A stretch of 57,192 nt of DNA, the filler included, from Jimgerdemannia flammicorona (Eukaryota), in assembly GCA_003990765.1 (NCBI GenBank). It is 3 parts of 3 records of this genome, joined end to end, with 100 filler letters (N's around TTAATTAATTAA, not from the genome) between each part and the next. Parts side by side here need not be neighbours in the genome. Positions count along the whole stretch, not along the records: positions 1 to 19,003 come from RBNJ01002053.1; positions 19,104 to 38,098 come from RBNJ01002054.1; positions 38,199 to 57,192 come from RBNJ01002055.1. One strand, 5' to 3'. Position 1 is the stretch's first letter. The number at the start of each line of letters is the position of its first letter. The translations under genes were made by a program, and so were the position numbers. Below the pieces are notes generated by a model that made no database searches, was not told the origin of the DNA, and worked only from the letters and a program-made list of their open reading frames with translations. Positions 1-57,192 of this stretch are shown here, piece after piece.

Positions 1-141
1 AATAAGCTAAAGATTATAAAATTTGGACATATTTTCATTGAGTGATTATATTTTGAAAAATAAAGTTTAAATTAAATCTTAAATTGAATTAGACCTTTGA
101 TTTGATCAAATTGAATTTAATTTGATTTGTTGGGAGTACTA
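1..141. mobile_element. Right arm of palindromic hAT-type MITE (cut by window edge)
   Basis: Ends TTTGATTTGTTGGGAGTACTA; sequence matches the right half of the copies at 30065-30421 and 48545-48899. Confidence 0.7.
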
Positions 142-262
142 TATATAGTCAAAAAAATTTTAAAAATTAAAAATTTTTTTGCAGATAAATTTATCTGCAA
201 AAATATATAGCCTATCAGTTATATAATTATTTATTAATCTTTTGCTAAGCTATTTTATATAT

Positions 263-729
263 TGTGATGGTATAGCCAGATTTGGAAGAAGAAAATAGGG
301 AACAGATACTTGATTGCACCCAGTTCCAAAGTAGTATAGCCACATAGTTAGCAGTTCTCGATTTCGCCACTTGCTAAATATTTTGCAAAGTATGAGATCG
401 AGTTTCTCGATTTAGTATAGCATTTTGCAACTGGCGAAATATTTTGAAAAGTGTTAAATAACTCATAACTTAGCCATGTAACCCAGTAACCATCTCATAA
501 CTAGCAAACTTATATAAATAACCCAGTATCTTCAAGTGAATAAACCTCAGATTGAAATAGTTCAAAGTAAAGAGATAGCAAAGGAACTAGTAAGTCTGCA
601 GGCAGATACACTTTGAACTCATCCACTCTCCCTTACAAACTCAAAGGACACTGAGGAGTCAGAGAAGATCAAGTTTTCAAGATACAGAAATCCAACATAC
701 TTTCAAGAGTAAGCGTCTACTATGTTACA
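263..729 (+). repeat. 5' LTR of element A
   Basis: TGTGATGGTATAGCC...TATGTTACA, colinear with 17143-17601; TATATAAATA at 511-520. Confidence 0.92.
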
Positions 730-843
730 ACTTGGTGTCTATTGGCTAGTGATTCAAGACGAATCCCTCACTTTCAAGCTGAACAATGAACAACCACTAC
801 TACCTGAACAACCATACAAACTGAACCCCAATACCTAGACAAG

Positions 844-1880
844 ATGGATATAAGACTACTAGTATTCTATAGATATATCTCAGATGAATCAATCGTCACC
901 TTCATTGATGATTTCAAGCAGTATGTCACTGTAAGGACCCTGATAGCAGTACAGCAAGTAGCCCTCATGCCCTTCAGCCTACGAGGTTCTGCCAGAGCAG
1001 CATTCATAGCTACAACCCATGCAGGAAATGATACCGATGCTATACTGATAGTACAGAAGACCTGGCTCTGAAATATATATTATACAGATGAGATCAAGCA
1101 AGCCCTGAAGGATCAGCTCAATGTAATATACCAAGGAATGAGTGAGGATCCAAACACATTCTATACTAGAATTCAATATCAGATAATTCTTGCAGATTAT
1201 ACTGCTGCTATCCGAGATCAAGTAGCTGAAGCAATCTTCATGAAAGGAGTCCATCCAGAAATAGCCATGGCCATCCGCTCATCACCAGTGATTCTGGATC
1301 TGCCATAAAAGGTCACCTATGCTCAGCGATACTGGATAGCCAGATACCCACAAGACCATATAATGGAGAGAGTTACAGGAGTCAGAATTGAAGCACCTAA
1401 GTCAACCAGTGTGATCTCCACCACAATGATCAATCGAAACACACCTCAGCCCAAAGCTACAGAGTAGCAAAAGAACAGTGACCCTATGGAGGAACTCACC
1501 AAAAGGTTTGCCAAAATGACTGCCCACCTGGGAGATATAGTAAAGAAAATTCAAGGAAGAGACCACCACCCTGTTCAGAAGTTTGCTGCTACCTCAGATA
1601 AGAAGAAAGGTATCTGCTATAGCTGCAGAGAAGAAGGCCACTACTCCTATGAATGCATGAGCGAAACCAAGCATATGGCTCAACCAAGCAATGCTACATG
1701 AAACAAGGAGCAGGCCAATACAATCACTTTTGAAGAAATTGGAGAATCCGATGAAGAGGAATGGGAGGCCTATCCTGCTCAGACCACCAAGAAGGATGTT
1801 CACAAAGAACCCTACAAGAGACTGCCAAGAAGACCCAAGAAGAACCCAGTGGAAAAGCAGATGGAAACTGCTACAGAAAG
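844..1880 (+). pseudogene. gag: Element A gag, 5' part, with CCHC zinc knuckle; multiple stops
   Basis: CYSCREEGHYSYEC at ~1615-1655; similar to gag of C (27430-26465); frame resumes after the B insertion at 12558. Confidence 0.85.
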
Positions 1881-3955
1881 TGTAAGAGGGTTACTTTTTA
1901 GGGTGACCGTTACATAGTTCTGGAAGGGTTTTCTGGAAGCTCTGGATATTCTAGAAGACCGTTTTCTTATGGTCAAGATCAATTTTGTATGGAGTACGTC
2001 CTCTACGCTTATTGATTTCAAGATCGGGTTGATGTCTCAACCAAAGTCCTTTTTCAGACTAGTTCTGGATGTTCAGGATTTTCCATATTTTAGGAAGTTC
2101 AAGAAACTAAGACCAGCTTAGTTGAATTGGCGTATCGCTGCAGACAATACCCAATTAGGAAATTTCGTGACAGAGTTAGGAGTAGGACCTAACAGAGAGC
2201 AGATTTACTTAAGAGTGGTTTGTGGGTTATGGAATAGGTTTATTTGCTATTCATGATATTGCTATACTAGGAATATTTGTATGAAGGGGTATTGTGGGGA
2301 AGTGCTCAGGAGTTGTGTTCCGATTGTTCAAGTCCATTCAAGTCTGAGATTCTGAGGTCTGGGGGAGGGGGTATTTATACTAGTGAGGGGCTATCTGGAC
2401 TATGCTAGATATGGATGTAGCACTAAGTGCCTTGCTGAGTCGGAGTGCAGTCACATAGTACAAGTGTGGTCTGACATGTCAAGGGATCGTCTGACTGCTG
2501 AGTCAGTTCACAGTCATGTCGTACAAGGCTAATCTAAGTATACTATGACTGCTAGGCTATTTATGAGTTTAGGCACTGTCTGGGTAGTCTTCGATGACAT
2601 CACCATCGATTGCATCATCTCTGATGAAGTAGTCGTCTAGGAAGAGTGGTTCGTGGATTACTTCTCCTTGTTGGCTGAGGTAGTAATATATTGGGACTTC
2701 ATCTCCATCCTACAGGATAGCATCGTCTGTTTCGTATGCTGGATAAGGTGTTGGTGGGCGAAGGATGGGTATACTGTCTTCACTTTCATTGGATTCGCTG
2801 TCTGCATATCTTCTATAGGTTACAGCACTATGAGTTGCGGGGTTATAGTATGCTGGCAGCTGTGGTTCATGTCGCTTGTACTCGGGTGGTGGAGTGGTTG
2901 GTTCAATCTCGAGGGTTGTCTGAAGGTACAGGTTGTGTTCTCCAGTCTCCTCATTGTAATTGAAGTAATCAGGGGTAAACGCGGGTTGGTATTCGTGCCA
3001 GTGGTCATTGTCCCAATAAGTCTCATATGCAGTTATGAACTGTTGTAAGTTCATCGGCAAGGTCGGCGGAGTGATCAGGGTTGGCAGAGATCCTTGGCTA
3101 GAGGTCATGTCAGTGTCAGAGGGATCATTGTCTTCTGCTTCATCTTCATCGAAGTGGATTATATCATAGACGTCCTTCATGGTGTATCCGACTTGAGGCA
3201 TTTGCAGGATATGGTCATCAGGGTGCGGGAAGGTTCTGTCTGTGGTCTGGACATATTCGAGGTACTTGTGGTTGAGTTCTTGTATCATGTCATCGATTTG
3301 GCCATAGGACAGGGTAGCAACCATTTCGCTAGTAGTAACTCGGAGGTGGGGAATGAAGGCGTTATACTCGTAGAAGAGTTCTTGATGTTTGCGGGCGATG
3401 AGCTTCTGGTGTTGAGACATCTGGGTAATGTCTGTATCATGGTGATGTTCAACCATGTCTTCCAGGAGGTGGCCGATCTAGTAGTAGCTGGAGATTTGTC
3501 CGATTCAGTGGGCCTCGTTAAGCATGTTCAGGGCATTCCATTGGGCTTCCACGAAGTAGAGGGGTGCCAGGCTATAGATATTTATGAGGGGCAGAGGGGG
3601 TGTGGCTTGGTTGACAATGGCATTCCAAATGTCAGCGCGGATGCGGTTATAGATCTCAGTGGTCATGTTTGTGTGTTTGGAAGTTGTGGTTATTGTTTGT
3701 TTTGGTTCTCTGATTCGACGCATCTTGGTGCTCGGTATATATGCATTTGGTCCTGATTGGTAAGGTTCCGTTTGTGTAGATCTTGTGTTCTGTGACTTCG
3801 TATTGACTCAGCTTTGTGCACTGTGACTTCGGTTTGACTCAGCTTCGTGATCAAGCAGGTGATTTCCAGATTTGTTCGGAGGTTGCATGTGATTTCAGTG
3901 GCTTTGTTCAGAGAGTGACATGTAATTTCGGTGGCTTGGAGGTTGTGCGCTTACA
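1881..3955 (-). repeat. 3' LTR of element B (2075 bp)
   Basis: TGTAAGAGGG...GCGCTTACA, colinear with 10474-12552; - strand TATAAATA at 2379-2372. Confidence 0.95.
2569..3723 (-). pseudogene. LTR-encoded accessory ORF of element B (consensus ~384 aa; unknown function)
   Basis: ORFs 3723-3505 and 3456-2710 share a frame; the stops at 3505, 3478 and 2710 are sense codons in the other LTR; ends TAA at 2569. Confidence 0.8.
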
Positions 3956-3968
3956 ACTCTCCCCTTCT
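3956..3968 (-). other. Polypurine tract of element B
   Basis: AGAAGGGGAGAGT on the - strand abutting the 3' LTR. Confidence 0.85.
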
Positions 3969-4379
3969 TAGCTTTCGACATCCTTGTTGGGGCCTTCTAA
4001 TTTGTTCTAGTGTTGTTACACCATTTGGGAGGTCAAAAGTCTGGTAAGGTCCATTTTCTCAGAAAGTGGCATGCTCATAGTACAGTTGCCTAACACGTTG
4101 GATTCACACGTTAAAGGGTCATGTGTTCAATGCTGTGTGCCGGAAGTGATTCTGACATCAATCACTGCTGGAGAATTTCCTCTAAGGAATCTTCTTAAAT
4201 GTCTATGCCTTATTTCCCACCAGTGGTATGGGGAGAATAGGCTTGCTTTCAGTTTGCTATTTTTCCAGAGGGTCAGTATTCTTGTCTTGTTTTGCTGAGT
4301 TCTTGACTTAGTTCGTGATAGTTATAATGTTCAGGAGAGTAATATATAGTATGTATGGATAGGTGCAGAGTATTTGGTT

Positions 4380-7300
4380 CTAGTTGTTCAAGGAATCATA
4401 TTCCTGAACTAGATCGGTAGCATTCTGAAGATTGGTCTTGGGTTCCCAGGTTGCATCATGGATCGGGTAACCTTTCCATTTGACAAGGTACTCAGGATGG
4501 TTCTTGTTACCACGTTTGTTGAGAATTTGTTCAACTTCGTATTCTTCTTGGTCATTAATGATGATAGGTGCAGGTGGTTCGGTGGTTCGGTTTGGGAATA
4601 GTTCATCATCATTGTCATTGTATCGCTTGAGACGTTGAACATTAAAGACTGGGTAAATCTTAATGGTGTCTGGTAGTGCCAGTTTGTAGGAGGTTGGAGA
4701 GACTTGTGTAATGACTTCAAATGGTCCAATGAACTTGCTGTTCAGCTTTGTGGATGGTCTGTGCTTGAGGTTGTCAACTCGGTATCCTCTGATGTCTAGT
4801 AGAACTTTTTCTCCAATATCAAAAGTTTCTTCTCGGCGGTGTTGGTTAATATACTGTGACTGTTGTTCTTGAGCTCGTGATAAATTCTCAATTGCGATCT
4901 GGCTTAGATTGCACATTCGGAGTAGGAATTCTTCAACAGCTTCGACTGTGGAGGGTTCATCAGTAGTTCGGATAAGTGTCAGAGGGGTGTTTGGGTTTTG
5001 TCCAGTATTGGCAAAGAATGGAGTCATTCCAAGAGAGGCTTGCTTACTGTTGTTATAGGCAAACTCGACTATGGTGAGGTGTTCATGCCAATCATCTTGT
5101 CTGTAGGAGACATAGTGCCTTAGCATTTGTTCTAGAGTTCGGTTCATTCTTTCGGTTTGGCCATCGGTTTCAGGGTGAAAGGCTGTGGATAGTGCAAGTT
5201 TTGTTCCAAGGTGTGCATGAAGGGCTTTCCAAAAGTGGCTGGTGAATTTCGGATCTCAGTCACTAATAATGATCTTGGGGAGACCATGATAGCGGAAGAT
5301 GTTGTCAAACAAGAGTGTGGCTATGTCTGGTGCTGTTGCAGTGGTGGTAGTAGGTATAAAGTGGGCTTGTTTGCTGAGATAGTCCACAAAGACAATAATT
5401 GCATCTTTCCCATTCTTGGTTTGGGGTAGTTGTACAATGAAGTCCATAGAGATTTGTTCCCAATTTGCGGATGGTACTGGGATAGGGTGAAGTAAGCCGG
5501 GTTTTGCTAGTGTTGAGGACTTGTTTCATTGGCAGGCATCACAGGAAGTGATGTAGGTTTTGAGCTGATCTGCCATGCGGGGCCAATAGAAGTTTTGGGA
5601 GATAACTTCGTAACATTTGTCAAATCCTAAATGTCCAGCTGTAGGGGCATCATGACATTCGAATAGGATAGTCCTTCAGAGGTCTCAGTTGTTTGAGACA
5701 TACAGTCTGTCCTTATAGTAGATAGCATTGTCCTTGAGTTGGTATTGATTGTACTGGGTATACTTGTCAGCATCATCATTGTTCAGGATTTCTCGAAGTG
5801 CTTGAGCTTCTTTATCATCAACACATGCTGCAATGATTTGTTCCATGATAGTGTTGGTAACCAAGGTCAGAGTTTGGATAACCTCCTCGATTAGTGGTCT
5901 GGAGATGGCATCGGCAACAATATTTTCCTTGCCAGGGTGGTACTAGATTTCATAGTCAAAGTTGGTGAGGACTTTCATCCATCTGGCTTGCTTTTGAGAA
6001 AGAGTAGCCTGGGTCTTGATATTGACTAATGACTTGTGGTCAGTCAATATAGTAAAGTGTGCTCCTTCTAGATATGGTCGCCATTTGATCAGAGTGTCTA
6101 CGATAGCTAGCATTTCCTTTTCATAAGTTGCGTAGTTGATTTCGGTATCATTGAACTTGCAGGAGTGATAGGCCACAGGGTGTCTTTCTTGCATGAGCAC
6201 TGCTCCAAGAGCTAGGTCAGAGGCATCAGTGGTGACTTCATATGGTAGGGCAGGATTTGCTGCTTGAAGTACTGGTGTGGTTATGAGGGCATCTTTTAGT
6301 GCTTGAAAGGCAGTATCTTGTTCGGGTCCCCAATTTGCAAGATTGTTGAAGTCTTTCTCTTGTTTCATGGTCCAGGGTTGTTCTTGTTCCTTGCTGTGCT
6401 TGGTCATTTGGGTGAGGGTGGTAGCGATTTTAGCAAAGTTGGCAACAAATCGCCTGTAATAGTTTGCTAATCCCAGGAATGACTGGAGGTCTTTCAGCTT
6501 CTTCGGTCTGGGCCAATCTTTAATTGCAGAGATTTTGCTGGGGTCTACTTTGATTCTATTCGGAGTGACAATGTGTCCAAGGAATTGAATTTCTTTCAGG
6601 AGAAATTTGCACTTGCTGAGTTTTGCAAAGAGTCGGCTTTCTCAGAGTTTCAGTAGTACTAGTTCGAGGTATTCAAGATGTTCTTCTAGGGTTTTGCTGA
6701 AGACTAGGATGTCATCAATGTAGACAACAATGAATTTGTCCAGGTATGGATGCAGAATGGTATTCATCAGTGTCTGGAAGGTTTCTGGAGCATTAGTTAA
6801 GCCAAAGGACATAACCAGGAACTCAAAGTGTCCATAGTGAGTTCGGAAAGCTGTCTTGTAGATGTTTTCTTCTTTCATGGCAATTTGCCAGTAACCATTT
6901 CGCAGGTCAAAAGAGCTCATGAATTGTGGGTTGGTAAGTCTATCGAATATTTCATCGATCCTCGGTAGTGGGCAACAGTTCTTAATGGTCTGTTCATTGA
7001 GATCACGGTAGTCAATACACATTCGTAGGTCTCCTCCTTTCTTGACAACAAAGAGGACTGGTGCACCATAGGGTGATACGCTGGGTCTGATGAATCCTTA
7101 TTCTAGGAGTTCGTCGATTTCCTTCTTGAGTGCATCAATTTCTCTCAGAGACATGTAGTAGATTGACTTGAAGGCTGGTTTGGCATCTGGGATAGTCTTG
7201 ATTGCATGGTCTACTGCTCGTTTGGGAGGTAGGCCTTTCGGGAGCTTCTTTGGGAATATGTCTCGGAATTTCTGAAGTAGTGATCTGACATGGCTGTCAA

Positions 7301-9512
7301 CTTTGGAAAAGTCCTCTTCAGAGTTCTCGGGTTCTCCTTTGGATGGGCGGATGGAGATAGCAAAGAGAGGGCATTTCTTGGCCAATTTCTTGAGTTGTAG
7401 CTTGTTGATGTGGGTGATCTTTGGTCCAGGTTCACTAGAGTTGAGTGGGTTCTTTTTGCCTTGTAGTTTGAAGTTGTGGCGTCCTTTCTTGATGGTCAGA
7501 GAATGGTTTACCCAATCAATCATGGGGTTCTCTTGCTTTAACCATGGAGTCCCAAGAATGATTTCATTGTCAGGAAGTAGTACGATTTGGAGGGTAACAT
7601 GTACTCGATAGTCGCCAATTCAGAAGGGTAGATTGCAGACTTCTTTGCTAATAACATGTGAGGTTCCATCAGCTGTAGCAACTGCTTGAGTTTGCTGTAC
7701 TGGGGAGGTGAAGACCTTGAGTCTGTTGGCTGTTTCCTTATTGATGAAGTTGCCTGAGGCACTACTGTCTATCATAATCTTGACAGGTGCTCTGTTGACA
7801 AAAGCCTTAAGGGTGAGCAGTTTGTCTGATCCAATGGTGGTGATTTCAGTTGTAGGAGCCTTTCTTCTGTTGGTTCTTCTTTGAGCCAGTTCGTTGACAC
7901 AAGAGAAGCAATCATCAATCATTCGGGAAGAGTACATTCCAATACCATGAGGGCATCAGCCACTTGGTACATATCCATCTTCTATCTTCTTGTAGAATTG
8001 TTCTTCTTTGCTTATGGTAGGTTGGGCTGGTGCTTTGTTTGATGAGCCAAATCCTTTGGATCCTCAGATGGTAGGTAGTAGTTCAGGGACTTCCTTGACT
8101 GTCAGGGTTGACTCGATTTTTTCGAATAGGATCTGGGCGATACAGAAACCAATAGGGATCTTGAAGGGTATCCAACTGTGATTTCGGATGAGGACAATGA
8201 TTTCGCCTGTATAATCTTCGTCAATGACTCCTCCTTCTACTGAGAGTCCTTTCAGCGCTAGGCTACTGTGACAGCATATTCTTCCAATATGTCCTTCAGG
8301 GATTTGGATACTGATTCCTGTATAGACTTGTTTGATTTCTTGGTTGGAAACTGTAGCTTCTTTGGCTGCATATAGGTCATATCTGGCTGCTTTTTGACTT
8401 CCTTTGGTTGGGGCCTTAGCAGTTTGTCTTAACTTGACAAAGTCTAGTATTCTGGTGGTCAGGTTGTTGAGGTGGTGCAGAGTGATAACAGTTGCTCATG
8501 TTGCTGTTCGGGGTTTTCGGTTGGGGCAGGCACTGGCCATGTGTCCTGTCTTTCAGCAATAGAAGCATGCTCCGCTTCTTCGAAGTTTGTTTCTTTTGCC
8601 TTCGGTAAGTTTCTTGAAGGTACTCGGCTGGGTGGGTTCATGATTTCTGAGTGTCCAAGGGGTGGATGTAGGGGGAGCTTGGGATGCTTCATGCTTGGGT
8701 TCTTCTTTCTTGGTCCAAGTCTTTTCCTTGTTGTTGAATTGCCTTTGGGGCAGAATTGGTCTAGCTGTTAGGATTCACTTGACCATGGTCTTGATTCTTG
8801 CCAGGCACCATTGTTAGTGATCGCAACCAACTGGGCAGCCTTGTTCTCGGATTTTTCTAGTAAGCCATTCAGGCAGAGCATCGAATAAATGGTCTGCCCT
8901 TGTATCATTTCGTGCTTCGTCATTGGCAATGTATCCTAGGCCAACAGTGTTCAGGAGTGACTCGAGTTTTATATAGAATGTTTCAAATTCTTCTTTGCCA
9001 TGTACATCAAATTTGAGGTTGCGGAGTTTTACTCGAGATTCGGCAATCATGGTCTCGCTGCGGTATTGAGCAATCATGAGTTGTTTGAGTCCAGGAGCTG
9101 CAGGATGGGCTCTATATCCTGGGGCATTGTTTGCTGCATTCTGAGCAACTACTGTAGGTCGGGTATCCTATGTGAGGGGTTTTTCAGGAAGGGTTCGCCA
9201 CCATTCTTCAGCAGGTCCTCGGAAGAATGTAACAACTCGGCGGACATAGGCTGTAGTTGTAGCAAAGAGTTGTTCCAGAGTGTGATCTTGATTGTTTGTC
9301 AGAATGCGGTCAGCAACTCGCTCATTGGTCCATTGATTGGCTTCAAAGTTGGTATCAACTACACTAATGAAGCTTTGGACTTCTTGTACAGTACCATTGA
9401 AGGTAGGTAGGCTCAGATTTTTTGTAGGTTGGGTCTGTTCAGCTAAGGCAGTAATGGTTGCTGCTATTATAGCTACTTGGGCTGTGAGGTCTAGAATCTG
9501 TTGGTTTGCCAT
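4380..9512 (-). pseudogene. Element B single-frame gag-pol: Gag(CCHC)-dUTPase-CPHG module-protease-RT-RNase H-integrase-chromodomain, broken by scattered stops
   Basis: The pieces checked share one frame: CFYC*KTGHMASAC (8567), GGVIDEDYTGEI (~8235), MIDSSASGNFI, YIDD, TDASD/TDH, IGPF, EYEVEQIL...YLVKWKGY...TWEP. Confidence 0.93.
8040..8444 (-). pseudogene. dUTPase domain of element B (between nucleocapsid and protease)
   Basis: Manual translation: AARYDLY...HSSLALKGLSVEGGVIDEDYTGEI...IAQI...*GSKGFGSS, matching trimeric dUTPase motifs 1-5; not in the ORF track. Confidence 0.88.
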
Positions 9513-10458
9513 GTTGTTTACTGGAGGTAGCTGGACTGCTGGTAGTGGTGTTACTGGTACTACTTGAGATACTGGTGCAGAGTGTGATGGGGTTCTTTGG
9601 ATCTGTGTAAGTTGCTGGAGTAGTAGTTGTGGATCTGGAGTAAGGGCTTGATAGATAGCTGTTTGTTGCTGTGTAGGTGTATTCTGTCCTGATGGATGTG
9701 TGTCTCCTTCAGTAGTGTATCTGAGATCGAATTCGGTGAGATACTCCTCCTCTTCTTCGGTTTGGTCCCTGTGTAATTGGGTTTACTCAGCGTTAAAGTA
9801 GACAGAATCAGTTGTATATCTGATCTCAGATGGACTTAATTCAAAGTCAAGTTCAGGTTCAGTATTGGTTTCAGATTCAGGTAGGATTGTAGCAGGGCCT
9901 GCTTCAGGTTTGGGGTCAGGTAGTTGATAATGGGTTTCTCTTGCTTCTTCTTTAAGAATATGGTGGGCCTTGCTGTTCTGGAATCGGTAGTATAAGGCAG
10001 TCTTGGTCCTGGTGCAGTGAAAGTCGGTAGAGTTGAGCCACTTGGCTACAGAGGCTTGGGCTTCGTGAGGAACTAAGACTAGAAAGACTGCTGCTGGTTG
10101 TCCTAGGTCGCTCGGATTTGTGGAGCTGACAAAACTCTTATTGAGAAGAGTAAAGAAGGCTTCAATAAGACCTTCTTCATCTTGACTTGCTGGGTGTAGT
10201 GCAAGGAGTTCGGTGAATAGGATTTCGCCTATTTGCTGGTTTAACTTGAGTACTTCTTTTTTTGAATGAAGTTTATCCCACTTGTTGCAGGTGTGGAGGT
10301 CAAATTGTCCTTGTACATCAGATTCAATTCTCTCCAGATTGTCAGATTGTTCAGATAAATTCCAGTTCAGAGGTTGGGCTTTATACCAACTTGTAGGAAT
10401 TCACAGAAGAGTTTGTAGTGGGGTGAGGAAGCATCTTGAAGCAGAATTGGATTATAAA

Positions 10459-10470
10459 CCGCTGCTACCA
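10459..10470 (-). other. Primer binding site of element B, probably initiator tRNA-Met
   Basis: TGGTAGCAGCGG 3 nt inside the 5' LTR; TGGTAGC is complementary to the 3' end (GCUACCA) of fungal and animal tRNAi-Met. Confidence 0.75.
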
Positions 10471-10473
10471 AGT

Positions 10474-12552
10474 TGTAAGAGGGTTACTTTTTAGGGTGAC
10501 CGTTACGTAGTTCTGGAAGGGTTTTCTGGAAGCTCTGGATATTCTGGAAGACTGTTTTCTTATGGTCAAGATCAATTTCATATGGAGTATGTTCTCTACG
10601 CTTATTGATTTCAAGATCGGGTTGACGTCTCAACCAAAGTCCTTTTTCGGACTAGTTCTGGATGTTCAGGATTTTCTGTATTTCAGGAAGTTCAAGAAAC
10701 TAAGACCAGCTTAGTTGAATTGGCGTATCGCTGCAGACAATACCCAATTAGGAAATTTCGTGATGGAGTTAGGAGTAGGACCTAACAGGGAGCAGATTTA
10801 CTTAAGAGTGGTTTGTGGGTTATGGAATAGGTTTATTTGCTATTCATGATATTGCTATACTAGGAATATTTGTGTGAAGGGGTATTGTGGGGAAGTGCTC
10901 AGGAGTTGTGTTCCGATTGTTCAAGTCCATTCAAGTCTGAGATTCTGAGGTCTGGGGGAGGGGGTATTTATACTAGTGAGGGGCTATCTGGACTATACTA
11001 GATATGGATGTAGCACTAAGTGCCTTGCTGAGTCGGAGTGCAGTCACGTAGTACAAGTGTGGTCTGACATGTCAAGGGATCGTCTGACTGCTGAGTCAGT
11101 TCACAGTCACGTCGTACAAGGCTAATCTAAGTATACTATGACTGCTAGGCTATTTATGAGTTTAGGTACTGTCTGGGTAGTCTTCGATGACATCACCATT
11201 GATTGCATCATCTCTGATGAAGTAGTCATCTAGGAAGAGTGGTTCGTGGATTACTTCTCCTTATTGGCTGAGGTAGTAATACATACATCGGGACTTCATC
11301 TCCATCCCACAGAATAGCATCGTCTATTTCGTATGCTGGATAAGGTGTTGGTGGGCGAAGGATGGGTGTACTGTCTTCGCTTTCATCGGATTCGCTGTCT
11401 GCGTACCTTCTATAGGTTACAGCACTATGAGTTGCGGGGTTATAGTATGCTGGCGGCTGTGGTTCATGTCGCTCATACTCGGGTGGTGGAGTGGTTGATT
11501 CGATCTCGAGGGTTGTCTGAAGGTACAGGTTGTGTTCTCCAGTCTCTTCATTGTAATTGAAGTAATCGGGGGTAAATGCAGGTTGGTATTCGTGTCAGTG
11601 GTCATTGTCCCAATAAGTCTCGTATGCAGTTATGAACTGTTGTAAGTTCATCGGCAAGGTCGGCGGAGTGATCAGGGTTGGCAGAGATCCTTGGCTAGAG
11701 GTCATGTCAGTGTCAGAGGGATCATTGTCTTCTGCTTCATCTTCATCAAAGTGGATTATATCATAGACATCCTTCATGGCATATCCGACTTGAGGCATTT
11801 GCAGGATATGGTCATCAGGGTGCGGGAAGGTTCTGTCTATAGTCTGGATATATTCGAGGTACTTGTGGTTGAGTTCTTGTATCATGTCATCGATTTGGCC
11901 ATAGGACAGGGTAGCAACCATTTCGCTGGTAGTAACTCGGAGGCAGGGAATAAAGGCATTGTACTCGTAGAAGAGTTCTCGATGTTTGTGGGCGATGAGC
12001 TTCTGGTGTTGAGACATCTGGGTAATGTCTGTATCATGGTGATGTTTGACCATGTCTTCCAGGAGGTGGCTGATCTGGTAATAGCTTGAGATTTGTCTGA
12101 TTTGGTGGGCCTCGTTAAGCATGTTCAGGGCATTCCATCAGGCTTCCACGAAGTAGAGGGGTGCCAGGCTATGGATATTCATGAGGGGCAGAGGGGGTGT
12201 GGCTCGGTTGACAATGGCATTCCAAATGTCAGCACGGATGCAGTTATAGATCTCAGTGGTCATGTTTGTATGTTTGGAAGTTGTGGTTATTGTTTGTTTT
12301 GGTTCTCTGATTCGATGCATCTTGGTGCTTGGTATATATGCATTTGGTCCTGATTGGTAAGGTTCTGTTTATGTAGATCTTGTGTTCTGTGACTTTGTAT
12401 TGACTCAGCTTTGTGCGCTGTGACTTCGGTTTGACTCAGCTTCGTGATCAAGCAGGTGATTTCCAGATTTGTTCGGAGGTTGCATGTGATTTCAGTGGCT
12501 TTGTTCAGAGGGTGACATGTAATTTCGGTGGCTTGGAGGTTGTGCGCTTACA
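10474..12552 (-). repeat. 5' LTR of element B (2079 bp)
   Basis: Colinear with 1881-3955, with a 4-nt insertion near 11281; TATA at 10964-10973. Confidence 0.95.
11162..12320 (-). pseudogene. Second copy of the B LTR accessory ORF
   Basis: Pieces 12320-12138 and 12122-11595 share a frame; stops fall at different codons from the 3' LTR copy. Confidence 0.8.
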
Positions 12553-12557
12553 GAAAG

Positions 12558-15500
12558 CCAAGCCGAAGAGATGGACCAAGATATGGAGCTGAAGTAAGCA
12601 ATTCAAGATATTATCTGAGAAACCACTCCAGCCAGTGAAGGAGAAAAAGAAAAGAAGCTTCACAAGACCAAGATCTTCAAGTATGATACATATCTTCAAG
12701 GACCTCAGTCAACAAAAGGTCAATGCAACCTTTGGTCAGCTCACAGAAATTCCAACATTCAGATAGCAAATGAGGTTTGGACTTGCTGAAACAACTAAGG
12801 AACAAGGATGGAAGATAACTGAGGCCAATAACGTTCAAGAGGACTCAGAAGAAGAAAGTGAGGACAATTGCAAAACCTCTGTTTATGCAACATGCCAAAT
12901 CGAAGATAGAATCTTTGAAGCCATCATTGATATGGGAGTAGGAGGGTGTCTCCTCAGTAAGAAGGCAGTAGACCACCTAGGTTGAGATGTGAAAGAAGCA
13001 ACTAAGCTGATGTTCGTCACAGCTGATAGTACAAGAGCTACACCTCTGGGAAAGATCTGAGATGTTCCCATTAAGATTGGAGGAGCAACCATCTCAGTAG
13101 ATGTAATTGTAACCAATGCCACCAACTATGATATCCTCATCGGCAATCAATGGCTTCACAAAGCCAAGGCAGTAATCAATCTCAATGCCCAGAAGATGCA
13201 GATCACCTACCAGGGACAGAAGATATGAATTCCCATCAATGTCAACAAAGGAGTCCTGCCTGACATGGAGGAAGAAGAGAGTGAGCAAGAGGAAGCTTAT
13301 GTATATGGTGATTACTCCAAAGAAGAAGAAAGTTAGATGGATAAGTAAAGAAGAATGGTACAAGAAGATTACAGAAGGTTATACCCTACAAGAAGTCTGT
13401 CCTCATAGGATCAAGATGTACTGTATGGAGCATGTTAATGATTGCAACCAGTGCACCATCGGAATCAAGAAGATCTATCAGGAAAGAAGGCAGAAAGCTC
13501 TTGAAAAACAGATCAGAGAAGAAGAGAAGGAGGAAGATGATAAACCACCAGCCCTTCTAGAGGACAGTAATGATGAAGAAGAAATCAAGGTCAAGATTTG
13601 AAAGATCCACCCTAATGCAGTCTTGCCAGAATACAAGTCAGAAAATGTAGCTGGAATGGACATTGCTATAGTAGAAGAAACTGTACTGAAACCCCAGACA
13701 ACCACCCTACTCGCAACTGGACTGGAAATGACCATTCCAAAAGACCATGTCGGGATCCTCAAGACAAAAAGCAGCCTGGCCAGAAGTGAAATTACTATTG
13801 AAGGAGGAGTCATTGATTCAGACTATACTGGAGAAATTCTGCTCATTGCCAGGAATCACAATCCTGCAATTCCATTCCCAGTCAAGAAGAAGGACCGATT
13901 GGCACAGATGTTGATCTTCCCAATCATACAACAAAGGATCATAGAAGTCAAGAATCTGGAGGAAATGAAAAGAGGAAAGAAAGGATTCAGATCCACAGGA
14001 AGAGGAGTATTCACCAGTAACAAGATTACCGAACTTGAGCATAAGAAGGAGAAAAACATAAGCAAGCACAGCTACACTATTAGAAATGAATTTCCACTCA
14101 AGAAAGAACTCAAGAAAATACTCCACGAATTCGAAGATATCCTTGCTATAGATTTCAAGGATATTAAAGAAAAGATCCCACACTACTATCATGAAGTGGA
14201 TACTGGAAATACTGAACCAATTTATCAGAAGGCAAGACCTGTCCCACCAGCCTACCAAGAATGACTCAGAGAAGAAATCAAGCAGATGGAAGAAGCCGGC
14301 ATCATTAAAGAAGCCAGCAGCCTTTGGTTCTCACCTATTGTACTAGCTCCAAAAAAGAGCAGCAAGCCTGGAGAATTTGCCCCAAGACTCTGTGTTGACT
14401 ACAGAAAGCTCAACATGGTTACCAAAAAGGATCACCAACTACTGCCCCTCATCAATGACATCCTCATAATACTGAGAGACGAAGTACAGTACTACAGTAC
14501 TTTGGACTTATACTCAGGATTCCACCAAATTGGACTCATAGACATGGCAAGTGAAAAGTCAGCTTTCATCACCCCAGATAGAACCTACGTCTACCTACGA
14601 ATGCTATTTGGAATGTACAATGCACCAGTAAGTTTCCAGCAAATGATGAATAAAATCTTCCACTATGACATGGGAAGATAGATGATGGTCTATGTTGATG
14701 ATATAATTATCTACAGCCAGACACCAGAAGAACACCTACAGTATATCTGGCAGATAATGGAAAGACTGAGAAAGCATAGCCTATATATCAAGCCCAAAAA
14801 ATGTAAATTTGCAGAAATCAAGATCTCCTATCTTGGCCATATCATTAACTGAGATGGAATACATGGACCCCCTAAGATACAAGCAGTGGCAGCATACCCA
14901 AGACCCACCACTGTTACAGAAGCCCAAGCCTTCATGGGACTTGCTTCCTATTATCGCAGATTTATTAGAGGATTTTCTAATATTGCAGGACCAATCTATG
15001 AACTTAACAAGAAGGATACCAAGTTCCAGTGGACTGGCAGACAACAAAAAGTATTTGATGAACTCAAGGTCAGACTGATCCAGGCACCCATCCTCAGAAG
15101 ACCTGACTGGACTCAAGAATTCATTCTACAGACTGATGTAAGTGTACAAGAACTAGGAGTAGTCCTAGCTCAAAAGAAAGATAAAGTGGAGTATGTCATT
15201 GCATACCTCAGCCGCAGAACCTGAGGAGCTGAAAAAGAATATGAATCCTACAAGTTGGAATGCATTGCAGTCATCTGGGTCATAGAAAAGTTCCACTACT
15301 ACTTGGCTGGAAGATACTTCACCATCCAAACGAACCACTCAGCTCTCACCTGGCTACTGACAACTGGACAACCCAAAGAAATCTATGCCAGATGGATAAT
15401 GAAGCTATAAGCCTATAATGTAACCATTGTATACTGCCCTGAAAGAACACATTCCAATACAGATGCTCTCTCACAGATACTCTGAACTACCTCCAACCAA

Positions 15501-16689
15501 TAAATCAATCATGAATAAGGAGCTCTACTATGGAATTATCACATACCTGGGACAGCAAAAGATGCCCCAACATCTGGAAGAATGGACACAAATGATTATC
15601 AACAGAACATAGAAACAATTCGAAACTGATGGAGAAATACTGAAGAAAGGAAAACTACTAGTCATATCAGAACACAAGAAGGAGCAAGTGATGAAATCAG
15701 TATATAAACTTGGCCATCTAGGAGGAATGAATACATATGACAAGGCAAGAAGAACAATATGGTGGCCAGGGATAAAGGAAGATATCAGACAATTCATCAA
15801 AACCTGCGACAAATGCCAGAAACAGAAACAAGACCAATGAAACCAGGCCCCGGGATCAGCATGTATAGAACCAGTACCATTTGCCCACATAGCAATGGAT
15901 GTAATTGGCCCTCTACCCTTGATCCTGACTGGTAACCGATATATCATTGTCATTATAGACCTTTTTATGAAGTGGATAGAAGCAGGACCTCTCAAGAAAG
16001 CCAATGCACAGTTAATTGCTGATTTCTTCTACAAGGAAATCATCTGCCAGTTCAAGACCTCAACATAAGTAACTATAGATAGAGGAACAGAATTTGTGAA
16101 CCAGCTCTTTGAGGTTCTTTACAAGAAGTACAAGATCTAGCACATTTGGATCACAGTCTATCACCCCCAAGAAAATAGACAAGCAGAAAGGACCAATAAG
16201 ACCCTCAAGAATGTTATTGCCAAGATCTGTGATAACTATGAAAACTGGGATTACTATCTGCCAATAGTATTATCCACTCTCTGGGATATCTGATCACAAA
16301 GTATCCACTTTACCCCTTGAGAAATGCTATTTGGAGAAGAATGTTCTCAGGGAACCCTATCATCTAATAGAGATACTATATGGAAACATGTGGACATGGA
16401 AATATGGAGACTACACCAAATCAGGAAGAAGGCTGAGAATTACATAACCAAGGCACAGACACTACAATAGAGGAATGTGGAAAAGACCCACAAACCCTTG
16501 GAGATTATCAAGATAAGAGACAAAGTCCTAGTATATCGGAATATGGTAGAAGCTTTATGGTCATAAAACTGGAGCCCAAGTAGGAAGGACCTTACCTGGT
16601 GCAAGATATAAAAGGGGCTACAAAAACCCTCAGGCACAATAATTTCCACCACCATTCACCAAAACCGACTCAAGAAATATTATGGCTAG
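12558..16689 (+). pseudogene. pol: Element A gag end plus pol: protease, CPHG module, dUTPase, RT, RNase H, integrase
   Basis: AIIDMGVG (degenerate DTG), GGVIDSDYTGEI, LCVDYRKLN, YVDD at ~14691, LQTDVS, IN zinc finger GHLG...CDKC, GPY; ends RLKKYYG* at 16689. Confidence 0.9.
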
Positions 16690-17068
16690 TAACAAAAGTA
16701 CTGCAATGGCACTCAAGATCACTAGCACTGCCCAAAGAGCCATTGAGAGACAATGGTGCACCACCAAGCCTCCAACCATAGAGAAGTCTTATGACAGTAT
16801 CCAAAGCATCATGTAGACTCATCTCTCTCAAATCTCACACTTTAAGGCCTATCAGCATCGAAACGAATTTCAAGAGTACTTCAAACTTGGCCAAGTACTC
16901 AACTAAGACCCAGAAATAACCAAAGAAAATTGGATCACAGAATACCAGCTCTCTTATTCCTAGATCACTATTGCTAAGAGAATCCACAAGCTATTCTGAG
17001 AAAATGAACCAGCACTAGCCCATGCGACACCATTGGAAAACAGTAATACAACAAATCACACAATATAA
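16682..17068 (+). pseudogene. Element A accessory ORF between integrase and 3' LTR, homologous to the LTR ORFs of B/C/D/E
   Basis: MASNKST...QRAIERQW...FQEYFKLGQVL...ITIAKRIHKLF*ENEPALAH, with 4 internal stops; its ATG overlaps the end of IN. Confidence 0.62.
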
Positions 17069-17142
17069 GACCATACAGACCATTGAAGCCTGGGAGTTTG
17101 AATAGATGCTTTAGGGACAAGATCATCTATTCAAGAGGAAGT

Positions 17143-17601
17143 TGTAATGGTATAGCCAGATTCAGAAGAAGGAAATAGAGAACAGATACTTGATCACACC
17201 CAGTCCCAAAGTAGTATAGCTACATAGTTAGCAGTCCTCAATTTCACCACTTGCTAAATATTTTACAAAGTATGAGATTGAGTTTCTTGATTTAGTATAG
17301 CATTTCGCAACTAGCAAAATATTTCACAAAGTGTTAAATAACTCATAACTTAGCCACATAACTCAGTAACCATCTCATAGCTAGCAAACTTGTATAAATA
17401 ACCCAATATCTTCAAGTGAATAAACCTCAGATCGAAATAGTTCAAAGCAAAGAGATAGCAAAGGAACTAGTAAGTCTGTAGGCAGATATACTTCGAACTC
17501 ACCCACCCTCCCCTGCAAACTCAAAGGACTCTGAGAAGTTAGAGAAGATCAAGTTTTCAAGATACAGAAATCTGATATACTTTCAAATCTGCTACATTAC
17601 A
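17143..17601 (+). repeat. 3' LTR of element A
   Basis: TGTAATGGTATAGCC...GCTACATTACA. Confidence 0.92.
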
Positions 17602-17699
17602 ATATATTAAATAGACTATTTTAGTATATAATATTAGTAATATTATTAATATTATAGTTTATTTTTAATTTATAATATATTAAGATTATAGATTATTAA

Positions 17700-18111
17700 T
17701 ATTAGTATTTCTAAATAAATTAAATTAAGATCTAATTTGATTTAAAATTAAAGTTAAACTTTGAAATATAATAACTTGATAGAAATATAACTATATTTAA
17801 TAATTTTTATTATATTTGATTCTTCTAATAAAATGAGTAATACTCTTAATGAATTAAATTAAATCAAAGATCAATTCAAATTGAATCAAAGGTTAATTCA
17901 ATTTAAAATTTAATTCAAATACTATTTTTTGAAATGTAATAACTTGACAAAAATATATCCAAATTTAACAATCTTTAGCTTGTTAGATTTCCCTATATAA
18001 GAGGAATCTAACAAGCTTATGTAAGATCATTAAATTTGGATATGTTTTCATTGAGTTATTATATTTTGAACTTTAAAATCCCCAATTTGATTTGATTCAT
18101 TTGGAAGTGCT
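17700..18111. mobile_element. Degenerate palindromic hAT-type MITE copies (half copy ~17700-17830; copy ~17837-18111)
   Basis: Same hairpin core GTTAGATTTCCCTATATAAGAGGAATCTAAC and TTTGAT/ATCAAA arms as 30065-30421. Confidence 0.65.
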
Positions 18112-18513
18112 TAAAATGAGGTTAATATATAAGCTAAAATTTATCAACTTATTAAATTAATTCATTCTGAGTACTAATTGATATTATAAACTATTTTAGC
18201 TTATAATATCATTGACATCATTGAGCAATTTTTAACAATAATATTAATAATATTAATAATATAATAGAGCTGAAACAAGTGCAAAATTATTATAATCTTA
18301 TTTATATCATTAACTCTTTTAGTGTGGTGACATGATCTAATAATGCATCATTGTGACACCAGAGTGTTAATTCATTACAAGCATGATTGGAGAATTTTGT
18401 TCAAGAGAGTAACTGTGTCCGTTTTGCCGGTGTTGGTTGTACGCGATGAGATGCCGGATTCAATTGCAAGCAGTGCGGCTAAAAATTGCAGAAGGAAGAT
18501 TTTTCAAACATAC

Positions 18514-18705
18514 CAAATAGCGAATCTGACGGATCCTTGAGCGACGTAGCCATCGCGGAGGTGGACGAAAACGTTGGTCCCGCCGAAGTGACTGTCGATG
18601 ACATACGAGTAGTCGACACCCCTCTCCCAGCAAATCCTGGGTCGGTATATCGAAAGGGATCCATTCGGCACCGGTGGCGAAATCCCAGCTGATAGCGAAA
18701 TCCAT
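18514..18705 (-). pseudogene. Small WWE-like host gene exon with an apparent frameshift
   Basis: CpG-rich island; A-rich leader then ATG; MDFAISWDFATGAEWIPFDIPTQ changes frame to WERGVDYSYVIDSHFGGTNVFVHLRDGYVAQGSVRFAI, followed by a GTATGT donor at 18513. The WWE resemblance is by eye only. Confidence 0.35.
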
Positions 18706-19003
18706 TGTTTTTGTATTTGGTTGGTTGGTTTGTTACTTTGTTTTTTGTTTTTTTGTCTTAAGAACTGTAGAAATCACAAGTGCTTCTCAGCTATCTGACT
18801 GTGGCAGGTGTGGCTTGAGAGACACCGTCCGTCATCAACCACACTAACCGTTCCCCTCCTCTGGATGTAGGTTAAGTTGCTGGTAGATTATTCCTCCAGT
18901 GACAAGCTCTATTTTTAGGCCACGATCATCGTCAGCCGGTCCAAAATTAATTGCAACCCAGTCCAAAATAGGCCTGTGGCGGGACGTCCGCGAGGTGAAT
19001 CTT

Positions 19004-19103
19004 NNNNNNNNNNNNNNNNNNNNNNNNNNNNNNNNNNNNNNNNNNNNTTAATTAATTAANNNNNNNNNNNNNNNNNNNNNNNNNNNNNNNNNNNNNNNNN
19101 NNN
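19004..19103. other. Assembly gap with artificial TTAATTAATTAA linker
   Basis: 44 N + 12-nt six-frame stop linker + 44 N; identical at 38099-38198. Confidence 0.97.
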
Positions 19104-19499
19104 TTTTTTTAATATACTTTGACTGAGTTTTGAGTTTATATAGTTTTTATATTTTTTAAAAAAAAGATTTATTATACATATTAGAAATTATATTTTGAAG
19201 CTAAAGTTGATAGTTCTCAAGTTATTATAACTAAGTTAAAAATTCTAAAAGAGAAGTAAACTGGATTTTTTATTATTATATTTTAATTATCTGTCTCAAT
19301 TATTATTTCTAATTATTATTCATTATTCTGCCTTAATTATTATTTATTATTTTATCTTAATTATTAATTATTATTCTATTTTAATTATTATAGTACTCTG
19401 TAAACTCAACTTAATTAATCTGAAATCTGACCTATAAAACAGCTATCTGGAATTAAATATCATCTATCTTTAACTTAATCTAGAATTATATATCACCTA

Positions 19500-20070
19500 T
19501 CTTTAACCTAGTACCCCCAGAACTATTCTCACAGTAACTGCTAGATCCCAGAAGTACAATGTGATGAAAAATTTAGATACTAATTTCTTGAGTAATGGCA
19601 CTACCACCAGGCCTATTATACTATCAGCCAGGTCTCTAGGCCTCATGCTCTGCCCCTGTCTAGCCCCACTATCAGCTATTATATCTAGATTTTTTTTCAG
19701 ATTAGTAGTCTCCCCTCTATCAGTAGTCTCACTCTCCCCAGCTACATATGACTTCTCTAGCCCTGTCACTCCTACTCTCAGGGGTCTCTCTACCAGACCC
19801 TATATCTCTCTTCTTTCTCTTATCACCCTACAGCCAGGTCCCTAGGCCTATCAATGAGTGCCCAGCCTTGATCTTATCAGTAAAGCTCACTCTTCCAGTC
19901 CCCTGACTTCTAGCATCACCTCCTTCTCTTCCATATCCTCCAGTCAGTGAGTCTAACAGACTACTCTCCAAGTCATAACTCCTCTCCACATACTATCAGT
20001 CAAATGTACTGGAGCCACCCTGTCTAGCACTCCTTTAATCTCTTGTTAGTTACTATGATATTACCATCTT
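19500..20070 (-). mobile_element. Probable 5'/ORF1 fragment of a LINE related to 31173-36900
   Basis: Same C-rich + strand skew; weak similarity LVSKFF...VRIVLGVLG vs LVVHPFF...LVNFLGLG. Confidence 0.3.
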
Positions 20071-20688
20071 TTCTCTAAAAACTATGTTAAAAGTATTATT
20101 AGAAGTTTGTATAATATGAATTATAGTAGAGAGAGATGCCCAGCAAATACCCTGCACTTATTAAACTAGGAGACAACAATGTCATCTATACTCAAGAAAA
20201 GAGAAATATTAGGATATATCTCTATAGCAATAATGCAAAATCTGCTAGTATCTTTCTAGTTATATATATTATATATTCCAGAAATCAGCAAAAATCTCTT
20301 TTTGATGAGAAAAATGATGTCCTACAATAATAAAGAAATATATATATTATCACATAGTAGTTGCTGAGTCCTTCAAATATACCAGATTCTCTTCAAGGTA
20401 TATCTCTTAGACTAACTCAAGTTTGTTATAAATAAGTTCTTATTGGAGTGCCTTCCCAAGGTCTTATAGTCCTCAAACTTCTTATCTTTAACTGTCTTGT
20501 TATCTCTTAGATTGCTTGTAAGGAAGTGTGTATATTGTACTGAGAAGACTGACTTTATTTCAGGGGAAATAAGAGGAGTATTTATACAAAATACAATTCA
20601 ATGGTTACTAAGATATAAAGCTAAATATAAATTCCAATTACTAAAACTACTAAGTTCTAGGGCTGGCATTGATGATTATATAGGTTCA

Positions 20689-20888
20689 GGATGCTGGCAT
20701 TATTTAGTATCATATCAAAATGTCAGTGCTGGAACAATTTCGCATCACCTCAGAATACCAGTGCTGGCATTATCCAGTGTTACATGAGAATACCAGTGCT
20801 GGAACAATTTCGCATCACCTCAGAATACCAGTGCTGGCATTATCCAGTGTTACATGAGAATACCAGTGCTGGCATTATCTAGTGTAAC
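20689..20888. repeat. 35-bp tandem repeat (~6 units, alternating 70-bp higher-order unit) in the C LTR U3
   Basis: CAGTGCTGG recurs at 20724, 20759, 20794, 20829 and 20864. Confidence 0.9.
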
Positions 20889-20895
20889 AAAGAAC

Positions 20896-21723
20896 TTAGA
20901 GCAGAAAGTTCAGGATTATGAAGGCTTCATCATCATCATCATCACTGAAGGAGATGAGGTCCATGAATTCATTGTGCAGGCCATGTGTCTTGCGTACTTT
21001 GTGTGCTTTGGGTATGTCGTGTGGGATGACATCATCACCAATGACATCATCATGTTTGGCAGGGAAATTGGGAACAAGGTCTGGAGCTCTCCAGTCTATA
21101 AGGTTCTCTTCTACAAAATAGGAGACAAATGTGGGGTCTTGGGGAGATCTAACCCAGATACTTGGGCCTTGGAATACTGAGATCAATCCTTACAGGAATT
21201 GGTCTGGGTTGTCCTGAAGGATAGGGTGCCAGAAGTCTTCTACTTCTTCACTGTTGAGGGTGATAGTGGACTGGGCTTCTGTAGCCACTCTGGCTTCTAG
21301 CATATTGATATGGTGGAATGATAGATCTCTGAAGTCTGAGACTCTAACATACTCCAAGTTGGGGATTGACCATAGTACATGCCTGAAGATCTGATAGATC
21401 TTCTTAGCTGCTCTTATTTCATATATATCCATGGGAGTGGCATCTTGTAGCTCTTGGGTGCTGGCCTCTGGGAACTCCTGGCAGAGGAGGTTTCCTATTT
21501 CATACTCCTGCCACATTTGGAGGCATTCAGTAGCAATGGTGATCCTTGTTTCCATTTCACAGCAGTAGAGAATAAAGTGATAAGGGTCTGCAGTATCCAG
21601 GTTAACACTGGGAGTCCTTCTTGTGTGGGTCTCCATGACTCTTCTGATGTCTTGGAACATTCTTTCCTCAACTGAGATATCTTGGTAATTCCTTGACCTT
21701 GAGGTTTGGCAGGTAGCAGGCAT
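20896..21723 (-). pseudogene. LTR-encoded accessory ORF of the C/D family (275 codons, one internal stop)
   Basis: ORFs 21723-21190 and 21186-20896 are in frame; the TAA is CAA in the D 5' LTR (QFLQGL, ~46040). Confidence 0.8.
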
Positions 21724-22320
21724 TTCATTTGTGATAAGTCTTTGAGCTATTTTGGGATTGGTGGTTCTTATTGGTTACTACTACTGTGGTTCCTTGATTC
21801 TTCTTTTATATTCTTCAGGATACTTGTGCTATAGACACAATGACTCACAGTTGGTCATCATTACTCATCTTGTATGCCATATAATCTTCTTGTGCTCCGA
21901 TCTGGTGGCTTGTAAGGAAAAGCTGTCTCCTGTGCTGATGTCATTATTCTGGGGTCACTGTTATATCTTCCTCCTGAATAAAGATCTTCCTGAATATCTT
22001 TATTCATTAGTTCAGTCCTGAAAAATTTGCTAATCCCATAACCTCTGGCAAGGGGTCAAAAATTGGTATTTATGGGCTGGTGTCTTCCCTTTATATTTTG
22101 GCATAATGGTGAAGAGTCGCTCCCTTCATATAGAGCAAGGGCCTGATTCTGATCTTGATCAATCAGTTGACAGTTCGAACTCCTCTGACTTCAAAAGTCT
22201 CATGGATGAGTAGTTGCCAGTGCTGTATTTCTTAGAGAATGGTCCAGACAGATAGCCTGCTGGTCACGGGACATGCTGTTACAATTCGCGGACTAGAACC
22301 TCGTAGGTGGTCATCATGTA

Positions 22321-25300
22321 TTACTTCTCTTGTATAGGTTCGTGGTACTTCTTGAGTCTGTTCCTATGTACTATAGTAGGCAGTATGGTCCCTGAGATTT
22401 TTCTAAGCCAGAAGGTAGTTCTCTTGATATCTTGCACATAGAAGAGTCCTTCTCATTTGGGCTCCAGTTTTCATGACCATGAGGTTTCTACTATATTTAG
22501 ATATAGTAGAATCTTTTCTCCAATTCAGATGGGTTCTAGGGTCTTGTGATTCTTTTCCGCATTCTTCCTTGTCAGTGCTTATAACTTGGTAATGTAATCA
22601 TTAGCCTTCTTCCTGATTTGGTGTAGTCTCTGGATTTCTGCATCAACCCATCTCTAAGTTAGGTCTAGATTTGTGACTGAGGTTCCATCAGAATCTTCTT
22701 CTCTGAAGAGCAGCTCTCTTGGGGTAAAATGTGTGCTCTGTGACCATATATCTCATAGGACAGAGAGGGCAGTTGGGAGATAGTTATTCCAATTCTCATA
22801 TGTCTCTGAGATCTTCGCTAGGATGTTCTTGAGAGTCTTATTGGTTCTTTCTGTCTGTCCATTTCCTTGAGGGTGGTATGTGGTGGTCTTGATGTGCTGG
22901 ATCTTGTATTGCTGATATATTATCTCATGGAATCCATTGACAAATTCCGTTCCATGGTCTGTTGTGATTTGCTTTGGTATCTTGTAGTGGCAGATGATTT
23001 CGGTGCAGGAAGTCAGCTATAGAGAGAGCATTGGCTTCTTGTAATGCTCCTGCCTCTATCCATTTGGTGAAGAGGTCTAAAATAACTATAATATAGCAGT
23101 TTCCTGATAGTATTACTGGTAGTGGTCCAATGATATCCATTGTAATGTGGTGGAAGGGGATAGGCTCAATTCTTGATGACCCAGGTACCTGGTCTTGCTG
23201 ATCTTGTTTCTGTTTTTAGCACTTGTCACACCCTTTGACAAATTGGTGTAGGTCTTCTTCCATCTTGGGCCACCACATAGTTCTTCTTATCTTATCATAT
23301 GTATTGGTTCCTCCTAAGTATCCTTGCTCGTGTACTTCCTTCATTACTTGATACTTCTTGTGTTCGGGTATTACTAGCTTTCCTCCTTTTCTGAGTATAG
23401 TATTGTCTAATTCAAACTGTTTCCAAGTCTGGTTGATAATGGTGATTGTCCAGGGTTCGAGGTGGTTAGGCATCTTCTGCTACCCAAGGTAGCTGATTAT
23501 TCCATAGTATAGCTCCTTATTCATATTGAATAGTCTTGATGGGGGTGTTTCGGGGTGTCCTTGAGAGTGTGTCGGCATTGGTATTGGTCTTTCCTGAGCA
23601 GTGCTTGATAGTACAGTCATACTCTTGCAGCCTGTAGATCTATCTGGCATATATTCCTTTGGGGTTCAGAGTGTGGAATAGCCAGGCAAGAGCAGAATGG
23701 TCTGTTTGAATGGTGAAGTATTTCCTGGCTAGGTAGTAGTGGAACTTGTCTACTGCCCAGACTACTGCTAAGCATTCAAGCTTGTATGACTCATAGTTCT
23801 GTTCTGCTCCATGGGTACTTCAGCTTGTGTAGAAGATGATATATTCATATCCATCTTTCTTCTGAGCTAGGACTGCTCCAAGTCCTATAGCACTTGCATC
23901 TGTCTGCAGGATGAATTCTAGGTTCCAGTCTGGTCTTCTGAGGATAGGTGCTTGGGTCAACCTGCTCTTGAGTTCATTAAAGGTTTCTTGGTGCTCCTTG
24001 GTTCATTCAAATTTGGTTTTCTTCTTCAGTAACTCATAGATAGGTGCTGCAATATTGGAGTATCCTTTGATGAATCTTCTGTAGTAGCTGGCCAGTCCAA
24101 GGAAGGCGTGGACTTCTGTAGTTGTTCTGGGTCTTGGGTAGACTGCAACAGCCTTGATCTTCATGGAGTCTGTATGGATTCCAGTCTGGTTGATGAGGTG
24201 TCCTAGGTAGGCAATTTCTTGAGCTGCAAACTTGCATTTCTTGGGCTTAATGTAGAGGCCATGCTCCTTGAGCTTCTTGAGGGCTAGCTGTATGTGATTG
24301 ACATGTTCCTGTACAGTATTGCTGAAGATGATCACATCATCAACATAGACAAAGAGCCATTTTCCAATATCGTTACTGAAGACTCTGTTTATCATTCGCT
24401 GGAAACTTGCTAGGGCATTGCACATTCCAAATGGCATTTGCAGGTAGATATAGGTGGCATCAGGTGTGATGAAGGCTGATTTCTCACTGACATCTTGAGT
24501 GAGACTAATCTGATAGAAGTCTGAGAACAGATCCAAGGTGGTGTAGTATTTGGCTTTGCTTCCAAGAGTAGTAAGGATCTCTTGAATATTTGGCAAGGGC
24601 TGCCTATCCTTCTTGGTGATGGCATTGAGCTTCCTGTAGTCAATGCAGAGTCTTGGCGCAAACTCTCTAGGCTTGCTTCCTTTCTTTGGAGCAAGGACAA
24701 TGGGTGAGGCCCAGGGGCTGATAGCTTGCTTGATGATTCCGGCTTCTTCCATTTTCTTGAGTTCTGCTTGCAGCCATTCTCTGTAGGCAGGTAGTATGGG
24801 TCTGGCTTTCTGGTAGATGGGCTTGGTATCACCAGTGTCAACTTTATGGTAGTACTTGGGTTCTTGATTATGAATATCCCTAAAGTCTGTAGCAAGTACT
24901 CCTTTGTTCTGGTACAGGATCTTGAGAAGTTATTCCTCCAGGGGAAAGTTTTCTCCAATGATATATGTGTGCTTGTTCTGGTCCTTGTCTTTCTTGTGCT
25001 CAAGTTCAGTAATCTTGGTGGCAGCATAGGCTCCTCTTCCAGTAGATCCAAAGCCTTGTTCTCCTCTCTTGGTCTTGATGAGTTTGATGGCTTCTATGAT
25101 CTTGGGCTTCTTGATTTCATGGATCAGCATCTGGTCAATCCTGTCATACTTCTTGACTTTGAATGGGGTGGTGGAGTTGTGATTCCGATCTATGAGGAAG
25201 ATCTCATCAGTATAATCAGGGTCAATTACTCCTCCTTCAACTGAGATTTCACTTTTGGCCAGACTGCTCCTGGTCTTGATAATTCTGGCATAGTTCTCTG

Positions 25301-27530
25301 GCAGCTTGACTCCAATTCTAGTGCCAAATAGGGTAGTGGTCTGTGGTTCGAGGGTAGCATCTTGAATGCTGGCAAGGTCTATTCCTATGGCTCCTTCAGT
25401 CTTATATTCTGGGATCTTGGCTTTGGGGTGAAACTTCTTAACCTTGTGGATGATGTCTGATTCTTGTTCCTCCTTATTGTCACTGTCAGCCTGAAGCTCT
25501 GGGGGCTGGTCATCTTCTTCAGCTTTTCTTTTTGCTTCAGCAGCTTCTTGCTCATATTTCTGTTGGTGGATTTTCCTGATTTCACTGATACAGGACCAGC
25601 AGTCATTCAGGTGTTCAGAGCAGTACATCCTAATACCATGGGGGCATCTTCCTTGAGGGGTATACCCATTGATGATCTTGTTATACCACTGCTCATCTGT
25701 GAGCTTGAGTGTCTTGTTCTTGTTCTTGTTCACTGAGTACATGAAGACCTCTGTGTCCTCTTCATCTCCTTCCTCCATGTCTGGTAGAACTCCTTTGTGG
25801 ACATTGATAGAGACTCATACCTTTCTTCCTCTATAGTTGATCTGCATCTTCTGGGCATTGAGGTCAATGATGGCCTTGGCCTTGTGAAGCCATTGGTTGC
25901 CAATAAGGATGTCATAGTTGGTGGCACTTGTAACAATCATGTCTACTGGGATGATAGCTCCTCCTATCTTGATGGGGACTTCTCGGATTTTGCCAAGGGG
26001 GGTAGCTTGTGTACCATCTGCTGTGATATAGACCATCTTGGTGGACTCTTCAATGTCCCAACCTAGGCAGTCAATTGCCTTCTTACTCATGAGACATTCT
26101 CCAGCACTAGTATCAATGATGGCATTAAAGATACAGTCTTCGATCTGGCATGGGGTATAGGCTGATGTCTTATGCTGGTCTTCAGATTCTTCACCTGAGT
26201 TCTCAGATTCATCCTGTGCATTGTGAGCTTCTGCAAACTTGTACTCCTGATTCTTGGCAGTAGTTGCAAGTCCTACTCTCAACTGCTGTCTGAAGGCAGG
26301 GACTTCAGCTAGCTGTCCAAAGGTAGTATTGACCTTCTATTCCTTGAGGTCCTTGTAGATATCATACTGGTGGATCTTGGTCTTGTACAGCTTCTGTTCC
26401 TTCTTGCTTTCACTTTCTCCTAAGACTGGAGTAGTGTCTTCAATAATTTGGTGGGTAGCTTCATCTAACTCCATATCTTGATCAATCTCCTCAGGTTGGG
26501 TCTTGCTTTAAATAGTGACAGCTGGGGTCTTCTTTGGTCTTCCAACTGGCTTGCTGTTGCTCTTCTTATCATAGGGCTTGGACTGGGTTCTGGTACCTTC
26601 AGTAGCAGGGTAGAATTCAAGCTCCTCATAGTATTCTTCATCATCTGTGTCACCAATCTCCTTGCATTGGTTTGTTCTCTGGTTCTGCTAGCATTGCTTG
26701 GTTGGGCTTTGTGTCTTGTTTTGGTCATGCGACTCTTTGCATAGTGGCCTTCTTCTCCATATCTGAAGTATGTAATATTGCATTCTTCTGTAGCAGCTGC
26801 AAATCTCTGCACTGGTCTCCTGTTGGCACTTTGGACTTCTCTAACAACATTACCAAAGTGTGCAGTTATCTCAGCAAACTGCTTGGCAAGTTCTTCCACT
26901 GAGTCAGCTTTGGCTGTCTTGGAGGTAGGTGGGGTTGGTTGTCTGTTTATAACTGTGGTAGGTATGATACTAGTTGGCTTTGATGGCTCCATCTTGATGC
27001 CAGTTATTTTCTCCATTGAGTGTTCAGCAGGGTGTCTGGCAGTCCAATATCTCTGTATAAAGACCACTTTCTGATCAAGGGTCAGTGTAGCTGAGGTAGA
27101 CCAGATTGCTAGGGCAATTTCAGGGTGAACTCCTTTGAGGAAGATTGAGTCCACTATTTGTTCCTTGAGACAGTCATCATAGCCAACCAAGACAATCTGA
27201 TTGCAAATTCGGGTATAAAATGAGTTGGGATCTTCACTAAGTCTCTGGCAGATAGTATTGAGTTGATCCTTGAGAGCTTGCTTGATCTCTTCAGTATAGT
27301 ATGTTGTTCTGAGGAAGGCCTTTATATTGGCAAGTTTGGCTGCACCAGCATCAGCAATGGTGGCTGCATTGAACTTGTCTCTGGCAGGTTCTCTGAGGCT
27401 GACTAGTAGAAGGGCCAATTGTACATCCACACCAAGGGCTCATATGGCAGCAAATTGTTCAAAGTCTTCAATGAAGATCAGGATTGACTCTTTAGTAGTA
27501 TATCCATAGAATGTAGGGGAGTGCATTTCT
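22321..27530 (-). pseudogene. Element C gag-pol (Gag-PR-CPHG module-dUTPase-RT-RH-IN), many stops
   Basis: ORF pieces 27430-26465, 26282-25815, 25778-24930, 24752-24003, 23473-23216 and 23140-22925 carry the expected motifs. Confidence 0.9.
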
Positions 27531-27652
27531 ATCTTGTCTTGAATTCTTGCAGGGGTGACTCTTGTAGTCAGAGTAGTTGTTGTAGGGGTTGTTCGTTTTT
27601 CAGCTTGAAAGTGAGGGATTTATCTTGAATCACCAGCCAATGGGCACCAAGT

Positions 27653-29203
27653 TGTCATGTAGTGGTCACTGAGTCCTTCAAATATGCCAGATTCTCTTCA
27701 AGGTATATCTCTTAGACTAACTCAAGTTTGTTATAAGCAAGTTCTTATTGGAGTGCCTTCCCAAGGTCTTATAGTCCTCAAACTTCTTATCTTTAAACTG
27801 TCTTGTTATCTCTTAGATTGCTTGCAAGGAAGTGTATATAAGTGAAACCAGAACTGACTTTATTTCAGAGGAAATAAGAGGGGTATTTATACAAAATATA
27901 ATTCAATAGTTGCTAAAATATAAAGCTAAATATAAAATTCAATAACTAAAACTACTAAGTTCTAGGGTCAGTACTGGTTGTACAGATTCAGATTGCTGGT
28001 ATAATTCAGTGTCACATCAGAATACCAGTGCTGGAACAATTCTGTGTCACCTCAGAATGCCAGTACTGGCATTATCCAGTATAACAAGGAACTTAGAGCA
28101 GAATGTTCAAGACCATAGGGGCTTCATCCTCATCATCAGAGGTCAGAATATCTTCAAAGGAGATGAGGTCCACGAACGTTTTGTAAAGGTTGCATAGGTT
28201 GTGCATCTTGCGTATGTCATACATTTTGCATACTTCGATGTCGTGTATCTCGCATATGTCAAAGTCATGTGGGATGATGTCATTGCTGATGATGTCATCA
28301 TATTCAGTGACAGGGAAATTGGGGGCTCTCCAATCTATGAGATTCTCTTCCACAAAATAAGAGACAAATATGAGATCTTGGAGAGGTCTGATCTGGATGC
28401 TTGGGCCTTGGAATACTGAGATCAATCCTTACAGAAATTAGTCTGGGTTGTCCTGGAGGATGGGGTGCCAGAAGTCTTCTACTTCATCACTATTGAGGGT
28501 GATTGTGGACTGAGCTTCTGTAGCCACCCTGGCTTCTAGTGCATTGATATGGCAGGATGACAGGTCTCTGAAGTCTGAGACTCTGACATACTCCAAGTTG
28601 GGGATTGACCATGGTGCATGCCTGAAGATCTGATGGATCTTCTTAGCTGTTCTCGTTTCGTATATATCTATGAGAGTGATATCTTGTAGCTCTTGAGTGC
28701 TGGCCTATAGGAACTCCCAGCAGAGGAGGTTTCCTATTTCGTACTCCTGCTACATTTGGAGGTATTTGGTGGCAATAGTGATCCTTGTTTCCATTTCATG
28801 GTTATAGAGGATATAATGATAAGGGTCATCAGTATCCAGGTTGACACTAGGAGTCCTTCTTGAGTGGGTCCTCATAGCTCTTCTGATGTCTTGGAACATC
28901 CTTTTTTTGACTGAGGTACCTTGGTGGTTCCTTGACCTTAAGGTTTGGCAGGCAGCAGGCATTTCATTTGTGGTAAGTCTTTGAGCTATTTTGGGATTGG
29001 TGGGTCTTGTTGGTTGCTGCTACTATAGTTCCTTGATCCTTCTTTTATATTTCTCAAGGTATCATACTGTGGTCACAGTGACTCACAGTTGGTTATTGTT
29101 GCTCATCTCATATGCCATATGATCTCCTTGTGCTCTGATCTGATGGCTTATGAGGAAAGACTGTCTCCTGTGCTAATGTCATCATTCTGGGGTCACTATT
29201 ACA
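27653..29203 (-). repeat. 5' LTR of element C with degenerate accessory ORF (28962-28093)
   Basis: TGTCATGTAG...CTATTACA; 3 units of the 35-bp repeat. Confidence 0.9.
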
Positions 29204-29587
29204 TTATATATCAAGTGATATAGCTCAAAGATGATATAGTTATATATAAGTTATATTTTTGAGATATCAAAATATATAATAAGAATTTCAATATTATCTA
29301 GTATTTATTAGTTAGTTGTTCAAACTTAATACAACTGTTCTCTTTGATAGTATTGAGTTCATCATTATTATTCTAATTACTTTTATTCTTCTCAAAGTCA
29401 GTCTCATCTCATCTTTCACAAGTTGTATAATCTGGTTTAGGTTCTATTATTATCTTCTTAGCTTAGTGTCTTATAATTTGAATTTTAAAAACTTCAGAGA
29501 TATATATATAATATTTACTAATATATTCTATATAGTATATATATTCAAATAGAATGAGAGTATTATCTATATGGTACATAACTATCT

Positions 29588-30560
29588 TTTTTATTTTTTA
29601 TTTTTTTATTTTTATAATTACTTAGACTTCATTATTTATTATAAAATCAATCTATATCTATAAATATATAGCAACTCCACACCCTACCCAATCTCCTTAG
29701 AGGATTGCCCCCTCCTCTTTATTGTGATTAAAGACCACTAAACCATTAACCACTACAACTCACCCACTACTCTACTTACAAATATCCTCTATTAAGCATC
29801 ACTTATAATTATCCTAGAGGTCTCATCTTATCTATCAATCAGATATAATATCTTCTATCAATTACTCTCATCTTACCATCTTTTCCTCCAAGCTTATCCA
29901 CCTGCTCTTCTCAAATATATATAGCTAATATCTACTCAAAATACTAATGTCAACTCAATAGTAAGATACTCATTATTAATATACTCTACCAACCTCAACT
30001 TCAAATTCTCCTATCTACCCTCTACCACATCAATATACTGCCTCATTCCCAGATAACTCCCAACTAGTACTCTCAATAAATCAAATCAAATGTCCAATTC
30101 AATTTGATTCAAATCAAATCAAAGATCTAATTTGATTTGAGATTTAATTTGAACCCTATTTTTCAAAATATAATAACTTAACAAAAACATGTTCAAATTT
30201 AATGATATTTCACTTGTTAGATTCCCCTATATAAGAGGAATCTAACAAGCTAAAGATCATTAATTTTAGATATGTTTTCATCAAGTTATTATATTTTGAA
30301 AAATAGGGTTCAAATTAGACCCTCAATTTAATTTGAATTTAATTTGATTTAAACTTGATTTGAATTGAAAAAACCCCAATTAAATTTGATTTGAATTGAT
30401 TCAATTTATTTGGGAGCACTACTCCCAACCATCTTTCAGAAATTACCAACAACTATACATTTCTCTAATTAATATTTAGATATTTACACAAAATCTCTCT
30501 CCTGTTTTATATCATAACTATAATAACTCTTATTTCTATCCCTCTCTTATCTTTTAGATA
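29588..30560 (-). mobile_element. 3' fragment of a degenerate LINE, same family as 50690-51617
   Basis: T-rich tail at ~29588-29613; reverse complement aligns by eye with 50900-51617. Confidence 0.5.
30065..30421. mobile_element. Palindromic (foldback) MITE, hAT-type
   Basis: TAGTACTC...GAGCACTA termini; the whole element is an imperfect inverted repeat; exact 8-bp TSD CTCCCAAC (30057-30064, 30422-30429). Confidence 0.82.
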
Positions 30561-31156
30561 ATTAGAGAAACAAGATATTACTTAAAGACTTAGTATACAA
30601 TGTGTAACAAGAAGCATTCAGTATGAGAAAGTACTTACTTGAAATTAGTTGTAGTGGCAGTACCCTTCTTATTAATCTTAGTTATAAGGAACTTGTTCTT
30701 TGCTATATATAGACTGAATTCACCTTGGAATTCAGATTTAATTTGGGTTTACTTAAGTCCTTATAATTTATATACTGGTCTCAGTTCTGGCAGAAGTTAG
30801 CTAAGCTTCTGAAGTTTAGTCAGAAATACTAGAGTTACTTAGATATCATTACTAAGACTTAGGAGAATGTATGTGTGTAGAGAGAGAACTTGATTCTTAT
30901 ATCAAAGACTGAACTAAAACTGCTTTATTTCAGATAGAAACTGGGGGAGAATTTATGCAAGTTTATTTATAATGTTTGACTAAGTATGAGTGACTAATTT
31001 GGTAACTATGGTGAGATTTATAATCATAACTTTTATCAGGTAGTTTGAAATTAGAAATACTTTGTGATCAGAACCTCTATTGCTAGGCAATAATTGGCTG
31101 CTGCAGTACTGATTGCTGTAGCACAAATTGCTAGAGATAAGCTAGATATCATTTTA

Positions 31157-31172
<16 letters not shown>

Positions 31173-31227
<55 letters not shown>

Positions 31228-34200
31228 TATAGTCACTTGGACTCCTTTATTATGGAACTATCTAATACAACAAGACCCTATCTGATAACCACTATAACTA
31301 CAAATACAAGGAAGGGCCCATCAGCCTACACTTTCTTTCTACTATACCCCCTTCTCACCAAACACTAGGTGCTCCTGACTCCTCTGAACAATGTCTATTA
31401 TCTTCCTCATGGCTCCCAATTGGTGCCTCTTCCCCTGATACCACCACCTTTGTATCACTTCCAGAAGTAGCCCCTTCCACTGCTCCACCAGTTCGCCAAT
31501 TCTCATCTAAGGATCCTTCTTAAACACCCATCACCAGTGCACTGCCATCAGGACCCAGATGCCAATAATCCAGCCCAGACTACCCCAAATGTCCCCAATC
31601 TCTCCCACTGGTCACTGCTTGACCACTCAACTAGTGGGGCCCCCTGCTTGCTCACTCTTGCCACCCTAATAGCCTTCCAACATCTGCCAAAATCTCTCAA
31701 CCCCTGGACATACTGCCAAGACATGCTCTGGTGTCTGCACCACACCCCCATCCAGCTCACAATACCACTAATATTCTCTTATACCTTCAGCCTCCATCCA
31801 CCCCATCCTGTATCCCAGCATAACATTCCTTTGCAAAAATCTCCACCATACTACCCAAAACTTTGGTGGTACAATCTTGAGCAATAAGGTCTCCCAACCC
31901 CAAACCCAACTCCACTCCCAATCTTCCCCAAACCCAACCTTTTGCCATCCAACTGGCCACCTCTCAAGTGGACCCATCCAGATCCATTCCATAGCCCCAG
32001 ACACAGAGTATTCCACCAACTGATGACCACTAATATGAATATCTCCAAGTTGCCACCATCGCTGCTCCATATCCTCCTCTTTACCTAGCTCTGGATCTGT
32101 GAGTCCCATTGCCAGCCAAGCTTCCACAATACCCCACCAGAACCCCTGGTAATGCAATCTGCTAACTCTTTCAACCTGAAGCAAGCCTCACATATTCTTC
32201 TGAACCTCACCATGGAGACAAAACCTGACTTTCCAATTGTCCATCACCAGTTTGCCCCAACTATCCACTTCTAATTCTGTCAGTCGGTAACCCCACCAGC
32301 CCCAAAGTACCTTCAGCTACCTCCTAAAATCTACTAGCCCCAATCCACTATCTATTGTTCACATCACCACTGTCTCCTAACTAATCTGTGACCTTCTCTC
32401 TTACCACAGCTATTCTTTTACCACCTTCTTCAGTTTCTGTACTACCCAACCAGGAAAGTCCAAATGGTACCCCAAATATCACAGCTTTGGTAGCCAATAC
32501 ACATTCAATACTACAATCCTCCCCACCAAAGAGAAGCCCCTTCCTGACCAGCCCACCAAAGCGCTTTCCTACTTCTGTATCATTCCACACCACCACTCCT
32601 TTGGCAGCACCATCTCTTACACCAAGAACCAGATACCTAAATATTGAACTGTCTTTCCAGTATAGACCAGTTGTCCAAAATGTCCATGCTCTCCCAAACC
32701 AGCTCTAAGCTCTATAGTCTCACACTTGCCCCAATTCAGCTTTGCCCCTGCCAGCCTCTTGTACTGCTCTACCCTATCCTACGATCTTGCCACATCTGCC
32801 ATACAGCCTAACCCTACCACTATATCATCAGCAAAGGCCCCCAGCTTCCAGACCACATCCCCCATCTTCAGTCCAGTAAGCCTCTCCTTCAGCCATGCCA
32901 ACAAAGGCTCTAAGGATAAAATATAGAGTAGGGGCGAAAGAAGATCCCTCTGTGGCATACCTCTCCCCAAGGCAAACTCTGGGCCACTCCACCCATTCAT
33001 TAGTACTGCAGCCCAGCAGCCTCACACCAGACCCATCAGTTTCTGAGCCTCCACCACACTGAAACCTGCCTTCTGCAGAACTGTCTCCAAATAATTCTAC
33101 CTCACCCTGTTGTAAGCCTTTTCCTGATATAAGAACACTATTCTCCCATCCACTTGCCAGCTTCTACAGCCCTCCAAAATGTTTTGCACCCAGGCTGTAC
33201 TGTCTCGGACCTGCCTCCTCTTCACAAACCCTTACTGCTCTTCACCCACCAATTGGCCAATCCATCATTGCATTCTCCCTGCCAGAATATTGGAGACCAA
33301 CTTCCTGTCCACATTCAGTAGCATAATGAGCTGCCAGTTCTGCCACATATGTCAATCCCCTTTCTCCTTATAGAGCAGAGAGACTAACCCTAAGGAGCCA
33401 TTGCCAATCTAGCAACCTTCACTCAATATAAAGTTTGCCATTTCAACAAGCCATTCCCCAAACTCAACTTGAAACTCCTTCCAGAACTCCCAAGGTAGTC
33501 CATCCTCTCTTGGTGATAAACCAGTCTGCATTTTCCTCAGAACCTCCAATATCTCCTTAAGGGCCACCATACTCATTACTGCCCCACCTATCTCAGGCAC
33601 TGCTACTACTGGCCAGCTGCCAACCAAATTATCATTATCCTCCAGTGAAGCCTCTCTCTCCACCAGCCCTCCTTCATCTCGCCATAGAGTGCACCATTGA
33701 CCAGAGATTTCTCCAAGCATATCAGTAATACTAGTAACCTCAACTCCATCCTCTTACAACATCAAAGCCCAGCTATACCACACCCTTCTGGCCTTCAAGA
33801 TTTCTGACAAGTATTTAGTGGGTTGCTCTCCTTCTTCCAACCACCTTGCCCACAGTCTTGCCAATAGCCCATCTACCATCCTATCTTCTGCTGCCTTCAA
33901 ATCCAACCACAACTCAGTCACCTTCTTGGCCAACTGGGAGTATCATTCCCCTGATAAATTCTCCCCTTCCAGAAATTTCAGCCACCAATGTAGCCCCTGT
34001 TCAACTCTCCTTTCTCTATCCTTCTGCTCTCTTCCAGCTACCTCCCCCACATCATGCCAATAAGCACCTGCCAAATGTTTAAATTTCCCCCACCATTGTG
34101 CTATTGACTGTCTACTATTCTTCCATCATGTCACTTCCTGCCTCACAATTGCCACAAATTGATCCCTCTCCACTTATCTTTTGAGGAGTGCTACATTGAG

Positions 34201-36900
34201 TCACCATTGACCTCTACCTCCACTGACCATCTGAAATCTCCCACACACCTCTACTCCCCCGTGATCTGACCAAGGACACTACTATACTCCTGTTGAATCT
34301 AATATATTATCCTAGCATTCTACTAACAGAATCCAATCAATCCTTGTTCCAACCAAGTCATCGCCAACTGGGTGCCACCTAGTAAATAGCCCTGGCCTCT
34401 CCTCTTGACATTGTCATACTCCATCAATCAGTCCCATATCCCTCTCAACTTAGAGCTATTGCAAAAGTCCAGCAGATACAGCCACACCTACTCCACCATC
34501 TGATATATCTAATGTCCTGTCATGCACCATGTTAGAGTCCCCCCCCAGAATGTCCAACCCAACCTCATCTCAGTCTTTCCAAGCCAGCCAACCCTCTATC
34601 CATTGGTTTCGCTCTCTGCCAACTGCCAGCAGGTAAGCAGAGCCAACTACTAGTCCATCTCCAGCTCCTCCTTTCAATCTCTCTCAGACTAATTGATCAC
34701 CATATACCTCAATATCCATTAGCTCACCTCTCTCCAAGCTAACCAAAATGCCCACCTGCTCATTCCAACCTATGCTTCCATACTATTCTCTGCTCCAATC
34801 CTCATAATCTTGCTCTCCATAGGCCTGAATATCCTGCAGAAACACCACATTATATCTCCTGACCTTCAGCCAACAAAATAGATGCCTTTGCTTCACTACA
34901 TTACACAAACCATTGACATTTAATGATAAAATATGTAGACTGTTCATCATTATGAATAAAAATGTTTAAAGCTCCACTGGAATCGCCACCACCTTTTCAG
35001 CCTAACTATAGATTATTGCCTTCCATTTCTCACAGGTAGCCCTCCAGATGTGGGCTCCATTCACACCACTGCAGAAGATATCTACTTGCTCAGATGTCAC
35101 CTTTCTGATGTCAGCCATACAGTCCTCATCCACCTCATATCCTTCATTATTCAGAAGCACTGTCACTATTGCCATCACCAACTTTAGCCCTTGCAATGCC
35201 ACATTGAGAAACCCTTCCCAGGCCTCCTGAGATCCATTAAACACATCTACTTCCTTGATATCCTTCTCTGCAAGTTCCTCAAGCACTGCCCAATACCAGT
35301 CATCAGCTGTCATTGTCAGGGGCTCAGGAGTGGCAGGCCTCAGGTCCTACTCAGTTCCTGTATCATCTCTCTATCTGCCGACACATCAGAGGCCACATCC
35401 ACTAGGTCATCCTCCTCTGCACCCTTCTCCAGCCACACCACTTCACCTGCCTCTGGACATTCCCAATGAATATTTGCTGCTCCTGCTATATAAATATCCT
35501 CTAACTGAGTCTCTGGCACTATCTCAACAACCTCCTCAAAATCCCCTACATTCACCTCCTCTCTATCAGCCCACTTCCCCTTCACTGGCACATGTACTGA
35601 GTTCTCCACACCCCCCAGTTGTGAAAAGGACACCTCAGTCACTTTACTTTTGAGCCCTGGAGAACTGTCTGCAGGTGCTTCCAGTTCACCCTCCACTACC
35701 TCTTTCTCCTCTCATCTGTTGGAATCCAGATCTAGTCCTTGGCAAACTCCTCCCATCTCCTCTTCTACAATTCCTTTGCAGCCTCTCTCTCCTTTAGAGT
35801 GAGCAGTAATTCCTCCTCCTTCTGTTCAGAACCCTTCCTTCTCCACACCTTGCACTCCTGTCCTCCAATACAAATCACTTCTGATCAGTCCCTCCCTAGC
35901 CCTGTGGCCTCCTTGTCTTCCAGCCTCACTATTACCTTGCAGTTGCCATTTCTCAGCTTAGTTCTCTCTCAGAACATAAACCCAAAGTTGACCATTTCAC
36001 TGAAAGCCCCCAGTATCTCTGCCACAATCCCCTTAGTCTCCTGTCTCCCCATTATTGATAGCCCCTCAATCACCAGATACACAGCATGCAGATCCCACCT
36101 CAGACACCTCATCATGCCAACCTTGATATTCTTAATGACCAGCCCTTTCTCCAAAGCTTTCACCATCTCCTCCTCCTCTACAAATCCTATCTCAACTGTC
36201 TCAGCTAATGGGATAAACTTCAGCAACTCCACCCCAGCAACCTCCTCTCCCACTAGCTGCATGACCTCCCTAGCAGACATCCCCAGCCCCAAAAAATTTA
36301 CCAAGATAGTCCATGTCAACACTGACTTGTGGAAGAAGGGATGTACCACCAGTTCATCAGAGCCTGCTGCTATCATTGCCTTCCTCTTATTTTTAGATAC
36401 TCCAGCAGTCACTCTAGCCACTGACTCAGCCCCAGGAATAGCAGTCCTGACTACACTACTTCTGGACCCCTGGCCCCTAGTATGCACCTGACCAGTCACC
36501 TGACCAGTCACCTGACTCCTACCCCTATCAACACTATATCCCCCCTGCCCTACCCCCATGGGCCTAGTAGCTGCCCTCCTGCCCCCCATCACTATATACC
36601 AACTCTCAATACCAGCCTGCCTTCCCTGACCACCTACCCCTCCAGCTCTAGTATCAGCCCCAGCTGCTACTGCAAAACTCTTAGGGAGACCCAGACCAGG
36701 CCTCCTTCTCTCCAAATGCTCAGAACTTGATGAACCCTGGATTGCCATCTGATGAAAACTTTACAGAATTTGACAAAACTTGTTGTAGACTGTTACTAGA
36801 CTCCTGCCACACTTTGTACACCAGTATAGATGAAGTGAAAACTTGAGAATGTGTTGCTTTTCATAAAAAGATGTCCATGTGGCTTAGCTTACTCCAAATG
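31173..36900 (-). mobile_element. Near full-length degenerate non-LTR retrotransposon (L1/Tx1-like LINE)
   Basis: Poly(A) tail (T run 31173-31224); ORF1 relic 36748-35002; ORF2 from 34950 with APE endonuclease (SLNVNGL, LQD, SDH), RT (SPREDG, GMPQRDLLSPLLY, FADD) and C-terminal C...TPEHVLAVC. Confidence 0.88.
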
Positions 36901-37099
36901 GTTTGAGCAAAAGAAGTCCTTTTTTTGTATCATTTATTATATTCATTATTCATATATTATATATCATGCTTGATCAATAGTGATATTATTGTCAGATTAC
37001 ATGATTGCTCATTATATCTCATCTGTTTACTCACTACTTGTTCTATTACATCCTTTTCCTCTTAAAAATTAATATCCTCATTAATTTAGAAATTGAGAA

Positions 37100-37889
37100 C
37101 CAGGAGAGGGAAAGGTGGGAAATCCTTCTCAGTATTGTTGTCTTCTCCTTCAGTGACTAGAGGGGTAGTTGCTGATGGTATGATGTCTAGGATAGAGAAG
37201 TCAATGAGGTCTACAAATGGTTCTTGAACTAGAATAGACATTGGGATAGGGATTCTCCATCTAATATAGTTGGGACCATCTAAGTAGAGTTCTTACTCCT
37301 CATATCTGGAAATATCCATTCAGATGGGCAGTTCTTCAAAGAGATCAGAGAGACCTTGAAGCCATTGGTCTGAGTTGTTATTCAGGAGAGAGCTCTAGTG
37401 GGATTTGTAGTCAGTAGATTTGAGAGTAATTTAGAAGTTAGTTTCTTAGACAACCTTGATCTCTAGTTCATCAATCTTAGAGAATAAGAGGTTCTAGAAG
37501 TCCTTTAGTTATATATAGTTAAAGTTGGGAATTGCAAAGAGTATATAGTATATAATTTAATAGATCTTCTTGGCTTGTCTTTGCTTGTGTCTATCTATAT
37601 GAGTCTAGTCTGAGATCTGGTCAGTGGGTAGGCCATTTGAATATTGAAGAAGTTGATGGCCAATTTCAAATTTATGCCAGATTTCTAAATAGCTAGTAGT
37701 AAGGTAGGCCCTTTCAATAAGTTTATGGTGGTCAAGAACATACTGTTCTAGGTCCTAGATAAGGAGATTAAGGGCCTCAGAGCAATAGTTCTTTTCTTAG
37801 ATAGCAACCTGGATATGTTCAAAGAGGCAGTCAATCTGGCTTCAGAGGAGCTGGCTATAGTGAACTGTTTGGTGGTGGGTAGCAGACAT
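37100..37889 (-). pseudogene. Accessory ORF of relic E, homolog of the C/D LTR ORF
   Basis: Manual translation: LEIWHKFEIGHQL...RQAKKIY*II...AIPNFNYI*LKDF...LNNNSDQWLQGLSDLFE vs C LQMWQEYEIGNLL...RAAKKIYQIF...SIPNLEYVRVSDF...LQDNPDQFLQGLISVFQ; TATAAATA ~70 nt upstream; 3' end approximate. Confidence 0.72.
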
Positions 37890-38067
37890 TCTTGTCTTGT
37901 CTTTTCTTTGAGAAGAGAAGGGGGGGATGAGAGTTGTAGTATGTATGCTCTAGCCCTGGGTATTTATACTTATTTATCTATCTGGTGTGATTTTAATTTG
38001 ATCACATTCCTCATAGAAGATATAACCTGTTACTATAAGTAGAGCATGTGCTATTTATATAAGAAAA

Positions 38068-38098
<31 letters not shown>

Positions 38099-38198
38099 NN
38101 NNNNNNNNNNNNNNNNNNNNNNNNNNNNNNNNNNNNNNNNNNTTAATTAATTAANNNNNNNNNNNNNNNNNNNNNNNNNNNNNNNNNNNNNNNNNNNN
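38099..38198. other. Assembly gap with artificial linker
   Basis: 44 N + TTAATTAATTAA + 44 N. Confidence 0.97.
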
Positions 38199-38851
38199 AA
38201 AAAAAAAGAGATCACCTTTATATTATCAAACTAATAAATAAAGCTTATAATATATACTATAATAGTCTATAATATATGAGAGACTCTATATAATTATTAT
38301 GTATAAGTATCCTTATTGAATTGATTCTATCTAAAATCTTGGCTACTATTTATAAATAAAACTCAAAGAGAGTATTTATAAATATATTAATTATATCAAT
38401 AATCTGATAAATTAGATAAATTTTCTAAGTATATTAGTAGAGTATATCAGTAATAAAGATAAGATTCTAGCCTTTATATAAGATCTTCCTAAGATATATA
38501 ATATTATAGTAATCGCTATATACAAGAGTGGAAAACTTATAGACTATACCTATATAATAATAAACCTCATTAATGAAGAGATATATCAAGAAAATAGTAA
38601 TAATTATGATGATGAAAAAGTATTCTACAGGTTATATATATAAGACAAAAAGCATCAATAAGGCCAAAAATATAAAAAAATATAATAATAATAGTAGTAT
38701 GTTTTTTATATAAGTAATATCTATATATATCTACTGATAAGAATATAGTCAGAAAGAGTACCAATACTACCAATGATAATAATATTTGACTTATAGATTC
38801 AGATACTATACAATATGTATAACAGTCTACTGAGAATAGTTTTCAATATAT

Positions 38852-41800
38852 TTATCCTGAAGGATGGAATACCAGAAGTTTTTTACTTTATTACTATCAA
38901 GGGTGATAGTGGACTGGACTTCTATAGCCATTCTGGTTTCTAGTATGTTGATATGGTGGGCTGACAGGTCTCTAAAGTCTGAGACTCTAATATACACTAA
39001 GTTGGGGATCAATCATGATACTGAAGATCTGATGAATCTTCTTAGCTGTTCTTGTTTTGCATATATCTATGAGAGTGGCATCTTATAGCTCTTGAGTACT
39101 GGTCTGTAGAAATTCCCAGCAGAGGAGGTTTCCTATTTCATACTTCTACCACATTTGGAGGCATTCAGTAGTAATGGTGATCCTTGTTTCTATTTTACAG
39201 CAGTAGAGGATATAATGATAAGAGTCACCAGTACCCAGATTGATACTAGGAGACCTTCTTGAGAGGTCCTTATGGTTCTTCTGATGTCTTGGAACATTCT
39301 TTCTTCAACTGAGATACCTTAGTGGTTTCTTGACCTTGAGGTTTAGTGAGCAGCTTATAGTAAGTCTTTGAGCTATTTTGGGATTGGTGGGTCTTATTGG
39401 TTGCTGCTACTGCAGTTCCTTGAACCGTCTTTTATATTTCTCAAGATATCTGAACTATGGTCACAATGACTCACAGTTGGTCATCATCACTCATCTCATA
39501 TGCCTTATGATCTTCTTGTACTCTGATCTGATGACTTGTAAGAAAAAGCAGTCTCTTATGCTGATGTCATCATTCTGAGATCACCATTATATCTTCTTTC
39601 TGAATAAGGATCTTCTTAAGTATCCTTATTCATTGGTCCAGTTTTGAAAAATTTGCTGATCCCATAATCTCTGGCAAGGGGTTGAAAAGTGGTGTTTATG
39701 GGCTGGTATCTTCTCTATGTATTTTGGTGTGATGATGAAGAGTCACTCTCTTTATATAAAGCAAAGACCTAATTCTGATCTTGACTAATCAGTTGATGGT
39801 TTGAACTCCTCTGGCTTTGAAAGTCTCATGAATGAGTAGTTGCTAGTGCTGTATCTCTTAGAGAATGGTCCAGACAGATAGCCTGCTAGTCATGGGACAT
39901 GCTGTTATGATTCATGGACTAGAACCTTGTGGGCAGTCATCACATTTTACTTCTCTTACATAGATTCATGGTACTTCTTGAGTCTGTTCCTATGTACTAT
40001 GGTAGACAGTATGGTCTCTGAGATTTTTCTAAGCCAGAAGGTAGTTCTCTTGATATCTTACACATAGAAGGGTTCTTCCCATTTGGGCTCTAGTTTTCAT
40101 AACCATGAGGCTTCTACCATATTTCAATACAGTAGAACCTTTTCTCTGATTTGGATGGGTTCTAGGATCTTGTGATTCTTTTCTACATTCTTTTTTATCA
40201 GTACTTATGACTTGATGATGTAATCTTCAGCCTTCTTTCTGATTTGGTATAGTCTCCAGATTTCTGCATCAACCCATCTCCAAGTTAGGTCTAGATTTGT
40301 GGCTAAGGTTCCATCAGAATCTTCTTCTCCAAAGAGCAGTTCTCTTGGGGTAAAGTGTGTGCTCTATGACTGTATGTCTTGTAGGACAGAGAGGACAGTT
40401 GGGAGATAATTATCCCAATTCTCATATATCTCTAAGATCTTTGCTAGGATGTTCTTGAGGGTCTTGTTGGTTCTCTCTGTCTGTCCATTTCCTTGAGAGT
40501 GGTACATAGTGGTCTTAATGTACTGGATCTTGTATTTCTGATATATTATCTCATAGAATCTATTGACAAATTCTGTGCCATGGTCTGTTGTGATTTGCTT
40601 CAGTGTCTTGTAGCAGCAGATAATTTCTCAGTACAGGAAGTTAGCTATAGAGAGGGCATTGGCTTCTTGTAATGCTCCTGCTTCTATCCATTTGGTAAAG
40701 AGGTCTACAATAACTATAATATAGCAGTTTCCTGATAGTATTACTGGTAGTGGCCCAATGATATCCATTGCAATGTGGTGGAAGGGGATAGGCTCAATTC
40801 TTGATGACCCAGGTGTCTGGTCTTGCTGATCTTATTTCTGTTTTTGGCACTTGTCACACTCTTTGACAAATTAGTGCAGGTCTTCTTCTATCTTGGGCCA
40901 CTATATGGTTCTTCTTGCCTTATCAAATGTGTTGGTTCCTCTTAGGTGTCCTTGCTCATGTACTTCCTTCATTACTTGATACTTCTTATGTTCAGATATT
41001 ACTAACTTTCCTCCTTTTCTGAGTGTAGTGTTGTCTAGTTCGAACTGTTCCCAAGTCTGGTTGATGATGGTGATTGTCCAGGATTCAAGGTGGTTGGACA
41101 TCTTCTGCTGCCCAAGATAGCTGATTAATCCATAGTATAGCTCCTTATTCATATTGAATAGTCTTAGTGGGGGTGTTTTGGGGTATCCTTGAGAGTGCAT
41201 TAGCATTGGTGTTGGTTCTTCCTGGGTAGTACTCGATAGTACAGTTATACTCTTACAGCCTGTAGATCCATCTGGTATATATTCCTTTGGGGTTCAGAGT
41301 ATGGAATAGCCAGGCAAGAGCAGAATGGTCTGTTTGAATAGTAAAGTATTTCTCAGCTAGGTAGTAGTGGAACTTGTCTACTGCCCAAACTACTGCTAAG
41401 CATTGAGTTTGCATGACTCATAGTTCTGTTCCACTCTGTGGATACCTTGGCTTGCATAAGAGATAACATATTCATATCCATCTTTCTTCTGAGCTAGGAC
41501 TGCTCTAAGTCCTATAGTACTTGCATCTGTCTGCAGGATGAATTCTAGGTTCCAATCTGGTCTTCTGAGGATAGGTACTTGGGTCAACCTAGTCTTGAGT
41601 TCATTGAAGATTTCTTAGTACTTCTTAGTCTATTCAAATTTGGTTTCTTTCTTCAGTAGCTCATAGATAGGTGTGGTAATGTTGGAATATCCTTTGATGA
41701 ATCTTCTGTAGTAGCTGGTCAGTCTAAGGAAGGCATGGACTTCTGTGGTTGTTCTGGGTCTCAGGTAGGCTGCAACAGCCTCAATCGTTATAGAGTCTAT

Positions 41801-44800
41801 GTGGATTCCAGTCTGGTTGATGAGGTGTCCTAGATAGGTGATTTCTTGAGCTGCAAACTTATATTTCTTGGGCTTGATGTAAAGGCCATGCTCCTTGAGC
41901 TTCTTGAGGGCTAGTTGTATATGATTGACATGTTCCCATACAGTATTACTGAAGATGATCACATTATCAACATAGACAAAAAGCCATTTTCCAATCTCAT
42001 TGCTGAAGACTCTGTTTATCATTTACTGAAAACTTGCTAGGGTATTGTACATTCCAAATAGCATTCACAGATAGATATAGGTGATATCAGGTATGATGAA
42101 GACTGATTTCTCACTAGCATCTTGAGTGAGACCAATCTGATAGAAGTCTGAGAATAGATCTAAGGTGGTGTAGTATTTGGCTTCACTTCTAAGAGTGGTA
42201 AGGATTTTTTGAATATTTGGTAAGGGCTGCCTATCCTTCTTGGTGATGGTATTGAGCTTCCTGTAGTCAATGCAGAGTCTTGGTGCAAACTCTCCAGGCT
42301 TGCTTCCTTTCTTCAGAGCAAGGACAATAGGTGAAGCCCAGGGGCTGATAGCTTGCTTGATGATTCCAGCTTCTTCTATTTCCTTGAGTTCTACTCACAG
42401 CCATTCTCTGTAGACAGGTGATATGGGTCTGGCTTTCTGGTAGATGGGCTTGGTATCACTAGTGTCAACTTTGTGGTAGTACTTGGATTCTTGATTGTGG
42501 ATATCCCTAAAGTCTGTAGCAAGTACTCCTTCATTCTAGTATAGGATCTTGAGAAGTTGTTCTTTCAGGGGAAAGTTTTCTCCAATAGTATATATGTGCT
42601 TATTCTGGTCCTTGTCTTTCTTGTGCTCAAGTTCGGTAATCTTAGTAGTAGCATAGGCTCCTCTTCTAATAGATCTAAAGCCTTGTTCTCCTCTCTTGGT
42701 CTTGATGAGTTCAATGGCTTCAATGATCTTGGGTTTCTTGATTTTATGGATCAGCATCTGGCCAATCCTATCATGCTTCTTGACTTTGAATAGAGTAGTG
42801 GGGTTGTGATTTCTGACTATGAGGAAGATCTTGCCAGTATAATCAGGGTCAATTATTCCTTCTTCAACTGAGATTTTGCTTTTGGCCAGACTACTTCTAG
42901 TCTTGATAATTCTGGCATAGTTCTCTGGTAGCTTGACTCCAATTCCAGTGTCAAGTAGGGTAGTGGTCTGTGGTTTGAGGGTAGCATCTTAAATGCTGGC
43001 AAGGTCTATTCCTATGGCTCCTTTAGTCTTGTATTCTGGCATCTTGGCTTCAGGATGAAACTTCTTAACCTTGAGAGTGATATCTGATTCTTATTCCTCC
43101 TCATCATCACTGTCAGCTTGAAGCTCTGAGGGCTGGTCATCTTCTTCAGCTTTCCTTTTTGCTTCAGTGGCTTCTTGCTCATATTTCTATTGGCAGATTT
43201 TTCTGACTTCACTGATACAGGACCAGCAGTCATTCAGGTGTTCAGAGCAGTACATTCTAGTACCATGGGGACATCTTCCTTGAGGGGCATAGCTATCAAT
43301 GATCTTATTGTACCACTGCTTATCTGTGAGCTTGGGTGTCTTATTCTTGTTCTTGTTCACCAAGTGTATGAAGACCTCTGTGTCCTCTTCATCTTCTTTC
43401 TCTATGTCTGATAAGACTCCTTTGTAGACATTGATAGAGACTCATACCTTTCTTCCTCTATAGTTGATCTGCATCTTCTGAGCATTGAGGTTAACGATAG
43501 TCTTGGCCTTATAAAGCTATTGGTTGCCAATGAGGATGTCATAGTTGGTGGTACTTATAACAATCATATCTACTGGGGTGGTAGCTCTTCTATCTTGATG
43601 GAGACTTCTTGGATTTTACCAAGAGGGGTAGCTCATGTACCATCTGCTGTAACATAGACCATCTTGGTGGACTCTTCAATGTCTCAGCTTAGGCAGTCAA
43701 TTGCCTTCTTGCTCATAAGGCATCCTCTAGCACTGGTATCAATGATAGCATCAAAGATACAGTCTTTGATCTGATATGGGGTATAGGCTGATGTCTTGTG
43801 CTGGTCTTTGGATTCTTTACCTGAGTTTTCAGATTATTTCTATATATTGTGAGCTTCTACAATCTTATACTCTTGATTCTTGATAATAGTTGCAAGTCTT
43901 ACTCTCAACTGCTGTCTGAAGGCAGAGACTTTGGCTAGCTGTCCAAAAGTAGCATTGACCTTCTGTTCCTTGAGATCCTTGTAGATATCATACTGGTGGA
44001 TCTTGGTCTTGTATAGCTTCTGTTCCTTCTTGCTTTCACTTTCTCCTGAGACTAGAGTAGTGCCTTCAATAATTTTGTGAGCAGCTTTATCTAACTCCAT
44101 GTCTTGATCAATCTCCTTGGGTTGAGTTTTGCTTTGAATAGTGACAGCTGGGGTCTTCTTTGGTCTTCCAACTGACTTGCTGTTGCTCTTCTTGTCATAG
44201 GGCTTAGACCAGGTTCTGATACCTTCAATAGCAGAGTAGAATTCAAGCTCCTCATAGTATTCTTCATCATCAGTATCACTAATCTCCTCAATGACTACTG
44301 CATTGGTTTGTTCTCTGGTTCTGCTAGCATTACTTGGTTGGGCTTTGCATCTTGTTTCAGTCATATAATTCTTTGCATAGTGGCCTTCTTCTCCACATCT
44401 GAAGTATATGATATTGCATTCTTCTGTAGCAGCTACAAATCTCTACACTGGTCTCCTGTTGGTACTTCAGACTTCTCTAATAACATCACCAAGGTGTGCA
44501 GTCATCTTGGTGAACTGCTTGACAAGTTTCTCCACTGGGTCAGCTTTGGTTGTCTTGGGGGTAGGTGGGGTTGGTTGTCTGTTTATAACTATAGCAGGTA
44601 TGATACTAGTTAGCTTTGATGGCTCCATCTTGATGCCAGTTATTTTCTCTATTGAATGTTCAGCAGGGTGTCTGGCAGTCTAATATCTCTGTACAAAGAC
44701 CACTTTCTGATCAAGGGTCAGTGTAGCTGGAGTAGACCAGATTGCTAGGGCAATTTCAGGGTGAACTCCTTTGAGGAAGGTTGAGTCTGCTATTTGTTCC

Positions 44801-47800
44801 TTAAGGGTATCATCATAGTTAGCCAAGACAATCTGGTGGCAGATTCAGGTATAGAATGAGTTGAGATCTTTACTAAGTCTCTGGCAGATAGTGTTGAGTT
44901 GATCCTTGAGAGCTTGCTTAATCTCTTCAGTATAGTATGTTGTTCTGAGGAAGGCCTTCATGTTGGAAAGTTTGGCTGCACTATTATTGGCAATAGTGGC
45001 TATATTGAACTTATCTCTGGCAGGTCCTCTGAGGCTGACTAGTAAAAGGACCAATTGTACATCCATACCAAGGGCTCATACAGTGGCAAATTGTTCAAAG
45101 TCTTCAATGAAGGTCAGGATTGACTCTTCAGTAGTATATCTATAGAATGTGGGGGGGTATATTTCCATCTTGTCTTGAATTCTTGCAGGGGTGACCCTTG
45201 TAGTCAGGATAGTTGTTGTGGGGGTTATTCATTTTTCAGCTTGAAAGTGAGAGATTCATCTTGAATTACTAGCCAATGGGCACCAAGTTGTCACATAGTG
45301 GTCACTGAGTCCTTCAAATATGCCAGATTCTCTTCAAGGTGTATCTCTTAGACTAACTCAAGTTTTTTATAAGCAAGTTCTTATTGGAGTGCCTTTCCAA
45401 GGTCTTATAATTCTCAAACTTCTTATCTTTAACTGTCTTGTTATCTCTTAGATTTCTTGCAAGAGATTGTGTATATATGAACTAGAACTGACTTTATTTC
45501 AGAGGAAATAAGAGGAGTATTTATACAAAATATAATTCAATAGTTGCTAAGATATAAAGCTAAATATAAATTCAATAACTAAAATAAAATGTCAGAACAG
45601 AAAAAACTACTAAGTTCCAGGGTCAGCACTGATGATTGTATAGGTTCAGGATGCTAGTATAATTCAGTGTCACATCAGAATGCTGGTGCTGGCATTATTC
45701 AGTATTACATCAAAATGTCAGTGCTGATATTATTCAGTGTTACCAAGAGACTTAGAGCAGAATGTTCAGAACTATGGGGGCTTCATCCTCATCATTACTG
45801 AAGGAGATGAGATCTATAAATTCATCATTGTTGTATAGATTGTACTTTATGCATATCATGCATCTCACATATGTTGCATGGGATGATGTCATTACCAATG
45901 ACATCATCACATTTGGTGGCAGAGAAATCAGGGGCTCTCCAATCTATAAGGTTCTCTTCCACAAAATAGGAGACAAATGTGGGGTCTTGGGGGGGTCTAA
46001 CCTAGATACTTGGATCTTGGAATACTGAGATTAATCCTTGCAGGAATTGGTCTGGGTTATCCTGAAAGATGGGATACCAGAAGTCTTCTACTTTGTCACT
46101 GTCAAGGGTTGTAAGCACATAATCTCTAAGCCACCAAAATCACATATCATCTTCAGAACTAATTTGGAAACCATATATAAGACTACAAAACAAGTTACTG
46201 AAGAGATCATCTGATTATACAAAATATGTCTGCCAGTACAAGAACCTACCACCAAGATATAAGAATACTAGCAGAAGTACTACAACCATAAGACTGACTC
46301 TGAACTGCTATAACTAGTTTAGTATATAGTACTATTATAAAAGGAAGCCGAAAGTACCAAAATCAAACCAAGATAAGAAGAACTCTATCTCATCTATCAA
46401 AAGGTTCATGAATTGCACTTATCAACCCAAGATCAAGATATACTGTAACTATACAAGACCTCATTACTTAGCAGAAGTAAAACACATTTGAACAACTCTG
46501 TTTGCTCTATCTGTATCACCTCTATTAGAGAGTGACAGATGCTTCATCTGAACTCAAGAAAGCTAACATCATCAAAACCAATCTCAAGCCATCTACATGA
46601 CAGATATTACTACTAGAAATTGCCTTAGATTATAGAAAATATCATTTCCGAGAGGTTCAAACCCCCAGCCATAACATTGAGAGCCCTCACCCTAGACAAG
46701 GATGGCCAGTCCTCACAAATATGCCAGTAGACCAAAAAAAAAGAGAACCAAGACCTGTTATTCTTGTACAACTACTGTCACCAAGGATAGCCTTAATCTT
46801 GCAAGAGATAGAAGTGATGATACCTTGAAGCTGATGATGTCAGAAGTCAGAAAACTGCTCAGACTTTGCTAGTGATGATGTCATCAATAGATATCATCAA
46901 AGACTAACCAGACAGCATCTAAACCTATAAATAGCTTAGCAGTCATAGTATAGTTAGATTAGCCTTATATGATGTAACTGTGAACTGACTCAGCAGTCAG
47001 ATGATCTCTTGATATGTCAGATCACACTTGTACTATGTAACTATATTCTGACTCAGCAAGGCACTAAGTACTACATCCATATCTAGTATAGTCCAGATAG
47101 CCCCTCATCAGTATAAATACCTCCTCTCCCAGACCTCAGAATCACAGACTTAAAGACTCAAACAAATAAGAACATTTCTGAATATTTTTCCACAATATCC
47201 CTTTACATAACTACTTCTAGTATAGAAATATTATGAATAGCAAATAAACCTATTTAATAACCCACAAACTACTCTTAAGTAAATCTACTTCCTGTTAGGT
47301 TCCACTCCTAACTCTATCACAAAATTTCCTAATTGGGTATTTTCTGCAATGATACATCAATTCAACTAAGCTGGTCTTAGTTTCTTGAACTTCCTGAAAT
47401 ACAAAAAATCCTGAACATCTAGAACTAGTCTGAAAAAGGACTTTGGTTGAGATATCAACCTGATCTTGAAATCAATAAGCATAGAGGATATACTCTATAT
47501 AAAATTGATCTTGACCATAAGAAAATGGTCTTCCAGAATATCCAGAACTTCCAGAAAACTCTTCCAGAACTATGTAATGATTACTCAAAAAAGGCAATCC
47601 TCTTACAAGAGTGATAGTGGACTGGGCTTCTGTAGCCACTCTGGCTTCTAGTGCATTGATATGGTAGACTGACAGGTCTCTGAAGTCTGAGACTCTAACA
47701 TACTCCAAGTTGGGAATTGATCATGATGTATGCCTAAAGATCTGATAAATCTTCTTAGCTGTCCTTATTTTGTGTATATCCATAGAAGTGGTATCTTGTA

Positions 47801-48315
47801 GCTCTTGAGTACTGGTCTGTGTGAACTCCCGGTAGAGGAGGTTTCCTATTTCATACTTCTGCCACATTTGGAGGCATTCAGTAGCAATAGTGATCCTTGT
47901 TTCCATTTTATGGCAGTAGAGAATATAATGATAAGAGTTACCAGTACTCAGGTTGACACTAGGAGTCTTCTTGAGTAGGTCCTTATGGCTCTTCTGATGT
48001 CTTGGAACATCCTTTCTTCAACTGAGATACCTTGGTAGTTTCTTGACCTTGAGGTTTGGCAAGCAGCAGACATTTTGTTTATAGTAAGTCTTTGAGCTAT
48101 TTTGGGATTGGTGGGTCTTATTGGTTACTGCTACTACAGTTCCTTAATCCTTCTTTTATATTCCTTAAGATATCTGAACTGTGGTTGCAATGACTCACAG
48201 TTGGTCATCATTGCTCATCTCATATGCTGTATGATCTTCTTGTGCTCTGATCTGGTAGCTTGTAAGAAAAGGCTGTCTCCTGTACTGATGTCATTATTCT
48301 GGGATCACTATTATA
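38852..48315 (-). mobile_element. Element D: second, more mutated copy of the C family; 3' LTR truncated (38852-39591); 5' LTR 45289-48315 interrupted
   Basis: Colinear with 21210-29203 throughout; PBS TGGTGCCCATTGG at 45285-45273. Confidence 0.93.
46110..47607 (+). mobile_element. Solo LTR of a B-related family inserted in the D 5' LTR
   Basis: TGTAAGC...CTCTTACA; TSD AGGGT/AGAGT; 46870-47607 matches the reverse complement of 1881-2620, and 46110-46150 matches the opposite LTR end. Confidence 0.9.
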
Positions 48316-48544
48316 CTATGGGAATATTACAGAGCTTGCTGATACTTTCTTGGATATATTATATATTCTAGAGATAGGAAAGAATCTCTTTTCAATTAGC
48401 AAAATGATAGTCTGTAATAACAAAGAAATATATATATCTAATAAGAGCAATGATATATAGTTTGAAGAATAATAAGAAGATCATAATGGTGTCAAAATGA
48501 GAAAATCTTTATATGATCAATGGTATACTGAGTAGTATAAAGAC

Positions 48545-48899
48545 TAGTACTCCTAATAAATTGAATCAAATCAAAGATCTAATTTAATTTGATTCAAATC
48601 AAATTAAAGGTTCAATTTGATTTATATAAGATATAATTCAAACTCTATTTTTTGAAATATAATAACTCAATGAAAACATATCCAATTTTATAATCTTTAG
48701 CTTATTAGATTTCTCTATATTAAGAGAAATCTAATAGACTAAAGATTGTTAAATTTAGATATATTTTCATCAAGTTATTATATTTTGAAAAATAGAGTTT
48801 AAATTGGACCCTTAATTTAATTCAATTTAAACTTTATTTAAATTGAAAAATCTTCAATTTGATTTAATTTGAATTGATTTAATTCATTTGAAAGTACTA
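48545..48899. mobile_element. Palindromic hAT-type MITE copy
   Basis: TAGTACTC...AAGTACTA termini and the same hairpin centre (~48718); TSD not recognisable. Confidence 0.78.
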
Positions 48900-49859
48900 T
48901 TTCTCAGTAGCTAGATATAGTTATAATATAATTATACTATCAGATAGCAGTATTTTCTCAGAGAAGAGTGGTAGTAAATTAGACTTATATATCTTCTTCT
49001 ATTCTTATAAGTTTGAAGTATTGGTCCAATTGAAATATCTAGGCATCAGTTGGCAGTTCTCCTTGATGACTATTAGAGATATCTAATTTGAGTAACTTGA
49101 AACTAACAGGTATAATTATAGAATACATTGATATTATACTTTTTGTTTTCTGTTATTCAAGCTATACTTATAGATATTAGAGCTAGTATATTATAATAGT
49201 AATTATTTCTGTTAGATCCACTTGTATCTCTGGATCTGTATCTTCTATTGTAATAAATTCAGACTAATTGGCTAATTTATTTTAGATTCATATAACTTGT
49301 TATAACTAGTTTCTTAATTTATATAGTTTCTTAATAGAGTAAGATATATCTTTACTACTACTATTAAGTATAATAGTTCTAGTTTCTTTAAGAAAAAGTA
49401 GTCTGGTAGACCTAAAGTAGCTTAAAGAAATACTTACTTATAGGTTTAAGAGATCTTAAAGGATTTCTAGAGAAAATAAACTATACTTTATTTAAGCAGA
49501 ATATAGAGATATTTATATAAATCTAAAAGAAGAATCTGGAAGAATCTTAGAAATAAAAAGAAAAAAAAAAACTATGAAATAAATTCTTGATAAAGATAAC
49601 TAATAGAATTTTATAATATTCCAAAAGGTTTTATAACTAGTTAAGATAAGATACTTGGTACTGAGAAAAGATAAGAATATTTTAGTGAAGTCTTAATACT
49701 AAGAGAGAATTTCTAAGTATTTAGAGGATATTATAATATTGTGAAATATTTAAGAAAAGATAAGAAAAAACTAAAGAAAAAGATACAAAATAGACTATAA
49801 CTAAGAAATACTAAGAAATTGTTATATTAGCTAAGTTTATATATAATAATAGTATAAGT

Positions 49860-50400
49860 ACAAGTACTAAAATGATCTCATTCTATCTGAACTACAGATG
49901 ATACTCTTGGATTCCCACAACTATTATATAAGTCATAATACTAGCTATACAAAGAATTATCAATACTATATAAAGTAATATTCAGTAAACACAAGATACT
50001 CTCATAGAAGTATAATGAATATAAGCTATATATACTAATAAAATAGAAAAGAAATTATCTAAAAAAGATAAATATATATTACTTGGTACATAATACTTAA
50101 TTCTAAATAATATAGAATCAAAGAAAAAACTCAGACTTTACTATATTGGACCATTTAAGATCTTAAAAAAGTATAGTCCTATTATATATAAGTTAAATCT
50201 TTTAATAACTCTAAAAAGAATCTACTCAGTATTTTATATATATTTCAACTTTAGCTATATATTACAAATACTTTAATAAAAGAATTATACTATCTTCAGA
50301 TCTAATTATTATTAACTAAGAACTAGAAAATAAAGTTGATTATATTTTAAATCATAAGAATCAACAATTTAGATATATAAGCTACTAAGCCTATAATAAT
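49860..50400 (+). pseudogene. Heavily AT-mutated chromovirus integrase C-terminus and chromodomain fragment
   Basis: KKLRLYYIGPFKILKKYSPIIYKLNL...RIYSVFY (GPF motif), then ELENKVDYILNHK. Confidence 0.6.
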
Positions 50401-50689
50401 GATTATATAGAATCTCTTATACTTTATTTATTATAAATATATTAATTATATATTTTATTTGGAAATTTATAAGATAAATATAATCTTTATTAATACCTTG
50501 TAATCTTTTACTATATGTAAATATAAAGTAAAGCAAAAGAAAAAAAGAAGAGAAGGAAGAATATTATTTATTAATCCAAATTACTTATATTTTTATATAC
50601 TTAAATTAGTGATATAATTATATATAAGCTATATATAAGCTATAACTTATTGAGATACAAAATAATTAGAATTTAAATAGAAGTATTTA

Positions 50690-51617
50690 TAGCCAATGAG
50701 CTGGTAGTTAATAGATATTAATAAGGTATAGAACTGGGCTGGAGTCTGGTCTTAGAGGGCAGCAGTATAGTAGTAGCTTTTTCTGAAGTTCTAGATAGTA
50801 TAGTGATATATCTTAAGGAGAAATATTATGTTAAACTTTAGATTAAGATACTTGATAAAAGGAGGTATTTTTGAACATAAAGATTGTTATAATGTAAAGT
50901 AAGAGAGAGAGATTATATAGATGCTTAAATATTGGCTGGGTGAGTACAAAGTACTTAGTGACTTCAGAGTAATAGTTGGAGATTGTCTAAAGGTAAGGCA
51001 GCAAGATAGTAGAGAGAGAGAGAGATAAGATAACTTGAGAAAGTAGTTAGTGGAGTATATTAGTAATGAGTGACTTACTATTGAGTAGATGTTAGTGATA
51101 TAAGTGAAGTTGGCTAGATACTAGTAGTATATATTCAAAGATAGAAGATGGATGGTTTTGGAGAAAAGAATAGTAAGATAGGAGAGATTGATGATAGATA
51201 TTTTATCAGACTAGTGGAGGGAGATGAGGCCCTCAAGAGAGTTACTATAGATATCTGGTAAAAGAGATATATAAGAGAAGTAGTGAGCAGATTGAGGTAG
51301 TTAATAATATAGTAGTTTTTAAGAAGATAGGGGTGGGGAAGAGAGAGTATATTGGGGTAGAGTAGAGTAAAGTTGGGTTGAGACTGCTAGTATAGTATGA
51401 GTAGTACTCTCAATGAATTGAATTGAATCAAATTTGATCCAAATTCAATTTGATTTGATCAAATCAAAGGTTCAATTTGATTTAATTCAATTCAAATGAC
51501 CCTCAATTTGATTTGATTTGAATTGATTCAATTTATTTGAGAGTACTAGATATGAGAATTATGTATTTATTATAGATTAGTTAATAAAGAGACCTAGTGC
51601 TTATGGAAAAAAAAAAA
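50690..51617 (+). mobile_element. 3' fragment of a degenerate LINE with poly(A), carrying a MITE insertion
   Basis: NWAGVWS...RLRYL...HKDC resembles the C-terminal zinc-binding region of LINE ORF2; A-tail at 51607-51617; homologous to 29588-30560. Confidence 0.5.
51402..51548. mobile_element. Short internally deleted hAT-type MITE
   Basis: TAGTACTCTCAA...TTGAGAGTACTA; flanks AGTATGAG / GATATGAG (8-bp TSD with two A/G differences). Confidence 0.75.
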
Positions 51618-53015
51618 TTCAACAGAAGCAGTAAGCTGAGAAGTGGTAAGCTGAAGATCAGTGAGCTGGAGGATAGCTAGATAGAGAGCAGTGAGCTTAT
51701 CTAGAACAGAGAAACAGTAAGCTGAGAAGTATTAAGCTAGAGGTCAGGATCAGAAAGCTGAGAGGACCTTATAAATACTTATTGATCAGATAGCCATGTC
51801 TATATATTTTCATAGCAAAGTGAAGGGTGAATGAAGGATGAGAGATGAAACAAATGAGAGGTGAAACAAGAATAAATAGTAGAAAATAAACATTAGTAAA
51901 GCTTTTGATATATTAAATACTACTATTGCAATAATATCTTTAAAGACAGAATCAATATGCAAACTCTATATTTTTACTTATATTTATCAGTACCCTTCAA
52001 AAAGTTGTGTTTTAGATGTGAAGTCTATATATTTGTGTAGTAACCAATACTTGGTAGAAGAAGAGTGGTCTGCTTGAGGTGCTGGTGGAGAGGTGGGGTT
52101 TAGGAAGAGGAGATAATTGAGTCGGTAGGAACGTCGTCGTTGAGGTCGTAACGGGCAAGTTGTATAGCCAAGGCAGATGACAACAAACCGCGCCAGGAAC
52201 AAGTTCCACTGCTGGTTGAAAATGCACAATAGCATCGATATCCAGTTGTCAGGACTATTTTTCAATATGCATTGTAAGTGTGAGCATATCACCAAGTTGA
52301 CTATGTGAAGGTTCATCCACGCTGCATTTACATTCTTATCGTTTGCAAAGCTAAGTCCTTTCCCATTTCAAGAAAGATTTGCGATACTTTTGAAATGGTG
52401 AAGCATGTGCGGCGGCAGAGAGGCAGTCGAATAATGTTTGACCATCGTTCCGTTCAATCTAGATTTTATTTAGGACACCAAACCATGCTGCGATTAAATA
52501 TGTGAGGTGCAATAATCTTTTATGGTTCTACGCATGGGCTATCGAAACAAAAGGATAGTTAAGCTAGTAAATTTAGCGGCACTACGACATACTAATTGAA
52601 CCGTCGCCCATTGGGATGACAACATGCTAATTCCGAATCGGTCTTAATCATACATATATGTAATGCAACATTCAGTTAGAGATCTTTCGTCGCCGTTGGA
52701 TTCAACCTGACAACATTGCGACAAGGATATCGCACCTTGGGGATGTCAGGTTACTGTTTCGTCAAGTATATACCAAGTTTGGCAATCCATGACTTAGCCA
52801 GTAACTTGCCGTTTGAGCAGTCTGAATACGATCCATTTTGTGCAGATATGTAAATTTAACTTGTCAGTTCTCGCATAAAGGTTGTGCAATCAAAAAGGAG
52901 AGCCGTCTATGTAAGTTCAAATGAAATACTTTTGACAAGTATAAAAGGGCCACAAGTTTGTACCCGAAGAAAGCCCTCTGTGACGATTTCACAAAAAGAA
53001 ACCTCATCTTCTTTC

Positions 53016-53369
53016 ATGTCTGATACCAAAGATTTCCCCTGCCCCGGCTGCAATGGATTATTCAGTAGCCAGTCAAATCTGAACCGCCACCAGCTTTATA
53101 GCTGCTCCGGAAACCCCAGATGTGACATGTGCAGTCGTAGAATACCTCGGGAGAAGTTGAACAAGCACCCTGAAGAATGCCCTTCGCGTCCAATGACCTG
53201 TTGGAGCTGCCACAGAATATTCACCGCCGAGTCAATTGTCCAGCACCTGTTGATTTGTGACCCACAAGCAAAATCCGGACCCTTTCCTTGCCCGTACTGC
53301 GAGTACGTGTACGAGGTCAAGGCAAGCCTGAAGTGGCATGTGAAAGATAAACATCCCAATCGCATTTAA
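53016..53369 (+). CDS. Small intronless zinc-finger protein (117 aa; three CxxC..H..C fingers and one C2H2)
   Basis: CPGC..H..C, CDMC..H..C, CWSC..H..C, CPYC..H..H; TATAAAAG at 52940-52947; CpG not depleted. Confidence 0.75.
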   Translation: MSDTKDFPCPGCNGLFSSQSNLNRHQLYSCSGNPRCDMCSRRIPREKLNKHPEECPSRPMTCWSCHRIFTAESIVQHLLICDPQAKSGPFPCPYCEYVYEVKASLKWHVKDKHPNRI

Positions 53370-54021
53370 ACAAAAGCAGACCCGACGCACTTCCCCGTGC
53401 CTGTAGAGATATCACATTTCTGCGCACATCTACTTCATCTGATTGCCCATTCATATCATTGTTACCCTCAAAGGTTATATTATGTGTCTTCGTTGCCCTC
53501 CTCAGCCAGAAATTTCTACAATGTCAAATTCCTGTAAAATATTCTTACCGCCTTTACTGTAAACCAAACACTACGATTTCTTTTCAAAATCGGAAACATA
53601 TCTTTTGTGAAAGTGACCAATTGTATGTAGTTCGTTTCTAAAAGAAACTTCTGTAGTAAAGGACACTCGTGAGACAGCTCACAGTCATATTTTTTCTGAC
53701 TGGGGGGAGGTCGCAAAAGTAATTCCATTCCTTTGATTTAGCATTGAAATATCACACATTCGCAAATGTACCTTGATAGGTGGATACCCAGATCATAGAA
53801 TAGGAAAATAGTATCAATCTTTTCAAGAAAAGGGGCATTTATTCGTGAGAAATCGCGCACAGAAGAACACATCCGAGGAGTGATTCTGATCATGTTTGTG
53901 TGCATGCATTAATGTCTGTTCTTGCTTCTCTCTCGACCATCATAACCTCATTAGTTAATTCTAATTACATCGCCGCCAATCACCGATCCTTCGCCATCTC
54001 TAAATTTCTCACGAAAGAGAA

Positions 54022-57000
54022 ATGAGCGACAGACTTAGTGCGGTATGACTCCAATAATGTCATATGCTGCTGGTTTCCACGGAGTTATTACATCGGCGCC
54101 GATACAAAGTGACTAATTTCTAAACGAAGCTCTTTACGTCTTGGGCTGCGGTAGGGATCGTACTTGGAGAGTAATAACGTGGCAGCGTGAGTCACTATCC
54201 TTTTTGGACTTAACCGGAAATTACCGCCAATCATCGTCGACTATCCCGAGAATATAACGCCGACTTTCTGGCAAGCAGAAAAAACAGCTCTTCGAAAATC
54301 ATGAACGAAAGCAGAAAACCAAACACAGAATACGGTTCCGCTAATCCGGAAGCGAGTAATTCCAAGAACGCCGACAAGAACGAGGCAAAGAGGTTCGCCA
54401 AGCTTGCAAAGTACCAGGCGAAGCTTGCAAAGGTGAGATACTAATACAGTTGGAGCTTATAGTGCCCTGTAATTGAAACAGATCTCTCTTATAAATGCTA
54501 CTACGTTCGCTGTTCTACATTGATAATAATTCACTAGGAGGCTTCTAAGACTGAAAACATCTCTAAGGAGAAAATAGAAAAGAAGTTCAAGGTCGAAAAG
54601 GCTTTGGGACTCGGATACGTGGACGCGACATCACTAGGTGAAAAAAAGGGTACGTGGCTTTGTACAATCACATAGCATATGTTGCCAACTTTAATGAAAT
54701 CACTGTACTCCATAATCATTAATTATCTCCCGATGTGCTCCTTAGATTTTTCTCAACCTATCGCCTCGGCCTACAATCCCCGCGCCGTCGAAGCAGCATG
54801 GGACGCGTGGTGGGAGGCGGAGGGTTTCTTCAAACCCCAGCTGGGCCCAGACGGCAAGCCCAAACCCGAAGGCGTATTTGTCGTCCCTGTTCCACCACCC
54901 AACATCACAGGATACCTGCACGTTGGTCACGCCCTAACAGTTGCCATCCAAGACGCGCTGACCCGTTGGTACGTGTGTTCCCGACACCTGTCCCCTGCTC
55001 AATATATCCACATCAAGATGCTTAGGAAGAAACTATTAAACTCATATGGACCATATTATATCTGGCAGGCATCGAATGCGGTGCAAAACCGTACTTTTTA
55101 ATCCTGGTACCGACCATGCTGGTATCTCATGCCAATCCGTAATTGAAAGACGGTTGTGGATCGAGAAGAAGCAGACACGGCATGATTTGGGCCGCGAGGC
55201 GTTCGTTGCCGAGATTTGGAAGTGGAAGGAGAAATACGCTCACGGGATTTATGAGCAGTTCAGGCGCCTTGGTACCTCGTTCGACTGGGATCGAGTTGCG
55301 TTCACAATGGATCCAGTGCGTTATAATTTCTTACATCTCCGGTATTCCCCCTACACTATTTGTTGTCTCATAGTCATTTTCAAATTCACCATTATTTTGA
55401 TAGAAACTGTCCAAAGCTGTCCGGGAGACCTTTGTCCGTCTTCACGACGAGGGCGTCATTTATCGTGCCAACCGCCTCGTGAACTGGTGTGTCCGACTCA
55501 ACACCGCGCTGTCGAATCTCGAGGTCGACAACCTGGAGCTTACAGGGCGTACGCTTTTGTCCGTACCTGGCTATAATGACGAGAAGTTTGAGTTTGGTGT
55601 CATTGTACAGTTTGCATATCAGGTGGAGGATTCTGGTGGGGTTCGATTTTGTTGTTTTTTTTTTTTTTTTTTTTGGAAATTTCTGCCAAAGCTATGTTCA
55701 TGAAGACGATAGGTTCAAAAGACGTTTGCTTAACTCGATATCTTTGTCATTTATTTTGAGTAGATGAAAAGATAGTTGTCGCGACAACCCGTGTGGAGAC
55801 CATGCTAGGAGATAGCGCCATTGCTGTCCATTCACAAGACGAACGGTATAAGGTGCATAATTAACCGACTATTTGTTGTTCCACCCATACCATCAAATTT
55901 GCTGACACCGGAAGCCCGTCCTTCCATTCCTGTAGAATTTGCACAACAAATATGTTATCCAGCCATTCAGTGGCCGACGCATCCCTATCATCATCGACGA
56001 TGTCCTCGTCGATCCGACATTCGGTACGGGCGCCGTCAAGATCACCCCAGCCCACGACTTCAACGACTACGAGGTCGGAAAGCGCCACAACCTTGAATTC
56101 ATTAATATTCTCAACGACGATGGCACCTTCAATGAGAACGCAGTACAATTTAAGGGATATCGACGGTTCCATGCGCGGAAGGCTGTTATTGAGGCGCTCA
56201 AAGAGAAGGGCCTATATCGATACAAAGGACAACATTATGACGGTACCGATTTGCAGGTAAGTGAAATTGTTTCAAAGAGGTTAACCGGCAGAAGGAGTGT
56301 TGAGAAAGTGTTACTAATGTCACTTTGTAAACGTTTGTGATAGCAAATCCGGTGACATTATCGAACCGCTGATGAAACCTCAGTGGTGGATAAACTGCAA
56401 GGATATGGCCAACGCCGCTATGGAGGTATGTTTTCGTCTCCAATCGCTCCTCCGAACAGCATGGGATATTTATACGTAACAACCAAGTCCCTCGTTATCG
56501 TCCATTCCGTAGGCTGTCACGGAAGGCAAGCTCAAGATTCAGCCCAAAACTTCGGAGCAAGAATGGTTTCGCTGGTTGGAAAACATTCAGGATTGGTGCG
56601 TCTCACGTCAGTTGTGGTGGGGTCATCGTGTGCCGGCGTATTTCGTCAGGCTAGAAGGCGTTGAAACCCAAGATGTAAGTAGCATGTTAATATGTTGGTT
56701 TCGGAAAACACGTTATATAATTTTCTGGGTTAGTTATTACAAGAACAAAATGAATTTCAAAGTCGACCGAAACGATGCCCATTAAGTACCAAGTTCATTT
56801 CGAAGATAGTGATTGAGAAGGCAAGGCGGTTTGGGAATAATGATGACCCTACTAAATTTCTCTCCATATTCCCAGTCTTCTGATAACCAGTACTGGGTCT
56901 CAGGCCAGGATGAGTCGATTGCCTTTGAGAGAGCGAAGGCCAAATTTCCTGGTCAAAAATTCACTTTGGAGCAAGGTATAGTTTTGGATTGGTTTTTGGG

Positions 57001-57121
57001 ATTTTTAATCTGCAGCAGAAAGGAAGCTTACAGACTTGCTGAATGTCTCAGATCCCGATGTCTTGGACACTTGGTTTTCCTCTGGCTTGTGGCCTTTCTC
57101 TATTTTGGGTGGCCCGAAGAA
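54022..57121 (+). CDS. VAS1: Valyl-tRNA synthetase, 5' part, intron-rich; runs off the window; two apparent frameshifts
   Basis: GT-AG exons: 54022-54042, 54155-54186, 54279-54432, 54538-54649, 54746-54968, 55069-55315, 55404-55635, 55764-55852, 55936-56256, 56344-56425, 56513-56674, 56876-56975, 57052-57121. Motifs [64 protein letters not shown]. The first two mini-exons are less certain. Confidence 0.93.
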
Positions 57122-57192
57122 GTGAGTGTGACTGAGGCTATTTGCTTTTTATGATAAATAAACTATACATTGTTGATGTAAACTTTTTTTTT

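Follow-up and report, generated by a model that had tools for sequence, protein, structure and literature searches.

In mouse mammary tumor virus (MMTV), a vertebrate retrovirus, sag is a whole protein ORF that lies in U3 of both LTRs, in sense orientation and apart from gag-pol-env, and it encodes a type II membrane glycoprotein, Sag. Complex retroviruses carry 3' regulatory genes such as foamy-virus tas/bel1, tax, and nef, and Tas is built of a folded N-terminal part and an acidic C-terminal part. Athila elements carry env-like ORFs. For the LTR retrotransposons of bdelloids, ORF3s are described as common to unrelated families (PMC5408684), an "add. ORF" of unknown function appears in a Figure 3 legend (PMC2864245), and the brtn of Botrytis Boty/BcGypsy1 is, by title, an antisense gene (Zhao et al. 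2011, in PMC8365987).

A family of ORFs carried in LTRs was found in Jimgerdemannia flammicorona (GCA_003990765.1). We read this feature, with a probability of about 60%, as an accessory gene that fungal-type Ty3/gypsy retrotransposons carry in their LTRs, a small gene being complete in each long LTR and placed in U3. The window, meaning the whole stretch of DNA analyzed, is 57,192 nt long and consists of three records joined with 100-N spacers (RBNJ01002053.1, positions 1-19,003; RBNJ01002054.1, 19,104-38,098; RBNJ01002055.1, 38,199-57,192). It contains the following LTRs.

1881..3955, minus strand: 3' LTR of element B (chromovirus), 2075 bp, ends TGTAAG...CTTACA
10474..12552, minus strand: 5' LTR of element B, 2079 bp, followed by the PBS
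20348..21965, minus strand: 3' LTR of element D, 1618 bp
27653..29205, minus strand: 5' LTR of element D, followed by PBS TTGGTGCCCATTGGC
263-729, plus strand: 5' LTR of element A, 467 bp, without the ORF
17143..17601, plus strand: 3' LTR of element A, without the ORF
45289..48319, minus strand: 5' LTR of element C, its ORF interrupted by solo LTR F
38852..39592, minus strand: 3' LTR of element C, truncated
46110..47607, plus strand: solo LTR F, B-related, with TSD AGGGT/AGAGT, sitting in the C 5' LTR

The carriers B and D have the paired TG...CA LTRs, TSD, PBS, and PPT of Ty3/gypsy (Metaviridae) elements, together with the pol order PR-RT-RNase H-IN, which reads dUTPase-PR-RT-RH-IN-SH3-Chromo in B and PR-dUTPase-RT-RH-IN(H2C2) in D (Pfam, sense frames). 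The LTRs of B (TSD CTTTC; PPT GAAGGGGAGAG; PBS TGGTAGCAGCGG) are 95.7% identical (1881-3955 versus 10462-12552, self-BLAST). Elements D and A have the ends TGTAAT...(T)GACA/TTACA and the PBS TTGGTG(C/T)C(C/T)ATTGGC, and the PBS of A, C, and D does differ from that of B, as the earlier note on this DNA had claimed, the sequences diverging after the first 7 bases. That note had also called B a chromovirus and A, C, and D devoid of a chromodomain. A chromodomain follows the integrase of B (PF00385, E 1.7e-16), and Pfam at E<=0.001 returned no such domain from D in its three sense frames, so that the statement holds for B and D, the two elements scanned. By their RT-RNase H identity of 35%, B and D are two deeply diverged Ty3/gypsy lineages. 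E is one LTR-like fragment that adjoins a non-LTR element and has no internal part, and for this reason the term gypsy family does not apply to it.

Seven sense-strand ORF copies lie in LTRs of the window (two each in B, D, and C, one of the C copies being split and one truncated, and one in E). They are listed here with a further candidate in element A.

2569..3723, minus strand: B-type ORF, copy B3, 384 codons with 3 internal stops
11162..12320, minus strand: B-type ORF, copy B5, with stops and a frameshift near the end
20896..21723, minus strand: C/D-type ORF, copy D3, MPATCQTS..., 1 internal stop (HMM E 3e-98)
28093..28962, minus strand: C/D-type ORF, copy D5, 4 internal stops (HMM E 1.3e-94)
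47608-48073 and 45750-46109, minus strand: ORF of the C 5' LTR, split by solo LTR F
about 38854-39400, minus strand: ORF fragment of the C 3' LTR, its MPA start codon deleted
37083..37889, minus strand: E-type ORF, MSATHHQT...VLNF, about 10 stops
16682..17068, plus strand: candidate remnant in A (QEYFKLG...AKRIHKLF), between the end of pol and the PPT, outside the 467-bp LTR

The peptides reported earlier for B (twice), A, D (twice), and E are present where they had been placed, and the two C copies are additional to that list. The B peptide quoted there is stop-repaired; B3 has a stop at the quoted Q. In both LTRs of each element, the ORF starts 232 nt from the LTR start in B and about 245 nt from it in D.

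The C/D and E ORFs clearly form one family by sequence comparison: C/D matches E by tblastn at E 5.8e-22, and an HMM made only from external proteins, run across the window, retrieves the E-type ORF at E 1.7e-52. A phmmer search against 1.84 billion representatives returned five proteins (best E 3.3e-127), and a profile search added further full-length members of 271 and 325 aa with a common MP(A/P)xR start. The environmental locus L001 has an intact ORF of 291 codons. The family had been called uncharacterized, and sequence and fold searches gave no match to a described domain among Pfam, PDB, or BFVD entries; the best Foldseek E against BFVD was 0.64, and such a lack of matches is still compatible with distant kinship to Sag, Nef, or Tas.

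The B-type ORF is probably a distant member of this family, probable and not certain because the hhalign probability is just 49.5%. The earlier note had made its case depend on significant profile scores between the B, A, and C/E proteins; the hhalign comparison of B, in which the B profile was built from 3 sequences, is significant at P 1.7e-4, over 137 collinear columns from residue ~10 in both, at that middling probability. BLASTP of B against C/D/E gave E 0.065 at 21% identity, neither BLASTP nor hhalign found an alignable motif common to the C-terminal halves, and the sole environmental B-type relative spans the C-terminal part only. These values would suit two unrelated LTR ORFs, acidic ORFs having been gained or having evolved independently in long LTRs, a reading that we consider quite improbable given the controls that count against it: the real hhalign score was 38.1 against a column-shuffle maximum of 27.0 (0/176 shuffles as high), and the reversed control scored 16.6. 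Among 576 six-frame chunks of the window, B3 (E 0.003) and B5 (E 0.05) were the top matches to the external-protein HMM after the C/D/E copies, B thus being its best nonfamily match. The MAFFT alignment of B, end to end across about 165 residues, has four invariant columns and places FPHP opposite FWHP, the two types are alike in strand, LTR offset, and domain plan, the N half being neutral and helical and the C half acidic, and the joint structural model was still confident when B rows were added. These comparisons support a genuine uncharacterized protein family whose LTR carriers belong to two deeply diverged lineages.

For the A remnant, homology to the family is suggestive at most (window-wide HMM E 1.5; hhalign P 0.0069 and probability 5.5%, the real score being reached by 1/136 shuffles). 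The proposal that four gypsy families share the gene is therefore not supported, A being statistically unproven, with its candidate outside the LTR, and E no gypsy family, and the proposal that the gene crosses lineages is supported for D and the probable member B but not for A.

Every window copy (7/7) carries stops or truncations, and divergence within the window is close to neutral: with the CpG/CpA bias modeled, P was 0.13, 0.019, and 0.21. Solo LTR F, moreover, matches nt 1-96 and 1338-2079 of the B LTR, and its central 700 nt are unrelated to the B LTR and contain no ORF of the family, which makes the gene dispensable to the working of an LTR. All of this could be expected of a passive passenger, the relic of a captured host gene or other element in an ancestral LTR, of no service to the retrotransposon. 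The pol control in the same bias model, however, did no better (P 0.027), and as pol is equally "neutral" in the same copies, their decay is silent about the active ancestors. Across lineages, DNA identity at codon positions 1/2/3 between L001 and E, D3, and D5 was 0.64/0.70/0.50, 0.54/0.62/0.40, and 0.49/0.62/0.40, respectively, with the order 2>1>3 (chi-square P 1e-5 to 5e-7), and the flanking LTR DNA in these comparisons was 44-52% identical. This pattern implies that the ORF frame was under coding constraint. At least four lineages have intact environmental ORFs, 247-342 aa long, at 26-56% identity with start and end motifs alike, and a TATA box is conserved at constant distance upstream (see below), which makes the passenger a very improbable explanation. 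The dN/dS check that had been proposed for the copies gave a naive value of 0.3, which is a mutation-bias artifact; since about 90% of copy-to-copy differences are CpG/CpA transitions, the check is uninformative here.

The placement of the ORF relative to U3 was judged from the following promoter and poly(A) motifs.

17393-17424, plus strand: core module TATAAAT-N19-AATAAA of the A 3' LTR, by motif search
513-544, plus strand: the same module in the A 5' LTR
20554..20586, minus strand: core module TATAAAT-N20-AATAAA of D3 (P2/R), 238 nt before the LTR end
27859-27891, minus strand: core module TATAAAT-N20-AATAAA of D5
45493-45525, minus strand: core module TATAAAT-N20-AATAAA of the C 5' LTR
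2239..2379, minus strand: TATAAAT (LTR nt 1577) and AATAAA (nt 1712) of the B 3' LTR, downstream of the ORF
about 10832-10972, minus strand: TATAAAT and AATAAA pair of the B 5' LTR, downstream of the ORF
21804..21810, minus strand: upstream TATAAAA (P1) of D3, 87 nt before the ATG
29043-29049, minus strand: upstream TATAAAA of D5, 87 nt before the ATG
48154-48160, minus strand: upstream TATAAAA of the C 5' LTR, 87 nt before the ATG
37962-37968, minus strand: upstream TATAAAT of E, 79 nt before the ATG

The core module TATAAAT-N19/20-AATAAA has six matches in the window where 0.09 were expected, every one of them in sense orientation. The two LTRs of A, the two of D, and the 5' LTR of C contain it, 216-238 nt ahead of the LTR end, and in C/D it lies 200-310 nt past the ORF stop. 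In B, TATAAAT follows the ORF end by about 190 nt, and the LTR tail bearing the motif pair is 86% conserved in solo LTR F. Because the core module is downstream of the ORF, the ORF is probably located in U3. The claim that the gene lies mostly inside U3 is supported by motif anatomy for the LTR-borne B, C, and D copies, and not for the A candidate outside the LTR. We infer the U3/R assignment, the transcription start, the poly(A) site, expression, and an ORF promoter from motifs only.

The same motifs could be read differently. The upstream TATA[AT]A[AT] lies at a conserved distance from the ATG in D3, D5, and the C 5' LTR (87 nt each), E (79 nt), and L001 (80 nt); it might be the sole promoter, the ORF then being the 5'-proximal cistron of a very long R/U5 leader and TATAAAT...AATAAA a poly(A) efficiency and positioning signal. 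The yeast 3'-end signal consists of AT-rich TATATA-like elements followed by AAUAAA-like elements, which the pair resembles, and the 135 nt between the two motifs in B are ill-suited to a TATA-to-cap distance for AATAAA. B has no good TATA at -80 (TATATA lies 18 nt before the first ATG, which is followed by another in-frame ATG at codon 20). We regard such a leader as distinctly unlikely, because in the ORF-less 467-bp LTR of A the module, located at nt 251 where an LTR promoter usually sits, holds the sole TATA, because the constant TATA-to-AATAAA spacing of 26-27 nt in A and C/D suits TATA-to-cap with a short R, and because such a leader would entail an unusually long R (>1.1 kb) or strong-stop DNA (>1.3 kb). 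The tails of the A and D LTRs align weakly, scoring 50 where shuffled sequences reached 43 at most.

With the ORF in U3, the long LTRs, which measure 1.6 kb in C/D and 2.1 kb in B, would each host a complete small gene, in the order of a TATA 79-87 nt before a conserved start codon (C/D, E, and L001), an ORF of 270-385 codons, and then, 216-500 nt ahead of the LTR end, the element's ordinary core module (TATAAAT followed by AATAAA). The ORF would be doubled with each LTR and kept on solo LTRs. Its mRNA would be initiated from the upstream TATA and terminated by the poly(A) signal of the LTR itself, and the ORF would also be found at the 3' end of the genomic RNA.

The N-terminal domain, about 150 aa, is confidently predicted by AlphaFold2 to be an all-helical bundle of seven helices (pLDDT 79.4, pTM 0.72), and no relative of it was detected in Pfam, PDB, or BFVD. 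A short conserved middle motif, FWxPxLQDNPDQ[WF]LQGL...F.GPPI...I.W, is followed by an acidic, disordered C-terminal half (pI about 4.1), which in the C/D/E type ends in the hydrophobic-acidic motifs DLIxF and VLNFL. No transmembrane segment was found in five members, the best 19-residue Kyte-Doolittle means being 0.64-1.09 against roughly 1.6 for a transmembrane helix, and the protein is therefore not env-like in the sense of the errantivirus/Athila ORF3, as had been proposed. The suggestion of a transactivator or antisilencing factor fits a helical N-terminal domain with an acidic tail: the former might bind LTR DNA or a host factor, and the latter might serve as an activation domain, like Tas/Tax of complex retroviruses. 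A nuclear trans-acting regulator that raises LTR transcription is the function that we favor, nevertheless a tentative and somewhat doubtful assignment, made from architecture only. The same gene could have another function, either antisilencing, acting on chromatin or RNAi via the acidic tail, or that of a particle, nuclear-import, or integration cofactor. Acidic disordered tails are found also in histone-binding proteins, and the heavy CpG/CpA transition decay would be the footprint of a methylation- or RIP-like defense worth blocking for the element; no silencing-suppressor, Gag, or histone-chaperone domain was found in Pfam, PDB, or BFVD, and we consider these other functions fairly unlikely.

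The widest form of our reading, unlikely as a whole, would be that a self-contained U3 regulatory gene has long been resident in both chromovirus and nonchromovirus lineages, at 35% RT identity, with its own promoter, an LTR poly(A) end, two copies per element, and expression from solo LTRs, whose product of new fold activates the LTR or disarms silencing. If so, these would be "complex" retrotransposons, analogous to complex retroviruses, and any solo LTR would be a potential trans-acting gene.

Such an LTR protein gene was previously undescribed, the arrangement being known otherwise mainly from a few retroviruses. Like the bdelloid ORF3, the Athila env-like ORFs, and the "add. ORF" of PMC2864245, it is an extra Ty3/gypsy ORF present across diverged lineages; those ORFs, as far as their descriptions go, precede gag or follow pol within the internal region, in contrast to the present ORF inside the LTR. 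From the fungal "add. ORF" it is set apart by description only, and overlap is possible. It shares with brtn its occurrence as an extra gene of unknown function in a fungal gypsy element but, in contrast to that antisense gene, is on the sense strand, a distinction again by description only (PMC8365987). Like tas/bel1, tax, and nef, it is a 3'-end accessory gene that reaches U3 and may have its own promoter, known here from sequence alone, and like Tas it combines a folded N-terminal part with an acidic C-terminal part; unlike them, it has no detected homology and the entire gene, not just its end, is LTR internal. As in MMTV sag, the ORF is complete, in sense orientation, and inside the putative U3 of both LTRs. 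Unlike Sag, its product has no transmembrane segment and no sequence or fold match to viral proteins, and the ORF has an apparent TATA of its own at the LTR start, in fungal-type Ty3/gypsy elements.

Self-comparison and Pfam scans of the sense frames revealed a nest of decayed LTR retrotransposons (A to D), together with an LTR-like fragment (E) and a solo LTR (F):

1881-3955 and 10474-12552 (-): LTRs of element B, 2.08 kb each, 95.7% identical
263-729 and 17143-17601 (+): LTRs of element A, 467 bp; element B is inserted within A
20348-29205 (-): element D, LTRs of ~1.6 kb
38852-48319 (-): element C, LTRs of ~1.6 kb, the 3' LTR truncated at 38852
46110-47607 (+): solo LTR F, 1498 bp, target-site duplication AGGGT/AGAGT; splits the C 5' LTR
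between D and C (-): fragment E and a non-LTR element with RVT_1 only

The LTRs of element B end in TGTAAG...CTTACA, with a CTTTC target duplication on both sides, and its pol domains follow the order dUTPase-PR-RT-RNase H-IN-SH3-chromodomain; because of the chromodomain, B is a chromovirus. Elements C and D, which are 87% identical to each other, have the order PR-dUTPase-RT-RNase H-IN, and Pfam returned no chromodomain match in the sense frames of D. The primer-binding site TTGGTG(C/T)C(C/T)ATTGGC is common to A, C, and D, and that of B is TGGTAGCAGCGG. Between B and D, RT-RNase H identity is 35%. Both lineages carry a dUTPase, placed differently: before PR in B (8042-8420) and between PR and RT in D (about 25040-25420). 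Variable dUTPase placement in basidiomycete gypsy elements is reported in PMC2864245.

The non-LTR (LINE-like) retroelement at 30900-36750 (-) adjoins or sits within fragment E. Its sole domain match is RVT_1 (E = 1.5e-15), it has a poly(A) run at about 31175-31225, and GC skew is extreme (-0.47) across 32-36 kb, where it lies. No target-site duplication of this LINE could be resolved at E to prove that the E LTR continues past the insertion. Runs of N (assembly gaps) at about 38100-38200 lie just upstream of E, so both the start of the E LTR and the truncation of the C 3' LTR could be artefacts of the assembly. At 1-141, 17826-18070, 30062-30424, and 48533-48902, a short repeat (about 150-360 bp, seen in either orientation) flanks the E region and the outer ends of elements A and C; it may mark a preferred target or be another small element. 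Host genes occupy the right end at 52860-56340 (+): one ORF encodes a C2H2 zinc finger, and exon-like pieces belong to a tRNA synthetase of class I (leucyl-type) that includes its editing domain.

Every peptide that the earlier note quoted was found at its place. Seven copies are solid, those in the 3' and 5' LTRs of B (B3, B5), D (D3, D5), and C (C3, C5) and a single copy in E. With D3 as the tblastn query, D5 was recovered at an E value of 5e-134, C5 as two pieces (1e-59 and 5e-37), the C3 fragment at 4e-37, and the E copy at 5.8e-22. In B and D, where both LTRs carry the ORF, it begins 232 nt and about 245 nt, respectively, after the LTR start. Searched in full with HMMER, a set of 1.84 billion representative proteins yielded five outside relatives of D3, and a profile search added two more full-length ones; about a dozen environmental relatives were obtained in total among billions of proteins searched. 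The relatives of D3, carried by contigs 0.5-4.8 kb long, are all unnamed or "hypothetical". Intact ORFs of 247, 271, 291 (metagenome locus L001), 325, and 342 amino acids share the start MP(A/P)xR and the motifs W(H/Q)EYEIG, AKKIHQ(I/V)F, and (N/H)P(I/L)LQDNPDQ(W/F)LQ, and most end with a C-terminal VLNFL. A metagenome scan for the DNA context of the family returned one locus, of 1535 bp, and no family locus was found in the viral contigs searched. None of 7997 scored candidates was a fused or longer form, which is weak evidence, and the ESM Atlas gave sub-threshold leads only, one of them a Mucoromycota cluster at 0.89.

The ORF has been under long-term protein-coding constraint, as judged from comparison between lineages. 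In plain DNA alignments, identity between the L001 ORF and its relatives at codon positions 1/2/3 was 0.64/0.70/0.50 for E, 0.54/0.62/0.40 for D3, and 0.49/0.62/0.40 for D5 (chi-square P of 1e-5 to 5e-7), and the flanking LTR DNA on each side of the ORF was 44-52% identical. This codon-position pattern, conservation of the start and end, and the presence of intact ORFs in several lineages sharing 26-56% identity together carry the conclusion. The comparison of dN/dS across window copies, which the earlier note had advised, was uninformative. Naive NG86 values were 0.29-0.38 in frame versus 0.57-1.1 off frame, and they were equal for the two LTRs of a single element. Of the differences between window copies, 86-98% are transitions, mostly at CpG and CpA/TpG, and this bias makes the naive ratio misleading. 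A permutation that keeps dinucleotide context gave P values of 0.13, 0.019, and 0.21 for the ORF; with the neutral control (B3-B5), the same procedure gave 0.12, and RT-RNase H reached only 0.027. Low dN/dS in window copies was therefore discarded as evidence of constraint, on the equal LTR-pair value and the permutation, and the permutation results indicate that the copies decayed after insertion, ORF and pol alike. The same transition excess holds for all LTR element copies, e.g., the B LTRs and D versus C, and is the trace left by deamination of methyl-cytosine or by a RIP-like process.

To assess membership of the B-type ORF, the window was cut into 576 six-frame chunks and searched with a family HMM built from external proteins only. 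Every C, D, and E copy was recovered (E values from 3e-98 to 4e-12); the B copies ranked next (0.003 to 0.067), with noise below. A profile-profile comparison of the C/D/E alignment with three B-type sequences gave P = 1.7e-4 and a probability of 49.5%, over 137 collinear columns starting near residue 10 in both. Its score of 38.1 was reached in none of 176 column shuffles (maximum, 27.0), and a reversed-profile control scored 16.6. MAFFT aligned B to the family almost gap-free over about 165 residues, with four invariant columns and FPHP matching up with FWHP. On these four lines of evidence, the B ORF is a probable distant member of the C/D/E family (probability of roughly 0.8). The remnant in A (16682-17068, +) lies between the pol end and the polypurine tract, outside the A LTR. 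It scored an E value of 1.5 with the HMM and P = 0.0069 with hhalign (probability, 5.5%), a score matched by 1 of 136 shuffles; since the remnant had been picked by eye, these values are no evidence of membership. The earlier claim of one family across four gypsy families was overstated, and the crossing of lineages stands for at least two deep Ty3/gypsy lineages, with B as the probable member. We conclude that an LTR-borne gene family, real and previously uncharacterised, is present in at least two such lineages.

In the usual LTR layout, U3 is followed by the TATA box, the cap site, a short R with AATAAA, and then U5. The window contains six TATAAAT-N19/20-AATAAA modules, where 0.09 would be expected and 100 shuffles gave at most one. 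Five of them are in sense orientation, located in both LTRs of A, both LTRs of D, and the 5' LTR of C, 216-238 nt before the LTR end. In A, whose short LTR has no ORF, the position of the module matches the usual layout. In C and D, the ORF stop precedes the module by 200-310 nt. The B LTR has TATAAAT at about nt 1581, about 190 nt past the ORF, and AATAAA at about nt 1716, and this tail is 86% conserved in the solo LTR F. Because these core motifs lie past the ORF, the proposed location in U3 is most probably correct. A second TATA box precedes the start codon by 87 nt in D3, D5, and C5, 79 nt in E, and 80 nt in L001; in B, the sole counterpart is a TATATA located 18 nt upstream of the first ATG. 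The upstream box suggests that the gene probably has a promoter of its own, so that it would be transcribed from the 5' end of the LTR and polyadenylated at the LTR's own signal, and each LTR, solo or paired, would be a complete transcription unit. The main rival takes this same upstream TATA as the genomic promoter, with the ORF inside a long leader; set beside the core motifs past the ORF and the ORF-less A LTR, in which the module (nt 251 of 467) is the only TATA, it appears improbable.

The sixth module, TATAAAT-N18-AATAAA at 49487-49517 (-), lies outside the annotated elements in a stretch of 25% GC and may be what is left of the core of a far older LTR that has decayed completely. Tandem repeats of 70 bp at 20643-20941, about three units in D3 and fewer in D5 and C5, extend across the end of the ORF and the spacer that separates it from the core promoter and are a candidate enhancer or binding array. 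Solo LTR F matches the B LTR only at nt 1-96 and 1338-2079, and nothing of the ORF family is present in its central 700 nt. The LTR families in the window therefore appear to swap a central U3 module that can be exchanged and that the LTR does not need in order to function.

The protein contains no transmembrane segment, in agreement with the earlier view that it is not env-like. Pfam searches with B, D, and 10 family members gave nothing meaningful (best, GrpE at E = 0.3 and ATG5_HBR at 0.13), and PDB sequences gave no match at E ≤ 10. In both B and C/D/E types, the pI of the N-terminal half is close to neutral (6.0-7.2) and that of the C-terminal half acidic (4.05-4.25); in the C/D/E type, the acidic tail carries the motifs DLIxF and VLNFL. 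The full-length AlphaFold2 model was unusable (pLDDT, 45), so fold searches used only the model of the N-domain, which has seven helices (pLDDT, 79.4; pTM, 0.72; 12 rows including B). The best hits were E = 0.47 and TM 0.24 with Foldseek against PDB, Z = 4.8 among 48,161 chains with VIA-align (none with Z ≥ 5), and E = 0.64 in BFVD. The modeled domain thus appears to have no convincing structural relative in these three sets, and its fold is neither named nor proven new. No described retrotransposon domain, a match that would have spoken against the earlier proposal, emerged from Pfam, PDB sequences, or the fold searches. The architecture tentatively suggests a nuclear factor that regulates the LTR in trans, in which targeting would fall to the helical domain and activation to the acidic tail; an anti-silencing or particle-cofactor role is nearly as probable.

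Retrotransposon LTRs usually count as regulatory DNA and nothing more. A conserved gene inside U3, if true, would change the annotation of long LTRs and solo LTRs, because repeat masking keeps such ORFs out of protein databases. It would also be a testable candidate for interaction of the element with host transcription or silencing, and its occurrence in two lineages at 35% RT identity is relevant to the question of whether accessory modules are of ancient origin or have passed between retroelement lineages. In the literature that we found, the additional ORFs described for LTR retrotransposons are internal or antisense. No gene in, or encoded by, an LTR was described there, and a figure legend of PMC2864245 names an "add. 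ORF" in fungal gypsy elements, its function unknown, which may be an earlier sighting. Among known systems, the probable arrangement here resembles that of MMTV sag, an ORF within U3, but the defining membrane anchor of Sag is absent from our protein, and no homology was detected. It also resembles that of foamy-virus tas, a 3' regulator with its own promoter that reaches into U3, again with no homology detected. If true, the family described here would be a fungal counterpart to these U3-borne and 3' accessory genes of retroviruses.

What the first reader, a model, noticed from the sequence alone, without database searches (positions are those of the whole stretch)
2569..12320. The two LTRs of B complement each other into an intact ~384-codon ORF
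Seen: the 3' LTR stops (3505, 3478, 2710) are sense codons in the 5' LTR, and the 5' LTR lesions (stops at 12138 and 11595, 4-nt insertion at ~11281) are intact in the 3' LTR. LTRs are identical at insertion, so the ORF was open when B last transposed. It lies upstream of the LTR TATA (2379), has a TATATA just before it (~3735-3741) and a D/E/P/Y-rich C-terminal half.
Basis: seen in the sequence. Interest (0 to 1): 0.7.

Follow-up and report, generated by a model that had tools for sequence, protein, structure and literature searches.

The report
Protein gene inside fungal retrotransposon LTR
A jumping gene in a fungal genome carries a real protein gene of unknown family, apparently with its own promoter, inside its terminal repeats, a place that normally holds only control signals; both copies in this window are dead.

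Summary
Observation confirmed. Element B (12552-1881, minus strand) is a fungal Ty3/gypsy chromovirus with dUTPase and 2.08-kb LTRs.

Correction: the gene is 365 codons from ATG 3666 (30 of 30 copies), not 384. The 3723 ATG sits on a decaying CpG (14 of 30).

No merged sequence is needed: 5 of 30 natural copies are stop-free. The frame shows purifying selection like the integrase (N/S 0.33 vs 0.30; shifted frames 1.4-1.8). A 68%-identical environmental homologue exists.

Three sister families carry a probably homologous helical-domain gene, in the LTR or just before the PPT. All 24 starts examined have a TATA box 72-90 nt upstream. A non-autonomous derivative spread without the ORF, so the gene is not needed in cis.

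No Pfam, PDB or fold match; expression is untested. Best guess: a trans-acting regulator of the element's transcription (activator or anti-silencer), inferred only. The layout parallels MMTV sag; I found no report of it in fungal retrotransposons. The scan noted this gene type before on other pieces of this genome.

The parts
1881..12552 (-). Element B, full-length dead Ty3/gypsy chromovirus, inserted in reverse into element A; 5-bp target duplication CTTTC at 1876-1880 and 12553-12557
1881..3955 (-). 3' LTR, 2075 bp, TG...CA
10474..12552 (-). 5' LTR, 2079 bp, TG...CA
2569..3666 (-). LTR gene, 3' LTR copy: 365 codons, broken by stops at 3505, 3478 and 2710
   Evidence: selection
11162..12263 (-). 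LTR gene, 5' LTR copy: broken by stops at 12138 and 11595 and a 4-nt insertion near 11286
3736..3841 (-). Putative promoter of the LTR gene: TGAGTCA x2 (3841, 3810; AP-1/Gcn4-type label recalled), CCAAT (3760), TATATA (3741, 75 nt before the ATG)
   Evidence: kept in 28/29, 28/30, 29/30 and 29/30 copies; TATA at -72 to -90 in 24 of 24 starts of four families
2239..2505 (-). Putative genomic-RNA promoter and poly(A) signal: TGACTCA (2505), TATAAATA (2379), AATAAA (2244)
   Evidence: 26/29, 26/26, 22/22 copies; this part is kept in the ORF-less derivative B'
3956..3969 (-). Polypurine tract directly before the 3' LTR
   Evidence: present before 12 of 30 LTR copies
10459..10470 (-). Primer-binding site, 12 nt complementary to the 3' end (with CCA) of the genome's tRNA-Met(CAT)
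4380..10400 (-). gag-pol, broken by many stops: dUTPase (8064-8495), protease, RT, RNase H, integrase with SH3 and chromodomain; the gag part matched no Pfam family
20896..21723 (-). Related context: probable distant homologue inside the 3' LTR of element C (second copy starts at 28962 in C's 5' LTR)
16682..17105 (+). Related context: short probable homologue (153 aa in intact relatives) just before the PPT of element A; this copy is frameshifted

Best explanation
The LTR of family B carries a real accessory gene as a self-contained cassette. SHOWN: a 365-codon frame wholly inside the repeat, kept by purifying selection while the family was transposing and decaying by CpG/CpA transitions after insertion. 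INFERRED (about 0.8): it is transcribed from its own TATA promoter about 75 nt upstream and ends at the LTR poly(A) signal, while the genomic RNA starts from the second TATA (2379). Because reverse transcription copies U3 to both ends, every LTR, solo LTRs included, is a full copy of the cassette. INFERRED (about 0.8): the product acts in trans, since a derivative lacking the ORF and most of pol still multiplied. INFERRED (about 0.45, least secure): it is a soluble regulator that raises the element's transcription, as an activator or by countering methylation silencing. It would use an N-terminal ~135-aa helical domain shared with sister families and, in B, a conserved acidic Pro/Tyr-rich tail of activation-domain type.
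For: Selection: context-stratified N/S 0.33 (bootstrap 0.27-0.39) vs integrase 0.30 (0.24-0.36), 30 copies each. Shifted frames 1.44 and 1.83; non-coding LTR mock frames 0.82-1.38. Ten copies from an unselected 595-kb sample give 0.51 in frame vs 1.06 and 1.67, and 0.23 on transversions. Stop-free copies: 5 of 30 vs 6 of 30 for integrase. Homologue P0003 is 68% identical with in-frame gaps and the same end. Promoter: TATA at -72 to -90 in 24 of 24 starts in four families, against a chance of 0.01-0.04 per 15 nt. Trans action: derivative B' has no open or constrained frame in its U3 (N/S 0.96-1.06 in six frames, 25 copies), and all 10 of its 3' LTRs that show internal sequence lack most of pol. 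No transmembrane stretch (max 19-residue hydropathy 0.86), pI 4.4.
Against: No RNA or protein evidence. No family, structure or fold supports a regulator: Pfam 0 hits for the B protein, PDB profile best E 0.14, models of low confidence (pLDDT 36 and 50), fold searches without a clear match. No basic nuclear-localisation or DNA-binding stretch is evident (K+R 4-8%). Family F homologues (153 aa) have no acidic tail, so the tail is not the shared function. B' shows the gene can be lost, which also fits a dispensable gene. In family F the TATA overlaps the integrase coding end, so it is a weaker independent case.
Confidence: 0.45

Rival explanations
1. Same gene and promoter, but the protein acts after transcription, as an RNA-export, packaging or particle co-factor for the genomic RNA (like Rev/Rem or CERV of Cer1).
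For: Soluble accessory protein kept in four dUTPase-bearing families; precedent in a Ty3/gypsy element (PMC10309623, abstract); B' keeps gag and could borrow it in trans.
Against: Net acidic with no Arg-rich RNA-binding motif; only 3 donor-like and 2 acceptor-like motif hits in a crude scan, none tested.
Confidence: 0.22
2. The protein limits rather than promotes transposition (copy-number control or interference with competing elements), which solo LTRs could keep supplying.
For: The cassette survives in solo LTRs (L027 and L006 have matching 5-bp flanks); an ORF-less derivative spread widely (2,102 first-look candidates).
Against: B itself is very abundant (4,330-5,172 candidates; 13 of 60 sampled regions). 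Inserted copies gather stops at the integrase's rate (50 vs 46 in 30 copies), so there is no sign of host-level upkeep.
Confidence: 0.12
3. The protein targets the host (stress, growth or partner biology), and the element gains indirectly, as MMTV does with sag.
For: Same genomic position as sag (PMC9147501, passages); the motifs upstream resemble stress-responsive bZIP sites (label recalled).
Against: No signal or membrane segment; no cellular homologue among 1.84 billion representatives (3 hits, one a spurious repeat protein).
Confidence: 0.12
4. A recently captured host gene fragment or a neutral open frame with no role.
For: It is dispensable in B' and has no expression data.
Against: Selection equal to integrase, an open 68% homologue, probable homologues at 14-20% identity that are also constrained (N/S 0.47, 0.60, 0.31), and no host gene match.
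Confidence: 0.03

Closest known systems
MMTV sag (superantigen gene overlapping U3 of a ~1.3-kb LTR; PMC9147501, passages read)
   Same: An accessory gene inside an unusually long LTR, upstream of the main promoter, duplicated at both ends.
   Different: Sag is a type II membrane glycoprotein of a mammalian retrovirus. This protein has no membrane segment and lies in a fungal Ty3/gypsy element; nothing suggests homology (no Pfam or PDB match), so the layout is convergent.
Additional ORFs of LTR retrotransposons (PMC7264820, main text read; Retrosat2 ORF0, PMC3485330, passages)
   Same: Family-wide, conserved, orphan ORF of unknown function beside gag-pol; Grande gene23 has its own promoter. 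Sister families E and F here have the classic sense position between pol and the 3' LTR.
   Different: Those described lie in the internal region (before gag, or between pol and the 3' LTR, often antisense or env-like). In B and C the gene is wholly inside the LTR, sense, and not env-like.
Fungal chromoviruses with dUTPase (Postia, Phanerochaete, Tuber; PMC2864245, section 5 read)
   Same: PR-RT-RH-IN-chromodomain pol with dUTPase at its N-terminal side, TG...CA LTRs, 5-bp target duplication.
   Different: No LTR-internal gene is described in the text read. A figure legend there names an 'add. ORF' whose position I could not see. Clade assignment was not tested.
CERV of C. elegans Cer1 (PMC10309623, abstract read)
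   Same: A novel trans-acting accessory protein of an LTR retrotransposon.
   Different: CERV comes from a spliced mRNA and exports genomic RNA; no sequence comparison was made here.

Membership tests
Ty3/gypsy chromovirus (element B) | pol order PR-RT-RNase H-integrase | tested here: met
Ty3/gypsy chromovirus (element B) | chromodomain at the integrase C-terminus | tested here: met
   PF00385 E 1e-17
Ty3/gypsy chromovirus (element B) | TG...CA LTRs, target duplication, tRNA PBS, PPT | tested here: met
Ty3/gypsy chromovirus (element B) | placement in a named fungal clade by RT phylogeny | not tested
   no reference RT set; one search compares only this genome's integrases
Conserved additional ORF (aORF) | present in most copies and conserved like pol | tested here: met
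Conserved additional ORF (aORF) | located in the internal region, outside the LTR | tested here: not met
   starts 289 nt inside the LTR, downstream of the PPT
env-like / sag-like membrane protein | transmembrane or signal segment | tested here: not met
   max 19-residue Kyte-Doolittle mean 0.86
U3-encoded gene (sag-type layout) | ORF upstream of the genomic-RNA start site | tested here: inconclusive
   motif order TATA 2379 / AATAAA 2244 and its retention in B'; RNA ends not mapped
U3-encoded gene (sag-type layout) | transcript and protein are made | not testable with these tools
   no RNA run available
Transcriptional activator / anti-silencing factor | DNA- or chromatin-binding fold | tested here: inconclusive
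   low-confidence helical model, no clear match
Shared accessory family of elements A/F, C, E | significant profile similarity to the N-terminal domain | tested here: inconclusive
   a profile built without B finds B at E 0.014 (P0004 0.002), reversed database best 1.2; but hhalign probability 2%, B vs F alone not above shuffles, and E fell to 3 in one iteration

The most novel reading that the evidence does not exclude
A lineage of fungal dUTPase-bearing Ty3/gypsy elements encodes an undescribed family of trans-activators or anti-silencing proteins as a promoter-plus-gene cassette. The cassette has changed position relative to the PPT more than once, and inside U3 it turns thousands of LTRs and solo LTRs into stand-alone expression units that can keep the family and its non-autonomous parasites active in a heavily methylated genome.
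Probability: 0.3. Interest if true: 0.85.

Novelty: new variant of a known kind. Interest (0 to 1): 0.62.

Why it matters
LTRs of retrotransposons are treated as non-coding in annotation and in dating by LTR divergence. Here about half of a 2.1-kb LTR is a gene under the same constraint as integrase, in one of the genome's most abundant families. It gives a retrotransposon parallel to the MMTV sag layout and an unnamed protein family. It also offers a natural contrast (gene in LTR, gene before the PPT, gene lost) for asking what accessory ORFs do, a question the review PMC7264820 calls open. If the protein counters silencing, it could help explain the genome's expansion.

Tried and rejected
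The 384-codon start was rejected. An antisense gene was rejected: variation is concentrated at sense third positions, and the antisense frame sharing those wobble positions has 21 majority stops. P0005 (E 2.6e-6) is a repeat protein matching 38 residues and was rejected as spurious. ESM Atlas gave only leads: best 0.83 for B; 0.92-0.93 to unrelated clusters for the family E protein, including DUF6192, with 133-154 shared features. A recalled likeness to ParB/DUF3102-type helix-turn-helix domains got no support from Pfam, PHROGs, PDB or fold search; the only hint was HTH_Tnp_Mu_2 at E 0.03-0.11 on 2 of 14 proteins. AlphaFold models were too weak for the fold searches to mean anything. Two metagenome contig scans found no locus, so the DNA of P0003 and its position in an LTR are unknown. 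The viral-contig scan could not run on the divergent alignment. No RNA holder was listed. No divergent subfamily closer to P0003 appeared among the 150 scored G000 matches. The table of fungal element structures in the supplement of PMC2864245 was not held as text (1 file searched, no hit) and may bear on novelty.
Full report
Setting. The window is a nest of LTR retrotransposons in a 231-Mb assembly (G000). The host is a fungus: three Chitin_synth_1N matches over the Pfam cut-off. Near-identical DNA occurs in soil metagenomes; four runs from four studies were laid and cover all 30 bins of the LTR. Element B runs 12552 to 1881 on the minus strand, with LTRs at 12552-10474 and 3955-1881, TG...CA ends and a CTTTC target duplication. 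It has a PPT at 3969-3956 and a PBS at 10470 complementary over 12 nt to the genome's tRNA-Met(CAT). Its pol holds dUTPase, protease, RT, RNase H, and an integrase with SH3 and chromodomain. This copy is dead: 16 stops in the main gag-pol frame before its end.

Observation. All five stops and the 4-nt insertion are at the stated places, and none is shared. The LTRs differ by 81 transitions and 2 transversions, mostly at CpG and CpA, which fits deamination of methylated DNA after insertion (inference). I compared 30 copies returned by a DNA search (the top 30 of 40 scored, among 4,330 first-look candidates; they include the window's own two). No codon of the frame is a stop in more than 8 of 30 copies, 5 of 30 copies are stop-free, and only the window's 5' LTR has an indel in the frame. 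That set is biased toward copies close to the query. All 10 indels listed from the metagenome contigs lie outside the frame, though one low-depth contig skips 194 nt inside it. The gene is 365 codons.

It is a real gene. Pairwise N/S, stratified by CpG, CpA, other transitions and transversions, is 0.33 (codon bootstrap 0.27-0.39, 100 replicates) against 0.30 (0.24-0.36) for 30 integrase copies chosen the same way. Shifted frames give 1.44 and 1.83 and non-coding LTR mock frames 0.82-1.38. Pairs share ancestry, so the intervals are approximate. To remove query bias I fetched 60 stretches (595,401 bases) from contigs over 10 kb picked at even steps. Thirteen of 60 hold the ORF. I used the 10 long copies and dropped three short pieces and one interrupted divergent copy. 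They give 0.51 in frame vs 1.06 and 1.67, with 1-17 stops each and single-base frameshifts in three copies plus a 107-nt deletion in one, as expected for selection in the active lineage and decay afterwards. Outside G000, P0003 is 68% identical over 250 residues with two in-frame gaps and the same end, and P0004 is 92% identical. No other credible homologue was found among 1.84 billion representatives (3 hits), and there is no Pfam family.

Sister families (lead from earlier scan notes, tested here). The sample and the window hold three more dUTPase-bearing families with a sense ORF at the 3' end. Family E has about 268 codons ending at the PPT. Family F, which includes window element A, has 153 codons ending about 30 nt before the PPT, with 11 environmental relatives. 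Family C (window 21723 and 28962) has about 275 codons wholly inside 1.6-kb LTRs. All are constrained: N/S 0.47 (8 copies), 0.31 (6) and 0.60 (6), off-frame 1.1-1.7. E and C are 33-41% identical, and F matches E/C at E 6e-4. B's link is weaker. A profile of 19 E, C and F sequences, built without B, finds the window's B ORF at E 0.014 in 2.49 million six-frame residues, collinear from the N-terminus over about 130 residues; the best reversed-database hit is E 1.2. hhalign scores 22.3 against a maximum of 19.6 in 40 shuffles but gives a probability of only 2%. B vs F alone does not beat shuffles, and one iteration pushed B to E 3. I put the homology at about 0.8. Since C (in the LTR) is closer to E (before the PPT) than to B (in the LTR), the cassette probably changed side of the PPT more than once (inference; the integrase tree lacks the window's C and A elements).

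Own promoter. A TATA box lies 72-90 nt before the start in 24 of 24 copies examined (5 B, 8 E, 6 C, 5 F), against 0.01-0.04 per 15 nt by chance. Copies whose upstream DNA was cut off or replaced (L116, L119, L129) were not included, and F's box overlaps the integrase end. In B two TGAGTCA motifs and a CCAAT precede it, and C has one TGAGTCA. A second set (TGACTCA 2505, TATAAATA 2379, AATAAA 2244) follows the stop codon. The simplest reading is two promoters in one LTR sharing one poly(A) signal. Expression could not be tested.

Not needed in cis. A derivative, B', has 1.49-kb LTRs that keep B's first ~70 nt and last 742 nt, but the ORF is replaced by DNA partly like family E's post-pol region. 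In 25 copies no frame is open or constrained, which also serves as a negative control for the method. All 10 of its 3' LTRs that show internal sequence jump from the start of RT to the PPT region; one copy in the sample (L084) has a different deletion. B' had 2,102 first-look candidates. It kept the downstream TATA, which supports that one as the genomic-RNA promoter.

Protein. It is 43 kDa, pI 4.4, with no hydrophobic segment. The models predict helices for residues 1-145 and a mostly open tail, at low confidence, and fold searches found nothing clear. The acidic, aromatic, proline-rich tail is as constrained as the rest (N/S 0.17-0.42 by block). A conserved helical domain plus an acidic-aromatic tail in a soluble trans-acting protein best fits a transcription regulator (general knowledge, inferred). 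A post-transcriptional co-factor is the main rival.

Known systems and novelty. Extra ORFs are known in the internal region of LTR retrotransposons (PMC7264820, parts 1-2 of 3 read; PMC3485330 and PMC6431247, passages), and dUTPase is known in fungal chromoviruses (PMC2864245, section 5 and passages). A gene overlapping U3 is known from MMTV (PMC9147501, passages). Nine literature searches and passages of PMC3248453 and PMC11117352 showed no fungal retrotransposon with a gene inside its LTR; most hits were seen as listings only, subscription journals are not covered, and the structural table in the supplement of PMC2864245 could not be read. The scan has noted the same gene type on other pieces of this genome; these notes were leads, not support. 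Verdict: a new variant of a known kind, a real gene with unknown function, interest 0.62.

Noticed in passing
L078:2013-3506, L084:5264-6754, L133-L157: Non-autonomous derivative B': 1.49-kb LTR with the gene replaced by about 700 nt, 290 nt of which is 78% like family E's region after pol; keeps gag, dUTPase and protease, lacks RT-RNase H-integrase; abundant.
   Followed up: partly
window 27652-29203 and 20345-21967; 38852-46109; 46871-48319: Elements C and D and further LTR pieces of the same family carry their own gene inside ~1.6-kb LTRs, with a tandem repeat near 20692-20889 after it.
   Followed up: partly
window 37080-37889 and 31000-37000: A decayed family E element on the minus strand with its pre-PPT ORF and a TATAAATA 79 nt upstream; the strong GC skew at 31-37 kb is probably its body.
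   Followed up: partly
L089:1250-1800: Family E has about 550 nt between the chromodomain stop and the accessory gene, with a long, partly open Cys/His-containing frame; selection on it was not tested.
   Followed up: no
L084:1680-2460: A strongly C-to-T/G-to-A decayed relative of B (ORF 53% identical over 90 aa) with four repeats of the AAGCTGAGTCAA-type motif at the LTR start, interrupted by a younger B LTR.
   Followed up: partly
window 3667-3807: An ATG-less frame upstream of the gene gave N/S 0.39 over 47 codons; too short to judge, possibly noise or promoter constraint.
   Followed up: no
window 52860-53369 and 54676-57154: Host genes at the window's end: a C2H2 zinc-finger ORF and an intron-split valyl-tRNA synthetase.
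   Followed up: partly
window 1-141, 17717-18070, 30062-30424, 48533-48902: A family of ~350-bp AT-rich palindromic repeats, MITE-like.
   Followed up: no
window 1881-12552: The 81:2 transition bias between the LTRs, including CpA sites, means ordinary LTR-divergence dating would overstate ages in this genome.
   Followed up: partly

What the first reader, a model, noticed from the sequence alone, without database searches (positions are those of the whole stretch)
7885..43325. dUTPase plus a CPHG...CxxC module shared by two gypsy lineages in swapped order and position
Seen: B encodes NC-dUTPase-[EEQFYKKIEDGYVPSG*CPHGIGMYSSRMIDDCFSCVNEL, 8010-7885]-protease. A, C and D encode protease-[EEWYKKITEGYTLQEVCPHRIKMYCMEHVNDCNQC at ~13350-13455; EQWYNKIINGYTPQGRCPHGIRMYCSEHLNDCWSCISEI at ~25700-25580; D ~43325-43205]-dUTPase-RT. 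The dUTPases share the signature EGGVIDxDYT[GD]EI....RNH...PF. Known: dUTPases occur in some fungal gypsy elements, and between NC and PR in betaretroviruses. I do not recognise the ~40-aa C-x-H...CxxC module. Inference: a putative zinc-binding partner that travels with dUTPase and was exchanged and rearranged between co-resident lineages.
Basis: partly seen in the sequence, partly recalled or inferred. Interest (0 to 1): 0.8.

Follow-up and report, generated by a model that had tools for sequence, protein, structure and literature searches.

The report
Zinc-type module beside retrotransposon dUTPase
Two distant groups of decayed gypsy-type jumping genes share a small, unnamed cysteine/histidine domain that sits next to their dUTP-destroying enzyme and was probably passed between the groups long ago; it is a real but modest addition to the known parts of such elements.

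Summary
Observation confirmed. B (a chromovirus nested inside A) reads NC-dUTPase-M-protease; A, C and D (a non-chromo clade) read protease-M-dUTPase-RT. M is a ~44-aa C-x-H-x12-C-x2-C domain, confidently folded (pLDDT 87), with no significant Pfam, PDB or fold match. The link is one-way: 172 of 183 own-genome M copies have a dUTPase within 400 nt, but family F and all 117 other dUTPase polyproteins lack M. Three of those 117 carry a diverged form (M') plus an extra domain. M and M' each occur on both sides of a 100/99 protease split. M is 45-57% identical across the clades, against 25% for protease and about 40% for RT, which favours old lateral exchange. Synonymous sites are near saturation, so it was not a recent swap between co-resident families. 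Formal tests are inconclusive: the M tree is unresolved, and the dUTPase tree follows the element clades rather than a shared cassette. Best reading: a zinc-binding accessory domain added to elements that already had a dUTPase, perhaps tethering it in the particle (untested). The scan reported this module several times on other pieces of this genome; M' is new here.

The parts
1881..12552 (-). Element B: chromovirus-type Ty3/gypsy, decayed, single gag-pol frame, ~2.08-kb LTRs (1881-3955, 10474-12552; 95.7% identical), inserted into element A with a 5-bp target-site duplication
8502..8600 (-). B nucleocapsid CCHC knuckle
8037..8435 (-). B dUTPase (PF00692)
   Evidence: (E 7.6e-28)
7881..8012 (-). 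B module M (C-x-H-x12-C-x2-C), with one decay stop
7485..7826 (-). B aspartic protease
6576..7097 (-). B reverse transcriptase core
4383..4550 (-). B chromodomain after integrase
   Evidence: PF00385, E 1.1e-17
262..17586 (+). Element A: non-chromo Ty3/gypsy, LTRs 262-706 and 17142-17586 (90.6% identical), gag-NC before 1880, interrupted by B, continuing after 12552
12878..13222 (+). A aspartic protease (frameshifted against M in this copy)
13341..13472 (+). A module M
13605..14003 (+). A dUTPase (PF00692)
   Evidence: E 6.2e-26
14319..14837 (+). A reverse transcriptase core
25821..26165 (-). C aspartic protease (element C, LTRs 20347-20784 and 27652-28086)
25572..25703 (-). C module M
25029..25430 (-). 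C dUTPase (PF00692)
   Evidence: E 5.8e-24
24201..24719 (-). C reverse transcriptase core
43448..43791 (-). D aspartic protease, frameshifted (D is a C-family copy, 87% identical over 7.3 kb)
43199..43330 (-). D module M
42656..43057 (-). D dUTPase (PF00692)
   Evidence: (E 1e-18)
41828..42346 (-). D reverse transcriptase core

Best explanation
M is a small folded domain (helix, short hairpin, two helices) that probably binds one zinc through its invariant Cys-x-His and Cys-x2-Cys pairs. It is an optional accessory of retrotransposon dUTPases: elements carry a dUTPase without M, but polyproteins hardly carry M without a dUTPase. M and a diverged form M' (with an extra domain X) were exchanged long ago between a non-chromo gypsy clade (protease-M-dUTPase-RT) and chromoviruses (NC-dUTPase-M-protease; NC-M'-X-dUTPase-protease), probably by template switching between co-packaged RNAs, and not necessarily together with the dUTPase. 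As gag and pol share one frame, M is made at Gag level. It most likely stays on the dUTPase after protease cleavage and tethers or oligomerises it in the particle, keeping dUTP low where reverse transcription runs, as NC does for betaretroviral dUTPase. Shown: the domain, its selection, its distribution and the two orders. Inferred: zinc (about 0.85), lateral exchange (about 0.7), tether role (about 0.4).
For: Invariant ligands across unrelated flanks; the middle Cys/His pair varies. AlphaFold pLDDT 87 from 17 rows. pN well below pS between families. 172 of 183 de-duplicated own-genome M copies have a dUTPase within 400 nt; 9 are cut by a locus end and 2 are a deletion and an insertion. Database hits: 5 of 5 and 12 of 14 carry PF00692. 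Across clades M is 45-57% identical, protease 25-26%, RT 37-43%; within chromoviruses (B-E) M is 41% while RT is 59%. Protease tree: A, C, P0014, P0057, P0103 form a 100/99 clade; M and M' each lie inside and outside it; RT tree agrees, 96/92. P0109 has M'-X before its dUTPase like P0057/P0103, but its dUTPase groups with the chromovirus-type P0006 at 97/91. dUTPases beside M or M' are clustered on the tree (6 changes against 15.7 shuffled, 0 of 500). Catalytic-motif residues are invariant among 18 aligned element, host-like and viral dUTPases. B sits inside A, so the clades meet in one genome. Precedent: NC-dUTPase binds nucleic acid and keeps activity (PMC1802613 abstract; PMC4531489 passages).
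Against: The M tree is unresolved (0 of 10 branches starred) and does not reject one clade for the protease-M-dUTPase forms (p-AU 0.21); high cross-clade identity could reflect constraint on a 44-aa metal site. M-M' homology is only moderate (hhalign probability 37%, E 3.5e-4, 23 columns) and rests on three proteins. P0011 and P0018 carry M in short ORFs with no dUTPase or protease. M is not basic like NC, and its distance to the dUTPase varies from about 3 to 85 residues. A one-clade test of all M-bearing dUTPases was marginally rejected (p-AU 0.043); with M' carriers added after seeing the tree it was not (0.10). All copies here are decayed; no activity was observed.
Confidence: 0.5

Rival explanations
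1. Vertical descent: an ancestor of both clades had a zinc module plus dUTPase; M and M' are old paralogues or subtypes, reordered inside elements and lost many times. No lateral exchange is needed.
For: M tree does not reject clade-wise descent; the best dUTPase tree separates A/C-clade from B-type dUTPases as RT and protease do; synonymous sites are saturated.
Against: M is more alike across clades than RT or protease, and less alike within chromoviruses than RT. Both M and M' lie on both sides of the 100/99 protease split. It needs many losses: family F and the other chromovirus-type proteins among 117 lack any module.
Confidence: 0.2
2. M serves the protease or polyprotein processing (a spacer or dimerisation domain between protease and dUTPase), not the dUTPase.
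For: In all M-type polyproteins with both enzymes, M lies between protease and dUTPase, whichever comes first.
Against: In P0109 the related M' lies between NC and dUTPase, away from the protease. No M-bearing polyprotein lacking a dUTPase was found apart from decayed copies.
Confidence: 0.15
3. M is a host-directed accessory factor, an adaptor against uracil-repair or silencing machinery, kept beside the dUTPase because both protect the cDNA from uracil (analogy with lentiviral zinc accessory proteins; recalled, not from a call).
For: M also occurs in short stand-alone ORFs (P0011, P0018); its surface residues are conserved across distant elements; it is not NC-like in charge.
Against: No sequence or fold likeness to any such factor; no host partner known; context of P0011 and P0018 not seen (contigs of 1597 and 781 nt).
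Confidence: 0.1
4. M has no tie to the dUTPase; the pairing reflects a few founding events in related elements of one fungal group.
For: Only about ten independent database lineages are known, all from unnamed assemblies; 3 of 10 lack a dUTPase in the same ORF (P0012 is only 82 aa).
Against: The pairing survives three different domain orders and two clades.
Confidence: 0.05

Closest known systems
dUTPase-bearing fungal Ty3/gypsy elements: PosPlaTy3-3, -4, -5 of Postia placenta, and those of Phanerochaete and Tuber (PMC2864245, passages read)
   Same: dUTPase inside a fungal gypsy Pol, at variable positions (N-terminus, C-terminus, or between PR and RT), apparently acquired independently
   Different: No accompanying Cys/His module is mentioned in the passages read; supplements were not read
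Juno LTR retrotransposons of bdelloid rotifers (PMC5408684, abstract and passages read)
   Same: dUTPase between PR and RT with an extra zinc motif next to it; modules shared between distant retroelements
   Different: In Juno the extra Zn knuckle follows the dUTPase before RT; here M precedes it (A/C) or lies before the protease (B/E), and M is C-x-H-x12-C-x2-C, not CX2CX4HX4C. Juno sequences were not compared
Betaretroviral NC-dUTPase fusion of Mason-Pfizer monkey virus (PMC1802613 abstract; PMC4531489 passages)
   Same: dUTPase between NC and protease (B, E, F) and fused to a zinc domain; model for a tethered dUTPase
   Different: The zinc domain there is NC itself; here there is an extra unrelated domain, and in A/C the protease separates NC from the dUTPase
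Burro giant gypsy elements of planarians (PMC6431247, passages read)
   Same: dUTPase between PR and RT among several accessory domains of one polyprotein
   Different: No such Cys/His module is mentioned in the passages read

Membership tests
Ty3/gypsy LTR retrotransposon | LTRs with TG...CA ends, target-site duplication, order PR-RT-RH-IN | tested here: met
   B: LTRs, TG/CA ends, 5-bp duplication; order in A, B, C. A and C LTR pairs seen; their ends and duplications were not mapped
Chromovirus (B, E, F) | Chromodomain after integrase | tested here: met
   B PF00385 E 1.1e-17; E locus L145 and F locus L179 match B's chromodomain
Chromovirus (A, C, D) | Chromodomain after integrase; RT within the chromovirus group | tested here: not met
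   Only B gives a chromodomain hit in the window; A/C RTs form a separate 96/92 clade with P0057
Trimeric dUTPase (PF00692) | Five conserved motifs with catalytic Asp in motif 3 | tested here: met
   Pfam above cut-off; motif residues invariant among 18 open-frame sequences; the window copies carry some decay changes
Trimeric dUTPase (PF00692) | dUTP hydrolysis and trimer formation | not testable with these tools
   needs an enzyme assay
Retroviral CCHC zinc knuckle (PF00098; Juno extra knuckle) | CX2CX4HX4C spacing | tested here: not met
   M reads C-x-H-x12-C-x2-C; no PF00098 hit on M
Known zinc-finger families (C5HC2, RING, B-box) | Pfam profile match over the cut-off with the full ligand set | tested here: not met
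   Best: zf-C5HC2 E 0.01 in 2 of 9 members; zf_RING_Vps8_fungal 18.7 bits against cut-off 27.4 on P0012; no B-box family listed
Known zinc-finger families (C5HC2, RING, B-box) | Same fold | tested here: inconclusive
   Best VIA Z 3.5 (rmsd 2.4, 40 aligned) to homeodomain helices; Foldseek has nothing at E<=0.001; a 57-aa model is a weak query
Zinc-binding domain | Binds zinc through the four conserved residues | not testable with these tools
   ligand geometry was not given in the model output
Betaretroviral NC-dUTPase fusion | NC stays fused to dUTPase after processing | not testable with these tools
   cleavage sites unknown; adjacency seen in B, E, F only

The most novel reading that the evidence does not exclude
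M and M' define an undescribed family of zinc domains that fungal retrotransposons of distant clades have repeatedly passed around independently of the dUTPase, yet always docked beside one. That would make it a dedicated, mobile dUTPase cofactor (particle tether or anti-uracil counter-defence adaptor), the first accessory partner of a retroelement dUTPase other than NC, with a new zinc fold and a second unknown domain X.
Probability: 0.2. Interest if true: 0.65.

Novelty: new variant of a known kind. Interest (0 to 1): 0.4.

Why it matters
The role of dUTPase in fungal LTR retrotransposons is stated to be unclear (PMC2864245). A small domain found almost only beside it gives a handle: isolated M and dUTPase domains can be tested for zinc, binding and activity. 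It also adds a case of module exchange between gypsy clades whose RTs are only about 40% identical. The reach is limited: about ten database lineages, all known copies decayed or unassigned, and no function shown.

Tried and rejected
Known-family match: Pfam, PHROGs (best E 0.005, unknown function), NCBIfam (none), PDB sequences (0 hits; one at E 0.21) and ESM Atlas (best 0.82 unnamed clusters; none for M'-X) gave nothing usable. Fold searches found no match; this does not show a new fold. A B-box or half-RING likeness (recalled) was not borne out by these. Viral contigs: no M, no M'-X, and no M beside 80 viral dUTPases (best 1.9 bits). P0017, 1 of 14 hits, was dropped as a repeat artefact. 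The M'-X model failed (pLDDT 38.6 from 3 rows) and was not searched. M' in the own genome: 2 pattern matches against 2 control matches, neither with M or dUTPase. A host gene family for M: searches with P0011 and P0018 returned, in the loci examined, only element copies; both are saturated by repeats (150 scored of 4462 and 1665 candidates), so a host copy is not excluded. Recent swap between A/C and B: rejected by synonymous saturation. No RNA holder listed among 18 runs. No M-dUTPase complex prediction was obtained, so binding is open. Literature: seven searches listed no paper describing this module; subscription papers (Novikova and Blinov 2008; Riccioni 2008; seen only in reference lists), GyDB, Repbase and the supplements of PMC2864245 were not seen and may bear on novelty.
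Full report
OBSERVATION. B reads NC - dUTPase - M - protease - RT - RNase H - integrase - chromodomain in one frame on the minus strand; A, C and D read protease - M - acidic linker - dUTPase - RT. The window is stitched: bases 1-19003 are one contig and C lies on the next; D lies beyond a second N gap. B (1881-12552, LTRs 95.7% identical) is inserted antisense into A between A's NC and protease, with a 5-bp target-site duplication. All copies are decayed. An intron-split tRNA-synthetase gene lies near 54700-56300. That the host is a fungus I take from earlier notes of this scan and the element types; I did not test it.

FAMILIES IN THE GENOME. Searches with the C, B and A modules gave 4942, 1626 and 4694 first-look candidates, of which 150, 40 and 150 were scored; these are not copy numbers. 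The fetched loci keep their family's order. Two more families appeared: E, a chromovirus with NC-dUTPase-M-linker-protease, and F, a chromovirus with NC-dUTPase-protease and no M. A host-like dUTPase (L112) has no M either. Among 236 own-genome loci, 183 distinct M copies were found: 93 have the dUTPase downstream, 79 upstream, 9 are cut by a locus end, and 2 lack it through a deletion and an insertion. Of 188 distinct dUTPases, 30 have no M: 29 F-type and L112. These loci were picked by similarity, so the counts describe the sample, not the genome.

THE DOMAIN. An HMMER search of 1.84 billion representatives with a 9-row profile gave 14 hits. One, P0017, is a repeat artefact and was dropped. 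Nine of the other 13 carry PF00692; four do not (P0011, P0012, P0013, P0018), of which P0012 and P0013 are 82 and 63 aa. Word-based searches gave 5 of 5 (384 candidates) and 12 of 14 (6482 candidates) with PF00692. Four hits (P0003, P0005, P0007, P0010) are close kin of C, B, A and E and are not independent; about ten outside lineages remain, seven with a dUTPase in the same ORF. The pattern is C-x-H-x12-C-x2-C; the middle Cys/His pair varies (114 and 111 of 183 copies against 176-180 for the four outer ligands). Between families pS is 0.45-0.74 and pN 0.27-0.38, so M was under purifying selection. AlphaFold gives pLDDT 87, pTM 0.65: helix 7-15, a short hairpin, helices 33-38 and 40-56. No library names it and no fold matches it. 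Zinc binding is inference.

ONE-WAY LINK AND A SECOND FORM. A dUTPase profile fetched the best 120 of 277 long proteins, 117 of them new. None carries M above 30 bits. Three carry a diverged form M' (two Cys in place of Cys-x-His, the same central R-[MV]-Y-C-x-E, a preceding helix) followed by an unnamed domain X before the dUTPase: P0057 and P0103 as protease-M'-X-dUTPase-RT, and P0109 as NC-M'-X-dUTPase-protease. Profile comparison of M with M'-X gives probability 37%, E 3.5e-4 over 23 columns: likely but not certain homology. So dUTPase does without M, while M-type domains hardly occur in polyproteins without dUTPase.

TREES. RT: A, C and P0057 form a 96/92 clade apart from B, E, F and P0148 (cluster mate of P0109) (34 rows). 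Protease: A, C, P0014, P0057 and P0103 form a 100/99 clade; B, E, F, P0009, P0016 and P0109 lie outside (30 rows; the tool warns of long branches at its attachment). M and M' thus each fall on both sides. Across clades M is 45-57% identical, protease 25-26%, RT 37-43%, dUTPase 37-42%; B against E gives M 41%, RT 59%. This favours lateral exchange, and synonymous saturation dates it long before these copies. Against: the M tree (13 of 17 rows used, 44 columns) has no supported branch and does not reject clade-wise descent (p-AU 0.21). dUTPase tree (80 of 212 rows kept after de-duplication at 62%; bootstrap not settled): A/C dUTPases join P0103 and P0057 (99/76, 95/65), not B; P0109 joins P0006 (97/91). 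One clade of all 14 M-bearing rows is marginally rejected (p-AU 0.043); A+C+B is not (0.29); M plus M' carriers, a group named after seeing the tree, is not (0.10) and is clustered (6 changes against 15.7). Overall, exchange of the module is likely; its transfer as one cassette with the dUTPase is neither shown nor excluded, and P0109 suggests that they can move apart.

MECHANISM. Shown: one gag-pol frame in B and E and in the A/C relative P0057; dUTPase motifs intact in open-frame copies; M next to the dUTPase in three orders. From the literature: NC-dUTPase of Mason-Pfizer monkey virus keeps nucleic-acid binding and activity (PMC1802613 abstract; PMC4531489 passages). Inferred: M is a one-zinc domain left on the dUTPase after processing that holds or oligomerises it in the particle. 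Rivals are a role in protease processing (M lies between protease and dUTPase in both orders, but M' of P0109 does not), a host-directed adaptor, and vertical descent. No binding prediction was obtained.

KNOWN AND NEW. dUTPases at varying places in fungal gypsy Pol are known, with unclear role and independent origins (PMC2864245, passages), and the Pfam domain is enriched in Entomophthora muscae (bioRxiv 10.1101/2023.09.13.557621, one passage). Juno elements have an extra Zn knuckle after the dUTPase (PMC5408684), in another place and, by name, another spacing; sequences were not compared. Seven literature searches listed nothing on this module. The scan's own notes report the same module from other pieces of this genome; they are not independent support.

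VERDICT. Real, unnamed, probably zinc-binding accessory domain of dUTPase-bearing gypsy elements; new variant of a known kind; interest 0.4.

Noticed in passing
window 2300-3750 and 10900-12330 (-), inside both LTRs of B: Each ~2.08-kb LTR of B holds a long decayed ORF (about 400 codons, acidic and Pro-rich at the end); the 255-aa open part has no Pfam match. A third copy of LTR sequence lies at 46871-47608.
   Followed up: partly
window ~20800-21800 (-), also ~28100-29200, ~38900-39600, ~47600-48300: C and D have an extra sense ORF between integrase and the 3' LTR; the 194-aa open part has no Pfam match. Related sequence recurs outside the elements.
   Followed up: partly
P0057 ~770-835, P0103 ~745-820, P0109 ~700-765: Unnamed domain X (conserved Trp/Tyr/Phe motifs) between M' and the dUTPase, shared by two clades; no Pfam or Atlas match; fold prediction failed.
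   Followed up: partly
P0011 and P0018: M in short stand-alone ORFs (157 and 140 aa) with no retroelement enzyme; P0011 has a further His/Cys cluster near its end. Their DNA context was not seen.
   Followed up: partly
L112:1498-1899 (-): Intronless host-like dUTPase, the best PF00692 hit of the genome (142 bits), with no retroelement domains in the 3.4-kb locus.
   Followed up: partly
window 31000-37500: About 6 kb with strong negative GC skew (-0.39 to -0.50) and several medium ORFs on both strands; not identified.
   Followed up: no
window 30062-30424 and 48542-48902; related 17826-18070: AT-rich palindromic repeats of ~360 nt, MITE-like.
   Followed up: no
window 52860-53366 (+) and ~54700-57150 (+): Host genes: a C2H2 zinc-finger ORF and an intron-split class I tRNA synthetase.
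   Followed up: no
P0028-P0144: Many dUTPase polyproteins also carry copia-type domains (PF07727, PF13976), so dUTPase capture is widespread in Ty1/copia elements too.
   Followed up: no
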